A stretch of 64,000 nucleotides of DNA. Source: Isurus oxyrinchus (taxonomy: Eukaryota). The position numbers and the translations under genes were made by a program. The stretch spans positions 6,014,001-6,078,000 of the forward strand of contig JANJGN010000034.1 in the NCBI GenBank assembly GCA_026770705.1. The letters run 5' to 3'. The notes under the pieces are model-generated. The model had not been told where the DNA came from, did not search any database, and saw only the letters and a list, made by a program, of their open reading frames with translations. Of the stretch, positions 1 through 64,000 are shown in pieces (the first letter of the stretch is position 1; every line of letters begins with the position of its first letter).

Positions 1-599
1 GGATTCTCTGCTCAGGGAGCATCGTATCCGACGATGTCGGATTGCAACTGGGTCAGAATTTGGAAATAGTGGAATTGTTTTTAATTGCACGAAGAAACTT
101 GGTTCAAAACAGTACAGAGTTAATATTTTGATATCGAACAAGCACATATGCACTACAGAAGCTGGAAATAAATACATTGATGAAATGGGAACTTTCAGAT
201 TGTAACCAATGGCAACGAATGGGCAGACTTTGTTTTCGTTTGTGCACAAAACAGACGATGATGTGCTTGCCCTAATGGCTCATCAGGCCGATGAAAAGGT
301 TTGGTACTTAAAATGTAAAGAAAATTCTTCGACTTGCAAGGTAAGTAAGAGAGCGTACTTCAAAGCAGAATTAGACAGAAAACGTTAAGCACAGTTCTGT
401 GTCTCCAGGCACCTGATGTGCAGCCCATGTTTCAGCTCGTCTTCCTGCAGTCAAAGCAAAACAACCACTCATGCACCCTATTGTGAATTTAGAGAACCAT
501 TGCTCACACAGTGAAAGATGACACCGTGGAATTCGCTACATTAATTATTGATTATTCTTGGCTCTTCTACCAACTGCAAACGTAAACATACAAACACAG

Positions 600-1460
600 T
601 AACTAGGGCCAGGGTTAATTCAGTTGCCCCTTCAAGTTTGTTCCGCCATTCACTAAGACTACAAGTGATCGGATTGTAACCTCCTGCCTACCCACGATGA
701 CCTTTCACCCGTGCGTTATTCATTAATCTAACTAGTTCTCCTTTACCATAACTAAACACGCTGCTTCCACTGCATTTAGAGGAAGACAGTTCCAAAGAAT
801 CTCAGCCTTCTGAGAAAAAAAATCTTCACACCAATATTTACAATGAGTGACACCTTTTTTTTTAAATGGTAACCCTTAGTTCTAGAATCTCCCACAAGAG
901 GAAATATCCTCTTCACTTTCATTCTGTCCATATCCATCCTAAACACAAGAGCATACTTGTCAAACTGTCTGAACTTTTGTCATAAGATAACCCGACAATT
1001 CCTGCTAATGGACTTCACTGTTTCTAATGCATTTGCACATGTCCTAAAATAAGCAGACCAAAAAATGTACGCGGCGCACAAGATATGGGCTCACCAGTGC
1101 CCTATAGAAATACAGGATACGTTCTCTGACTTTGAGTCAATTCCATTCGCAATGAACGATACAATTCTAAAGCTTTCTTAGATGATTGCTGATTTTGCAT
1201 ACTCGCCTTTTGTGGTTCATGCACTAGGAAACCCAATCTTTTCCGGAGCATAGAGTTCCGCAAACTCTCACCATTTAGATAATAAGCTTTTTTTTTCATA
1301 ATCCTTAACAAAATGGACAATTTACATTTTCCTACTTTATACTCTATTTGCCTGGTCTTTGCACAGTGACTTACCTATCGATTTTGCTTTCTAGCCTCCT
1401 CACGTTTTCCCCATAACTTAGCTTCCTATCTACTTTTCTGTGGTCAGCAAATTTAGCAAC
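600..1460 (-). mobile_element. Degenerate CR1-type LINE 3' fragment
   Basis: Minus-strand YYLNGESL...LGFLVHEPQKASMQ..Q..KKA resembles the CR1 ORF2 C-terminus; boundaries approximate. Confidence 0.75.
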
Positions 1461-3199
1461 CACAAACCTAACTAATTACTCTGTTTCCAAACCTCATAGT
1501 TGTATCCATCTGTGAAATATCCTCTCCAACGTCTTCTTAACGTAAAATACAGCTCTTACTGAAATCTACCTATTATTTCGTTCATCCCTCATTCTTTTAA
1601 ACGTTTTCTAAAATGTCTTTTAAGAATTCGGACCATTCCAAATTATTGGTCTTTGTTCAGACCGTGCAGTTGGTAAAGCTGAGTTATCGAAGCCAGAGGA
1701 AAACTTATAATAACTGTCATAAGTTATAATTTTGAGGGATATGTTTATCATGCGGCCATACATGGAATAAAGAGACCCCTTGTTCTCGAAAGGTTTTATA
1801 ATCAGCTAAAGGAAACCTCTTATTAATTTGCACACTTTAAATATATGCACGGGGCTACAAATTACTACGATCATAACTTTTAACACATTCCCAAACTAAT
1901 ACCCATTCAGGCAACATGAACTAAAAGAATTAGCCAGGCGGAACATTTTACGAATTGAAAATGAGGCTATTTTCTCTTTGGTTACTGTCGAGACAGTTGG
2001 GGGCTTTCAGCTGCTTTTGATCTTACATTGCCTCTGCTCTACACACATAAAACTGCTCGAGTTATTCCTAGCATTGTTCCTTGCATGTACTTTCTCATTG
2101 AATCACCAGCCTCTTTGAACTCAAACTTTTAACAAGAAAGCACCTTAAATAGAAAGATTTGTATTAGGTATATAATCATATATCTATTTATCTGCTGGCT
2201 AGGTAGTAGTTTTCACAACACTTGTTGAATCCACCATCAAAGAAAGCAAATAAAGGCTATTTATCTTACATATCAAAACTAGTACAGACTAGCTGGTTTT
2301 CATCCAGTTAAGATACACCCACAAACTAAACTTCTGTTTTGATAGAAGAATAGTTTCCAATAATAATGTATACATTAATAACTTCGTGACAGTCACATTA
2401 TTGGACACAATGCTGCAGCTGAGGCAGATCCAATGCTTTATTCATTTATTCATTCAACATCGTTGATTTTGTTCTGAACTCCTCTCTTTCTTAAACACAG
2501 GATGCCATATACTTTCTTTGAAAAATCTTCAACACGTCTGGCCATTTGAGCCATATGTTCACATATACCCATATATCTCTATGTTGCGCTGACCTTTTGA
2601 TGAGTTACACTTTCGATTTTGTTACCTTCCATTGTTCTGCCGCACAAAATGTGTCAGCTCATGTCTTTTTATTCTGAAAAAACCATAGGATAAACATAAC
2701 ATGAGCGGACCACATATCAAAAATGAGTTAAAATGCATACCCAGTAACATGAAATAGTACAAGGCAGTCTTAGGCCATTAATCGTGGGCCTGAATCAGGC
2801 ATAGTCAGGATTACTGATGTGCGCCTACAGGGCAATCCAGGCCTGGAAATTAACCTTGTACTTCTGTTTTATGTAGAATGGATTGGGTGGGGCCAAACGC
2901 TATCTGTATTATCTGTGGCTTTTTGAGATAACATTCTATTTTGAAAATAGAAAGTGCTATCCATAGCAGACATTTTGAATATTTGTACTTTGAAAAAAGA
3001 GATAAGAAAGGTTGATTCACATAACTATGTCCGGTATAAAATCCACTTCGTGGTCTGGAGGTTCGGTGAGAAAAATGTTGACAAACACGGCACCTGAGTT
3101 AAAGAAAATAGAATAACAATATGACGAATTTCAATTGCCTTGATAATAATTTAACAGAAGAGTCGCTAAAGGAAGAAGAATTTAGCATTCCTACAAAGT

Positions 3200-5400
3200 A
3201 CTGGTGGCCCCATTCTCTCTGACTATTTCAAAGAAAAAAAACGAGCAAGGATTTTGTATCAACCATTTAATGAGGAATTGAACCAGGATAAAGAAGGTCG
3301 GTAAAAAAAAAGTGAAATACCAGCTGGGCATTTATTATCTTAATTATGTTAAAGATGATGACAATTAAGGTCATAAGTACAACAAAAGCAAGATTTAAAG
3401 GTTGGAGATCAGGTGATTTTTAGGGGTTCATTTAGAACTTCTGAAAATGACATGACCAAGAAATTGGTGAAGAGTAATCTGGAAGGGCAACGGGAACATT
3501 AAACAGAAACGAATTCAATACAACGCAGGGATATATATTCTGGAAGACAGAGAGAAGAAATCAAATTTTGTGAAATATGAATGTTGCATGAAGGCAAAAT
3601 AAAGCAACTATCAATTAGCAAAGACAAATGTGATAAGTACATAAAGAGTATAAAAAGACATAAGAGAGAATACCATGAAACTAGGAATATGGTCCAAGAA
3701 GCAGTTAAGATGTCAAAGAGAAGCTATAAAATCATATTATTAATGAGCATAAAACCAACAAAATAATTTACCAGCTCTTCAAAAAAATAAAGGCTGTAAT
3801 GGGGGTAGTGTGATTAAAAGATAGAAAGCAAAATGCAACAAGCAACAAAACAAATATGCTTTACAAATGTACGAGTTAGGAGGCTGATTAGGCCCCTCGA
3901 TCCTGCTCCTCATTTCAGTTGGAAGATGATAAATATGGCTGTGTCCTCAAGTCTACATTCCCGCCTATTCAAGAAATCCTTTCACCCAGTTGTTCGGCAA
4001 TGATCTGTCTACCTCTTTCTTGAAAACATAATAATCAACCATCTTGCTTCCAACATTCGCTGGGGGTGAGATCCAAAGACAAACTATGGTCTAACTTGCA
4101 AGCACAAAACCTTCCCATATACGCCTCAAACTGGAGAGACGTTATTCTTTATTTTGGATTTAACACTGAACGGTGAGAGGAGAATTGGGATAGGTGCGTT
4201 TAAAATAAAAAAAATAATTGAATCGACCAAACAACAACAGAGGCTATAATCCCTGCCCCCGATCGATGGTGTCTACATATGCTAAAAGATTCTGAAGAAG
4301 ATATATAAGTGGAACTAATACGCATATTTAATAGTCTGTAAGACAAAGCTGTAACACTGGAATTCTAGTGGAAACTTGCTGTAATTTCCATGTTTAAGAA
4401 ATGGGCAAAACATCGCCTTCTAACTATAGGCCAGTCTTGTTAAAGTCTGGGCAGGAAAATAATGGAATACCTATTCAATAAGGTTATAGAAGAACAAGTA
4501 TCATGGTTAACATGATTCACACACGCAGACACACAGAGAAACACATATAATATGTGAACATATATTTGTATACAAATGGGTGGAAGTAAGGTTGATGCCG
4601 TGCCCACTTTTTCGAATGGTCTTGAATAAGCTTTTCCTGTGTGCATCAATGAAAGAGGGGTGATAATGTGGAGTTAGGTGACAAGTAACGGAATGGAATG
4701 GTTAACTCGCTTCAAGGCGTAAAACAGAGACTGAGAGTAAAAATGGGTTATTCGGAGTGGCAGAAAGTGAACGTGGTTTTCCAAAAGGATGTTTTCTGGC
4801 TCCACTGCTATTTAATATTCCTTTTAACGACTTTGATTGAGGAGTTAGAAACTCCATTTGTAAATTTGTGGCGTTCAGCAAAATGGGGAGAATGTGAAAA
4901 CGGAGGTGCATTGCAGTAAATTGCATGAAGACATTATTCAACCTCGAGAAAGGACGAACAGTTGAAAATGAAGCTGAATACAGATTTCTGTAAGATATTA
5001 CGTTTTGGTTGGAAGCATTCTTGTTTCGTTTTGAAACGTGAAAGTCTTGGTAGGATTAAGGAAAGTAGGGGTCCCAGTCGACAAAAGCAGCAATCGCTAA
5101 AATTTTCATCGCTGGTGAGGACGTCCACAAAAACAAAAGCATCACAAGTTTCTGCAGGGATGTAGCTTAACGTGCTAATGTTATGCCATACCAACAAATA
5201 CATTGGGAATCCCGCGAAAAATCGTCTTTAACGAAATTAATAGCATACTTGCATTCAAGTGGAAGCTAGATAAATATATCGGTGAGAAGTTGATATAGGC
5301 TTTCAATGATAAATTTGGATGAGGAAATATAGAAGGAATTTCAACTGAAGCCTTAGCGCTTGATAGCCTGAAATATCTCTTTCTGTGATGTACATCCGAA
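3200..5400 (+). mobile_element. Highly decayed CR1-type LINE ORF2/RT relic with a nested opposite-strand fragment (~3870-4100)
   Basis: aactataggccagtc (NYRPV), KQRLRVKMGYSEWQKV and an FKWKLDKY-like 3' end; many stops and frameshifts. Confidence 0.7.
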
Positions 5401-5784
5401 ACAAAACTGCAGTAAATTAAATGACCTAATTCAGAGCTAAACAAGGCCGAATAATCTACTATTGTTTCTATTTTAAATGTATATAACTGTGTAGAGTTAG
5501 TTAACTAAATTCATGACGGAAACAGAGGCTGTGTAAACAAGAAAAAATCTCTGCAATAAGTAACAATTATTCGCAATTTGTTCCGCCATTTCAATACAGT
5601 CAAATGAAATGACATAATCCCGCTCAATCGGGACTGGTGGGAGAAGTGTAAAATTCAACGCCCATCTAAGGTATCAATGCGGCGTTAATTTAAAGACTAA
5701 GCCCGATGCAATAATTTCACTTTTATCCCGTTAAACATTGTGCTTCATCAGAAAAAAATGTGTTCATGCTTTACGTTTCCTTAG

Positions 5785-5811
5785 AGCTCTATGATCTACA
5801 GAAAAAGTGCA
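5785..5811 (+). CDS. Microexon 1, unit 1 (27 nt; ELYDLQKKC)
   Basis: tttccttag|AGCTCT...AAGTGCA|gtaagt; homologues at 35331 and 62347. Confidence 0.88.
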
Positions 5812-7280
5812 GTAAGTATTGCCTACTGCGGTGATTTATTATTTATTTTCGCAGAGTTATTTCGACTACCTGAGCATGCAATTTTGCGCTGGCCTCCCCA
5901 TGTAATTCAGGAATCGTGGGCTAAAAATCCCCCAAGAACCATCTCCGAAACAATAGTACAAAGTTTGACTTTCGGAAGTTCTTTCATTGAGTTCAAGATG
6001 TTACTCTTTTTACAGTCAGACAGAGGTCAATGCTTTGCGAAAAGTTGAAATCCTCTCCGGTAAAGTCCGCAGTTCCTTCATCGAATCAGCTTCTGCAATT
6101 TTTATATTTACTTTAAATCACCAACAGTTGATTTTGGAAAGCTGAAGTACAGCTGTTTTGAAGATGCAGGGGTTGAGTGGCAAGATGAGGGATTCCTCAC
6201 CGACCTCCGATGATGCACTCAGTCAATTTGCAGTTTGTTTATACTGGACGTCATTGACCTGCAGAGATTTTAGAACACTACTCTAAAAGCAAGCTCGTCC
6301 ATTTTGAATGTCATCTCTGTGTTGGCCCTCGCTGGACAAGCATAGAAAGGGATCTTCAACTTGGCGGGGTAAATTGGGAGGTGGACATTTTACTTTACTT
6401 AGCTTACATTTGCATAACGGTTTAAGAAGAAAAGCCTATCATATAAAGAAGATTCCAGCTGGTTTCATATATCCCACCTGAGCTTTTGCAAGGATGTCCT
6501 GAATGTACACTTCTGGTAACATAAATAGAGTAATAGAGCCATCGGAGAAAATGCAATAAGCATTAAAATTCCTTTCAGAACTGAGACAGTTTTGAAGTTC
6601 TTAAGAGTCGGCATAGTGAATATTATTCCACTCATGGCAGCAGAGGAGAAGGGGGCGTAAACGGTCAATTAATATGATAGTCCGCAATCGATCAAATATA
6701 GGTTAGAAAAGTGCACCTTCACTTATTGAGTGGGTCAAACATAAATGTTATCACTGTAGGCAACAGTCGCGCCTGATAACATACATAGTTGTAAAGGGAG
6801 AATGACGCACAGAAACATATAAACTGAATTATTCGTAGGGTTAAATAGAGACTGGCAGAAGTAGGCCCATCTGATTCCTTAACACTGTTATCGTGGATTT
6901 GAGCTGACCATCCTGCTTATTTTTTGTTATTAATTCTATGTAACTCTAGAAAGCATATATTGCAGAAATGTTATCCCTTTTAGCACCTTTTTGTCACTCC
7001 CCTCACTCTGAGACCACACCCCCCCACCATCACCCTACGCCTTGAACACTAACGTGGTCCTGGACTGAAAACTACTCCAGGCCAGAGAGTGGAATGCCAA
7101 TTGTTCCTTGCTTTAAAATCCTGCACAAAAATGCCCATTACATTGACTGTCATAACTCACCCGGCGCGATTGAAATCAACTTCTCCTAATGAATATAACA
7201 ACTCAGCCAAAGTTTGCACTCCAGTAGCGTTATGTGTCACTAACAGGCCGGCGGTTGAACTATTCCTGTAACTTTTGCAG

Positions 7281-7307
7281 AAGCTGATCTCGACCAAAAA
7301 GATGAGG
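7281..7307 (+). CDS. Microexon 2, unit 1 (27 nt; KADLDQKDE)
   Basis: cttttgcag|AAGCTG...GATGAGG|gtaatg; same peptide in all three units. Confidence 0.88.
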
Positions 7308-7993
7308 GTAATGTACAACATCACACGTGCAGTACTTTGTTTCCATTGCACTTTATACTGGTTGCATCTAAGGGAAATAGTTGAATTTAATGACCGCGGA
7401 CACAGTGTCCAGAATACTCACGTGTTGCCTGGGAGGTGGTTGCAACCTAGTTCTGGATCAGAGGCCTCCATATAAAACGTCAGCTTAAAGTATGAGTGAA
7501 CGTTTACATGCCTATACTGCCGAGTCGAAGGTTGAAACTTTCAGGTGAAATATTAAACTTCAATTGTTCAACTTTCCTCTGACATTGCCATAAGCAGCGA
7601 AAGGCCAAAAATATCCGGAAAATAAAATAACACAAAAGGAATTGGCCCCCTGTTGTCTAAGCACTCTATATATCTGAAGAATCAGTGCAAGTAGATTATC
7701 GATATAATATCACTTTCAGGTTTTTCGGAGCTTGCTCTGTGTAAAATAACTCTTGCATTTTCTGTATTATTAGCTTGAATGTATTTCCAAATGTGGGCCA
7801 TGTGATGTTGCATGTCCTGAGAATGTGACGGGCACCACAACAATTTTCACACACACCTAAAATGAAACAAGAATGGTTGATGTGCCAGCATGCCAACAGT
7901 AATGAAAACGTAATTAATGCGAAGTCTGAGGCTAAATATTGATATTTCTTTGCTGAAATGAAATTCCACTTGTTTATTTTACAAAAATGCAAG

Positions 7994-8020
7994 AATTCGC
8001 CAAGAAAACTGGAGAATTAG
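7994..8020 (+). CDS. Microexon 3, unit 1 (27 nt EFAKKTGEL; possibly ancestrally 36 nt from 7985, EMQEFAKKTGEL)
   Basis: Strong donor TTAG|gtgagt; the only AG acceptor is gcaag at 7993; the upstream position reads ttttacaa rather than ttttacag. Confidence 0.65.
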   Translation, partial: NSPRKLEN

Positions 8021-8964
8021 GTGAGTAAAGCAGTAAAGAATATGTGCAAATCTTGCTTGTTTATGGGGTTCATACTGAAATTTTGTTTGCTTTCCTCATG
8101 GCAAAGGGGATGTTTAGATAAACGTTAATAGGAAATCTAGTCGAACGTTAAGTAATTTCATGTCACTGCCAATGTCAGAGAAAGGGCCAGCGGTGCCAAT
8201 CATGGTGATGTCCAGTAGAAGTCCGATTAACCCGATGTGAGATCAGATATTTTCAACTCGTGTATGGTGAGAACAAGTATTAGTCCCAGTCGGTTTGTGT
8301 GGGAGGTCGGTTTTGAGGTTGGGTGGAGAAGGGGGTGTTGTATATCGATAAGCTTAGTTGTGTTCGATGGGGAGTGCCTCTCATCTAAGTCAGAAATAAA
8401 TTGGATCTGGTGAGGATCGATCGGGCTTTGCTGAAATGAAACCTGTGTGTGGTCAGCTCTTTCTGGGGACAAGTTCTATTTTGATGACTATCTCCTGAGA
8501 TGTGCGCATGGCTAAAAAAAGGCCCTCCTTTTTGCCTATCTTAACTGCCTTTGAAAAGGCCGTCTTGCAATACATAACCACACACAATTACAGAAGATTG
8601 TTTCTCTGAACTGAAACGGCAGAATTGATTTACTGTCCTGTTATGGAGAGGAGATTTCAATTCCAGATTAATTAATTGAAATTAAATTCTACAAACTGCC
8701 ATGCTTGAACTCATGTCTCAGCGCATTGCTTGAAGGAGACTCAAAAGTCAGCAGACACAGTTTCAAAATAATGCATCTTCCATTTAAGACGAAGTTTTTC
8801 CTTCACTGATTCGTTAATACTGCAAGTCAATACCGCAGTGGACAGTGTAAGCAGTGGCATTGAATGATTTATCAGACCGGAGCTAAACCTACGAGACAAT
8901 TAATTCTCATGGGGATGATAACGATGTAAGAAAAAACAAAGAAAGGCTGAGGTTGAGAATCAGA

Positions 8965-9065
8965 CACGAAACAGATAATGCTGATAATACATAACTAGTC
9001 TGGCAGCATCTGTGGAGAGAGAAAGGGGAGTTAACTTTTGGAGTCCATACGGCTCATCTTCACAG
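8965..9065 (+). repeat. Short dispersed repeat (related relic at ~27340-27430; unit 2 copies ~38565-38655 and ~56525-56615)
   Basis: tggcagcatctgtggagagagaaa...gttaac motif, which I recall as abundant in elasmobranch genomes. Confidence 0.5.
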
Positions 9066-9571
9066 CTTTTTATGGAGTTAATTCAGGAAAATGGATTTAA
9101 GATAAAACCAGATTAGCTATATTATTGTGGAATGAGTGGAAGGTTAGAGGGGCCAAATGGACTAAATCTGCTATATTGTCTTATGTTTTTACATTGTTAA
9201 GGGGCGACATCACTAATTGCCCTTTGTCAAAAATGCACATAGACAAAGTCTGTACCAGCTCCAATTTGATTCAGAATTATGAATACCTAGTTGAAATCAA
9301 AGAATCTCGCTTATCTAGACTGCTGAAAACACTGCTTTCTTTTTGGGAAAAAAAGCACAGTAATTGAAGGGTAAAGACCTAAATTTTTACTTTTGTTAGG
9401 ATATCAATAACAGGAGTGACGAGTCAATGATCAACAGTAAATGGAAGAGAGAGCTTTAAACTTTGCTATGGAATGTCTGATAGCAAATTACAGATCACTT
9501 TTTTCTATGCTCAGTGACAGTGCACATCCTATAATTTTTCTACTGCTTATATTTCCTTCACGGATTCACAG

Positions 9572-9586
9572 AAAATGTAAAGAAGG
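9572..9586 (+). CDS. Microexon 4, unit 1 (15 nt; ENVKK)
   Basis: attcacag|AAAATGTAAAGAAGG|gtaagt; homologue at 39177. Confidence 0.82.
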
Positions 9587-10196
9587 GTAAGTATACATAT
9601 GTTACAGAAACGCTACTTTAAAGCAAGATAAATAGGTTGCCCTAAAAATTCATCGCTGGTGGAATTGGCCCAATATCCCGTCGAGTATCTTGCCTGATGT
9701 CGAATATAGTGTTATTTCTCTTTTTCACGTCCTTCTGTGACATCCCCCGACCCATTTGTGTAACCTTCAACAGCTCAAAAATCATTTTAAATCCACCTAA
9801 TTTGCTTCCTTAATTTCCGATTTAGTACTTCCCCAGTCCCCACCTCAACAAGTTTAAGACACTCCCTGAAAACTGTGCCACAGAGTGATCAGCCTTGATA
9901 CCTTTCATAATATCTCACAACCTGTTCGTTGAGTTTCTGTTACTATTTGTTCCATACTGATGTATGTTTCTGCCTTCTTCATTGTTGTCTGTTTAGTAAA
10001 AGCATATTAACCTCTTCAGCCAAATCTGAGGAAGGCTGATATCGCATGAAGGTCCCCAGGAGACTGTGGAGATGAATGAACATGAGCCAGGATGTGAACT
10101 CTTCCAAAAGCGTAACTTTTTAAGAGCCCCTGAAAGGCTGATAAAACACACATATGATGGACTTAAAGACTAACTTTGTTTTTCTCCGCCTTGCAG

Positions 10197-10232
10197 AACT
10201 GGGCACCTGCCAAGATACAGTAAAAGATTTAG
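10197..10232 (+). CDS. Microexon 5, unit 1 (36 nt; ELGTCQDTVKDL)
   Basis: tttctccgccttgcag|AACTGG...GATTTAG|gtgagc; homologue at 39801. Confidence 0.9.
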
Positions 10233-11188
10233 GTGAGCCAATCAGTTTTGCTGACTGCTGAATTTCCAGGCCGTTTGCTTTACTCTGAAATCAAGCAAAC
10301 CTCCAAGTGTTTCTAAAGCACAACGGACAAAGAAAGATCCTGGAGCATTAATGCGATTTTTTTTTAAAGACGATGAAATTTCAAGCAATGACAGATTTGT
10401 TCTGCATGGGGAGCTGAACTGGCAGTCAAAGTATTTTAGTGCAAAGCTCGGTCAGATGCTTGGCAAGTGACTTTATGGTTTGTCCATTGTTCAGAATGAT
10501 TCACATGGATTAGATAAAAGATCAAACAATGCCTGCATTGCAGCAGCGGTTACAGGCATTCAATGGACAGACTGATGTAGGGTGACGTGTGTATTCAGTT
10601 TCACTGACTAAAATGGAATTAAATATTTGGGGTGTGTATATAATCTCCCCTCTCTACGAAATCGCACATTTTGCCTGGCTACCCAAAATTGAAATTCATC
10701 ATGTCGAGCTTGGTTAACGTGAATGTTTTACCCATATGGTACCGATTCAGCACTCCCCTTCACATTTCGCAATTTTAATTTTTGTTGGCTTCAAGTTTAG
10801 AAAAACAAGACCTGGACGTTTTTCTCTGAAAGGACGATCAAAGGAACGATTATATGGCCTTGGCAACGATGCTTCCTTTACGTGAACTCCATGCTACATG
10901 GTGTGCATTTCCCCCCGATATTTCCACTGTGAGTTAAAGAGGAAAACTTCACTATTCGTTCCTGTTTGCGGAGGTAGTAAGTTGCCAGCTAGCAGTGAAT
11001 AAATGGCTGTTGCCAACTTTCCATGAGCTGTTCCATACAATTTTCACGGTGTTCCACGTGCTCAAGGAGAGTTATGTTTGCCCTGCACAGTCGGCCACAT
11101 GCAGAATAGCTTGATTTTCACTGAAAACATTTCCGTGGTAGGTCATGCATTCGTTCATTTTGTTATTTATTCTTGATGTGTTTCACAG

Positions 11189-11203
11189 AAAAATTAAGAA
11201 GAG
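11189..11203 (+). CDS. Microexon 6, unit 1 (15 nt; EKLRR)
   Basis: gtttcacag|AAAAATTAAGAAGAG|gtaagt; homologue at 40785. Confidence 0.85.
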
Positions 11204-11559
11204 GTAAGTGGAAATATTCTCTAGCACCTGACCGTCTAACGTGGTCAAATAAAAGACGAGGAAAGATGGATTTGCAGTGATTACAAATTCCAATTTAAAG
11301 TAACTTATAAATTGTCATTATTATATCTAAATACCTCTGTGGCCTCGCCCTTCCATATAGCCTTGAGAATCCTCTGGCCTTACAACTGGCTGCAAGTTTT
11401 GTCTTCCCACCAAGCTGGCCACTTTCTGATCGCGCTGTACATTCACCTTACCAATGGCGATTTATGGCTTCTACAATATGTCCCAAGGCTCAAAAGCAAA
11501 TTTCCTAAAACTTGCACCTCAAACTCTCCTTCCTCCGTTAACAGTCACATATTTCCTGG

Positions 11560-12700
11560 GCGTTTTCCAAAGTCCACACCTCCTCATCACCCCGGATTCT
11601 GGTTAATAATTAAAATTTCGTTAAAAACATGGTGATTTGCAATGAGGTTCCTTACGCCCTGTGGCTCTTTGGTTATCGAGAATGTCTGCTAGGAACCTTA
11701 GAAATACTCAGCAGACGATAAGCTGGCTTACATGTCCTCAGAACAAACAGGGGAATACGTGGCATCTTGAAGAACTCAATGACTCTTCTGGTGAACAAAG
11801 GCTGCATCAGGACCTAACCTCCAAACGTTTTAGTTTTCTGCCATTTGTCCGAGCTGTCGTTCTCAACAGGCACGCCTGGAAGATGCTGTGCAACACTTTA
11901 TCAATCCAAAACTTTTGCCCGCACGGGCATCTTTCTTTCCGAGCAAATCTACCATGACATCAGGTGTCCAGCGAGTGGCGTAGGGAACACTGTTGTGTTG
12001 TATCAAAACAATCACTTGAATTATGCATGGACTGCATTTGGTCAATTGAGAAAGCGAGCATTCGAAGGTCGCAAAACCAAAACTGTCAGGAAGCTCATGA
12101 TTTGTTTTTTGTGCCTGATACCCACCTTACTCTGCAAGGCCGAAGCTGCAAGATGGAAAATGTACAGGAGGCACCACAAGTCACTTGGGTCATACCGTTA
12201 AAAGGGGCTGTGAAAGAAATTGCATATTAGTGGGAGGGCAGACAGGCAGACATTGTCAGCTGTCAGATTTCAGACTTCCAAAGCAGGTATTTTTCTCCAA
12301 GAGTAGCGAGGACAGACGCACTTGAGGAGTGCAGAGGATGCTCTTAAGGGATGTGCTGAAAAGCAATATGAAGAAAATGAATTTTTCACATCGACATTTC
12401 AGTGGACACCGTTTACCGATGAAACCAAATGGCACCAGTCCCTACAGCAAGGACCCCAGCACTTTCAAAACAAACAACTATAAAATGATTCGGAAGAAAC
12501 AGGAGAGGCCAAAGGAAAATGGCATGTTTCGAATTAATGATACAGGACCTGGCACCCATCAAGGCATGAGTGCATAAAGTCTGCATGTCCCGAATCTGCC
12601 TCATCAGCCATTTCTGGCTCATGAAAGACAATTGTCCTCGCAAGTGAAGCCTAGCCAGTAATAACATTGTCTGCAAGCAATTAATCACGTGACCCAATGT
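11560..12700 (+). mobile_element. Degenerate RTE-clade-like LINE RT fragment
   Basis: AFGQLRKRAFEGRKTKTVRKLM...IPTLLCKAEA..W.MYRRH.KSL resembles the post-RT region of RTE LINEs (AFGRLRKRVF...TKLMVY...PTLLYGAETWT.YRRH). Confidence 0.75.
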
Positions 12701-12949
12701 GACTACATGTTGCATCAGCTCCCGTTTCATCGAAACTGTTAGCGTGGAAAAAACTTTGGTGTTTTCCTTGGTTAAGTCACTTGATGCATGCTGATTGCCC
12801 TTTGCTGTAAACAGTCTACTTTCAATCTCTACCAGCAAAATTTTTGCCGACAATTCTGAGGAAACAGTTGCTCGCAGGATGACTACTTGTGGGTTCTTAC
12901 AGTACAGTTAACCATGTTGGAGAAATTCATATTTCCCGAAGAGAAATTA

Positions 12950-13930
12950 AACATTTGTAACATAATCAAAGAATTTAGCTTGTCCTAGATTGGTTACAGC
13001 ACTGAAAGAGGCCATCGGGATCTTCGCGTCGGAGGCGGATCTCTGGGTGATTATCTCGGCTGTTCTCCTGGTCCAGATCTTCACCTGCAATGCATGCAAC
13101 TTGCTTGCTATTCAAATAATTACTCAGCTCCCTATCAAAGGCCACGATTGTCCCTTCGCCGAGCTCATTATTAGACATTGCATTTAAGAACCTCATGATA
13201 CGCAGCACATTTATTTTTCCCCATGTCCCGTTTGGTTCTCTTCAGTAGACGTTAAATGAATGTCTGCCATTTCTTGACCATTCCAGATGGGAACAGTCTA
13301 GGGCTGCCTAACATTTCCAGGCCCCGTCGTGAATTTCAGATGCCCCGTCAAATCTCCTTTCAATCATTTTTTTTATATGTTTGTACAACCGCTCTAAATT
13401 CTCCAATCTTTCCTCCAAGAAGAAACAATCGTCTCTGGAAACATTGCCATGAAGACATTCTCTATCCTCTTTAACGACTTAACTTCACCCTTAACTATGA
13501 TGTCTAAAATATGAAACAATACCCTAGCTGAAGTTGAACTACTGGTTAAAACCACTAGTTTTACCATAACTTCCTTTCTTTGGTTGCCTATTCGTCTATT
13601 TATAAAGCCGAGGATTTCATCCGGTTAAGTGACAACATTTTCAATCTGCCCTGCATCTTGCAACCATTTGTCCTCTTATACTCCCAAAGCCCCATCAGTA
13701 GTTTCAATCCCCTTTGCAATGCTATCACAAGTTGTTCATTACGTCCTCCTCCCAAAATGAATCACTTCATGCCTCTCTCTATGATTTTCACCTGAAATAG
13801 TTCCTCCAATTCCACGAGTCCAACTGCGTCCGTTTGATGTATTTCACCATCTTCCTTGCAATGCATAGCCCAGTAAAATCTGAAAACCGAAAATCTGAAA
13901 GTGTTGCCCTCGACACTAACGTTTGTGACC
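12950..13930 (-). mobile_element. Decayed CR1-type LINE fragments
   Basis: EGTIVAFDRELSNYL resembles the CR1 ORF2 end; upstream atgcctctctct...ccaaaatgaatcacttca is typical of reverse CR1 RT. Confidence 0.55.
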
Positions 13931-14022
13931 TTGATGCTTCCCATGTGGATAGATTGGAAGGGGGATACAGCGTTTTGCTTTAATGACATTTAAGTGTGGA
14001 TCATCCATTTTATGAATTACAG

Positions 14023-14058
14023 AGCTAAGCGACTGTCAACAAGCAGTAAAAGATCTAG
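14023..14058 (+). CDS. Microexon 7, unit 1 (36 nt; ELSDCQQAVKDL)
   Basis: aattacag|AGCTAA...GATCTAG|gtgagc; paralogous to exon 5; homologue at 43565. Confidence 0.88.
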
Positions 14059-14474
14059 GTGAGCAAAATATTCCTGGCATCGCTTTCGATAACATGCCTT
14101 ATTATTTTGAACCATTAAGCAAATATGTTTACATATGTTAAAAAGTGAAGTGGTCAATTCAGACACTCGTTGTTTGGCGATAGGCCCTCATTCCCTACTT
14201 GATTTCAATAAAAGAAAATACAGGGCAGAAAGCAAAACAGGCTGACTATCCGATATCAGGCAGGACTAATTTCCGATGCTCCATGCGTCATGTTTATTGG
14301 CTCTTTGTGTCACAACTCTTGCGCAATCCTGCACACTAACGGAATGTTGAATATTGTTAACTTTTTCGATTTGGTATCAGGTTGGCAAAGTGTTCTTACC
14401 AAAAACTAACTTCCCCCACTCGTCAAGAATGTTGTTTAATGTTAGAATTTTTTTTATCATATAATCCCGAGCAG

Positions 14475-14501
14475 AAGAAAAACTCAACGCAAAAGAAAGA
14501 G
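14475..14501 (+). CDS. Microexon 8, unit 1 (27 nt; EEKLNAKER)
   Basis: gagcag|AAGAAA...GAAAGAG|gtatgt; one difference from the 44023 copy. Confidence 0.82.
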
Positions 14502-16121
14502 GTATGTGATCTGACATCTTTCTTCAAAAAGCCTGAGATTGACAATGGCTGACTGCTTCTTTAAATGATTTGTTTTGTTTTCTTATGAGTGTTTAATGTT
14601 TTTTTTTTTTTACTAAGCAGATTGCTAGATTGTACCCTAAGGGTTGCCAGCAGAAGAATCCTATACGTTGGTGCCTTAGTTTCTAGATACCAAGGCAAAT
14701 TTTGGAAGCTGTGTCACACAAAGTTGGAAAAATATAAATAGCATGTGAACTAATTAACTGAATAAGGAGTTCACTTAATGCTCCTTAAACAAGGTAGTGG
14801 TAACAACAAAGTAGTCGCTAGCACAGTGAATTTGGAAATAAAACGTATGTGGTGGTTAAGAATGACAGGTTTGCTAATAGAGTTTATGGAAGAGTTCTTG
14901 GTGTCACAACTTTCAGTCAAAGGCTCCACGTTCAAGTCTCACTTAAGGACTTGCTGGCTGTTGAAGCTGTCTTCGTAAGGTGGCCAGCTGTATTGGTTAC
15001 CGACCTGCAAAAACCTTCCAATGCACTTGGCGGCTGGTGCTAAGAATTGGAGAGATGCTGGCCAGCCAGACTGCAGAAAGCAACATCAAATGACTGTCCT
15101 ACTTTGCCAAGCATAATCATGGCTATATCCTGGAAATCCATGATCACCAACACCCTCTGAATGCAAGTTACCTGAAAACTAGGAATGAAATACCATATGT
15201 GGTAACTTTTTCTGGTGGAGGATAGGCTTAGACATGGGACACTTGATTGGACGATGAGATATATTCCTCTAATTTATATGGGTCGAGCTACCTTCTAGGT
15301 ATCGAATTCTATAGATCTTAATATTTTTTGAAATGCAACTCACTCCAAATTGGCAAGGGAAAAAGACAGAGCGCCGTCTATAGTTAATCAGTGACGAACC
15401 TAACCAGGGAGAAGCACTATGTATCTACTTAAATAATGTAATTGAATAATCGTTAAAGGGAAGAACTTGGCAAAGTCCCACCGAAAAATAAAATCTGCAA
15501 AAGCATTTATTCCACAGTTGTGCCAGTTAAGTTGCCAAAGGTACCCCCGTGCATGTTACTAATTGAGACTGACTGCGCCGTTAAAGATGAAATTAACAAA
15601 ATGTCTTATTTTTTATGCATGTATAATATGCAAGTAAAATATCTGAAAGCATGCCATGCAACTATTGGGAGACCGTCTCGGGGAGATTCAATGTGATGTC
15701 TTTCTATGTTATTGCACAATCTGCACTCAAGTAAGATTATCGATGCCAGTCTTTCGCTTACTGCGACTGCAAAAACCGCACTTTGCTCTTGCTTAAAATG
15801 CATTATGAAATGGTGGCCCAAATTAGACCTCGTATTTTTTTATGAATATGACACTAGGATTAGCTGAGGCAAATAATCTCTCATTATTTAGGTGTAGGTT
15901 AAGTAGGCGCTTCAGGAGAAAGTGAGCGGGAGTTCATATCAGTAATATGAGATGCAGTTTGTCGAAGTATGGAGCATGTGGAAGGACATAATCCACTTTG
16001 TCGAATAGATTGACCTGTACTGTAAATTATGCATAGTAACTTGGGACGGTGGGTGGGAGGGAATGGGGGAAACGTGCTGAAATTGAAATAATGATGAAAC
16101 TCTCGCATCTCACCATTTTAG

Positions 16122-16157
16122 AGATTCTAACGTGCCAAGAGTCTTTAAAGCATTCAG
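16122..16157 (+). CDS. Microexon 9, unit 1 (36 nt; EILTCQESLKHS)
   Basis: ccattttag|AGATTC...CATTCAG|gtggga; same E-x-x-x-CQ pattern as exons 5 and 7; homologue at 45670. Confidence 0.83.
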
Positions 16158-16358
16158 GTGGGAAATAAATGTGGTATTTGTGTAAAATAGCCGCTGCACA
16201 AAATATTCCTGCAATTCCTAGCCCACATGTAGAATACAGAAAACCGATCAGTAATTTTTAATGTACAGATTTAGATTTTGCCTGCATCATATAATTGCCC
16301 AGCATAGAAAGAGGGCTACTCTCCACCTTGCCTGTACCTGCTATATGAACGGGGTTTA

Positions 16359-16368
<10 letters not shown>

Positions 16369-16402
<34 letters not shown>
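16369..16402. repeat. (TC)n microsatellite
   Basis: tctctctctctctctctctctttctctctctctc; shorter in unit 2 (~45918-45931). Confidence 0.9.
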
Positions 16403-17178
16403 ATTATCTGTGTTCCAGAAATCGTTTCACACAACCTTCCAAACGCTTGTTCTGCAGAATAAGTTGTTGCTCCCGGCCAACTCCTTCCACCCCATACTAA
16501 GATTTGTCTATTAATCAGCTTAAATCTGTGTTTCTTTGTTGCTGGTCGTCCTGGACGCGGGAACCATTTATTGTTATTTACTTTCCTAAGATTGATGATG
16601 TCAACAAATTGGGCGTAATTATCATAGGGTCCATTAAAATTTTCTCTTGGTCATAAGAATCTCAGCTCCCCTCTGCGGTCTATATATGTGATGTCCCTGG
16701 TGCTGTGGATTCAATCTTCCCTGTGCTCCCAACACGATTTGGGAATCATTGCAATGCGAGGTGCGTCGAATTTGAATACAATATCCTAAGTGGCATATTT
16801 CAAACAACAATCATTGAGAAGCTGCAATGAGTGTCGATTTACTGGTGAGATACAAATCTTCAGCAGTGAGTACTCCGTCAATTATTGATTCCGACTAATG
16901 CATGGTTCCATTACTTGAGCTGGGCATCTGGCTGGACGTGGAATGGACGGCCGTTGCCATAGCGTCAATTTCACGCTACTGTCCAGGATCATTATTTGCC
17001 CCAATATGTACCATCATCTACATTATTGTGTTATGTGCAGAGTTATCCACGCAGCAGCATGCCTTGACATAGCAACATTTAAAAATTTAAATCCAACTGC
17101 AAACTTTTGCCTTTTCATATAAAACGTTTACTGTTTGAATGATTCCACAATCTTCCTGTTAACGTCATGCCTTGACAG

Positions 17179-17205
17179 AAACAAAGCTGAAAGGCAAAGA
17201 AAAAG
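17179..17205 (+). CDS. Microexon 10, unit 1 (27 nt; ETKLKGKEK)
   Basis: ccttgacag|AAACAA...GAAAAAG|gtagcc; identical in unit 2. Confidence 0.85.
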
Positions 17206-18428
17206 GTAGCCAGTTTAAGGATTCGCTGTTTTAAGAACTCAGATATTAACGTGTTAATATCTATGCCCCGTTTCTTTCATGATTAATTTCTCTCAAATAG
17301 CATTTAGCATTATTAATTGGAAGATCGGTTGACTTTGGTAATGGGCTATATGTGGAGAAAATTTTACAACTTGAGAGGTGTCAGCCAAAATTGTGAGCCA
17401 GTAAGACAGGAGTGTAACATTAATAGAAGATAACACTCAGGAGGAAAGTATTGATCCAGAAAACGAATTGAATGGGGAATTCGCTACTGCATGATTCTTT
17501 CTTATCCAGAATTTCGCTATATTTTTAAGGCCGAGGTCAGTTATCCATCGAGATCCCACGAAAGTTCAATCGACTTTATTATCACGAAGTAAACGTCGTG
17601 TCATCCCCACGAAAATTTTAGTTCAGCACTGTCAACTCAAGATTAATAGCTCCTAGGCATTTTTAAGCAAGTTTACCTCGTGCTTGCAGTCTGGATTAAT
17701 TACTTTTGCTTCCAAAAAATGACGATCCCTTCCTTTGCAGACATGTTCGTGTTTGTGTCCTGACTTCAGAAGGATACATGTTGATCTCTGAATATCCAGA
17801 CTGTGTTCCCTCTGGTGCTTTGCATTCGTTTCAGGGGCCATATGTGATTGAAACTGCTCGGCGCACTTCTCTGTCAGCCAATGAGCTGAACGGCGTGCAA
17901 GATTTAAGAAATGCATTTAGCAAACGCTGTACAGTTCATGCACTAAATAACAAATCAAACTGATGATTCATAGCAGAATATTAAAGCGGAGTCTCTCCAA
18001 TGTGCATACAAAAGCTATTTAAACAACATCAACACGCACAAAAACATTTTGCCTAATTAACCAAAGGCGCTACGAATTACACCAAAACATTTCTAGGTTA
18101 ACACGGATTTTACGGTCTCCAACAAAGAAAATTCAGGAATGAAACAATGCCAATATCTCTTGCAAAATGCACAAGTTCGTCACCAATAAAATGCAGTTGG
18201 TGGAGGAGAGTCAAATATTTCCAGCTGCATTCCTCTATTCAAGCTCAGTCTCAAACAGCAGTGTGGTTTCCAGACACGATTGTTAAGAGGTTTAGCGGGC
18301 CAGTTTGATTGCTGTCGGGGAATGCCGGATACAAAAAGGAGCTCTTCTGTCATCTGGACGAGGAAATGTAACTGATAACCTTGACAATTACATGATTCTT
18401 TTAAACCAGTTGCTTCTTTCTGTCTTAG

Positions 18429-18455
18429 AATTGAATGACATTCAGCAGAAATGCA
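18429..18455 (+). CDS. Microexon 11, unit 1 (27 nt; ELNDIQQKC)
   Basis: tctttctgtcttag|AATTGA...AATGCA|gtgagt; paralogous to exon 1. Confidence 0.88.
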
Positions 18456-18999
18456 GTGAGTATTCGATGAGCCAGCAGCCATCAAGGTGTCCATTTCCCG
18501 ATTGAATATATAGCCTGTGCTGCGGAAAGAACCTGTGGTACAAAATATAATCGTGTGAAGGCATTAAAGCACATCCCCAAGGCATGAAGAGAAAATGTCT
18601 GAAAGGAAATTGCGGTTTTACCTTCTTGCCTAAAGCTGCACCAAATGTTTTATCCTCGCAGATTCCAACTTTTCAGCTTTGACTCAGTAAACAGAACTTG
18701 TGGTCAGAAGTTTGCAAATTGAAGTCCAGAGATAGAAGTTGAACGCAGGCGCAGATGCAGACACGGCAGTGCAGCCCTCAGGCAGCAATGTATTTTAGGA
18801 AGCGCCATGCAGCCGTTTAGTCCATAAAACAAGCCAAGGTCTGCCCACAAACTTGGATGTAAATGACCCAATGCCACATTTGACAGAAATGAAGGGACGT
18901 TTTCAACCGATGTCCTGGTAAATACTTACCCGTTAATTAAACTTCACATAACAATGGTGTTTCGATGGTCTTGGGGAGCCTGGTGAGTCGGGAGGGACA

Positions 19000-20650
19000 A
19001 GTATCTTTGGCAAAACAGTTCATTCAGAGTGGTCATCATGTCACCAGCTTTATGTTGGCAGATGGATCGGACGGACAATTGACAGATGATGTCTTGAGCA
19101 TAAAATTGCGATCACATCATTTTGTTGGGAAGGACGAGGTGAGGCAATTCAAGAGAACGTGTCAAAATCAAAATGGGTTTCAAGGTATTTACCCCTGGAT
19201 GTCAATGTGCACAAATTACTCAGGGTGACAAGGGACGTTGAATGGGCGTTTAAAACAGCAAAACCTACATTTAATGAAGTGTGTCATATAGCACTAAACA
19301 TGTAGGTTACAATAAATGTATACAATATTGGGGGGGCCTCAGCTAGAGAATTGTTTCCAATTCTGGACAACATTCTCCAGGAAAATGTGGAGGCATTATA
19401 AGGTGTGCAAAATTAATTTTTAAAATTATTTCCATGGTAGAGGAGTTCCACTTACGTGGGTATATGGACAAGTGTTCTTCACCTTGTTGATCAGAATATT
19501 AAGCAACTATCTGATAGAGGTGAAGATAATCATTAGGATCCAGGAGAAACTGAACAGGGGAGAGTTGCTCCGTTTGCAGGAATGGCCGGAAATCATTAGA
19601 AAACGAAGTAAGGTAATTCACATCATAAACTTTCGTGCCAGGAGGGAGGCATTTTCTTTTCCAGCGAGTGCTTAGCATTAGGATTACATTGCTAACGTTG
19701 TTTTGGAAGAATGTAAATATGTGTTCAAGAAAGTATTAAATAATTATATCAAGAAGAGAAATACTTTGGAGGAGTGTTACTTGGAACAGCGGGACAGATC
19801 GATGAAATAAAATTAATAGAGCGATCCGGCACAGGCTCAATGTGTTGGATGGTCTCTCTCTCTATCTGTCTGGATCCCTCGCTCCCTCTCTCCCTCTCTC
19901 CCTCTCTATATGTTATACAGCTGATTAGATAGAAAAGAGACAGATATATTGATATATATATAGATAGGTTGATAAGTAGATAGGTAGATATTTGGACAGA
20001 TACAAAGATAGATAGCAATTGGGCCTGACAATATAGGACAATTCTTTAACAGTTTCAAATGACACATGGGCATGGTTGTGCAGCAAATAAACATGTTGAT
20101 AGCAAGCGACTGCAGCAAGGCATAAATAGTCGAGCAGCATAGGATTCAAGTGGCGGATCGGAATTAATGCACATTTCTCTGAAGTGATGCATTTTGGCAA
20201 AACCGTTAGAGGAGGCCAAATACCCTTATTGAAACGATTTGTTAGTGTGCAACGGAAAAGATGAGGAGCTTATTTTTTTTAAGTTGTCTTGAAATATTAT
20301 AAATGTACTTAGCTAGTTATTTGGATTATTGGGCTTACCATGTGGAGGTATTCAGCACAAAAGTATAAATTTGTGCACAATCCTTTGACACTTTGGTTAT
20401 GGGGCAGTTAATGTTGGTGCATCTGGTTATCAACATATATTCGGAAGGAGCGACTGCTCATTAAAGGGTTTCTGAAGAACATTGGCAGAATGGTTCCATG
20501 GAGAATTGAAATTAACGACCTTGAAGATTGGTGGACGAACGTTTGTTATCCTTTGAGCATAGAAGGCAGAGAGGAGATCTATAAGTTAATGTCAAGTTTA
20601 GGTAAAGGAGAAAAAGTTATCCCGTGCTGATACGCTTAAGATACAGAGAT
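19000..20650 (+). mobile_element. Decayed CR1-type LINE 3' fragments
   Basis: cctcagctagagaattgtttccaattctgg (PQLEYCVQFW-like), LIEV.KII and gaagtgatgcattttgg (EVMHFG) motifs. Confidence 0.6.
19850..20015. repeat. Degenerate (TC)n then (TAGA)n/(TA)n low-complexity tract
   Basis: ctctctctccctctctc followed by tagatag/gatagata arrays. Confidence 0.8.
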
Positions 20651-20899
20651 GAGGAGGACACAGTTTTCCGCTTTGTGCACTGGGCGATTCGAAATGTCGG
20701 TCATTTGCCTTTGTAAGCAGAACTTACATGCCATGGACAAAAGCAACTATATATTGAAAAAAAACATAGAATGGAGGAGGAGGACCTTTGTTAATTAGAG
20801 CCCATGTTCTGTAACTCACCATCTAGCAAGTTGATAAAATATTACTCACTCAGTAATCTAAAAATGAATGTAAACTGGCTCATGGACTGATTAAATCGG

Positions 20900-23790
20900 C
20901 AGGCAGACAGTGAGAGTTTGGTAAAGCAAGATTGAGTGCTTCGCTCTGGAAAATGCCGCATGGGTTCTACCGGCCATAAGGGATCTGTCGCTCCCGACAT
21001 GCGATCCCAAACCCACCACGTGGCTGTTACTTGCCATCAGAAATCGTCACTCACTTGCATCAACAATGCAACAGGTAATTGGATATGGGCCAAAATTGGA
21101 GAGACAAATCACGATCTAACTAATCACCGGGTAAGAAAATGACAAATTCAGTGCTTTCCACCTGCTAAGATAGCTTTACCAACTGGGGGATGGTTCCAAC
21201 AGTGGGAGAGATATCCAAAAGACCAATCAAACAAAAGTCATATTTATAATCAGGGATTCACAGTTCCTTACAAAGGCATGAAAGGGCCAGTAGTGGACTG
21301 GGCCAGCCTAGATGGCAGCGCTATAGAGTGTGTTTGGAACTGCAATAGGGACACTTAACACTGACTCCGGACCCAATGAAGTCACATGACATCAAGCCAA
21401 ATATGGGCAAGGAAAACTCCAGCTGATTAACTCGTACCACAATCCACACCCATCCTTGCTGCTGATGAATCAATACTTTTCCATGTTAAACGTCACTTGG
21501 AGGAGCATTGAGGGCGGCAATGGCGGACAAATCACTTCAATCACCAGCACCAAAAATGGCTTCACAGCACCAATGAAGACTGAGCGAGACGAGTATGAAG
21601 GGACATAGGTGCTAGGATGGGATTGTGGCTACTGGTGATGGAGCAAATGAGCGGGGGAACAATACCTGTCTCCCCCTCACTCTCAGGAACCTGCCTGCTG
21701 CAGGGGTGTCTGCCCATGAAAGTATAGGTAGCAGTCACCACCGCACAATCATTGTGGAGACATTGTGTATACCATGCAATGTGTGTTGCCGTACAACCAC
21801 CATGCCAAAGAGTATAAATTAGGAACAGAACAAGTATATCAAGCCGAGTTAGCCACGAGGCTATGTCGTCCATCCGCAGAAGCAGAACTGTACTCAATCA
21901 AAATATTTAACATCATGTCCCAACTTAACCGACACTTTTCAATTACCTGCCTACCTCGGTATCCAGCTTATTTCAATGAAGAGTGCGAGGAGGCATTCCA
22001 GAAGCAGCACAAGTCATGCCTAAAAACGAAGGGCAACCGGGTGAAGTGGAATAGCAGATTCACTTGCGTGCCAGACAGCATAAGCAGCATTTGGTAGACA
22101 GAGCTAGGCCATTGTAGAAAAAATGGAGCAGATCAAAGATCTGCAGCGCTGTCACGTCCAGTTGTTAATTGTGGTGGGCACTTAAATAATACAATGGAAA
22201 AAGATCCACAAATGTCTCCATGCTTCTTGATGATGGAGTGCCAAGCATCGGGGCAAAATATAAGGCTCAAACATTTGCAATACGTGTCTAGTAGGCGACC
22301 CATGTCGTCCCCCTCCAGAGATACCCGGCATTGCAGATGCCTTACTTCAGGTTATTCGATTCTTCCAACGTGATATCATGAAATGGCTGCAGGAACTGGA
22401 TGTTGCAAAGTCTGGGTGCACTGAAATATTGCAGCCATTATAGTGAAGACATGTTCAAGGTCAATTTGGCGCCCTTAGCCAGACTGTTCCAGTATGGCTA
22501 CAATACTGATATCTACCTCGCGGTGTAGTCACTCGCCCAGGTGTGTCTTGTGCACACAAAGCAGGGCAAATCCAAACAAGCCAATTATCGTCCCCTCAGT
22601 ATACTACCAATCATCAGTGAGGTGAGGAAAGCGTCAGGAACTACTATCACACGGCACTTCTTCAGCAATCACAGGCCAATTGCTCTGTTTGAGTTCCGCC
22701 TGTGTCCCTCAGTTCCTGACCTCATCACCACAACTCCAGTGTTCAGGTGCGACTGTTTGTCCTTGACATCAAGGTAGAAATTGGCCGATTCATCCGTCAA
22801 GGTACCCAAGCGAAATTGGAGTCAATGGGATTCACGGGGAGAACTTTGCGTTGGTGGACATCATACCTAGCAGGAAGAAAGTTTGTTGTCGGTGTTGGAG
22901 ATCAATGACCAATAGTTAAAGGGAATTACTGCAGGAATTCCTCAGGAAAAAGTTCCAGACCCAATCATTCTCAGCTGCTTTTTCAAGGGATTCCCTTCTG
23001 TCATAAGTTCAGAAGCCGGGGTAGTTGCTGATGACCTCACAAATTACAGCACAATTCATGACGCCTTACATAAGGAAGCAGGTCAATTTCCAAATGCAAC
23101 AAGACAAGTGCCAATCAATGACCACATTTCTCAAGACATTTAAAACCATCACCATATGACAATCAATGGCAATGTCTACAAGAGCTGATCAGGGGCTGGG
23201 AACTGTGCAAATTGGAACTCATCTCCTGAAGCCCGAAAGCCTGTCAACAATCTACAAGACACAATTCATTTTCTTGATTGAATACTCCTCTGCTGCCTGG
23301 CTGCGATTAGCTCCAACAACACTCAAAAATCTTGACAACACACATGGCAAAACAGAGGACTTGATTTGCATCCCATCCAAACACTTTCAGTCCATCCACG
23401 GTCGATGGACATTGGCATCAGTGAATAACATCTGTAAAATATACTGCAGGGACTCAACAAGGCTCCTTTGGCAGCACCTTCCAAACCAATGTTCGCTGCC
23501 GTCTAGAAGCACAAGGACAGCAGGTATCTGGGAACTACAGCACTTTAAATTTCCTAGACAAGCCACTCATCATCCTGCCTTGAAATATATTGTGATTCCT
23601 TCACTGTCGTAGAATCAAAATGGTCCAAATCCCTCGCTAACAGCACCGTTGAAGGACCTAATTTAGATGGACTGTAGCCCTTCAAGAAAGCAGTGACCAA
23701 ATCCTTCTCAAGGACAATGACAGATGGGCAGTAAATGATGTTCTCACCAGCGACGGCCAGGTCACATGAATTAATAAAGAAAAACAAAAT
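20900..23790 (+). mobile_element. Degenerate CR1-clade LINE ORF2 (APE endonuclease + RT) with 3' UTR
   Basis: LRNLPAAGVSAHESIGSSHHRTIIVET (EN end), KSKQANYRPLSILPIISEV, GIPQ/VADD-like RT motifs, PESLSTIYKTQ...EYSSAAW; 3' end cacatgaattaataaag. Confidence 0.85.
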
Positions 23791-25389
23791 ACAAGCTATC
23801 CGCTCACTTTCAGGTTGATTTGCTAATGCTATAAGGAATCCGATACTGTTTCTCATGCATAGCAACAGTAACCACAATTCTAAATTCTACCTTGTTGTCT
23901 CGTACTTTGGAAAATTCCGTGTTTGTAAAATGAGCAATATATTTGCAGTTCGTTTTGCCCTTTTTGAGGAGACCTGGATAGGCCAGTTGATAGTCTCAAG
24001 CCAATAGCGCTCTGATTGATTTCCTCTGGAATTTTTCTTTTGTGAGGCTGCATTTAATTTCCGTGGCCAGTTATGAACTCCAAATAGCAAAAAAAAAACC
24101 TCACATTGTGCAGTTAAGTTTTGCTGTCCATATATGTCTGACAGACTTTATATGTAGAGCGTGCAGATTGCTACTATTCATGCAATTTGGTTAGACCACA
24201 CATCGATTACATAACTTGTTTCTCCCGTTGCTGATTCTGGATCATGCTTAGATATCAAGGTGTTTCCGGTTTCAAGTTTATGCGTATACATCACAAAACA
24301 GGGGTCCAAAAGAAGACATGGAAACATGATATTAGAACCGAGTGATATAGATTTTCTGAAAGATTGGCTTTGCTATCTAGAAAACTGAAGTCTGATTGGT
24401 GAGCTGACAAGAGTCGATAAAAGTATGCAAGATTTTATGATGGAGTCCTGAACTTGGGCATCTAAATGAAATGATTTCACTAAGCATTTTTGGGATGTTC
24501 AGAGCATATATCCACTCACAGGATAGTTATAATGCAGAATCCATATTGCAAGATGCACTAATGTAAAAGCCAAATTTGCATGTAACGGCAAGTGTACGAG
24601 AGAGAAAGATATTGAACGACATTCCGATTAGATTCTTTGAAGCCGGGGAGGCTCGTGTGGAACATAAGAACACCTGCAGTGACTGGATAGGATGAAAGCC
24701 TGATTACCTGCCATAAAATGGAATTAAATCTAAGAAACAATAAACAGGAGAATTCAAGAAAACGGGGCCAACCATTTGTATGGGGCAGGAGTAACTTGAA
24801 GCTCACCTATCAGAAAGACATTTGTCAACATCCACTGAAACAATGATTTAACCAAGTGCACTAAAAGTCATAACGCTTAATTTGAATTTAATTGCTCAGT
24901 TTTACTGTAACGGGCTGTCTAAAATGCGCATTGCAATAAGGGCTTAAATTGACAACCTATCTAAGATCGACCATTCCACCTGCCTACAAACCTGAGCAGA
25001 AAGATTGAATCTGACACCCAGTGCACTTGTGGCAGAGGACTGCAGTAATGGAATTGAAACTTTTGATGGCACCTTTAGCTGAATCACTGTCTGTCCTGTG
25101 AATTGGCAAGTTTTTTTCTGAAGTCGATCTTCTGGTTCTGCCGGGGGAATAAGGGAAGCTATCGAAGTTGCGCTGTCCTAAATTTAATCCTCCGTCAGTG
25201 TCAAAAAAATGGTGACTTGGCTACATCTTATTATTGACTTTGGGATTCTATGGTGTGCGAAATGGTTCGAATTTGTTCTGCATTGCAGCATTACTTCAGA
25301 AGAATGATATTGGCTGCAGAGCATTTTTGGAAGCCTTAAATTCATGATACGCGCTGTCGAAACACAAATTATGTTTTCCTCTCTTGCAG

Positions 25390-25416
25390 GAGGAGATCTT
25401 TGGGACAAAGATTCAG
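25390..25416 (+). CDS. Microexon 12, unit 1 (27 nt; RGDLWDKDS)
   Basis: ttcctctcttgcag|GAGGAG...GATTCAG|gtaaac; paralogous to exon 2. Confidence 0.85.
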
Positions 25417-25454
25417 GTAAACAACATGTTTTATTCTGCACTGCCCTTGTCATA

Positions 25455-25870
25455 CCAGCATTGGCTCAGTCTGTAACAATCTAAATATGAGCTTGGATCT
25501 CGTGGTTTCAAATGTAGCTCGAAATCCTGATCACTAAGACTTGACTGACACTCTTGGTCACCAATAATGAAAGAGTTCCGACCTGCCGGGCAGGTTATCT
25601 CTAAGGCGAGATGTTAATGGAAGACAAAATTTCCCCACTCACCAAGGCGTATTCCGATATACATTTAAGGGTTGCCTCCAATGTAATAGTATGACTTACA
25701 CTTAATCAACAGTGGTATATACAAAAATCATCTTTTCTGTTCAATTTATATTTGTGGGAATTGCTGTATCATTTCCTACATTACAGCAAGAACTACAATT
25801 CTCGCGAGTCCAATATAGGAGGAAAATTTCATTGAGATATTCTGAATTCATGGATGAAATGAGAAATCAA
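25455..25870 (+). mobile_element. tRNA-derived SINE relic (DeuSINE/SacSINE1-like)
   Basis: A-box-like tggctcagtctgta, B-box-like ggtttcaaat, gactgacactc core, gagatgttaa, and L2-like tail tttcctacattacagcaagaactaca; family assignment from recalled consensus. Confidence 0.55.
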
Positions 25871-26017
25871 GGCCCTTCATTTTTCAGTTTCTGTTGGTAT
25901 GCTAATGAGTCTGTTTGAGCTTAATCTGTTCCGACAGCAGTGAATGCTGTAATGACATTTTTTTTTTAGAAAACCATATCAAAGGGATTGATAAATTTTT
26001 CGTATGCTCATTTTCAG

Positions 26018-26053
26018 AAATAAATGATCTCCAGACTAAACTTCAAAAATGCG
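26018..26053 (+). CDS. Microexon 13, unit 1 (36 nt; EINDLQTKLQKC)
   Basis: ctcattttcag|AAATAA...AAATGCG|gtgagt; one synonymous difference from unit 2. Confidence 0.9.
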
Positions 26054-26229
26054 GTGAGTAAATAGTTAAAATTCAGAAAACCGGTGACCTAAGAGGAAAA
26101 GAATTGGATATTTATGTGGAAATTATAAAATTGAACGCACAGCAATAGATAGACTCCGACTCCCTGCGACCCTGAATTGGATCAAGTGGATCTGGAAAAG
26201 TGAGTGATTGAGTAAGCACTGGCAGGAGT

Positions 26230-27070
26230 TCAGCATGCAGATCTTAAGCAGCTTCCTGAAATGATGGTCACATTTCAAAGATGATCATTCATAAGATAAG
26301 AGCACGATCGGTGAGATAAGGAATATGTAAGATTGGGTACATTTCAGCCACAACAATTAAGCAGTTGTGGAGAGTTCAGCCAGAGATATGTTCGGAGTTT
26401 TCTGCTCTGTGCACGTGTATCTACAGGTAAGGACAACTGTCGGTGAGACCAGCTATGGATGGGGTCTGTTCTGAGTGAGGTAGGCCTGAGGAGGCTAACT
26501 ATAGCTGAGTCGGAGGAGGGAGAAATCCACTCTTTGTATTCCCGGCTCCAGCTGAATTGGGTAATCCATGAGTTTGGCTGTGCTTGAGCCTGCTTCTACG
26601 TGTGATCCACCATGATTCACATCCCGTATTTATTTTGTAAATTATAGGAGCTGGCCTTTATGCGTAAAACCGTGTATCAGCAAGTTCGAATGCAGTTGTG
26701 TTTGAGGAAGCAGATCATCTGTCTTAACTATGGAATCATCTTAGTGATCCAGTATGATCAGACTGCATAGGCTTGAGTCAAATATGTGCGATTTCGTGTA
26801 TCTTAGAGGTGCAGTCATTAAGTGTGCAACATCTGTTGGTGCAGAATGGCATAGCAAGCATAATTTTTGTGTGACGCCTCATTTGAATGAGGTCAAGCGT
26901 ATGCAATATGGAGAACTATGTGCTGATATGACTGAGATCAGATAGCGCTGAGTTGGAGAAGTGGAAAGTTATGCTAGGGATAATGTAGGGCATGGAAGCG
27001 GTCACACCAATCAGAATTACGGTCGTGGGGAATAAACTTTACCCAAGAGATGGTATTAGTGATTTTTGTA
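26230..27070 (-). mobile_element. Decayed L2/CR1-group LINE fragment
   Basis: Composition and motifs resemble a reverse-oriented EN-tether region; no intact ORF; copy at ~55390-56250. Confidence 0.4.
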
Positions 27071-27886
27071 ATAGTCGAGGTTCCGAATGATTACTTTTGA
27101 GTGCAGAGGGTATGGCGTTTTTTTTTTTCAGGATAGAGAAAATGAATTGGGCAATGGTATTTTATTGTGTGTTTGAGGTCGGCAAATCTCAGTTTTATAA
27201 TGGTTACATTGCATATGGGATTGAGATCAGGTAGGAGTAATATCCTGCTTGTTTGGTGTTTGGCATGAGTGAGAGACAGACTTTTGCATTGTATGATTGA
27301 ACCTTTGTAGGAAAACGCCGGGCAGATGTCGGAAATGAATGTAGAATCTCCTGGAAATATTCAGCAGTTCGCTGCAATATTTCTGGAGAGAGGAACAAAT
27401 GTTGAACTTTCATGTTGATGAGACTTTCCAGCAGGCAGATATGTCACATGGTTCTTTTTTTTAAAAGCACTTGAGTGTCGTAGCCTGTATGTATGGTTAA
27501 CCAACAAAATAAAAGCAAGTTATCTAGCCTTTGCAAGATTGCTATTTTGTGGGTGTTGGTAGGGGACGGTGGGTGGGTTGGCTGGTAGGGGGAGGTGGTG
27601 GCTAATTGGCTGTTGCATCTCATACATTATGATTGTTTTTACGATTAAAGTGTTTGTCATTGCGAAACGCTTTGGAATTGTTATGATTGTGATGTCAATG
27701 ATTAAGCCCAATATTCTTCTTAAATTAATACTTGCACACTATGATCATGATAATGGCGACATGCTTGCAATATTTAAGTTAAGGACCAGATTAGCTGCAA
27801 CCAATGTTCACTAAATAAAAATTTCCAATATGTGAGAGGCTTTAGTTATTTCAGAATCAATGATTTTATCTTTCACCCTTCATCAG

Positions 27887-27913
27887 AAGAGAACCAAAAA
27901 GCAATGGAAAAAG
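27887..27913 (+). CDS. Microexon 14, unit 1 (27 nt; EENQKAMEK)
   Basis: tttcacccttcatcag|AAGAGA...GAAAAAG|gtactg; paralogous to exons 8 and 10. Confidence 0.82.
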
Positions 27914-29999
27914 GTACTGAACTTAAGTACTTCTTGCGTCTAAGAGATACTATTTACTTTTCTATGTGATAATTGATTCTTTCAGCCGTTCTCCGAAGCG
28001 GTATATTATAAATTACTGCAAAAGCTATCAACTGAGCAATCTCGCATGACTGAGTTTGGCAGAATATATGTGGAAAAGATGATTCGTGGGAGACACCAAA
28101 GCTAGGGGATTCATAAAGGAAAACATATAATGTAGTATGGTTTTTATAGAATATGGAATTCGTGAAATTTGTCTTTATATGGAGAATGTCCAACCTCGAG
28201 CTGTATAGCACAATGTATGGAAGGGAAGCTAGATAAATGCACGTGAGAAAAAGAAAGAGTAGATTATCTTAATAGGTGAAATGAATTAGGGTAGATGGAG
28301 TACCGTTGGGAATATAACTGCCAATAGGTGGAATGCCTGCATAATGGCCACTTTTTTGCTCTGAAAATGTAGTAAATGTTTCCATTTTATGCGGTTTAAA
28401 ATGGTTATGACCAAATTTACCGCTCAATAGGCACTCGGCTGACTTATGCTTCCCCTGACTGATTTAGAGCATCGGACATGGGTATTGAACGGGTAGACGA
28501 TGCATATCACCGATGTTAAGTTAGCTTGCAACTTAGACTTCCTCCTGCTGTTCGCATTTTAGGAAGTTTATATTTTCTTCTCAAAACAGAAGAATGCACC
28601 ATATCAACTTTACGGAATATTGGAATACGAACTCTTTATCCAACAGTTTAACTAACAAGAATGGCCAAAGCAACTTCCACATATGTAGCACGGTTAACAT
28701 TATACAACGTCAGCAAGAGCATCAAACAATCGTAGTAACACAACATTAGACGCAGATCCGCATAAGGCTACTTTTGAACGCTTGGGAAAAAGTTTCGTCA
28801 ATGTGTTGGGCATTAAGAGGCATCCTTAAAGTGGAAGGACGTGTAGAGGGGCATCAATTCGGAAAAGTTTGCTGATTTTGTGATGCAGCAGCTGATTTCA
28901 CTGTTGCAATATTGCAGAAATTATAAGCGGGGTGCATCAAATGGCCAATTTTACATTTCGGTGAGCTCAGGTGCAGAAAGAGATTACAGAGCCAACGATG
29001 GCTGAGGCCATCGAGGGATTGGCAACAAAAAGAATAAATTAGCACTTTAAAACCAAGGCATCTCGTTCCCTGTAACATCGTATAAAGATGTGGATGTTAC
29101 TTTAATGACTGAAAGTAATTTTCTGTATGTATTCAGGATATTGAATTGCATGGGTTTTGCTGCACAGCAACAGGAAATTTGTCCCAACAGGCCCGATTTG
29201 AAATGCATTCTCTGCTCGGAGTGCGTCGCATCTGCCGACATTGGATTGCAACTGGGTTAGAAATTTGAAATGGAAGAAATTATTTTAATTGTGCAAAGAA
29301 ACTTCATTCAAAACAATACAGAGTTAACATTTCGATATCGAAGAATAGCATATGCACTACAGAAGCTGGAAAAAAAATGATGAAATGGGAACTTTGAGAT
29401 GTTGAGCAATGGCAACGAATGGCAGACTCTGTTTTATTTGTGCACAAATGTGCTTGTCCTGATAGCTCATTGGACCGATGAAGGTGTTTGGTAGTGTAAA
29501 CGTAAAGAAAATTCTTTGACTTGCAAGGGAACTGAGGCAGCGTACTTCAAAGCAAAATAACCACTAATGCACCCTATCATGGTTTTAGTGAACTATTTTT
29601 ACACAGTGAAAAATGACACAGTGGAATTTGTTACATCAAGGAGAGGTTGCAGCAATAGTATATGATCGTTTAAAATCACGGATGAGAATGAAATCATTGT
29701 TGCAGAGAAAAGCGGGACATTCAGCCCGTTGTGTTGACTGTCTGCCAGCGCATCTCTTGCTCTCCCTACTCTCCTTTCATCTTTTCCCAGTACTTGCCTC
29801 TTTTCGAATGTTCATCTAATTCCAGTTTGAAAGCCATTATTGAAGCTACCTCGACTAAATTCTCAGGCATTGCATTGCAGATCTTAACCATTATTGTATT
29901 CCAAATAAATGTAATTCCTGTCACCGTTCTACGCATCCTAACTTTACATTTACTTATACTTGACTTTACTGCCAAAATTAAACCTACGAACACAGTAAC

Positions 30000-30910
30000 T
30001 AAGGGCAGATTAATTCAGTCGCCCCTTCAAACTTGCTCTTGCCATTCAGAAAGAATATGGGTGATCGAATTGTAACCTTTTGCCTACCCACGAATCCTTA
30101 CACCCCCTTGTTATTTATTAATCTGCCTAGCTCTGCATTTACAATGACCAAAGACCCTGCTTTCACTGCCGTTTGCGGAAGAAAGTTCCAAAGACGCTCA
30201 GCCTTCTGAGAAAAAAATCTTCTGACCACTGCTTATATTGAACGACACCATAAATTTAAACGGTAACCCCTAGTTCTAGATTCTCCCAGAAGAGGAAATA
30301 TCCTCTCCACATCTGCTCTGTCCACACCCCTCGTGATCTTTAACATTTTGACAAAGTCACCTCTTACCCTCATAAGCACAAGTGGATACAAGTCTAACCT
30401 TTCCAACCTTTCATCACAAGCAATCCAAGAATTCCTGGTAATGGCCTAGTGGACTTTTTCTTAACTATTTCCAACACATTTACACATTTCCTAAAATAAG
30501 CAGGCCAATAATGTACACGGCACTCCACATGTGGGTTCACCACTGCCGTATAGACATGAATGATAACCTCCCTGCTTTTGACTCAATTGCCATCCTAATG
30601 AACGATAAAATTCTGCATCTCTCTTAATTGATTGCCGTTCCTGCACAATTGCATTTTGTGGTTCCTGAACTAGGACACGCAGTTCCTTCTGAATCTCAGT
30701 GTTCTGCACCCTCTCACCAATTAAATAATAAGCGTATTTTTGTAATTATCCCAGCTAAAAAAGACAATTTTGTCTTTCCCTACATTATAATCTATTTGCC
30801 CGGTCTTTGCACGGTCACTAATCTTTCGATATCGCTTTCTATCCTCCTTATGTACTCCCCATAATTTAGCATCCTATCTACTTTTTTGTGGTCAGCAATA
30901 TTAGCAATCA
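30000..30910 (-). mobile_element. CR1-type LINE 3' fragment (unit 2 copy)
   Basis: TEIQKELRVLVQEPQNA peptide; homologous to 600-1460. Confidence 0.75.
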
Positions 30911-32719
30911 CAATCCTCTCTATCTACTCTGTTTCGAAGCCTCATAGTTGTATCACTCTATGCAATATCCTCTCTGCTGTCTCTTCTTAAAGTAAAATAC
31001 ACCAGTTACTGAAATCTATCTATTACGTCCCTCACCCCTCATTGTTGTAAACGTTTTCTAAAATCTCTTTGAAGACTTTGGACCTTTCCAAATTATGGGT
31101 CGTTGTTTTGATCCTGCAGTTGGTGCAGCTGAGTTATTGAAAACCCCCCGAGAAAAACTGATAACCACTATCATAACCTATAATTTTGAGTGATATGCTT
31201 AACATGCAACTTTAACTTCACGAAAGAGACCCCTTGCTCTCGAAAGGCTTTATATTCAGTTAAACCAAACCTTTTAATATATTTGCACAGGATAAATATA
31301 TGCATATAGCTACAAATTACTACAATCATAAATTTTAGCAAATTCCCAAACTAATATCCGTTAAGGCAACATGAACTCAAAGAATTAGCGAGGCAAAACA
31401 TTTTACGAATTGAAAATGAAGCTATTTTCGCGTTGGTTGCTGTGGAGACCATTGGAGGCTTTCAGCTGCTTTTGATCTCACATTACCTCTGCTCTACACA
31501 CACAAAACTGCTCAAGTTATACCTAGCATCGTTCATTGCAAAAACTTTCTCATTGAATCACCAGCCTCTTTGAACTCCAACTTTTAACAATAAAACACCT
31601 TTCATAGAAAGTATGTTATTAGTAATATAATCCTATTGCCAGGTGTCTGCTGGCTACCTTCACTTCTTGAATGCATGTACAAAAGAGAATAGAAATAAAG
31701 GCTATTTATCTTACATATAAAACTAATATATGTCAAAGCACCCGGACTAGCTGGTTTTAAACCAGTTAAGGCACACCCAAAAACTAAACCGCTATTTTGA
31801 AAAAAAAAATATTTTCCAATAATAATGCATATATTAATAACTTCATGACAGCCACATTTTTGGACACAATGCTCCAGTTGAGGCAGAACCAATGGTTTAT
31901 AATTATTGCAACATCCTTGATTTTGTTTTCAACGCGTCTCTTACTTAATCTCAGGATCCCATATACATGCTTTTAAGTTCTCCAACATGTCTGGCCATTT
32001 AAGCTATATGTTCACATAAACCCCTATATTGCTGCGTTGTTCTGACCTCCTCATTTGTTACACTTTCTATTTTGTTACCTTCCATTGCTCTGCCCAACAA
32101 CATGTGTCAGCTCGTGCCTTTTTCTTCTGTAATAGATTTCATCTGCAATATGCCACTCCCTTCCACGTATTGTGCTCTGGCGAACAGGTGGAGCTGAATA
32201 ACACAAATCTGAAAAAAACAGAGGATAAACATAACATGAACGGAACTCATATTGAAAATGAATTAAAATTCAGGCCCAGTAATGTGAAAGAGTACAAGGC
32301 AGCTTTAGGCCATCAATCGTGTCGCGGACTCAGGCATAGTCAGGATTACTGAGGCATGCCTATGGGCAGTCCGGGCCAGGAAATTAACCTTGTAGTGTAT
32401 GCTGTATGTAGAAAGGATAGAAGTGGGGCCAAACGCTATCTGTTTTAGGTGTACCTTTTCGAGATTACATTCTATTTCGAAAAAAAAGACACTGCTATCG
32501 GTAGCTGACATTTTGAATATTTGTACTTGGAAATAAAAGATGTGAAATGTTCAGTCACATAAACATGTCCCATCTAAATTCCACTTCGTGTTCTGGAGGT
32601 GGAGTGTGAAAAATGTTGACAAACAAGGCAACTGAGTTAAAGAAAATAAAATAACAACATGACGAATTTCAATTGCCTTGATAATAATTTAACAGAAGAG
32701 TTTCTAAAGGAAGGATAAT

Positions 32720-34920
32720 TTAGAATTCCTAAAAAGTGGAGGTGGCCCCTATCTATCTCCGACTATCTCAAAGAAACAAGCGAGTAAGGATTTTGTATCG
32801 ACAGTTTAACGTGGAATTGAACCAGGATAAAGAAGGTTGGTAAAATGAAAACGAAAAACCAGCTCGGCATTAATGATCATAATTATGTTTAAGATGATGA
32901 TAGGGAAGTTTATAAATATAGCAAAAGCGTGCTTTAAAGTCTGGAGATCAGGTGAATTTTAGGGGGTCGTTTAGAACTTCTTAAAATGACGTAAGCAACA
33001 AATTGGTGAAGAGCAACGTGGATGGATAATGGGAAAATTAAAAAAATAGAATTCAACAAAGCGCAGTTATATATATTCAGCAAAAAGGAGAGAAGAAATC
33101 AAACATTTGTGAGACTTTAATTTTGCATGAATAACAAAAGAAAGCAACTCTCATTTAGGAAAGAGAAATATGATATGTACATAAAGAGAATATAAATGCA
33201 TAAGAGAGAATAACAAGATACTAGGAGGATGGTCAAAAAAGCAGGTAAGATGTCAAAGAGAAGCTATAACATCATATTATTAACGAACATAAAACCAACA
33301 AAATATTTTACGGGCTCTTCAAAAAAATGACTGTGATAGAAATAGTGCGATTAAAGGATAGAAAGCAAAATGTAACAAGCAGCAAAAGAAATATGCTTTC
33401 CGAACATAAGAGTTAGGAACACGAATAGGCCCGTCAATCCCGCTCCTGATTTCAATAGGATGATGATAAATATGGCTGTGTCCTCAAGTCCACATTCCCG
33501 CCTATCCACAAAATGCTTTCACCACCTTGTTTGTCAATAATCAGTCTATTTCTTTCTTGAAAACATAATAATCAACCGCCCTGCTTCAAGCATTTGCTGG
33601 GGGATAGAGATCCAAAGACAAATAATGGTCTAAGATACAAGAACAAAATCTTCCCATATCCGCCTCAAACTGGCTTTTATTATTTGTGTTAACACTGAAT
33701 GGTGAGCGGAGTAATGGGATAGGTGCGTTTAAAATAAATACAGTTAAGTGAATCGATCAAACAACAACAGAGGATATAACCCCTGCCCCAGATCCATGGA
33801 GTCTACATACTCTAAAAGATTACAAAGAAGATGCATAAGTGGAAATATTACGCACATTTCTTAGCTTGTAAGAACAACCTGTAACACCGGAATTCTTGTG
33901 GAAATTTGCTGTAATTTGCATATTCAAGAAAGAGGCAAAACATCTTCTTCTACTTATCGACCAGTCTTCTTAATATCGGGCAGAAAAATAATGGAATACC
34001 TATTCAATAAGGTTATAGAGAACAAATCTCATGGTTAATGTGATTCACACAGACACACGCAAACACAAACACCTAATGCCATGTAATATATCTGTGTGTA
34101 CGCATGGCTGGCAATAATTGTGATGCAGTGCCCAGTTTTTCAAATGGTCTTGATAAGCTTTTCCAGTTTGCATCAATGAATGAGGTGCAATAATGTGGAT
34201 TCAGGTGACAAGTAACAGAATGGAGTGCTCTAACTGGCTTCAAGACTTAGAACAGAGACTGAGAGTAAAGATGGCTTATTCAGAGTGGAAGAAGGTGAAC
34301 GTGGTTTTCCACGAGGATCTTGGCTGCCTCCAGTGCTATTTAATGTTCCTTTAATCGAATTTGATTGTGGAGTCAGAAACTCCATTTCTAAATTTGTGGT
34401 GTTCAGAAAAATGGGGAGAATGTCAAAACAGAGGTGCATTGCAACAAATTGCATGAAGACATTCTTAAACTTGGAGAAAGCACAAACAATTGAAAATGAT
34501 CTCGAATACAGATTTGCGTAAGACATTACATTCTGGTAGGAAGCATATTTTTTTTTGAAATGTGAAACTCTAGGGAGAATTAAGGAAAGTAGGGATCACG
34601 GTCTACAAAAGCAGCAATCGCTAAAACTTTCTTCGCTGGTGAATGAGTTCACAAAAACAAAACAATCACGAGACTTAGTTTCTGCAGGGATGTAATTTAA
34701 CGTGCTAATGTTATGGTGAACGAAGAAATACATCTGAAATCCCGCAAAAACTCATCTTTACCTAATTGAATAGCATAGATGCATTCAAGAGGAAGCTAGA
34801 TAAATATATCACTGAGAAGATGATCGAAGATTTCAGTGATAAATTTTTATGAGGATATATAGAAGGATTTTCAAGTGAAGCTTTAGTGCTTGATGGGCTG
34901 AATTATCTTGTTCTGCGATG
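32720..34920 (+). mobile_element. Decayed CR1-type RT relic (unit 2 copy)
   Basis: GFPRGSWLPPVLFNV...GVRNSISKF resembles GVPQGSVLGPLLF...ISKFADD. Confidence 0.7.
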
Positions 34921-35330
34921 TACACCCTAAGCATAACTGCAGTAAATTAAATAACCTAATTCATATTTAAACAAGGCCAAATAATATACTACTGTTTCTA
35001 TTTTTAATGTATATAAATGTGTCGAGTTAGTTAACTAAACTCATGACTGAAACACCAGCCGCGTAAACAAAAAAAGTAATCTCTGCAATTAGTTACAATG
35101 ATTGTCAATTTGTTCCGTCGTTTGAATACAACCAAATAATCTAACATATTCCTGCTCATTCCAACGAGACTGGTGTGAGAATTGTAAAATTCATCGACCA
35201 TCTAAGGTGTCATTTCGGCATTAATTTGTGGACCCTTTCTGCACAAAGCCCAATGTACTAATTTTACTTTTATCCTGCTAAACATTGTATTTCGTCAGAA
35301 AGAATGTGTTCATGCTTTACTTTTCCTCAG

Positions 35331-35357
35331 AGCTCTTTGACCAGCAGCAAAAGTGCA
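35331..35357 (+). CDS. Microexon 1, unit 2 (27 nt; ELFDQQQKC)
   Basis: ttttcctcag|AGCTCT...AAGTGCA|gtaagt. Confidence 0.88.
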
Positions 35358-36875
35358 GTAAGTATTGGCTACTGCTGTTATTTATTATTTATTTCTGCCG
35401 AGTTATTTCGACTTCCGGAGCATGTATTTTTGTGCTGGCCTCCCCTTGTAATTCAGGAATAGTGGGCTAAAAATCCCCCAAGAACCATCTCCGAAACAAT
35501 GGTACAAAGTTTCACAATCGGAAGTTCTTGCGTTGAGATCAAGAAGTTACTCAGTTTGCAGTCCGACAGAGGTCAATGCTTTGCCAAAAGTTGAAATCTT
35601 CCCAGTTCAAATCCGTTGTAAATTCATCTAAACAGCTGCTGTAATTGACACATTTACTCTATATCACCAAGAGATGTTCTGAGAGATGTTAAACATGCTG
35701 TACAACTGACGCCCGTTATCCTTTAAACTGGAATGCTGAAGTACAGTTCCTTTTCAGATACAGGGGTTGAGTGGCAAGATGTGGGGTTCCTTACTGGCCT
35801 CCCACGATGCACTCGCTCAATTTGCAGGTTATTTAAAGTCGGCGTGATTGACCCTGCAGAGATTTTAGAACACCACCCTACCAACAAACGCAACCATTTT
35901 AAATGTCATCTCTGTATTGGCCATTGCTGGACAAGCATAGAAAGGGAACTGCAACTTGGTGGGTTAAGTGTTGAGATGGCTACTTTACTTTTCCAGGCAT
36001 ACATTTGCATAGCCGTATAAGAAGGAAGGGAGATCGTAAAAAGAAGACTCCTGCTGGTTTCATATATCCCACCTCACCTTTTGCAAGGATGTCTTGAATG
36101 TACACTTCTGTTAACATAAATAGATTAACAGAGCGATCGGAGAAAATGCAATAAGCATTTAAAGTCCTATCAGAACTGAGACGGTTTTGAAGTTCTTAAT
36201 ATTCAGCACTGTGATTATTTTTGCAATCATGGCAGTGGGTGGAACGGGGGTGCAAACAGTCAGTTAATATGTTAGTCCTTAACAGATCAAATATGGGTTA
36301 TAAAAATGCACCTTCACTTATTGTGAAGCTCGAACATGAATTTACTCACTGCAGGCAACCGTCGCGTCTGATAACATACATACCTGTAAAGGGAGAATGA
36401 TGCACAGAAACATATAAACTGAATTCTTTATAGGATTAAATAGAGACTGGCAGAATGAGGCCCTTCTGATTCCTTAACATTGATATCATGGATTTCAGCT
36501 GACCATCGTGCTTATTTATTCTTGCTAATTTTACGTAAGTCAAGAACGCATATATTGAGAAACGCTATCCTTTAAGAACCTTTTCCTCACTCCCACTCAG
36601 TCCGACACCACTCCCCATCACCCCACCCCTCCTCCCTCAACCCTAATATGCTCCTGGACTCAAAGGTCTTGCAGGCCAGACAGGGGAGTGCCAATTGGTC
36701 CTTGCTTGAAGGTCCAGCCCAAAACATCGCATTAGATGGAATGTCGCAACTCATCCTGCCAGGATTGAAATCATCTTCTACTAATGAATATAACAACTCA
36801 GCCACAGCATGCGCTCCTGCAGCATCTTGTGTCAATAACAGGCTGATGGTTGAACTATTCCTGTAATTCTTGCAG

Positions 36876-36902
36876 AAGCTGATCTGGACCAAAAAGATGA
36901 GG
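36876..36902 (+). CDS. Microexon 2, unit 2 (27 nt; KADLDQKDE)
   Basis: ttcttgcag|AAGCTG...GATGAGG|gtaaag. Confidence 0.88.
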
Positions 36903-37584
36903 GTAAAGTACAACATCAAACGTGCAGTATTTTGTTTCCATTGAAATTACTACTGGCCTCATGTTAGGGAAATAGTTGAATTTAATGACAGCGGACACAG
37001 GTCCAGTGTCCACTTGTTGCCAGGGAGGTTGTTGCGACATAATTCTGGATCAGATGCCTCGGCATAAAATTTCAGCTACCTCTCCGAATTAACGTTTACA
37101 TGGTGATGCTGCCTAGTTGAAAGTTGAATCTTTCAGCTGAAGTATTAAATCACAATCATTCAACGGTCCTCTGTCACTGCCATAAGCAGCGAACGGCCAA
37201 AATATCTGGAAAATAAAATAACACGAAATGAATTGGCCCCGTGTTGTCTCAGCACTGTATGCCTCTGAAGAATCATTGCAAGGAGATTATCTGTATACTA
37301 TCACTTTTATGTATTTCGGAGCTTACTCTGTGTAAAATAACTCCTGCGTTTTCTGTATTATTCGCTTGAATGCATTTCCAAATGTGGGCTAGGCGATGTC
37401 ACATGTCCTGAGAATCTAACGGGCACCACAACAATTGCCACACACACCGGAAATGAAACAAGAATGGTTGATGTGCTAGAATGCCAACAGTAATGACAAC
37501 GTAATTGAGGCGAGGTCTGAGGGGGAATATTGATATTTGATTGCTTAAATGACATTCCACTTGTTTATTTTACAAAAATGCTAG

Positions 37585-37611
37585 AATTCAGCAAGAAAAT
37601 TACAGAATTAG
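37585..37611 (+). CDS. Microexon 3, unit 2 (27 nt EFSKKITEL; possibly ancestrally 36 nt from 37576)
   Basis: atgctag|AATTCA...GAATTAG|gtgagt; upstream ttttacaa again lacks AG. Confidence 0.68.
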   Translation, partial: NSARKLQN

Positions 37612-39176
37612 GTGAGTAATGGAAAAAAGATTTGGAAACAGTGATCGTTTATGGGGTTCATTCTGAAATTTTGTTTGCTTTCCTCATGACCAGTAGAATG
37701 TTTAGACAATGGTTAATAGGAAATCTAGTCTAACGTTAACTCCTTTCCTGTCACTATCAATGTCAGCGAAAGGGCCAGTGGTGTCAATTATGGTGATGTC
37801 CAGTAGAAGTCAGATTAACCCGGTGTGAGATCAGATATTATCAATTCGTGTATGGTGAGAACAAGTCTTAGTGCCACTCGGTTTGTATGAGAGGTCGGTT
37901 TCAGGATGGGTGGAGAGGGCGGGTTTGAAGATCGACAATCTTAGACGTGTTTGATGGCAAGTGCTAATGATCCAAGTCAGAAATAAATTAGAGTTGGTGA
38001 GGATCGTTCCGGTTTTGCCTAAATAATATAACCGTTTCAACATATTTGTGTGGTCAGCTTTTTCTGGGGTCAAGTTTTATTTTGATGACTATCTCATGGG
38101 ATGTGGGCGTAGCTAAAATGGCCCTCCTTTGTTGCCTATCCTAATTGCCTTCGAAATGGCTGTCTTGCAATTGATAACCACAGCCAATTACAGGAGATAT
38201 GCTTCCATGAACTGAAACCCCGGAATTGATTAAATGCCCTGTTGCGGAGTGGAGCTTTCAATTCCAGATTAATTAATTGAATTTGAACTCTACAAACCTC
38301 CATTTTTGAACCCATGCTTCAGCGCAGTTCTCGAAGGTGAATCAAAATGTAGCTCACACAGTTTCAAAATAATGCCTATTGCATTTAAGACAATGTTTTT
38401 CCTTCACTGAGTCGTTAATATTGCAAATAAATACCGCGGTGGACAGTGCAGGATGTGGCATTGAATGACTTATAAGACCTCATCTTAACCTACGAAGCAA
38501 TTAATTATTATGGGGATGCTAACAATGTAAATCAAAAAAGAACTGCTGAGGTTGGGAATCAGACATGAAACAGGAAATGCTACTAAAAAGTGCCTGGCAG
38601 CATCTGTGATGAGAGAAATGGGGGTTAACTTTTCGAACCAATACTGCTCTTCTTCACAACTGGTTATTGAGTTAATTCAGGGAAGGGGATTTAAGGCACA
38701 ACCAGATTAGTTATATTCTTGTGGAATGGAGGAGAATGTTATAGGGGCCAATGGCCTAATTCTGCTATATTTTCTTATGTTTTTACTTTGTTAAGGGGCG
38801 AGAGCATCATGTGTCCTTTGTCAAGAATGCAAAGAACCAAAGTCTGTACCTGCTCCATTGGATTGATAATTATGAATACCTAGTTGCAACCGCAAGGTTC
38901 ACAGAGTTTTACTCGCTTATCCAGACTGCTGAAAAAAATAATGTTTTCTTTTGGGGAAAAAAACACAGTAAAGGAAGGGTAAAGACTGTAAAGTTTACTT
39001 CTGTTAGCATATCAATTACAGGAGCGACCAGTCAATGATCAACAATAAAAGGAAGAGAGAGTTGTAAACTTTGCTACGGGACATCTGATACCGAATTGCA
39101 CATCACTTTTTTTGCTCAGTGACATTGCACATCCTGTAACTTATCAATTGCTGATATTTCCTTTACTGATTAACAG

Positions 39177-39191
39177 AAAATATAAAGAAGA
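39177..39191 (+). CDS. Microexon 4, unit 2 (15 nt; ENIKK)
   Basis: ttaacag|AAAATATAAAGAAGA|gtaagt. Confidence 0.8.
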
Positions 39192-39800
39192 GTAAGTATA
39201 CATATGTTACAGAAACTCAACATTAAAGCAAGATAAATAGGTTGCCCTAACAACTCATCCCTGGTGATATCGGCCCAACATTCAATAGATTATCTGCCCT
39301 GATGTCGAATATAGTGTTGTTTCCCTTTTTCCACGTCCCTCTATGGCAGCCCCCTGCCCATCTGTGTAACCTTCCGCAGCTCAGTGATCATTTTAATCCA
39401 CCTAATTTTCTTCTGTAATTTCCGATTTAGTACTTTCCCAATCCCTACCTCTACATGTTTAAGACATTCCCTAAAGATTGTGCCTCAGAATGGTCAGCCT
39501 TGATACCCTTCATAATATTTCTCATACTGTTCGTTGTGGTTCTGTTACTATTTGTTCCATGCCAATGTATGTTTCTGCCTTCTTCATCGTTGTCTGTTTA
39601 GTCAAAGTTATTTTATTCTTCAGCCAAATCCGAGGAAGGCTCACATTGCATGAAGGTCCCCAGAAGACTTTGGAGTCGAGTGAACATGAACCAGGATGCG
39701 ACCTGTTTCAAAAGTGTAATTTTTTAAGAGAAACTGGTAGGCTGATAAAACACACACCTGATGGACTTAAAGACTCATGCTGTTTCTTTCCACCTTGCAG

Positions 39801-39836
39801 AGCTAGGCACCTGCCAAGATACCATAAAATATTTAG
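39801..39836 (+). CDS. Microexon 5, unit 2 (36 nt; KLGTCQDTIKYL)
   Basis: ttctttccaccttgcag|AGCTAG...TATTTAG|gtgagc. Confidence 0.9.
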
Positions 39837-40784
39837 GTGAGCCAGTCACTTTTGATGCCTGCTGAATTTCCCATCTGCTTTACTCTGAAATCAAGCAAAG
39901 CTCCAAGTGTTTCTAAAGCACAACGGAGAAACAATGATCCTGGAGCATTAATGCGTTTTTTTTTAAAAAGATGGTTAACTTTAAAGCAATAAGAGATGTG
40001 TTCTGTATGGAGAGCTGAACTGTCAGTGAAAATGTTTTCGTGCAACGCTTGGTGAGAAGCTTGGAAAGTTACTGTATGAATTGTTCATTGTTCAGAATAA
40101 TTCACGTAGATCATATCTTGGATAAAACATAGCGTGCGGTGGAGCACCAGTTGCTGGCATTCAATTGACAGACTGATGGAGGGTCTCGTGTCTATTCATT
40201 TGCACAACCTACATTTTAATTAAATATTTGGGGTGGGTATATAATCTTCCCTCTGTACGACATCGCACATTTCGCCTGGCTACCCAAAATTGAACTTCAT
40301 CTTGTAGAGCTTGGTTAATGTGAATGTTGCCAAATCAGCACTCACTGTAACATTTCGCCAACGTTAAGTGTTGTTGGTTTCAAGGTTAAAAATAAAATCC
40401 TGGACCATTTTCACGGAAAGGGCGATCAAAAGAATTATTATATGACCTTAGTAATGTGGCTTCATTTATGTTATCTCCTCACTCCATGGTGTTCAAGTTC
40501 CCCCGATAGTGCCACTGCGAGGTTAAGACAAAATCTTCATTATTCAATCTTGTTTGCCCAACAAGAAAGGTAACAAGTTGCCATTTGGCAGTGAATAAAT
40601 GGCTGTTGTCAACTTTCCATGACCTGTTCCATACAATTTTCATTGTGTTCCACGTGCTCAAGGAGAATTACGTTTGCCCTGCACTGTCAGCCGCATGCAG
40701 AATAGTTTGATTTTCTGCGAAAACATTTCCGTGGTCGGTCATGCATTTGTTCATTTTGTTATTAATTCTTGATGTGTTTCACAG

Positions 40785-40799
40785 ATAAATTAAAAAAAG
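40785..40799 (+). CDS. Microexon 6, unit 2 (15 nt; DKLKK)
   Basis: gtttcacag|ATAAATTAAAAAAAG|gtaagt. Confidence 0.85.
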
Positions 40800-41149
40800 G
40801 TAAGTGGAAATATGCTCTCGCACCTGACTATCTAAATGAGTGAAAAGAAAGATGAGAAAAGGTGGACTCGCAGTGATTACACATTCCAGTTGAAAGAAAC
40901 ATTTAAATTGTCAATTTTGTATCTAAATCTCTCTGTGGCCTCGCCTTTCCGTATTGCCTTGAGAATCCTCTGGCCTTACAACTGGCTACAAGATTTGTGT
41001 TCCCACCATGCTGGCCTCTTTCTGATTACGCTGTTCCTTCACCTTACCAATGGCGTTTTATGGCTTCTACAATATGTCCCAAGGTTCCGAAGCCTGTTTG
41101 CTAAATCTTGCGCCTCAAACACTCCCTCCTCCTTCAACATTCACATATT

Positions 41150-42250
41150 TCGTGGGCAGGTTCCAAAGTCCACTCCTCGTCCTCACCCAGGATTCTGGCC
41201 AAAAATTAAAGTTTTGTTCAAAACATGGTGAAATGCAGTGAGGTTCCTTAGCGCCTGTGGCACTTCAGTTATCGAAAAGGCCTGCTAGGAACCTTTAAAA
41301 TAATCAGCAGATGATGCACTGGCTTACATGTCCTCAGAACATACACAGGAATAGAATGCATCTTGAACAACTCAATGGCTCTTCGGGCGAATGAAGGCTT
41401 GAAGAGAACCAAACCTCCAAACGTTTTAGTTTTCTGCTGTTGGACCTAGGTATCATTCTCTAAATACAGGAGTGAAAATTGGTGTGCAACGGTTGCTCCA
41501 TCTTAATTTTTTTCCCACACGTGCATCTTTCTTTCTGAGCACATCTATCAGGCCATCAGGTGTCCATAAAATGGTGGAGGGAGAATTGCTGTGTGGTATC
41601 AAAACGATCACTTGAACTTTGCTTGCACTGCATTTGGTCAATTCAGAAAGCGAGAATTTGAATGTCGCAACACCAAAACTAACAGGAAGCTCATATGTTA
41701 TTTGTACTTGATTCCCACCTTACTCTAATGGGCTGCAAGATGGAAAACGTGCAGGAGGCAACTCAAGTCTCTTGGGTCATACTACTAAAAGTGGCTGCAA
41801 AAGAAATTGCTTATTACTGGGTGGGCAGACGGGCAGACATTGTCAGCTCTCAGCTATCAGACTCCCAAAGCAGACGCACCAAAGAGGGCAGAGGTAGATG
41901 TTAAGGGATGTGCTGAAATGCAGCATGAAGAAAAGGAATTATTCATATCGACATCTCGGTGAGCACCGTTTATAGATTAAGCCAAACGGCACCCAGCCCT
42001 ATAGGAAGGGCACCACCACTTTTAAAACGAAAAACTATAAAATGAGTTGGAAAAAAAAAACCAGGAGGGGCCAAAGGAAAACAGCATGACTCCAATTAAT
42101 GATATACGACCTTGCACCCTACAGGGCATGGGTGCATGAATTCTGCAGATCCCAAATCTGCTCCATCAGCAATATCAGGCTCATGGACGACAATTGTCCA
42201 CGGTAGTGAGGCGCTGCCAGTGATATCATTATCTACAAGCAATTAATCAC
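41150..42250 (+). mobile_element. RTE-like LINE fragment (unit 2 copy)
   Basis: Homologous to 11560-12700. Confidence 0.7.
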
Positions 42251-43564
42251 GTCCCAATGTTGCAGCACCTTCGGTTTTGTCGAAACTGTTTGTGTGGAAA
42301 CAATTTTGGTGTTTTTTTCTGGATTTAGTCACTGTATACATGCTAATTCTCCTTTCCTGTCAACAGTCTAATTTCAATCTCTACCATCAACATTTCTGCC
42401 GATGAATCTGAGGAAACAGTTGCTCGCAGGCCGTCAACTTGTGGCTTCTTACAGTACAGTTAACCATGTGGGAGAAAACCATGTTTCCCGAAGAGAAATG
42501 AAACATTTGTAACATAATTAAAGAATATAGCTTGTCACAGATTGGTTACAGCACAGAAAGTGGCCATCGGGATCTTTGCATCAGAAGCAGATCTCTGGGT
42601 GATTATCTCGGTTGTTCCCATGCTCCAGACCTTCACCTGACAACGCAAGCATCTTCCTTGTTATTCAAAGAATTATCCAGCCTCCTATTAAAAGCCAAGA
42701 TTGTCCCTTCGCAGAGCTAATTCTTAGGCCTTGCATTTAAGAACCTAATGATGAGCTGCACAATTATTTTTCCCCCTGTCCCCTTTGGTTCTCTTTCAGT
42801 GACATTAAATCAATGTCTTCCAGTTCTTGACCATTCCAGATGGGAACAGTCTAGGCCTGCGAAATATGTCAAGGCCCCGTCAAGAATTTGAGAAGACCCA
42901 TCAAATCTCCTTTCAATCATTTTGCATTTTTGATCAACCACTCTAAATTCTCTAATCTTTCCTCGTAGAAGAAACAATCATCTCTGGAAACATTTCCATG
43001 AATACACTCTCTACCATCTCTAACGTCTTCACGTCTCCCTTAACTATGATGTCCAAAATATGATAATATTCCCTAGTTGAAGCCTAACCACTGGATGAAA
43101 AGGTATACCACAACTTCCTTTATTGGCTAGCTCTTCCTCTATTTATAAAGCCGAGGATTTAATCTGGCTAAGTGACAGCTTTTTCAATCTGCCCTACATC
43201 TTGCAACCATTTGTTCTCTTAAACTTCAAATGCTCCATCAGCTGTTCCAATCCAATATGGAATGCTATCACAAGTTGATCATTACCTCCTCCTACCAAAA
43301 TGAATCACTTCATGCCTCCCTCTATTAATTTCACCTGCAATAAGTTCTCCAATTCCACCAGTCCATCTGCGTCCATTTGACATATTTCACCATCTTCCTT
43401 GCAATTCACAGCCCTGTAAAATCTGAAAACTGAAGGTCTGAATGTTTTGCACTGGACACTGATGTTTAAATCCTTGATGCATACCATGTAGATCGATTGG
43501 AAGGGTGAACCTGCAGAGTTTTTGTTGTCACTTCAGTGTGGATCATCCATTTTATGAATTACAG

Positions 43565-43600
43565 AGCTAAGCGACTGTCAACAAGCTGTAAATGACCGAG
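43565..43600 (+). CDS. Microexon 7, unit 2 (36 nt; ELSDCQQAVNDR)
   Basis: aattacag|AGCTAA...GACCGAG|gtgagc. Confidence 0.88.
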
Positions 43601-44022
43601 GTGAGCAAAACATTCCTGGTGTCACTTTCGGTAACATGCCTTATTATTTTGAACAATGAAGCAAATATGTTTATATTCTTTAAAAAGTGAAGTCAGCAAT
43701 TCAGTCACCAGTTGTTTGGCGATAGGCTTACATTCACTTCTGTAATTTCAATAAAATAAAATACTGGGCAGAAAGTAAAACAGGCCGACCATCCGATAGT
43801 GGACAGGATGACTTTCCGATGCTCCATTCGACATGATTATTGGCGCTTTTTGTCACAACTCTTGCTCAATCCTGCACACTAACTGAATTATGTATATTAT
43901 TAACTTTATCGATTTGGTACCACGTTGGAAATGTGTTCTAACCAATAATGAAACTCCCCAACTCGTGAAAAATGTTGTTTAATCTTAGAATTTTTTGATT
44001 GTTATCATGTAATCCCAAACAG

Positions 44023-44049
44023 AAGAAAAACTCAACGCAAAAGAAAAAG
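44023..44049 (+). CDS. Microexon 8, unit 2 (27 nt; EEKLNAKEK)
   Basis: ccaaacag|AAGAAA...GAAAAAG|gtacct. Confidence 0.8.
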
Positions 44050-45669
44050 GTACCTGATCTGACATATTTTTCTTCAAAAAGCCAAAGATTGACAATGGCT
44101 GTTGCTTCTTTACGTGATTTGTTTTGTTTTCGTATGAATGTTTTATGATTTTTTTTTTACTAAGCAGATTGCTAGAATGTACCCTAAGAGTTGGCAGCAG
44201 AAAAATGCTATAAAAGGGCTCCATAGTTTCGAGCTACAAGGGCATATTTTCGGAAGATGTGTCAAAAAAGTTGGAAGACAATAAATAACATGTGAACTAC
44301 TTAACTGAGAAAGGAATTCCCTTAATGCTCCTGAAACAATGTAGTGTTAACAACAAAGTACTCGCTAGCATACTGAATTTGGAAATAAAACTTGCGTGGT
44401 GGTTAAGAATGACAGGTTTGGAGATAGAGTTCTTGTGAAGCCGTTGTGTTGTCACAACTTTCGACCAGAAGCTCCACATTCAAGTATCACTTCAGGACTT
44501 GCTGGTTGTTCAAAAGGTTTTCGTAAGGTGGCCGGCTGTATTGGTTACCAACTTGTAAAATCTTCCAATGCACCTGGCATCAGGTGCTAAAAAGGGAAGA
44601 GATCCTTGCCAGCCAGACTCCAGTAAGCAACGTCAAATGGCTGTCGTACTTTGCCGAGAATAATCATGGCCATATCCACTGGAAATCCATGATCACCAAC
44701 ACTCTCTGAATGCAAAGTACCTGAACACTAGGAATGAAAACATGTATGCGGAAAGGTGTCCTATTGGAGGATAGGCTTTGGCATTGGACACATGATTTGA
44801 CAGAGAGATATTTTTCTCTAATTTATATAGCTCGGTCTACCCTCTCGTTATCGAATTCCATAGACTTAAATATTTTTTTTCAAATGCAACTCATCCAAAT
44901 TGGCAAGGAAAAATGACAGAGCGCCCTCTATATTTGATTGGTGATGTGCCTCACCATGCAGAAGCACCGTGTATCTACTTAAATAATGTAATTGAACAAT
45001 CGTTAATGGGAAGAACTTGGCAAAGTCCAGCAGAAAAAGAAAATCTGCAAAAGCATTTGATTCCACAATTGTACAAGTTAATTTGCAAAAAGATGCACGG
45101 TGCATGTTACTAATTGAGACTTACTGCTACGTTAAAGATGGAATTATTCGATGTCTTATTTTTTAAGCATGTATAATATGCAAGTAAAATATGCTAAAGC
45201 ATGCCATGCAACTATTGGACGACATCTCGGGGAGATTCAATGTGATGTCTCTGTATGTTATTGCACAATCTGTAGTCAAGTAAGGTTACTGATGCCAGCC
45301 TTGCGCTTATTGCTACTGCAACCCCAGAATTCTGCTCTTCCTTAAAATATGGTAAGAAATGACGGCCCAAATTAGACCTCAATTTTTTTATGAATATGAT
45401 ACAAGGACCAACTGAGGTAAATATTCTGACATTTTTTATGGGTAAGTTAAGTAGGCGCTTCAGGAGGAAGTGTGCTGGAGTACATATGAGTAATATGAGA
45501 TGCAGTATGTCGTAGTATGGAGCGCGTGGAAGGACATAATCCACTTTGTCTCATACTTTGATCTGCAATGTGAATGCTGCGTAGTATGTCGGGATGGTGG
45601 GTGGGAGGGAGAGGGAGAAACGTGTTGAAATTGTAATCATGTTCAAACTCTCACATCTGACCATTTCAG

Positions 45670-45705
45670 AGATTCTAACGTGTCAAGTGTCTTTAAAGGA
45701 TTCAG
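45670..45705 (+). CDS. Microexon 9, unit 2 (36 nt; EILTCQVSLKDS)
   Basis: ccatttcag|AGATTC...GATTCAG|gtggga. Confidence 0.83.
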
Positions 45706-46701
45706 GTGGGAAATATATTTGGTATTTGTGTAAAATACCCGCTGTACAAAATATTCCTGCAATTCCTAGCCCACACGTAGAATACCGAAATGCTGATCAG
45801 TAATTTTAAATGAACAGATATAGATTTTGCCTGCATCATATAGTTGCCCAGAATAGAAAAAGGGCAAACCTCTACTTTGCCTGTAACTGCTAGATGAAAG
45901 GATTTTTTCCCTCTCCATCTCTCTCTCTCTCATTTTCTGCATTCCAGCAATATTTCCACACAACCTTCAAAGCGCTTGTTCTACAGAATAATGTGTTGCT
46001 CCCCGCCAACCCCCTCCGCCCCACCCTATGATTTGTCTATGAATAAGCTTAAATGTGTGTTTCTTTGTTGCTGGTCGTCCTAGACGTGGGAACAATTTAT
46101 TGTTATTAAATTTCTTAAGAATGATGTTCTCATAATATTGGGCGTCTTTATCATAGGGTCCATTAACCTTCTTGCTGTGATCATAAAAATCTCAGCTCCC
46201 CTCTGCTGTCTATATATCTGACAGCCTTGGTACTGTCGATTAAATCTCCCCTGTGCTCCCAACACGATTTGTCAATCATTGCAAAGCGTGGTGCATCGAA
46301 TTTAAATACAGTATCCTAGAGAGGCACATACTAAACAACAATCATTGAGAATCTGCACTGAGTGTCGGCATATTGGTTAGATTCACAGCTTCAGAAGTGA
46401 GTTTTCCATCAATTATTAATCCCGACTAATGCGTTATTCTGTAAGCGGACGTGTTTGAGCGGGCGTGGAACGGATGGCCATTGCGATTGAGTCAGTTTCA
46501 CGCTGCTGTCCATGATCATTATTTGCCTCAACATGTAGCATCATCTACATTATTGACTTGAGTGCAAAGTTATGCACGCTGCAGCATGCTTGATATAGCA
46601 ACAGTTAAAAAATTTAATCCACCTGCAATTTTGTGCCTTATATAAAACTTCAACTGTTTCATTGATTCCACAATCTTCCTGTTAACGTCATGCCTTGACA
46701 G

Positions 46702-46728
46702 AAACAAAGCTGAAAGGCAAAGAAAAAG
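46702..46728 (+). CDS. Microexon 10, unit 2 (27 nt; ETKLKGKEK)
   Basis: ccttgacag|AAACAA...GAAAAAG|gtagcc. Confidence 0.85.
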
Positions 46729-47949
46729 GTAGCCAGTTTAAGAATTTGCTGTTTGTAAAAGACAGATACTATCGTGTTAGTAGTCTATCTATGCGCCTTT
46801 TGTTTCCTGATTAACTTCTCTCAAATAGCATTTAGTATTATTAATCGGAAGATCGGTTGAATTTGGTAATGGGCAAAATGTGGAGAAAATCTTTCAGTTT
46901 GATGTCGCAGCCATAATTGAGAGCCAGTAAGATAGTAGTTTATCATGTATACAAACTAAAACATAGGAGGAATGTATTGATCCAGAAAACGATTAGAATG
47001 TGGAATTCGCTGCTGCATGATCCTTTCTTACAGGGAATTTCGCTGCATTTTTTTTTAAGGCTGAGGACACCGAGATCCCACGAAAATTCAATCGACCTGA
47101 TTATCATGGGGTAAATCTGGTGTTGTCCCCAAAAAAAAATTAGTTTAGCATTGCCAACTCCATATTAAACTTTCCTGTGCATTGTTAAGCCAAGTTACCG
47201 CGTGCTTGCAGTCTGGCTTAAAGACTTACTTCCAGAAAATAGCGATCCTTTCCCTTGAGGACATTTTGGGCTTTGGGTCCTGACTTCGGAAGGATACATG
47301 TTGATCTATAAATATCAAGAATGTGTTCCCTACGGCGGTTTGCAGTCGTTTCAGAGGCCATGTGTGATGGAAATTGCTCGTCGAATTCTCTGTCAGCCAA
47401 CGAGCTGAATGGCGGTCGATCATTTAGGAATGCTGTGTACCAAACTCTGTAAAGTTCATGCACTAAGTCACAAATCAAACTGATCATTCTAATCAGAATA
47501 TTAAAGCGGAGTCTCTCACATCCTCATATAGAAGCTATGTAAACAATATGTACATGCACAAAAACATTTTGCCTGATTAAACAAAGGTGCTATGAATTAC
47601 ACCAAAACATTTCTAGGTTAACACGGATTTTAATTTCTCTAACAAAGACAGTTCACGAATGAAAACATGCCAATATCTCCTTTGAAATGCAGAAGTTCGT
47701 CACAAATAAAATGCAGTTAGCGAAGGAGATTCGTATAATTCCAGCTGCATTCCCCTATTCAAGCTAAGTTTCTAACAGCAGTATAGGGTCCAGACACGAT
47801 GGTTAAGAGGATTACGGGGCCAGTTTGATTGCTGTTGCGGAATGTCAGGATTCTAAACGGAACTCTTTGTACTCTAGACGAGGAAATGTATCTGATAACA
47901 TTGAGAATGCCATGATCCTTATAAACCAGTTGCTTTCTTTCTGTCTTAG

Positions 47950-47976
47950 AATTGAATGACAGTCAGCGAAAGTGCA
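47950..47976 (+). CDS. Microexon 11, unit 2 (27 nt; ELNDSQRKC)
   Basis: tctttctgtcttag|AATTGA...AGTGCA|gtgagt. Confidence 0.88.
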
Positions 47977-48833
47977 GTGAGTATTCCATGAGCCAGAAGC
48001 CACCAAGGTGTGGATTTCTTGATTGATTATAAGGCCTGTACTGTGGAAAGAGCTTATCCGTATACAAAACGTGTGCCTTGGGCGACAAAATGTATTCTAG
48101 TGAGTGATTAAACCACATCCCCAAGGCATGAGCAGAAAATGTGTAAAAGGAAATTGCGGTGTTACATTATTGCCTAAAGCTGCGCTGAATGTTTTGCTCT
48201 CGCAGCTTCCAGCTTTTTAGCTGTGACTCAGTAGACAGAACTTGCGACTTTTGGTCACAAAGTTGCGAATTCAAGTCCAAATTTAGAAGTTGAGCAGAGG
48301 TGCAGATGCTGACACGTCAGTGCAGCCCTCAGAGCTGCTCTTACGTAAGTTGTTCGGAAAGGTGTTATTCACGTTGGCGATCAGAATATTAACAAACTAT
48401 CTGATAGAGGTGAACATACTCATTAAGATGCAGGAGAGAGTAAACAAGAGAGAGTTGCTCCATTGGCAGGAACGGTATATAATCTGTAGAGACCGAGTTA
48501 AGGTAATTGACGTCATAAACAATGGTGCCATGCCAGAGACATTTACTTTTCCAGCGAGTGGTTAACATTTGGATTACACGGCTAATGATGCTATGGAGTA
48601 ATGGTCTATAGACGTTTTCAACAGCGTATTAAATAAGTATAACAAGAAGTGAGTTACATTGGAGAATCATTACTTGGAACAGCGGGACAGTGGGATGAAA
48701 TAAAATTAATAGAGAGATTTGGCACTGGCTGGACGTGTCAGATGGTCTCTCTTTCTATCTGTCTGGCTGCCTCTCTCCCTCGCTCTCTCTCTCTATCTCC
48801 CTCTCTATATGTTATTCAGCTGATTAGAAAGAA

Positions 48834-49259
48834 NNNNNNNNNNNNNNNNNNNNNNNNNNNNNNNNNNNNNNNNNNNNNNNNNNNNNNNNNNNNNNNNNNN
48901 NNNNNNNNNNNNNNNNNNNNNNNNNNNNNNNNNNNNNNNNNNNNNNNNNNNNNNNNNNNNNNNNNNNNNNNNNNNNNNNNNNNNNNNNNNNNNNNNNNNN
49001 NNNNNNNNNNNNNNNNNNNNNNNNNNNNNNNNNNNNNNNNNNNNNNNNNNNNNNNNNNNNNNNNNNNNNNNNNNNNNNNNNNNNNNNNNNNNNNNNNNNN
49101 NNNNNNNNNNNNNNNNNNNNNNNNNNNNNNNNNNNNNNNNNNNNNNNNNNNNNNNNNNNNNNNNNNNNNNNNNNNNNNNNNNNNNNNNNNNNNNNNNNNN
49201 NNNNNNNNNNNNNNNNNNNNNNNNNNNNNNNNNNNNNNNNNNNNNNNNNNNNNNNNNNN
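48834..49259. other. Assembly gap (426 N)
   Basis: Run of N at the position homologous to the unit 1 TAGA tract. Confidence 0.99.
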
Positions 49260-50049
49260 AAGCGACTGCAGCAAGGCATAAAGAGTCGAGCAGCATAGAA
49301 AGCATTTGGCTGATCGGAATTAATGCACCTAACTCTGAAGAGATGCATTTTTTGCAAAACCAATAGAGGGGGGCAAATACCCTTATTGAAACGATTCTTT
49401 AGTGTGCACAGAAAAGAAAAGGAGCAGAAGTTGTCTTGAAACACTATAAGTGCATGAAGCAGTTATTCAGATTATTGGGCAAAATATGAGGAGACATTCA
49501 GCACTAAAGTAGAAAATTGTGCTGAACCTTTTGAAACTCTGGTTATGCATCAGTTAACGTTGTTGCATCCGGTTATCAACACATTCGAAAGGAGCAACTG
49601 ATCATTAGGAAGTTGCTTAAGAGAACTGGCAGAATGTTTCCATGGATAAGTGAATTTAATGACCAAGTAAGATTGGTGGACGCGCAATTGTTTTCCTTAG
49701 AGCATAGAAGGCTAAGAGGAGATCTATAAGTTAATGTCAAGTATTGGCAAGAGAAAAAAAAAATAAATCCCGTTCTGATACGCTTAAGGTACAGGGATGA
49801 GAAGGACGCAATTTTCCACTTTGTGCACCAAACGATTAGAAAATATTAGATCTGTTGGCTTTGCAAGCGAAACTTACATGCCATGGACAAATGCAATAAT
49901 ATATTAAAAATTAGGGAACGGATGGGGAGGTACTTTGTTAATTAGAGCCCATTTTCTGTAACTCACCATCTAACAAGGTGGTGAAATATTATTCATTCAG
50001 TAATTTCAAAATGAATTAAGATTGGTGCATGGGCTGATTAAATCGACAG

Positions 50050-52950
50050 GCAGACGGTGAAATTGTGGGAAAACAGGAATGACTGCTCGGCTATGGAGAA
50101 TGCGAATGGGTTCTACCGGTCATAGGGCATCAGTCGTTCTGGACATGTTGCCCCAAACCCACCATATGCCTTTTACTTGCCATCAGAAATGGTCACAGTG
50201 TTGAATCAAAAGTGCAACAGAAAATTGGATAAGGGCCGAAACTGGAGAGACATGTCAGGTTCGAACCAGTTACTGGGTAAAGCAACAAAAAATTCAGCCC
50301 TGACAACCCTGCTAAGATAGCTTTACTAACAACTGGGGGCTGGTGCCAACAGGGGGATATAAATCGCACAGGCCAGTTAAACATAAGTCATATTTATAAT
50401 CAGGGATTCACCGTTGCCGTCAAAGGCATGGCATGGCCATCTTTGGACAGGCCCAGCCCAGATGGTGGCGTTACAGAGTGTTGATGGAGCCTAAGCTCCG
50501 ACTCTGGACCCCATGAAGTCACATGACATCAAGCCAAACATGGGCAAGGAAACCTCCTGCTGATTAGCTCGTGCCCCAGTCAACAACCAACTTTGCAGCT
50601 GATGAATCATTACTCCTCCATGTTAAACGTCACTTGGAGAAACATTGAGGGCAGCAGGGGCAGAACATTTACTTCAATCACCAACACGAAAATTGGCTTC
50701 GTAGCACCACAGTAGACCGAGCGAGATGAGTTCAAAGTGACATAGGTGCTAGGCTGGGGCTGTGGCTGTTCGTGAGGGAGCAAACAAGAGAGGGAACAAT
50801 ACCTGGCCTCATTCTCAGGAACCTGCCTGCTGCTGGGGTGTCTGTCGATGAAAGTATCGGTAGTCGTGACCACTGCACAGTTGTTGTGGAGACAATGGGG
50901 ATACCAGCCAACTTGTGGTGCTGCACTACTATCGTGCCAAAGGTGATAAATTAGGAACAGATCAACCATGTAAAACCGAGGTAGTCACGAGCCTATGTGG
51001 TCCATCCACAGAAGCAGAACTGTACTCTTTCACGTTGTGTAACCTCATTGCCCGGCACATCCTACAGTCTTCAATCACCAGCCAGCTTGGGTATCCAGCC
51101 TGGTTCAAAGAAGAGTGCAAGGTGGCATGCCAGGAGCAGCACCAGTCATGCCTATAAACAAAGTGGCAACCAGGTGAAGCAACATAGCAGATCCACTTGC
51201 GTGCCAGACAGCATAAGCAGCAAGTGATAGACAGAGCTAATCCATTGCACAACCAGTGGAGCAGATCTAAGCTCTACAGTGCTGTCACATCCTGTTGTCA
51301 ATTGCGGTGGGCAATTACATAATGCACCAGAAAAAAGATCCACAACGGTCTCCATGCTTCTTGATGATAGACTGCCAAGCATCGGGGCAAAAAATAAGGC
51401 TCGAACATATGTAATAAGTATCGAGTAGGTAACCCATGTCGGCCCCGTCCAGAGATGCCCGGCTTTGCAGATGCCAGCCTTCAGCTAATTCTATTCACCC
51501 CATGTGATATCATGAAATGGCTGAAGCAACTGGATGCTGCAAAGGCTAGGTGCACTGACCATATTCTGGCAATTGTATTGAGGACTTGCTCAAGATTTTT
51601 TTGCGCCCTTATCAAGGCTGTTCCAGTACGGCTACAGCACTAGCATCGACCTTGCAATTTACTCCCTTGCCCAGGTGTGCCTTGTGCACACAAATCAGGG
51701 CAAATCGAAACCAGCCAATTATCGTCCCATCAGTATTCTGCCAATCATCAGTGAAGTGAGGAAAGTGTCAGGATCTGCTATCACGCGGCACTTGCTCAGC
51801 AATTACCTGCTCATTGCTCAGTTTGGGAACCGCCACTGTCCCTAGGTTCCTGACTGCATCACAGATTTGGTTTTAACAGGGACAAAAGGGCTGAACTGCA
51901 GTGGTGTCGTGAGAGTTTTTGTCATCGATAACAAGGTAGAATTGGCCAATTCTTCCACCAAGGAACCCTAGCAAAATTGGAGTCAATGGGAATCAAAGGG
52001 AGTTGTCTGCATTGGTTGAAATCATACCTAGCTGGAAGAAAGATTGCTGTCGTTGTTGGAGGTCAATGATCAACAGTTAAAGGGCATGATTTCAGGAGAT
52101 CCTCAGGGTAGTGTTCTACGCCCAACCGCTCTCAGCTGCTTTTTCTTGGAACTTCCTTCTGTCATAAGTTCAGAAATGGGGGTATTTGCTGATGACCGCA
52201 CAATATACATAACAATTCATGACTCCTTAAATAATGAAGCAGTCAATTTCCAAATGCAGCAAGACATGTGCAAGCAACGATCATCGTTATCAAGAAATTG
52301 TAAATCCATCACCTTATGACAATTAATGGCAATGTCCACAAGAACAGCTCAGGCGCTGAAAACACTGCAAATTGGAATGGAGCTCCTATGGCCCGAAAGC
52401 CTGTCAACTATCTATAAGGTGCACTTCATCTTTGTGTTTGAATACTGCTCAGCTGCCTGGTTGTGTATAGGTCCAACAACACTCAAGAACCTTGACAACA
52501 TCCATGGTAAAACACCCCACTTGATTGGCAATCCCATCACACACACATTCAGTCCATCCACCGCCGATTGTCCGTGGCATCAGTGAATTATATCTGCAAC
52601 ATGCATTGCAGGAACTCAACAGGGCTCCTGTGGCAGCAGCTTCCAAATCAGCATTCACTGCCGTCTAGAAACAAAAGGGAAGCAGATTTCTGGGACCAAC
52701 ACCACTTTACAGTTCGCGAACAAGCCACTCATCATCCTGCCTTGAAAGATAGGTTGATTCCTTCACTGTCATAGGATTGAAATGATGGAAATCCTTTGCT
52801 AACAGCAGCGTACAATGACTTACTTCAGATGGACTGAAGCGCTTCAAGAAAGCAGTTCACCACATCCATCTCAAGGACAATTAGGGATGGGCAGTAAATT
52901 ATGTTCTCACCCGCGATGCCCAGATCACATGAATCAATTAAAGAAGGTGA
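50050..52950 (+). mobile_element. Degenerate CR1-clade LINE ORF2 (unit 2 copy)
   Basis: VREQTREGTIPGLILRNLPAAGVSVDESIGSRDH; SGDPQGSVLRPTALSCF...SEMGVFADDRTIY. Confidence 0.88.
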
Positions 52951-54568
52951 AAATACAAGCTATCCGGTCACTGTTAGTCTGATTTGAGAATGCTATAAGG
53001 AAATCAGATACAGTTTCTCATGTATAGCAACAGTAACGACACTTCTAAATTCTACATTGCCTGTCTGGTACTTTGGAAATATCCATGTTTGTAAAATGAG
53101 CAATATATTTGTATTTCCTTCTACCTTTGTAAGTGGACCTGGATATGCCAGTTAATACTGCCAAGCCAATAGTGCTCTGATTAATTTCTTCTGGAAATTT
53201 TCTTTTGTCAGGCTGCATTTAAGTTGCATGTCCAGTAATGAACTCCAATTAGGAATAAAAAAAACAATACTAACTCAAATTGGGCAGTGAAGTTTTGCTT
53301 TCCATATATCTGAAAGACTTTACATGCAAAGCGTGCACAGTGCTAATATTCGTGCAATTTCCTTAAACCAAACATCGATTACATTATTCGTTCCTCCCGT
53401 TGCTGATTTTGGATTATACTTAGATATCAATGTTGTTTCTGGTTTCAAGATTATGCACACACATAACAAAACAGAGTTCCCAGACAAATTATGGAAACGT
53501 GATATTAGCACCGAGCGATATACATTTTCTGAAAGATTGGCATGGCCATCTAGAAAACTGATGTCTGAATGGTGAGGTGACAGGAGTCGTTACAATTATG
53601 CAAGGTTTTTTGATTGAGTCCTGAACTTGGGCCTCTAAATAAAACGAAGTCACTAAGCATTATTTAGAAATTCAGGGGATATGTCCACTCACAGGATATT
53701 TATAAGGTGGAATCAGTACTGCAAGCTGCAATAATGTAAAGGCCAAATTTGCATGCAAGGGCAAATGTACGAGAGAGAAAGATGTTGAGAGAAACTCTGA
53801 TTGGGTTCGTTGAAGCTAGTCGGAGGGCCCGTGTGGAACATACGAACAGCAGCAGCGTCTGGATGGGATGAAGGCCTGATTCCATGCTTTAAAATGGATT
53901 TAAATCTAAGAAACAATAAACTGGAGAATTCAACAAAATGGGGCCAACCATACAGCAGGAGGCAGGAGTTACTTGAAGATCACCTATCAGAATGACATGT
54001 GCCAACATCCACCGCAACAATGATTGGACCTAGTGCGCCAAAAGTCATAACATGCAACTTGAATTTAATTTTTCAGTTTTCCTGTAACACGCGATTTTTA
54101 ATCTGCATTTCAATAATTACTTAAATTCACAGCCGGTCTAACATCGAAAATTTCTCCTCCCTGCAAACTTGAGCAGAAAGATTTAGTCTATGACCCTACT
54201 CCAGCAGCGGCAGAGGACTGCACTAATGGAATTGCAGCATTTTGATGGACAGCTTTAGCTGAGTCACTGTCTGTCCTTTGAATTGGCGTTTTTTTTTCTT
54301 AATTCGATCCTATGGTTCTGCTGGGAAAGTAAGGGAAGCTATCGAAGTTGCCCTGTCCAAAATTTAATCCTCCATCTGTTTAAGAAAAATGGCGACTGGA
54401 TACATCTTATAATTGCCTCTGGGAGCCTGTGATACACGAACTGGTTTCAAGTTGTTCTGCATTACAGCATTACTTCAGAAGAATAATTTTGGCTACAAAG
54501 CATTTTTGGAGGCCTTAAATTCACGATAGGCGCTGTTGAAATGCAAGTTTTGTTTTTCTCTCTTGCAG

Positions 54569-54595
54569 AACGAGATCTCGGGGAAAAAGATTCAG
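54569..54595 (+). CDS. Microexon 12, unit 2 (27 nt; KRDLGEKDS)
   Basis: tttctctcttgcag|AACGAG...GATTCAG|gtaaac. Confidence 0.86.
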
Positions 54596-54634
54596 GTAAA
54601 CAACATATGTATTCAGCACTGCCCTTCTCGTACT

Positions 54635-55050
54635 AGTGTTGGCTCAGCTTGTAACACTCTCAGTATCAGCTTGGATCTCGTGGTTTCAAATGTAATTGGA
54701 AATCCTGATCACTAAGACTTGGCTGACAATGTTGGTCGCCAATAGTTTAAGAGTACTGACCTGCCGGGCGTGTCATCTCTAAGGCGAGATGTTAAAGGAA
54801 ACTAATATTTCCCCACACACACAGGCATACTTCGATAAACATTTAAGGGTTGCCTTCAATGTACTTGTGTGAATGACATTCAAATCAACAGTGATTCATA
54901 CAGAAACAATTTCTACTGTTCATATTTGTGAGAATTGCTGTTTCTTTTCCAACATTACAATAACAAATACAATTCTCAAGAATCCAATATGGGAGGAAAA
55001 TTTCATTGAGAATTTCTGAGTTCATGGATGAAATGATATAAATCAAGGTT
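54635..55050 (+). mobile_element. tRNA-derived SINE relic (unit 2 copy)
   Basis: tggctcagcttgtaacactctc...ggtttcaaat...ggctgaca...agtactga; homologous to 25455-25870. Confidence 0.55.
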
Positions 55051-55193
55051 CTTGATTGCCCAGTTTCTGAAGATATGCTGATGAGTGTCTTTAGGCTGGA
55101 TCTGTTCTGGCAGCAGTGAATGCTGTAATGACATTTTTTTTGCAGAAAACCAAACTTGATGGATTGATAAAATGTTGCTATGCTCATTTTCAG

Positions 55194-55229
55194 AAATAAA
55201 TGATCTCCAGACTAAACTTCAGAAATGCG
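55194..55229 (+). CDS. Microexon 13, unit 2 (36 nt; EINDLQTKLQKC)
   Basis: ctcattttcag|AAATAA...AAATGCG|gttagt. Confidence 0.86.
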
Positions 55230-57046
55230 GTTAGTAAATATTTAAAATTCAGAAAACCAGTGACCTAAGAGGATTTTTGTGCGCAAATTATAGAACTGAA
55301 CTCATAAAAATGGATAGCCGCTGACTCCCTGCGACTCTGAGTTGGATGAAGTGATTCAGGAAAAGTGACTGATTGAGTAGGCGCTGGCAGGATTTCAGCA
55401 TACTGATCTTAAGCATCTTCCTGAAATGGTGGTTCAAATTTCAACGATGAACATTCATGAGAGATGTGCTTGATCATTGAGATTAGGAACATGTAAAGCT
55501 GGGTACAGTTAAGGTTGTGTCTTGTTGCGGTCGGCCAGAACATTTACGCGGTTGTGGAGAGTTCGGCTAGGTATAGGTCCGGATTTGTCCGCTCCATGCA
55601 CGTGTATCTAGAGCTAAGGGCCACTCTGGTTGAGACCAGCAATGGATGGGGGCTGTTCTGAGTGAGGTAGGCTTGAGGAGGCTCACTATAGCTGAGTCAC
55701 TGGAGGGAGAAATCTGCTTTTTCTGTGGCTGGCTCTGGCTGAATTGGGAACAGGGCGAGTTGGGCTATGATTGTGCCTGCTTCTACATGTGATCCACAGT
55801 GATTCGCATCCTGTATTTATTTTGTAAATTATAGGTGCTGGTCTTTATGCGTAAAACCAGGTACCAGCAAGTTCGAATGCAGTTGTGTTCGAGGCAGCAG
55901 GATATCCATCTTACTGTATGCAATCATCTTAGAGATCCAGTATGATTAGGCTGCATAGGCTTGAGTCAGCTATATGCAATTTTGTGTATCTTTGAGGTGT
56001 AGTCATTAAGTGTGCCACATCTGTTGGTGCGGAATGGCATAGGAAGCATAATTGTTGTGTGACAGCTAATTTGAATGAGGTTAAACTTTTGCGATATCGA
56101 TAAGTATGGGCTGATATCAATGAGGTCTTAAAATATTGAGTTAGAAAAGTGGCAAGTTAAGCTAGGGATAAGGTTGGGTATAGATGCGCTCGCACCATTG
56201 AGAATTATGGTCATGTGGAATCAACATTTCCCGCGAGATGGTGTCAGTGAATTTTGTAATAGTTGACGTTCAGAACGGGTATGTTTGAGTTCAGAGGGCA
56301 TCACGTTAGTTTCATGATGGAGAAAAGGAATGGGGCATTGGTAATTTATTGTATGTTTGAGGTCGCTAAAATTCAGTTTTACAATCGTTACATCGCATAT
56401 GGGATTGAGATCAGGTAGCAGTTACATCCTGTTTGTTTGGTCTTAGGCACGAGTGAGTGACAGAATTTTTTAGTGTATGATTGGACCTGTGAGGGACAGA
56501 GCCGGGCAGTGGTCAGAAATTACTGTAGAATCTCCTATAAATATTCAGCAGGTCGAGGAAATATTTCTGGAGAGAGGAACAAACGTTGAAGCTTCAGGTC
56601 GATGAGCTTTTCCAGCAGGCAGAAAGGTTCACATGGCACCATGTTTGTAAAAGCACAGGAGTCTCGTAGCCAGTATGTATGGTTATCCAACAAAGTACAA
56701 GCAGGTTATCTGGCCTTTGCAACATTGTGTTTTTGTGGGTTTCCGGTAGGGTGAGTTGGTGCTAATTGACTGCTGCATCTCATACATTACGATTATGGTT
56801 ACGATTAAAATGTTTGTCATTGCAAAACTCTTTGGAATAGCTGTGGTTGTGACGTCAATGAACAAGCACAATTCACTACCTAAATTAAAATGTGTACATT
56901 ATGATAATGATAATAGAATCATGCTTGCAAAATTGAAGCTAAGGACCAGCTTAGCCACATTCAATGTTCACTGAATAAAAATTTCCAACATGTGAGAGGC
57001 TTCAATTATATCTAAATCAGTGATTTTATCTTTCACCCTTCGACAG

Positions 57047-57073
57047 AAGAGAACCTAAAATCGATAGAAAAAG
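57047..57073 (+). CDS. Microexon 14, unit 2 (27 nt; EENLKSIEK)
   Basis: tttcacccttcgacag|AAGAGA...GAAAAAG|gtactg. Confidence 0.82.
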
Positions 57074-59169
57074 GTACTGTACTTACGTACTTCTTGTGTT
57101 AAAGTGATGTCAATTACTTTTGTATCTGATAATTGATACTTTCAGCCATTCTCCAAAGTGGGCTATTATAAAATGTTGCAAAAGCTATCAACTGAGCAAT
57201 CCCGCATGAAGGATTTTGGCAAATTATATGTGGGGAAGATGATTCGTGGGAGACACCAAACCTACAGAATGTATAAAGAAAAACGTATAATGTATTATAG
57301 TATCTATCCAATATGGAATTTAAGAACTTTATCTTTATACATACAATGTACAATCTTTTGCTGTATAGCACAATGTATGGAAGGGAATCTAGTTAAACGC
57401 ACATGATAACAAGAAAGAGAAGATGATCTTAATTGAGTGAAATGAAGTAGGGTAGATGTAGTACCATGTGAAATTTAAATGCCAATGGGTGGAATGGCTG
57501 CATGATGGCCGCTTTCTACTCTGAAAATGTAGTATAATGTTTCCATTTTGAGCAGTTTAAAATGCGTATTACCAGATTCATCGCTGAATAGGCACTCGTC
57601 TGATTTGTGCTTCTTATAATTGCAACAGGGCATCACACAGGGTATTGAACGGGAAGAAGTTGCATATCACCCGTGTTGTTTAGCTTCCAAAGTTCGACTT
57701 CCTCCTGCTGCTAGCTTTTTAGAAGTTTATATTTTCTTCTCAAAACAGAAGAATACAGGATATCAACTTCCGGCAGAATATTGGAATACGAGCTCTCAAT
57801 CCAACCCTCTAACTAACAAGAATGACAAAAACAAGTTTCACATATATAGCATGGTTAACATTTCAGAATGTTGGCAAGTGCATCAAACTATCGTTGTAAC
57901 GCAACAATTGATGCAGCTCAGCATAAGGCTACATTTGAACCCTTGGCAAAAAGTTTGATCAATGAATTAGCCATTAAGAGGCATGTTAAAAGTGGAAAGA
58001 CGTGTGAAGGGGCATCATTTAGTAAAGATTTACTGATTCTGTGATGCTGCAGCTGCATTCAGTGTTGCAATATTGAAGCAATTAATATCGCGAGATGAGC
58101 AGAATTACATTTCGGTGTGCACAGGTGCAGAACCAAATTACAGAGCTAACGATGGCTGAGGCCATCGAGGGATCTGGAACAAGGAGAATCAATTAGCACT
58201 TTAAAACCAAGGCATTTCTATTCCCTGGAACGTCTTATATAGCTGTGGATGCTACTTGAAAGACTGAAAGTAATTTTCTGTATGCATTCATTATATTGAA
58301 TTGCATGACATTTGCTGCACAACAGAAGGAAATTTGGCCCAAAAGGCCCAATTTGACATGCATTCTCTGTTCAGGGAGCATCGTATCCGACAACGTCGCA
58401 TTGCAATTGGGTTAGAACTTAGAAATAGAGTAATTGATTTTAATTGTACGAAGAAACTTCGTTCAAAACACTACAAAGATAAGAGTTCGATATCGAAGAT
58501 GAACATATGCACAACAGAAGCTAGAAAAAAAATACAATGATGAAATGGGAACTTTGAGATCTTCAGAATAGCAACAAATGAGCAGACTCCCTTTCATTTG
58601 TGCAGAAAGCAGACGATAATGTGCTTGTCCTGATAGCTCATCGGACCAATGAAAAAAATTGGCAGTGGAAACGTAAAGAAAATTCTTCGAAATACAAGGG
58701 AAGTGAAACAGCGTACGTCGAAGCAAAATCACCACTAATGCACCCTATCGTGGTTTTAGACAACTTTGTTTAAACAGTGAAAGATCACACTGTGGAATTC
58801 GTTATATCAATTACAGGTTGAAGCAATAGTATACAATTTTTAAAAATCATTTGATAATGAAATCATTGTTGCAGAGAGAAGAGGGACATACATCCCGTTG
58901 TATTGGCTGTCTGCCAGCACATCTTTTGCAAGCCCCACTCTCCTTTCCTTGTTGCCTGGTACTTTCATCTCTTCGGATGTTTTGCTAATTCCAGTTTGAA
59001 AGCCATTATTGAATCTACCTCCACTAAATTCTCAGGCATTGCAATGCAGTTCTTAACGTTTACTGTATTCCAAATAAATGTACTTCCTGTCGCTGTTCTA
59101 CGCATTCTAATTTTGTGTTCGCTTGTTCTTCACTCTTCTATCAACTGGAAAATTAAAGATATGAAAACA

Positions 59170-60075
59170 CAATCTAGGGTCAGGGTTCATTCAGTTGCCC
59201 ATTCATGGTTGCACCGCCATTCAGTAAGACTATATGTGATGGATTGTAACCTGCTGCCTACCCACGATAACCTTTCAACCTCTTGTTACTCATGAATCTA
59301 CCTAGCTCTGACTTTACAATAACCAAAGACTGTGCTTCAACTGCCGTTTGAGGAAGATAGTACCAAAGACTCTCGACCTTCTGAAAAAAAAATCTCACCT
59401 CTGTTTATATTGAGCGACACCTTATTTTTAAAATTCTAACCCCTAGTTCTAGATTCTCCCACAAGAGGAAATAGACTCTCCAGATCAATTCTGACCATAC
59501 ACCTCGGGATCTTTAATATTTTGATAAGGTCACCTCTTACTGTCCTAAACAAAAGAGGATACAAGTGTAAGGTGTCCAACCTTTCATCAAAAGACAACAC
59601 GACAATTCCTGGTTATGCACTAGTGGACCTTTTCTTAACTGTTTCTAACACATTTACACATTTCCTGAAATAAGCAGGCCAATAATGTACACGGCACTGC
59701 AGATGTGGGCTCACTAGTGCCCTATAGAAATGAAGCATAAGCTCCCTGCTTTTGAGACAATTCCCATCATAATGAAAGATACCATTCAACAGCTTTCTTA
59801 ATTGATTGCTGTTCCTGCCTACTAGCCTTTTGTGGTTCATGCAGTAGGACACCCAGTTCCTTCCAAATCTCAGAGTTCTGCAACATCTTATCATTCATAT
59901 AATATACTTCTTTTCGATTAACACTGCCACAATTTTCTCTTCTCCTACTTTATAATCTATTTCCCTGGTCTTTGCGCGGTCACTTACCTATCAATATTGC
60001 TTTATAGCCTGCTTATGTACTTCCCATAACTAAGCTTCCTATCTACGTTTGTGTGGTCAGCAAATTTAGCAACCA
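59170..60075 (-). mobile_element. CR1-type LINE 3' fragment (unit 3 copy)
   Basis: KSRELMLHFYRALVSPHLQCRVHYWPAYFRKCVNVLETVKKRST resembles CR1 [33 protein letters not shown]. Confidence 0.82.
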
Positions 60076-62346
60076 CAAACCTCCATATTTACATCGTTCC
60101 GAATTCTCATATTTGTATCCCTCTATGAAATCTCCACTCAACCGTCTCTTCTTAAAGTAAAATATACGAGGTACTGAAATCTACATATTCAGTCCCTCAT
60201 CCCTCATTCTTGTAAACGTTTTCTAAAATCTCGTTAAAGACTTCGGATCTTTCAAAATTATGGGTCGTTGCTTTGACCATGCAGTTCGTGCAGCTAAGTT
60301 ATTGAAAACCCCAGAGGAAAAGTTATAACAACTGTCATAACCTATAATTGTGAGTGATATGTTTAACATGCAACTTTAAATTCAGGAAAAATACCCGTTG
60401 TTCTCGAGAGGTTTTACATTCAGCTAAATGAAACCTAATTAATTTGCCTAAGTTAAATTTATGCTCGAGGCTCCAAATTACTACGATCATAACTTTTAAC
60501 ATATTCCCAAACTAATACCCGTTAAGGGAACATGAGCTCAAAGAATTGGCCAGGCAGAATATTTTACGTTGCAAAATAGAGGCTATTTTTGTGTTGGTGT
60601 TTGTGCAGACAGTTGGAGCCTTTCAACTGCTTTTGATCGCACACTGCTTCTGCTCTACACATTCAAAGCTGCTCAAATTATTCCTAGCATTGTTCATTGC
60701 ATGCACTTTATCATTGAATCACAAGCCTCTTTGAACTCAAACTTTTAACAATAAATCAACTTTCATAGAAAGAATTTTATTAGGTATGTAAAGATAATGC
60801 TAGTATCTGCTGTGTAGGTGGTATTTTTCACCTCACTTCTTGAATACAATATCAAAGAATGCAAATAAAGGCTATTTATCTTACATAGAAAAATAGTATA
60901 CATCAAAGAGTCCAGACTGGCTGGCTTTAATCCAATTAAGACACACCCAAAAACTAACCCTCTATTATAAAATATTTCTGTTTTCCGTAATAATGTAGAT
61001 ATTAATAACTTCGTTGCAGTCCCATTATTGGACACAATGCTCAAGTTGAGGCAGAACCTATGTTTTATAATTATTCATTGCAACATCCCTGATTTTTTTG
61101 TCAACGCCTCTCTTTCTTAAATTCAGGATCTGATTAGTTTCCTTAAAAAATCATCAACAAGTCTAGCTGTTTAAGCGATATGTTCACATATACCCCTAAC
61201 TCGCTCTGACCTTTTGGTTTGTTACACTTTGGATTTTATTACATCCCATTGCTCTACTGAACAAAATGTGTCAGCTCATGCCTTTTTGTTCTGCAATAGA
61301 TTTCATCTGCAAAAATCCTCTCCCTTCCAGGAGTTGTCCTCTGGCGACCAAGTGGAGCTGAATAACACAAATCTAAAAAAAAAGACAAACATAACTGAAC
61401 GGAACTCATATAAAAAAATAGTTAAATGCATGCCCAGTAATATGAAATAGTACAAGGCAGCTTACGGCCATCAATCGTGGGGTGGAATCAGGCACAGTCA
61501 GGATTACTGAGGCATGCCTACAGGGCAACCTGGCCTGCAATTTAACCTTGTAGTGTCTGCCGTATGTAGAAAGGATAGAGTGGGGCCAAATGCTATCTGT
61601 ATTAGCTGTGCCTTTTCGAGATTACATTCTGTTTTCAGCAATCGCTAAAAGATTCATCGCTTTGACGAAGTTCCCAAAAACAAAACAATCACGAGACTTA
61701 GTTTCTGCAGGGATGTAATTTCAGGAGCTGAACCAAGAAATACATTTGGGAATCTGGCAAAAAAAATTATCTTTACCTAAGTGAATAGCACAGATGCATT
61801 CAAGAGTAAGCTAGGTAAATATATTGGTGAGAAGATGATAGAGGCTTTCAGTAATAAATTTACATGAGGAAATATAGAAAGAATTTCAAGTGAAGCTTTA
61901 GCGCTTGATGGGCTGAAATATCTCCTTCTGTGATATATATCCTCAGCATAACTGCAGTTAATTAAATAACCTAATCGATACTTAAACACGGCCGAATAAT
62001 CTACTACTGTTTCTATTTTAATGTATATAACTGCGTAGAGATAGTTAACTAAATTCATGACTGAAACAGCAGCCGAGTAAGCAAAAAATGTTATCTCTGC
62101 AATTAGTTACAATGATTGGCAAATTGATCTGTCATTTGAATACAACCAGATGAACTGACATAACTCTGCTCATTCCAACTGGACTGGTGGGAGAATTGTA
62201 AAATTCATTGCCCATCCAAGTTGTCATTGCGGCGTTAATTTATGGACCCTTTTCTGCACAAAGCCCGATGTAATAATTTCATTTTTATCCTATTAAACAT
62301 TGTGTGTCATTGGACAAAAATGTGTTCATACTTTAATTTTCCTTAG

Positions 62347-62373
62347 AACTCTATGACCTGCAGCAAAAGTGCA
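62347..62373 (+). CDS. Microexon 1, unit 3 (27 nt; ELYDLQQKC)
   Basis: ttttccttag|AACTCT...AAGTGCA|gtaagt. Confidence 0.88.
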
Positions 62374-63864
62374 GTAAGTATTAGCTACTGCGCTGATTTA
62401 CTATTTTTTTCTGCTAAGATATTTCGACTTCCTGAGCATGTATGTTTGTGCTGGTCTCCCGTTGTAATTCAGGAATCGTGGGCTAAAAATCCCCCAAGTA
62501 GCATCTCCGAAACAATTTTACAAAGTTTCACATTCGGAAGTTCTTGCATTAAGTTCAAGAAGTTACTCAGTTTGCAGTCCGACATAGTTCAATGCTTTGC
62601 CAAAAGTTGAAATCTTCTCCATGCAAATCCGCTGTTACTTCATGGAAACAGCTTCTGCAATTGAATCGTTTATTGTAAATCATTAAGAGATTTTCTGAGA
62701 GACATGAAACATGATGTGATTTTGACGCCCCTCGTCCTTTAAATTGCAATGCTGAAGTACAGTTATTTTGCAGATACAGGGGTAGACTGGCAAGTCGCGG
62801 GATTCGTCAGCTGCCTCCCACAATGCACTCGCTCAATTTGCAGTTTATTTATACTCGACGTGATTGACACTGCAGAGATTTTAGAACACGACCCTACCAA
62901 AAAACGCGTCCCATTTAAATGTCGCCTCTGTGCTGGCCGTGGTTGGACAAGAATAGAAAGTGATCTGCAACTTGGTGGGGTAAATTTAGAGACGGACATT
63001 TTACATTTCTAGGCTTACATTTGCATAGCTGTATACAGATCGTAGAAAGTAGCTTCCTGCTGGTTTCATTTATCCCACCTGAACTTTTGCTTGGATATCT
63101 TGAATGTACAATTCTGACAACAAAAATAGAGTAATAGAGCCATCGGATAAAATGCAATAAGCATTAAAAGTCCTATCAGAACTGAGAAGGTTTTGAAGTT
63201 CTTAACAGTCGGCATAGTGAGTAGTATTACACTCATGACAGCGGGTGGGAAGGTGTCGTAAACTGACAATTAATATGATAGTCCGTAACAGATCAAGAAT
63301 GGGTTACATAAATGCAACTTCACTTATTGAGTGGCTCAAACATGAATTTTCTCACTGCAGGGAACAGTCGCGCCTGATAACATATACACATGTAAAGGGA
63401 GAAAGACGCACAGAAACATAAAAACCGAATTATTCATTGGGTAATTAGAGACTGGCAGAAGGAGTCTCTTCTGATTCCTTAACACTGATATCGTGGACTT
63501 GAGCTGACAGTCCTGCTTATTTAGTGTTACTAATTCTACGTAAATCTAGAACGCATCAATTGAAGAAATGTTATCCCTTTTAGCACCTTTTTGTTACTCA
63601 CACTCACTGCGATACCACCCCTTCTTACCCCAGCACACCTCTCTAAATTCAAAACTCTTCCTGGCCGGACAGGGGAGTGCCAATTGGTCCTTGCTTGATG
63701 GCCCTGCCCAAAAGTACGCATTACATGGACTGTCATAACTTGCCCTGCCGCGATTGAAATAATCTACTACTAATGAATATAACAACTCAGCCACAGTATG
63801 CACTCTAGTAGCGTCATGTGTCAATAAAAGGCCGGCGGGTGAACTATTCCTGTTACTCTTGCAG

Positions 63865-63891
63865 AAGCTGATCTCGACCAAAAAGATGAGG
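63865..63891 (+). CDS. Microexon 2, unit 3 (27 nt; KADLDQKDE)
   Basis: ctcttgcag|AAGCTG...GATGAGG|gtaaag; identical to the unit 1 exon. Confidence 0.88.
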
Positions 63892-64000
63892 GTAAAGTAC
63901 AACATCAAACGTGCAGTATTTCGTTTCCATTGCATTTACTATTTGCCGCACGTTAGGGAAGTAGTTGAATTTAATGACAGCGGACTCAGTGTCCAGAAGA

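Follow-up and report, generated by a model that had tools for sequence, protein, structure and literature searches.

When a cassette of exons is repeated in tandem, the repeat may lengthen one protein or copy a gene. The question arises for a 64,000-nt stretch of the Isurus oxyrinchus genome (the window), which the initial annotation had read as an intragenic duplication extending a single coiled coil. We regard one long polypeptide as the best reading of the sequence and hold it with moderate confidence; a candidate terminal exon in every unit is a reason for reserve.

Diverged tandem units of micro-exons

Self-BLAST of the window places the direct long repeats in one family, with offsets of ~29.2–29.5 kb and ~56.5–58.7 kb. 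These define three colinear units, A, B and C, arranged head-to-tail with a period of 29.2–29.5 kb (Table 1). Identity is 82.6% between A and B (27,948 columns), 83.3% between B and C (5,585 columns) and 82.1% between A and C (5,099 columns), and is near-uniform along the unit length. The units are about equally divergent, with more indel states common to B and C. Unit C lacks ~2.1 kb that includes one dispersed-repeat relic, and 662 bp of A are absent from B. Relics of dispersed repeats occupy equivalent positions in A and B, which agrees with the shared transposable-element insertions described earlier. An Rfam scan gave 0 matches; RVT_1 gave one weak match (E 0.023) in one of ten window frames scanned.

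The A–B distance (K2P 0.198, ~0.20 substitutions per site) indicates that the units are old and that present-day copy-number variation is therefore unlikely. A haplotig or assembly duplication is ruled out because A and B diverge by 17%. The suggestion that copy number varies among individuals is probably wrong: the units are 82–83% identical, against 98–99% in the recombining repeats of CR1, and so lack the near-identity seen where CR1 and LPA vary in copy number.

Each unit comprises 14 phase-1 micro-exons of 15, 27 or 36 nt that sum to 390 nt (130 aa), leaving the unit 1.3% coding and 98.7% intron. Odd exons (27 or 36 nt, with a Leu/Cys core) alternate with Lys/Glu-rich even exons (15 or 27 nt), and the seven odd/even pairs of a cassette encode 18, 14, 17, 21, 21, 18 and 21 aa. 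Joined, the 30 exons in the window yield a 277-aa chain that crosses both unit junctions without a stop, and every pairwise skip junction is likewise in frame and stop-free. The junction peptides (EENQKAMEK-ELFDQQQKC between exon 14 and the next exon 1, ETKLKGKEK-ELNDIQQKC between exons 10 and 11) and the junction coordinates (27913/35331 and 57073/62347) were reproduced exactly; the former junction is in frame and mirrors the latter, and the heptad register is kept at both unit borders. Paralogy is detectable between the exon 5 and exon 7 regions and between the exon 8 and exon 14 regions, while little of the older intron-flank homology survives from doublet to doublet (best mean z 2.7).

A splice-site scan blind to the exon list, using as input the sites kept in A and B, recovered 13 of the 14 exons among its 45 best of 2,068 plus-strand candidates, and the first 17 rows already contained 11 of them. 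The exception, exon 3, has too weak an acceptor to be picked up (−9.0 and −6.8, below every other of the 30 exons); an in-frame ATG lies just 5′ of it in A and B. A minus-strand gene was rejected, its best candidate scoring 7.7 against 12.6 with inconsistent phase. The AG/GT dinucleotides are retained at 28/28 sites in B and 4/4 in C, and the exons carry no indels. Against a background of 62%/58% this retention has a P of 7e-7, a value inflated because conservation partly guided the choice of exons. The splice sites are mostly unremarkable and survive in every copy, and the exon 1 acceptor is kept in 3/3.

Table 1 Units, exons and other features of the window (nt positions)
Feature	Position	Strand	Remarks
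Repeat unit A	1–29204	+	Border is the window start; true breakpoint within the exon 14–exon 1 intron
T before A exon 1	1900–2272	+	Candidate; frame 1900–2115 open, TGA 2116–2118, AATAAA 2249
Possible acceptors of T before A exon 1	before 1911, 1928 and 2072	+	Phase 2 (1911); phase 1 (1928, 2072)
A exon 1	5785–5811	+	27 nt, odd type
A exon 2	7281–7307	+	27 nt, even type
A exon 3	7994–8020	+	27 nt; weak acceptor; least secure exon
A exon 4	9572–9586	+	15 nt
A exon 5	10197–10232	+	36 nt
A exon 6	11189–11203	+	15 nt
A exon 7	14023–14058	+	36 nt; exon 5 paralogue
A exon 8	14475–14501	+	27 nt
A exon 9	16122–16157	+	36 nt
A exon 10	17179–17205	+	27 nt; within 80-bp A/B-identical stretch
A exon 11	18429–18455	+	27 nt; exon 1-like
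A exon 12	25390–25416	+	27 nt
A exon 13	26018–26053	+	36 nt
A exon 14	27887–27913	+	27 nt; region related to exon 8 region
Repeat unit B	29205–58359	+	82.6% identity to A
T before B exon 1 (after A exon 14)	31355–31717	+	Candidate; TGA 31571–31573, AATAAA 31694
B exon 1	35331–35357	+	
B exon 2	36876–36902	+	
B exon 3	37585–37611	+	
B exon 4	39177–39191	+	
B exon 5	39801–39836	+	
B exon 6	40785–40799	+	
B exon 7	43565–43600	+	
B exon 8	44023–44049	+	
B exon 9	45670–45705	+	
B exon 10	46702–46728	+	
B exon 11	47950–47976	+	
Assembly gap, unit B	48834–49259	.	426 N; adjoins microsatellite; counterpart A 19935–20103, no exon called there
B exon 12	54569–54595	+	
B exon 13	55194–55229	+	
B exon 14	57047–57073	+	
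Repeat unit C, partial	58360–64000	+	~2.1-kb deficit (A 2943–5087) at 61635
T before C exon 1 (after B exon 14)	60516–60887	+	Candidate; TGA 60732–60734, AATAAA 60864
C exon 1	62347–62373	+	
C exon 2	63865–63891	+	

Selection and the predicted coiled coil

Substitution patterns indicate that the exons are under moderate purifying selection in all copies. Exon dN is 0.57 of the intron rate (0.40–0.80, p 0.001) at a dS/intron ratio of 1.00, and the NG86 dN/dS is 0.43 (Fisher p 0.019); restricted to the exons, the free-ratio codon test falls short of significance (omega 0.63, p 0.21). Exon identity (347/390) exceeds the 82.4% background (p 2e-4). In the exon flanks, conservation is maximal at the splice signals (90.5% at −20 to −3 and 92.9% at +3 to +6) and falls to 82–84% beyond. 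Under neutrality, the chance of no stop is 0.013 and that of no indel 0.057.

The predicted product of the exons is a heptad coiled coil that lacks proline and has cysteines in its core. Hydrophobic residues recur with a period of 3.5, which was reached by 0/300 shuffles, and the 277 aa hold no proline and one N-glycosylation sequon. All 13 cysteines fall at assigned core positions, with 6/6 unchanged between A and B (neutral P 0.045); the overall core-position count of 62/79 is partly circular, as the assignment rule was set within the analysis. The computed length of 130 aa is 19.3 nm, matching the ~19 nm per unit first proposed.

Searches for the gene family returned little. A stacked-alignment profile of the odd exons found 0 relatives among 44 candidates, and its one match among 220, a TPR/CHAT protein, was judged spurious, as were the representative-library matches P0002 and P0003, both of which align where the first row contains residues derived from intron. 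A 12-column exon profile run at low power against 177,635 solved-structure sequences matched three unrelated chains (E 0.86–2). In a positive control at default settings, a 40-column profile scored the embedded true protein at E 120–2,700, so these blanks mean little.

A candidate terminal exon

The initial annotation had reported no start, stop or larger domain exon within a unit, and had named an overlooked first or last exon as a finding that would make the units separate genes. Its first and third elements stand in the scans made here. A start exon kept in each of the three copies was not found: the candidates between T, the terminal exon discussed below, and exon 1 number five rows, 0 of them in three copies, and all lie in a relic absent from C, although such scans could miss a short or non-conserved first exon. 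The units also yielded no large domain exon under selection and no exon for a signal peptide, an Ig domain or another domain. The absence of a stop exon is insecure, given that a candidate last exon, T, lies in every unit, as a possibility short of proof.

T is a 72-codon frame open in 3/3 copies. It ends at a stop common to them, has a conserved AATAAA downstream and includes a hydrophobic segment whose 19-residue hydropathy peak reaches 1.9–2.4 and is followed by ~30 more residues. It is the longest frame open in all three copies, its variable columns are distributed 14/12/26 by codon position, and among long shared frames it alone has a codon-position bias. Of 986 overlapping windows, 4 have a pN/pS equal to or below its value of 0.39, and the same region contains all four. 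In 16/2,000 region-wide shuffles a stretch of 60+ codons reached a pN no higher than that of T, the 60-codon figure being the only usable one from this null; thresholds for T were chosen after it had been noticed. Among the 12 AATAAA motifs kept in A and B, that of T has the longest shared upstream frame (72 codons, the next 40).

Other measures are less favourable. The dN of T is 0.75 of the intron rate (0.52–1.04, p 0.1), and its low pN/pS is partly a synonymous excess because dS/intron is 1.73. Segment scans leave T below the null maximum (9.5 against a median of 10.5 three-way; 14.6 against a 95th percentile of 16.3 two-way), its 25-nt invariant run is ordinary (P 0.47), and shared frames of 70+ codons number 13 against 5–8 under the null. 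At T the first AG is in phase 2, and those in phase 1 either score poorly (−8 to −10) or leave just ~15 codons. No good bridging exon into T was found; U12-type splicing was rejected since the exon ends carry no conserved U12 donor. An exon at the strong, conserved acceptor at 2501 was also rejected; this acceptor lies within a dispersed repeat and lacks a common frame. A sequence search for relatives of T gave 0 of 1,713 candidates, Pfam one sub-threshold match in one of three copies, the Atlas nothing at >=0.9 with low recognition, and solved structures nothing relevant; an AlphaFold model has two helices (pTM 0.37). The case for T as a terminal exon is suggestive only (p ~0.01), its acceptor being weak or out of phase.

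A probable long rod, its rivals and known systems

On the preferred reading, one vertebrate gene would encode a long alpha-helical coiled-coil rod from paired phase-1 micro-exons. The cassette has undergone two or more head-to-tail duplications, each broken within an intron that follows an even exon and precedes an odd one, so that frame and heptad register continue. Unequal crossing-over long ago, in duplications close in time, may have superimposed the 29-kb steps on older two-exon duplications. A single transcript would splice exon 14 to the next exon 1, adding ~19 nm of rod per unit, and both ends of the gene would lie outside the window. The rod is probably a parallel dimer serving as spacer or tether, with Leu, Cys and some Lys at its core, and its length could be tuned further by exon skipping because every exon is symmetric. 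The symmetric phase-1 exons, in-frame junctions and exon 1 acceptor uphold the earlier proposal of one lengthened protein; candidate T weakens it.

What T does bears most on the rivals. It could serve as a usable alternative last exon per unit behind a single promoter, giving rods of stepped length. We consider this unlikely, at perhaps one chance in five; it is compatible with a single polypeptide but would alter the role of the duplication. The frame, pN/pS, shuffle result, AATAAA and hydropathy of T are as such an isoform ladder would have them; its dN not clearly below the intron rate, its scan scores below the null maximum, its poor acceptors and its lack of relatives speak against it. 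A more specific proposal, rather less probable, is that a weak alternative last exon, complete with hydrophobic anchor and poly(A) site, belongs to each cassette; one promoter would then produce a ladder of membrane-anchored, cysteine-linked rods in ~19-nm steps. Alternative termination would in this way select rod length, in an as yet undescribed protein family. Less probable again are separate tandem gene copies resembling chicken BG, each starting from a missed short first exon or the exon 3 ATG and ending at T. T offers a possible end per unit, the in-frame ATG a possible start in A and B, and the near-equal divergence and B/C-shared indel states resemble a gene array. Yet the exon 1 acceptor is kept throughout, no conserved start exon was found upstream, nor any domain exon in the units, and the heptad register crosses the junction; a start at exon 3 would also leave the selected exons 1 and 2 purposeless, T lying between exons 14 and 1.

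Two further readings are less probable still. That a transcript uses some exons or one unit, diversifying the rod rather than lengthening it, fits the skippable phase-1 exons and the only moderate selection, but no sequence feature of mutually exclusive splicing is seen and most splice sites are ordinary and kept; we think it improbable. A dead or decaying segmental duplication, its exons surviving by chance, is very improbable: the exons are tiny mutation targets and the free-ratio test is not significant, whereas the neutral no-stop and no-indel chances are low, all splice sites are retained and dN lies below the intron rate.

A literature search over the full text of non-subscription papers turned up no account of this locus or of a comparable coiled-coil case. 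Intragenic lengthening itself is already established in CR1, LPA and nebulin, and the present units resemble theirs in being colinear including introns, in carrying the same exon set and in keeping frame across junctions. Human CR1 contains an intragenic low-copy repeat of 18 kb and 8 exons, 98–99% identical and present in 1–4 copies (PMC5937907). Here too a multi-exon tandem unit appears to lie inside one gene, with frame kept and a longer protein per copy; unlike the polymorphic, folded binding domains of CR1, the units are 29 kb, 82–83% identical and plain coiled coil. The KIV-2 units of LPA encode kringle domains. They form a VNTR of 5.6-kb units at 1–40 copies per allele (PMC11462820), similarly protein-coding and kilobase-scale within a gene, while the units here are old and diverged. 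In nebulin, seven simple repeats make a super-repeat, and gain or loss of a whole super-repeat shifts length by 38.5 nm (PMC7673738). The hierarchy and the count of seven recur here, as would the stepwise length change on the preferred reading; nebulin's actin-binding modules match the thin-filament period, whereas our seven doublets differ in length. If confirmed, the locus would offer a clean, datable case of hierarchical lengthening, from doublets through a seven-doublet cassette to 29-kb super-repeats kept by selection, and would point to a long coiled-coil protein whose micro-exons gene predictors likely miss. The mechanism being known, its value lies in the gene itself and in whether T yields stepped isoforms.

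At the exon level the closest analogue is the chicken BG tail, a coiled coil of many tiny exons (13–36) with a split first codon and conserved cysteines, shortened by read-through and early stops (PMC4046983, PMC5938342). The small-exon, split-codon architecture is shared; BG exons measure 21 nt, with some of 18 or 24, against 15, 27 and 36 nt here, and 0/30 fit. Of the exons that would flank such a tail in the BG/butyrophilin family (Ig-V and transmembrane upstream and, in butyrophilins, B30.2 downstream), none was found in the window. The coiled coil of tetherin contains cysteines. Membership of the group that it forms with TMCC(aT) and PLVAP would call for a cytoplasmic tail and transmembrane helix at the N-terminus, a locus beside PLVAP and a hydrophobic or GPI-signal segment at the C-terminus. 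Tetherin, TMCC(aT) and PLVAP are membrane-anchored coiled coils, and TMCC(aT) can end in alternative C-termini, of which one contains a second hydrophobic segment (PMC10617486); micro-exon doublets are not described for the group in that account. Unlike in these proteins, the window shows neither a transmembrane exon for an N-terminus nor synteny; were T an exon, its hydrophobic segment would recall the second one in an alternative C-terminus of TMCC(aT).

Three tandem units of one repeat

Apart from the self-match, self-BLAST of the window returned 12 alignments, every one in direct orientation; a single tandem repeat, 29.2–29.5 kb in period, accounts for them all and confirms the three colinear units (A, B and C) recognized in the initial annotation. 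In global alignments, identity is about uniform over the unit (A–B 82.6%, B–C 83.3%, A–C 82.1%), and the K2P distance between A and B is 0.198. Within the three-way region (5,140 columns), B and C carry fewer private changes (370 and 394) than A (507) and share more indel states, which suggests that the duplications were successive and near each other in time. Relics of dispersed repeats, of a kind that would fit a shark-like origin, occupy corresponding positions in A and B, and the LINE-like relic in the exon 11–12 intron is older than the duplication. The window begins within the intron between exons 14 and 1, making a fourth unit upstream plausible.

Units at 82–83% identity are poor substrates for unequal exchange, so the copy-number variation initially suggested is unlikely among living individuals. 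By contrast, the CR1 repeats, which still recombine today, are 98–99% identical (PMC5937907).

Coordinates of the repeat units and of features within them
Feature	Unit A	Unit B	Unit C	Remark
Repeat unit, + strand	1-29204	29205-58359	58360-64000	C partial
Frame of candidate terminal exon T, + strand	1900-2118	31355-31573	60516-60734	72 codons, open 3/3; same TGA ends all
Candidate terminal exon T, full extent, + strand	1900-2272	31355-31717	60516-60887	Takes in the frame and the AATAAA
Decayed LINE-like reverse-transcriptase relic	21700-23700	50900-52900		Long exon 11–12 intron; RVT_1 E 0.023, below cut-off
Deletion in C			61635	~2.1 kb lost, LINE-like relic included
Segment absent from B	18782-19466			662 bp; part of a dispersed repeat recurring near 2415-2780 and 13513-13818
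426-N gap		48834-49259		Adjoins TC and GATA-type microsatellites; A counterpart ~170 bp
Identical block around exon 10	17140-17219	~46663-46742		80/80 bases; background 82%
Exon 3 with upstream bases	7970-8020	37561-37611		Weakest acceptor
Longest shared frame	11240-11635	40836-41231		131 codons, open in A and B, directly downstream of exon 6
Exon 1–2 intron block	5903-6052			130/150 conserved in three copies, p 0.02
Exon 1–2 intron block	6455-6604			129/150 conserved in three copies, p 0.03
Second GT, 13 nt past exon 14 donor	27927	57087		Kept in A and B; scores -3.5, -4.6

Micro-exons and the encoded coiled coil

The 14 micro-exons of a unit measure 15, 27 or 36 nt, are all in phase 1 and total 390 nt. 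A scan of the splice sites that A and B have both retained yielded 2,068 candidates on the plus strand, with 13 of the 14 exons ranked in the first 45, and the same scan gave nothing comparable on the minus strand. Splice dinucleotides are kept at 28/28 sites in B and 4/4 in C; the associated P of 7e-7 is inflated because conservation partly guided the choice of exons. No exon carries an indel, and 30 exons read through as 277 residues without a stop. Exon identity is 347/390 against a background of 82.4%. Exon dN/dS is 0.43 by NG86 (Fisher p 0.019), and a free-ratio codon model gives a non-significant 0.63 (p 0.21). Relative to the intron rate, taken as the neutral reference, exon dN is 0.57 (0.40–0.80, p 0.001) and dS 1.00. 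On these sequence comparisons, the exons are real and under moderate constraint.

The identical block at exon 10 reflects either local gene conversion or regulatory constraint, possibly on splicing. Approximately 28 bases upstream of exon 3 are also identical between A and B and include an in-frame ATG; exon 3 could have been cut back from 36 nt or could act as an internal start.

The 277-residue chain is proline-free, with abundant Lys, Glu, Leu, Asp and Gln. Its hydrophobicity repeats with a period of 3.5, which was matched by 0/300 shuffles. Odd exons contribute a Leu/Cys core and even exons are Lys/Glu-rich. Successive odd–even doublets encode 18, 14, 17, 21, 21, 18 and 21 residues; those of 21 and 14 are whole heptads, and the remainder shift the register. 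All 13 cysteines lie at core positions, as assigned by the analysis itself, and 6/6 are kept per unit (neutral P 0.045). The initial annotation likened the exon 14–exon 1 junction to that of exons 10 and 11, and indeed the same 3–4 spacing continues through both. Its estimate of about 130 residues and roughly 19 nm per unit agrees with the computed rod length of 19.3 nm. Paralogy is detectable between exons 5 and 7 and between the exon 8 and exon 14 regions, suggesting that the cassette itself would have grown through older doublet duplications.

One gene or several

The exon 1 acceptor, which requires an upstream phase-1 donor, is present in 3/3 copies. Between T, the candidate terminal exon preceding each exon 1, and exon 1 itself, start-exon candidates occur only within a repeat relic that C has lost, and none of the long shared frames has the character of a domain exon. 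Together these scans favour a single polypeptide, as first proposed, although that proposal overlooked T as a candidate end. One gene, lengthened through old cassette duplications, is probably the correct reading of the sequence. Separate genes are improbable, given an exon 1 acceptor in every copy with no start exon common to all.

Stepped isoforms ending through T are unlikely, but T qualifies the earlier statement that a unit holds no stop exon: this candidate exon has a common TGA, and some 130 nt beyond it lies an AATAAA that 3/3 copies retain. The frame starts out amphipathic over a short stretch and also encodes a hydrophobic segment (hydropathy over 19 residues 1.9–2.4). The T region has the lowest pN/pS among 986 windows, a run of 60+ codons with equally low pN arose in only 16/2,000 shuffles, and T is by far the longest frame upstream of any conserved AATAAA (n=12). 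However, T has a dN of 0.75 (p 0.1) and a dS of 1.73 of the intron rate, so its low pN/pS leans on synonymous excess; T did not exceed the null in segment scans, and long shared frames are commoner in the window than the null predicts. Each possible acceptor of T is weak, lies in the wrong phase or leaves just ~15 codons, no good bridging exon was found, and sequence, family-profile and structure searches returned no relative. From these data, use of T as an exon falls slightly short of an even call. If real, T more likely provides alternative ends of one gene than marks separate genes.

The longest shared frame sits in a 1.3-kb indel-free block and varies evenly over codon positions, a neutral pattern; its length is borderline under the null (P 0.03–0.06). 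The p values of the two exon 1–2 intron blocks come from shuffles, and the first block includes a shared frame of 43 codons that shows no third-position bias. The weak second GT past exon 14 would give phase 2, as does the first acceptor of T.

Comparison with known systems

The type of mechanism is already known. CR1 (an 18-kb, 8-exon unit with frame kept; PMC5937907), LPA KIV-2 (PMC11462820) and the nebulin super-repeats (PMC7673738) share the mode of working of the shark units. Chicken BG tails are alike at the exon level, with many tiny exons, split first codons, a coiled coil, cysteines and an exon number that varies (PMC4046983, PMC5938342). On exon size (15, 27 and 36 nt in the shark, rather than 21 nt), the units were not assigned to BG. 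Exon-stack searches, which had little power, identified no family, and a literature search of limited scope found no description of the locus. TMCC(aT), of the tetherin group, has an alternative hydrophobic C-terminus as T would supply (PMC10617486), and by analogy a tetherin/TMCC(aT)-like reading may serve as a lead.

Follow-up and report, generated by a model that had tools for sequence, protein, structure and literature searches.

A predicted 1.54-Mb microexon gene in Isurus oxyrinchus that may encode a giant coiled-coil rod with a terminal B30.2 domain

Thirty microexons in a 64,000-nucleotide stretch of Isurus oxyrinchus DNA (the window, positions 6014001-6078000 of contig JANJGN010000034.1, here C34) are probably, with a likelihood that we put at about 60%, internal exons of one 1.54-Mb gene. 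This gene, gene A, would contain about 400 microexons; its product, likely secreted, would have a coiled-coil rod some 4,000 residues long, followed by a B30.2 domain. All segments would be spliced into one mRNA.

Segments were detected by a splice-site scan and by mapping between tandem copies. Between positions 5785 and 63891 of the window, exactly 30 segments bounded by AG and GT were found (27 nt, n = 18; 36 nt, n = 8; 15 nt, n = 4; 834 nt in total). When joined in phase 1, they gave 277 full codons and no stops. A first-pass annotation had described 30 such 15-, 27-, and 36-nt segments, stop-free and in phase 1-1, with about 390 nt of coding sequence per 29 kb; the scan and copy mapping bore out the former, and the coding content computed for one tandem unit, 390 nt, matched the latter. 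The segments, in window numbering, are:

5785..5811, plus strand, microexon 1, 27 nt, phase 1-1
7281..7307, plus strand, microexon 2, 27 nt
7994..8020, plus strand, microexon 3, 27 nt
9572..9586, plus strand, microexon 4, 15 nt
10197..10232, plus strand, microexon 5, 36 nt
11189..11203, plus strand, microexon 6, 15 nt
14023..14058, plus strand, microexon 7, 36 nt
14475..14501, plus strand, microexon 8, 27 nt
16122..16157, plus strand, microexon 9, 36 nt
17179..17205, plus strand, microexon 10, 27 nt
18429..18455, plus strand, microexon 11, 27 nt
25390..25416, plus strand, microexon 12, 27 nt
26018..26053, plus strand, microexon 13, 36 nt
27887..27913, plus strand, microexon 14, 27 nt
35331..57073, plus strand, second full copy of the 14 microexons (splice scan and copy mapping)
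35331-35357, 36876-36902, 37585-37611, 39177-39191, 39801-39836, plus strand, second copy, microexons 1-5
40785-40799, 43565-43600, 44023-44049, 45670-45705, 46702-46728, plus strand, second copy, microexons 6-10
47950-47976, 54569-54595, 55194-55229, 57047-57073, plus strand, second copy, microexons 11-14
62347-62373, 63865-63891, plus strand, third copy, first two microexons (62347..63891)

Acceptor scores were weak in two of the 30 segments, 7994-8020 (-6.3) and 37585-37611 (-4.3). The acceptor expected for a 36-nt microexon 3 read AA in 10 of 10 copies, while an AG 9 nt downstream was kept in all 10. The acceptor of this exon likely moved 9 nt downstream once an ancestral AG, which would have set the start at 7985 and the length at 36 nt, became AA.

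The window is a tandem duplication, a point absent from the first-pass annotation. A unit of 14 exons is repeated in tandem 10 times, from 130 kb upstream of the window start to 150 kb downstream of it, and 2.1 of these copies fall in the window:

5085..34630, no strand assigned, one tandem-unit copy, 29.5 kb, boundary arbitrary
34631-61646, no strand assigned, next tandem-unit copy, from copy comparison

The 10 copies were 82-85% similar and related in a star-like manner. Since no pair of copies was more than 85% alike, an assembly artifact was ruled out. AG, GT, length, and frame were all retained in 140 of 140 exon copies (10 copies of 14 exons) despite about 17% neutral divergence; in the same alignments, other AG dinucleotides were kept 0.68 and other GT dinucleotides 0.62 of the time, with 8.7 indels per kb. 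The dN/dS ratio was 0.59, which is modest constraint only.

The window lies wholly inside predicted gene A, on the plus strand of an array spanning 1.54 Mb (C34:4.859-6.396 Mb). The outer exons of this array, in contig numbering, are:

C34:4859457-4859567, plus strand, 111-nt exon, phase 1-1, the most 5' exon common to gene A and its paralog C
C34:6395161-6395187, plus strand, tryptophan exon, 27 nt
C34:6395819-6396339, plus strand, terminal B30.2/SPRY exon with stop (SPRY match)

A self-trained exon scorer, whose decoys doubled as its negative set, made 397 plus-strand calls over the array versus 12 minus-strand decoys (408 exons when mapped exons are included). About 400 microexons are therefore predicted (345-440 depending on threshold; the stricter setting gives 345, below titin's 363), followed by the tryptophan and B30.2/SPRY exons. 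Strong AG-GT segments over the 1.54 Mb were more numerous on the plus than on the minus strand at 27 nt (121 versus 14), 36 nt (115 versus 8), 21 nt (47 versus 18), and 15 nt (37 versus 14). Most other lengths were about equally represented on both strands, the largest plus-strand exception being 58 nt (30 versus 18). The phase-1 frame was open in 117 of the 121 strong 27-nt segments and in 110 of the 115 strong 36-nt segments.

The predicted coding sequence of 12.5 kb would yield a product of 4,170 aa with a coiled-coil rod of about 3,960 residues. The hydrophobic period of the joined segments was 3.515 (power, 7.95, versus at most 1.97 in 300 shuffles), as expected from the coiled coil and heptad-like L/I/V/C spacing noted earlier for the window. 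Cysteine was present at position 5 in 67 of 152 36-nt exons, and N-glycosylation sequons were not enriched (10 versus 13 expected). The earlier view of the segments as the rod of a very large, probably unannotated or misannotated cartilaginous-fish gene is supported.

The exons could be real without specifying a full-length product, if shorter rods were produced from the 1.5-Mb region through internal promoters, as several small genes, or by heavy skipping of exons. This alternative is unlikely, although six gaps of more than 20 kb separate called exons, and the join of called exons contains one internal stop, a TAA at the predicted junction C34:5685491 to 5685852 unless a weak-donor exon is skipped. 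Cassette isoforms in relatives and the 175-1697 aa of annotated relatives would also fit it. However, the array is flanked by a single B30.2 exon and a single copy of the 111-nt exon, and all called exons have both an acceptor and a donor. Further, after three of the four exons ending in T the next exon begins so that no stop arises, even though AA, AG, or GA opens 316 of the 408 exons.

The locus was present at a level of about 95% identity in the DNA of a related species. No RNA data set was listed for the B30.2 exon; four read sets aligned to the locus behaved as such DNA, with evenly covered introns and two classes about 95% and 90% alike; four RNA-like runs on 4.7 kb at the 3' end of paralog D gave four short matches, all intronic, and none of these results carries information on expression. 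The modest dN/dS and the single TAA junction would be in keeping with a dead gene or with chance matches to splice motifs. This explanation is nonetheless extremely improbable given the intact exon copies, the intact B30.2 domain, the strand bias, and the presence of the locus in a related species.

At its 3' end, gene A resembles butyrophilins in that small heptad exons, a tryptophan exon, and a terminal B30.2 exon are all present. The tryptophan-to-domain spacing was 12, equal to that of the three butyrophilin/ERMAP proteins shown, and the best solved relative of the domain was BTN3A1 (E 7e-20). In a tree of the B30.2 domain only (30 rows, without outgroup), four paralogs and nine related proteins (eight named, from sharks, rays, and chimaera, and one unnamed) formed one clade apart from 17 butyrophilins, TRIMs, and others, with support of 99.9/100. 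The gene A domain thus falls in a clade of cartilaginous-fish coiled-coil and B30.2 proteins, not among butyrophilins. A homologue search among longer proteins with the single B30.2 domain as query gave no match at E 1e-20; it extended to 2,000 residues, so that a full-length model could not appear. Atlas searches with two homologues returned generic SPRY clusters only. The lectin-like receptor considered earlier was not upheld, as the array ends in a SPRY exon with a stop and not in the C-type lectin domain that stalked receptors of the CD23 type carry.

Five related B30.2 exons were found on the contig, and the cluster of five such genes spans about 4.8 Mb. Two of its members are:

2.709 Mb on the contig, no strand assigned, paralog E
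6.456-7.497 Mb on the contig, no strand assigned, gene B, the downstream duplicate

The B30.2 exon of paralog C lies 42 kb upstream of gene A and bounds it, and paralog C is itself bounded within 56 kb by the opposite-strand array of paralog D. Gene B starts at an internal phase-1 exon, its first exon lying at C34:6,459,146, and has no copy of the 5' exons. It is intact (24 of 26 mapped exons, B30.2 open), and part of the unit is present in six copies, differently bounded from the 14-exon unit of gene A.

The 111-nt exon opens with a short hydrophobic stretch. Many candidates for a first coding exon were obtained, none homologous between gene A and paralog C, and no significant first-exon match came from hydrophobic phase-1 donors, tblastx and DNA comparison of A with C, or chimaera and skate N-terminus searches. 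Searches for the 111-nt exon and the first 36-nt exon turned up copies in A and C only, and these queries therefore did not locate the 5' ends of D, E, and B. Pfam searches of 102, 112, and 129 open frames around 5' ends detected no Ig and no RING/B-box domain. Over the roughly 2 Mb covered, which include the smaller part of genes B, C, and D and none of paralog E, local profiles for IgV and IgC gave a best E of 1 or worse and a RING/B-box profile a best E of 0.31; B30.2, used as a control, was recovered in four of four cases. The N-terminal RING and B-box that are the TRIM hallmark were thus found by neither profile nor Pfam. No transmembrane exon was detected in the same 2 Mb, and the predicted product (first coding exon not included) had no transmembrane segment, its best 19-residue hydrophobic mean being 0.86. 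The strongest butyrophilin-type IgV exons of the genome lie on a different contig.

Because about 2 Mb yielded no Ig, transmembrane, or RING/B-box exon, gene A does not appear to be a butyrophilin, BG, TRIM, or lectin gene. The search on both sides for terminal exons that the first-pass annotation had advised recovered the B30.2 exon but no Ig or transmembrane exon, so that of its BG/butyrophilin-like receptor only the butyrophilin-type 3' end (tryptophan exon and B30.2) stands. An ordinary receptor of the butyrophilin or BG type, its Ig and transmembrane exons located upstream, is largely refuted and now very unlikely: phase-1 heptad exons, the tryptophan exon, and BTN3A1 as best solved relative would suit it, but the upstream space is closed by paralogs C and D, no Ig or transmembrane match occurs there, and the tree sets the family apart from butyrophilins.

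B30.2 domains are normally cytoplasmic. The sequences of the closest relatives point to a secreted rod rather than a cytoplasmic-tail rod. Skate XP_055510696 (295 aa) and chimaera XP_042192744 (1697 aa) have a hydrophobic start (11-residue mean, 2.9) and no later membrane segment, and the chimaera model carries furin-like basic sites. This start was present in two of six family models checked and absent from two Narcine isoforms, the second catshark, and the short chimaera models. The N-termini of skate and gene A matched weakly (score reached by 111 of 3000 shuffles); the chimaera N-terminus did not match the 111-nt exon (323 of 2000 shuffles).

In a rather unlikely alternative, the same gene would place rod and B30.2 in the cytoplasm, either behind an uncleaved hydrophobic anchor, as an Ig-less butyrophilin, or, with no such segment, as a soluble tether for the cytoskeleton or for trafficking, comparable to enterophilin or the BG-derived zipper protein. 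The hydrophobic segments, of about 11-13 residues, are short for a membrane anchor, and that of skate is followed by acidic residues; in chimaera a basic cluster comes next, an arrangement known from N-out anchors. Several relatives have no hydrophobic start and sequons are not enriched, as a cytoplasmic location would allow, whereas secretion would agree with the furin-like sites and the ordered cysteines of the core. In butyrophilins and TRIMs, B30.2 is a cytoplasmic domain. BG tails act on actin-myosin (PMC4046983).

Relatives in other cartilaginous fishes are filed under stand-in names: chimaera XP_042192744 as "nuclear-pore anchor-like", skate XP_055510696 as "TRIM69-like", catshark XP_038668997 and XP_038672308 as "TRIM39-like", and Narcine XP_069775385 as "A33-like". 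Chimaera XP_042191567, basking shark XP_078422387, and bamboo shark GCC29436 also belong to the clade. These models share the B30.2 clade of gene A, and the longer ones have a coiled coil before B30.2; unlike the predicted 4,170 aa of gene A, they measure 175-1697 aa. With predicted gene A included, family members range from about 300 to about 4,200 residues. Pfam gave SPRY only in the two relatives with hits listed. In catshark XP_038668997, B30.2 is joined, with order and phase unchanged, to segments that match the final microexons of genes A and D (score 51, 0 of 2000 shuffles); the N-terminal part of this model appears to come from reading through intron and repeats. Of eight RefSeq isoform pairs from relatives that were compared, four differed by blocks that keep the frame, of 6, 9, 9, and 9 residues. 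No described function was found for these models, nor any paper on the family in a literature search that covered few subscription papers.

Among known systems, teleost models (sole XP_058499580, killifish XP_017276390) have the same predicted architecture of signal peptide, coiled coil of about 1,000 residues, and B30.2. The likeness is one of predicted architecture; these models have few cysteines and, because their B30.2 lies outside the cartilaginous-fish clade, are likely a parallel invention. Enterophilins combine an extended heptad region with B30.2 and have no Ig or RING; they are cytosolic mammalian proteins of about 65 kDa, and their likeness to gene A is one of general architecture. 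Enterophilins are mentioned in PMC13749957. Butyrophilins (BTN3A1, ERMAP) share small heptad exons, a tryptophan 12 residues before B30.2, and a terminal B30.2 exon (PMC4046983 and PMC8813856). They have a few heptad exons versus about 400 here, IgV/IgC and transmembrane parts not found here, and a separate B30.2 clade. Chicken BG genes share a long heptad region in small exons, varying in number between paralogs, and a tandem multigene cluster (PMC4046983). They have a single IgV and a transmembrane segment and no B30.2, whereas gene A has B30.2 and no IgV was found; their 13-36 exons are of 21 or 24 nt, whereas 27 and 36 nt dominate in gene A, with more than 10 times as many exons. Giantin is cited as the longest coiled coil (3,056 residues in human; PMC5082667) and titin as having the most exons (363; PMC3575840). 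Both are unrelated in sequence, and the predicted rod and exon number would exceed them.

In the favored model of a secreted rod, a short first exon and the start of the 111-nt exon would supply a signal peptide. The rod would serve as a long spacer carrying a binding head, and core-position cysteines would lock chains by disulfides outside the cell. Clustered at the tip of a rod that could reach about 590 nm, the B30.2 heads could engage a protein or surface ligand through avidity, with a barrier, immune, or matrix function in some specialized tissue as the most likely role. Because the exons are multiples of 3 nt in phase 1, and 27 plus 36 nt make three heptads, heptad blocks could be duplicated, lost, or skipped without breaking the frame; rod length would therefore be the trait that evolves, as the 10 copies of the 14-exon unit in gene A and the six of a differently bounded unit in gene B may exemplify. 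A bolder reading can be offered tentatively: a protein with more exons and a longer coiled coil than any other vertebrate protein on record, forming a secreted, disulfide-locked, B30.2-tipped rod about 0.6 micrometre long, with duplication and skipping of heptad microexons setting its length and with gene B spliced from the 5' end of gene A in a 2.6-Mb unit with two alternative heads.

If spliced as predicted, gene A would have more exons than titin and a longer coiled coil than giantin, and a five-gene cluster of about 4.8 Mb would be almost invisible to annotation, with 0.8% coding sequence and relatives filed as "TRIM39-like" fragments. If the model is true, a normally cytoplasmic recognition domain would be placed outside the cell, on a rod whose length evolves by duplication of symmetric-exon blocks, in parallel in two paralogs. 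The gene would also be a natural test of faithful splicing for hundreds of consecutive exons of 15-36 nt, and an ancient relative of the butyrophilin/BG heptad-exon design.

Splice-site scanning and segment mapping between copies showed that the window, positions 6,014,001-6,078,000 of its contig in a 4.98-Gb genome, holds 2.1 copies of a tandem unit of 27 to 29.5 kb, each with 14 segments summing to 390 nt. Exactly 30 segments (834 nt in total) lie in the window and join in a single phase-1 frame without a stop, bearing out the first-pass annotation of 30 AG-GT segments in such a frame. Its description of the peptide as coiled-coil-like was also upheld, with a hydrophobic period of 3.515 at a power of 7.95 compared with at most 1.97 in 300 shuffles. 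At the third segment of the unit (window 7985-8020), the acceptor expected for a 36-nt exon is AA in all 10 copies of the unit, and a conserved AG, reading CAG or TAG in 3 of the 10, lies 9 nt downstream; the frame is kept with either acceptor. In every copy, the acceptor has likely shifted by 9 nt after loss of the AG; alternatively, a non-canonical AA acceptor is conserved. By our own reading, the introns also contain retroelement-like remnants copied along with the unit, at window positions 23160-23609 (plus), 12416-12907 (minus) and ~4300-5300 (plus).

The 10 unit copies begin 130 kb ahead of the window start and reach 150 kb past it. Since all pairs of copies are 82 to 85% alike, they represent one old burst and no assembly duplicate. 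The AG, the GT, the length and the open frame were kept in 140/140 exon copies, although the true test comprises 126 of them, because the reference copy was selected for having splice sites. Other AG and GT dinucleotides in the same alignments survived at 0.68 and 0.62, respectively, indels occurred at 8.7 per kb, and dN/dS was 0.59. Across the entire span, the plus strand is richer in strong AG-GT segments than the minus strand, with 37 and 14 at 15 nt, 47 and 18 at 21 nt, 121 and 14 at 27 nt, and 115 and 8 at 36 nt. A dead gene or a chance run of splice-like motifs is extremely improbable; the segments are neither, and the microexon array is a real feature.

Exons of the same types continue for 1.15 Mb on the upstream side of the window and for 0.32 Mb on its downstream side, within a predicted gene (gene A) whose array is bounded on contig JANJGN010000034.1 (C34) by the following exons.

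C34:4,859,457 onward, plus strand: 111-nt phase 1-1 exon at the array start, common, with the next two microexons, to paralog C
C34:6,395,819-6,396,339, plus strand: terminal phase-1 exon encoding B30.2/SPRY (PF00622, E 1.8e-13)

A 27-nt tryptophan exon followed by the B30.2 exon closes the array, and the best solved relative of this B30.2 is BTN3A1 (E 7e-20). No first coding exon could be fixed at the 5' ends. A self-trained scorer called 397 exons versus 12 minus-strand decoys, an optimistic error figure because the same decoys served as its negative training set; the two strictest thresholds gave 280/1 and 345/3, and the loosest 439/21. The scorer recovered 129 of the 140 mapped exons. Calls and mapped exons together make 408 predicted microexons over 1,536,883 bases, a list that misses some 15-, 21- and 24-nt exons near the 3' end that are conserved in paralog B. 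The predicted product has ~3,960 rod residues and ~4,170 in all.

The predicted rod contains 20% Lys, 15% Leu, 15% Glu and 10% Asp; Cys occurs 152 times and Pro 5 times. Hydrophobic residues occupy positions 2, 5, 9 and (44%) 12 of the 36-nt exons and position 4 of the 27-nt exons; the commonest pair, 36+27, makes three heptads. Use of a weak-donor 27-nt exon at C34:5,685,852 (region 5,685,491-5,686,557) would create a TAA at the junction; this exon is possibly dead, or else a poison exon. That the locus makes shorter products only is distinctly unlikely. In 4/8 pairs of RefSeq isoforms of relatives, the two forms are set apart by in-frame blocks 6 or 9 residues long, and one such block is the tryptophan segment; we infer that these isoforms rest on RNA.

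Profile searches identified the relatives as shark, ray and chimaera proteins under stand-in names. A B30.2 tree built on 30 rows, hand-picked from match lists and without an outgroup, split nine relatives (one unnamed) and genes A to D from 17 butyrophilins, TRIMs and others on a branch of 99.9/100; inner branching was weak, and a 35-row tree gave the same split. Directly before its B30.2, catshark XP_038668997 carries segments matching the 24- and 30-nt exons of gene A (0/2000 shuffles) and, by eye, the 21- and 27-nt exons of D. Two family members, one from skate (295 aa) and one from chimaera (1,697 aa), have a signal-peptide-like start including Ala-Val-Leu, and no later membrane segment; comparably, the 111-nt exon begins Val-Met/Ile-Leu after a likely Ala. 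Such a start was absent from four other family models checked. A rod facing the cytoplasm is an unlikely reading. Elsewhere, teleost models combine a signal peptide and a coiled coil of 1,000 residues with B30.2, and coiled coil plus B30.2 also occur in a bowfin model of a type II membrane protein.

Five related B30.2 exons lie on C34, a 19.9-Mb contig.

C34:2.709 Mb, minus strand: paralog E
C34:3.474 Mb, minus strand: paralog D
C34:4.817 Mb, plus strand: paralog C
C34:6.396 Mb, plus strand: gene A
C34:7.497 Mb, plus strand: gene B

Paralog C spans ~4.005 to 4.817 Mb, and a minus-strand array assigned to D extends to 3.949 Mb. The two paralogs face each other head to head within 56 kb and possibly share a promoter region (C34:3.949-4.005 Mb). 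Gene B (C34:6,455,840-7,496,959) looks intact and duplicates the part of gene A that lies beyond 5.091 Mb. It opens with an internal phase-1 exon, and no copies of the 5' exons were found before it. In 120 kb sampled, 24/26 mapped exons are intact; its open B30.2 has silent differences in 10 codons and amino-acid changes in 13, and its own array has one part of the unit six times and another once. Gene B may serve as an alternative 3' half, possess a new start of its own or have died recently. Between A and B (C34:6.416 Mb) lies a broken 7-transmembrane receptor fragment (PF00001, E 8.5e-5, below cut-off).

The suggestion of a BG/butyrophilin-like or lectin-like receptor did not hold for an Ig-bearing form, which is very improbable: Pfam scans found no Ig, RING or B-box in the 343 open frames scanned near the 5' ends (in one set 129 of 137 frames, the other 8 lying inside gene C), nor did local profiles over ~2 Mb, which found the B30.2 control in 4/4. 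Another contig, C21, carries most of the other B30.2 exons as well as the strongest matches to butyrophilin-type IgV; its 82-118 Mb region is a large TRIM/butyrophilin expansion, with well over a hundred B30.2 exons and butyrophilin-type IgV exons at 95-114 Mb. V-type Ig exons also cluster at C34:15.7-17.6 Mb and 7.605 Mb, with ~30-34% identity to chimaera butyrophilin IgV.

Butyrophilins combine Ig domains with a few heptads and B30.2, and in BG genes the small exons number 13-36 and measure 21 or 24 nt (PMC4046983; PMC8813856); cartilaginous fishes have butyrophilins (PMC12841164), and enterophilin is mentioned in PMC13749957. Titin is given as the protein with the most exons, 363 (PMC3575840), and giantin as the one with the longest coiled coil, which measures 3,056 residues in the human protein and 3,238 in that of zebrafish (PMC5082667). 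Our literature search found no publication on this cartilaginous-fish family with coiled coil and B30.2. The array is the butyrophilin/BG heptad-exon design in a new form, extreme in size.

We favor, at a probability of about 0.6, a secreted oligomeric rod that would hold B30.2 heads at a distance, with core cysteines stabilizing it and exon number setting its length. A rise of 0.1485 nm per residue would give a rod of ~590 nm; the chimaera member also carries basic sites resembling the furin motif. Sole and killifish models have a similar predicted architecture, but their B30.2 falls outside the cartilaginous-fish clade. Extracellular forms of B30.2 may have evolved in fishes on at least two occasions.
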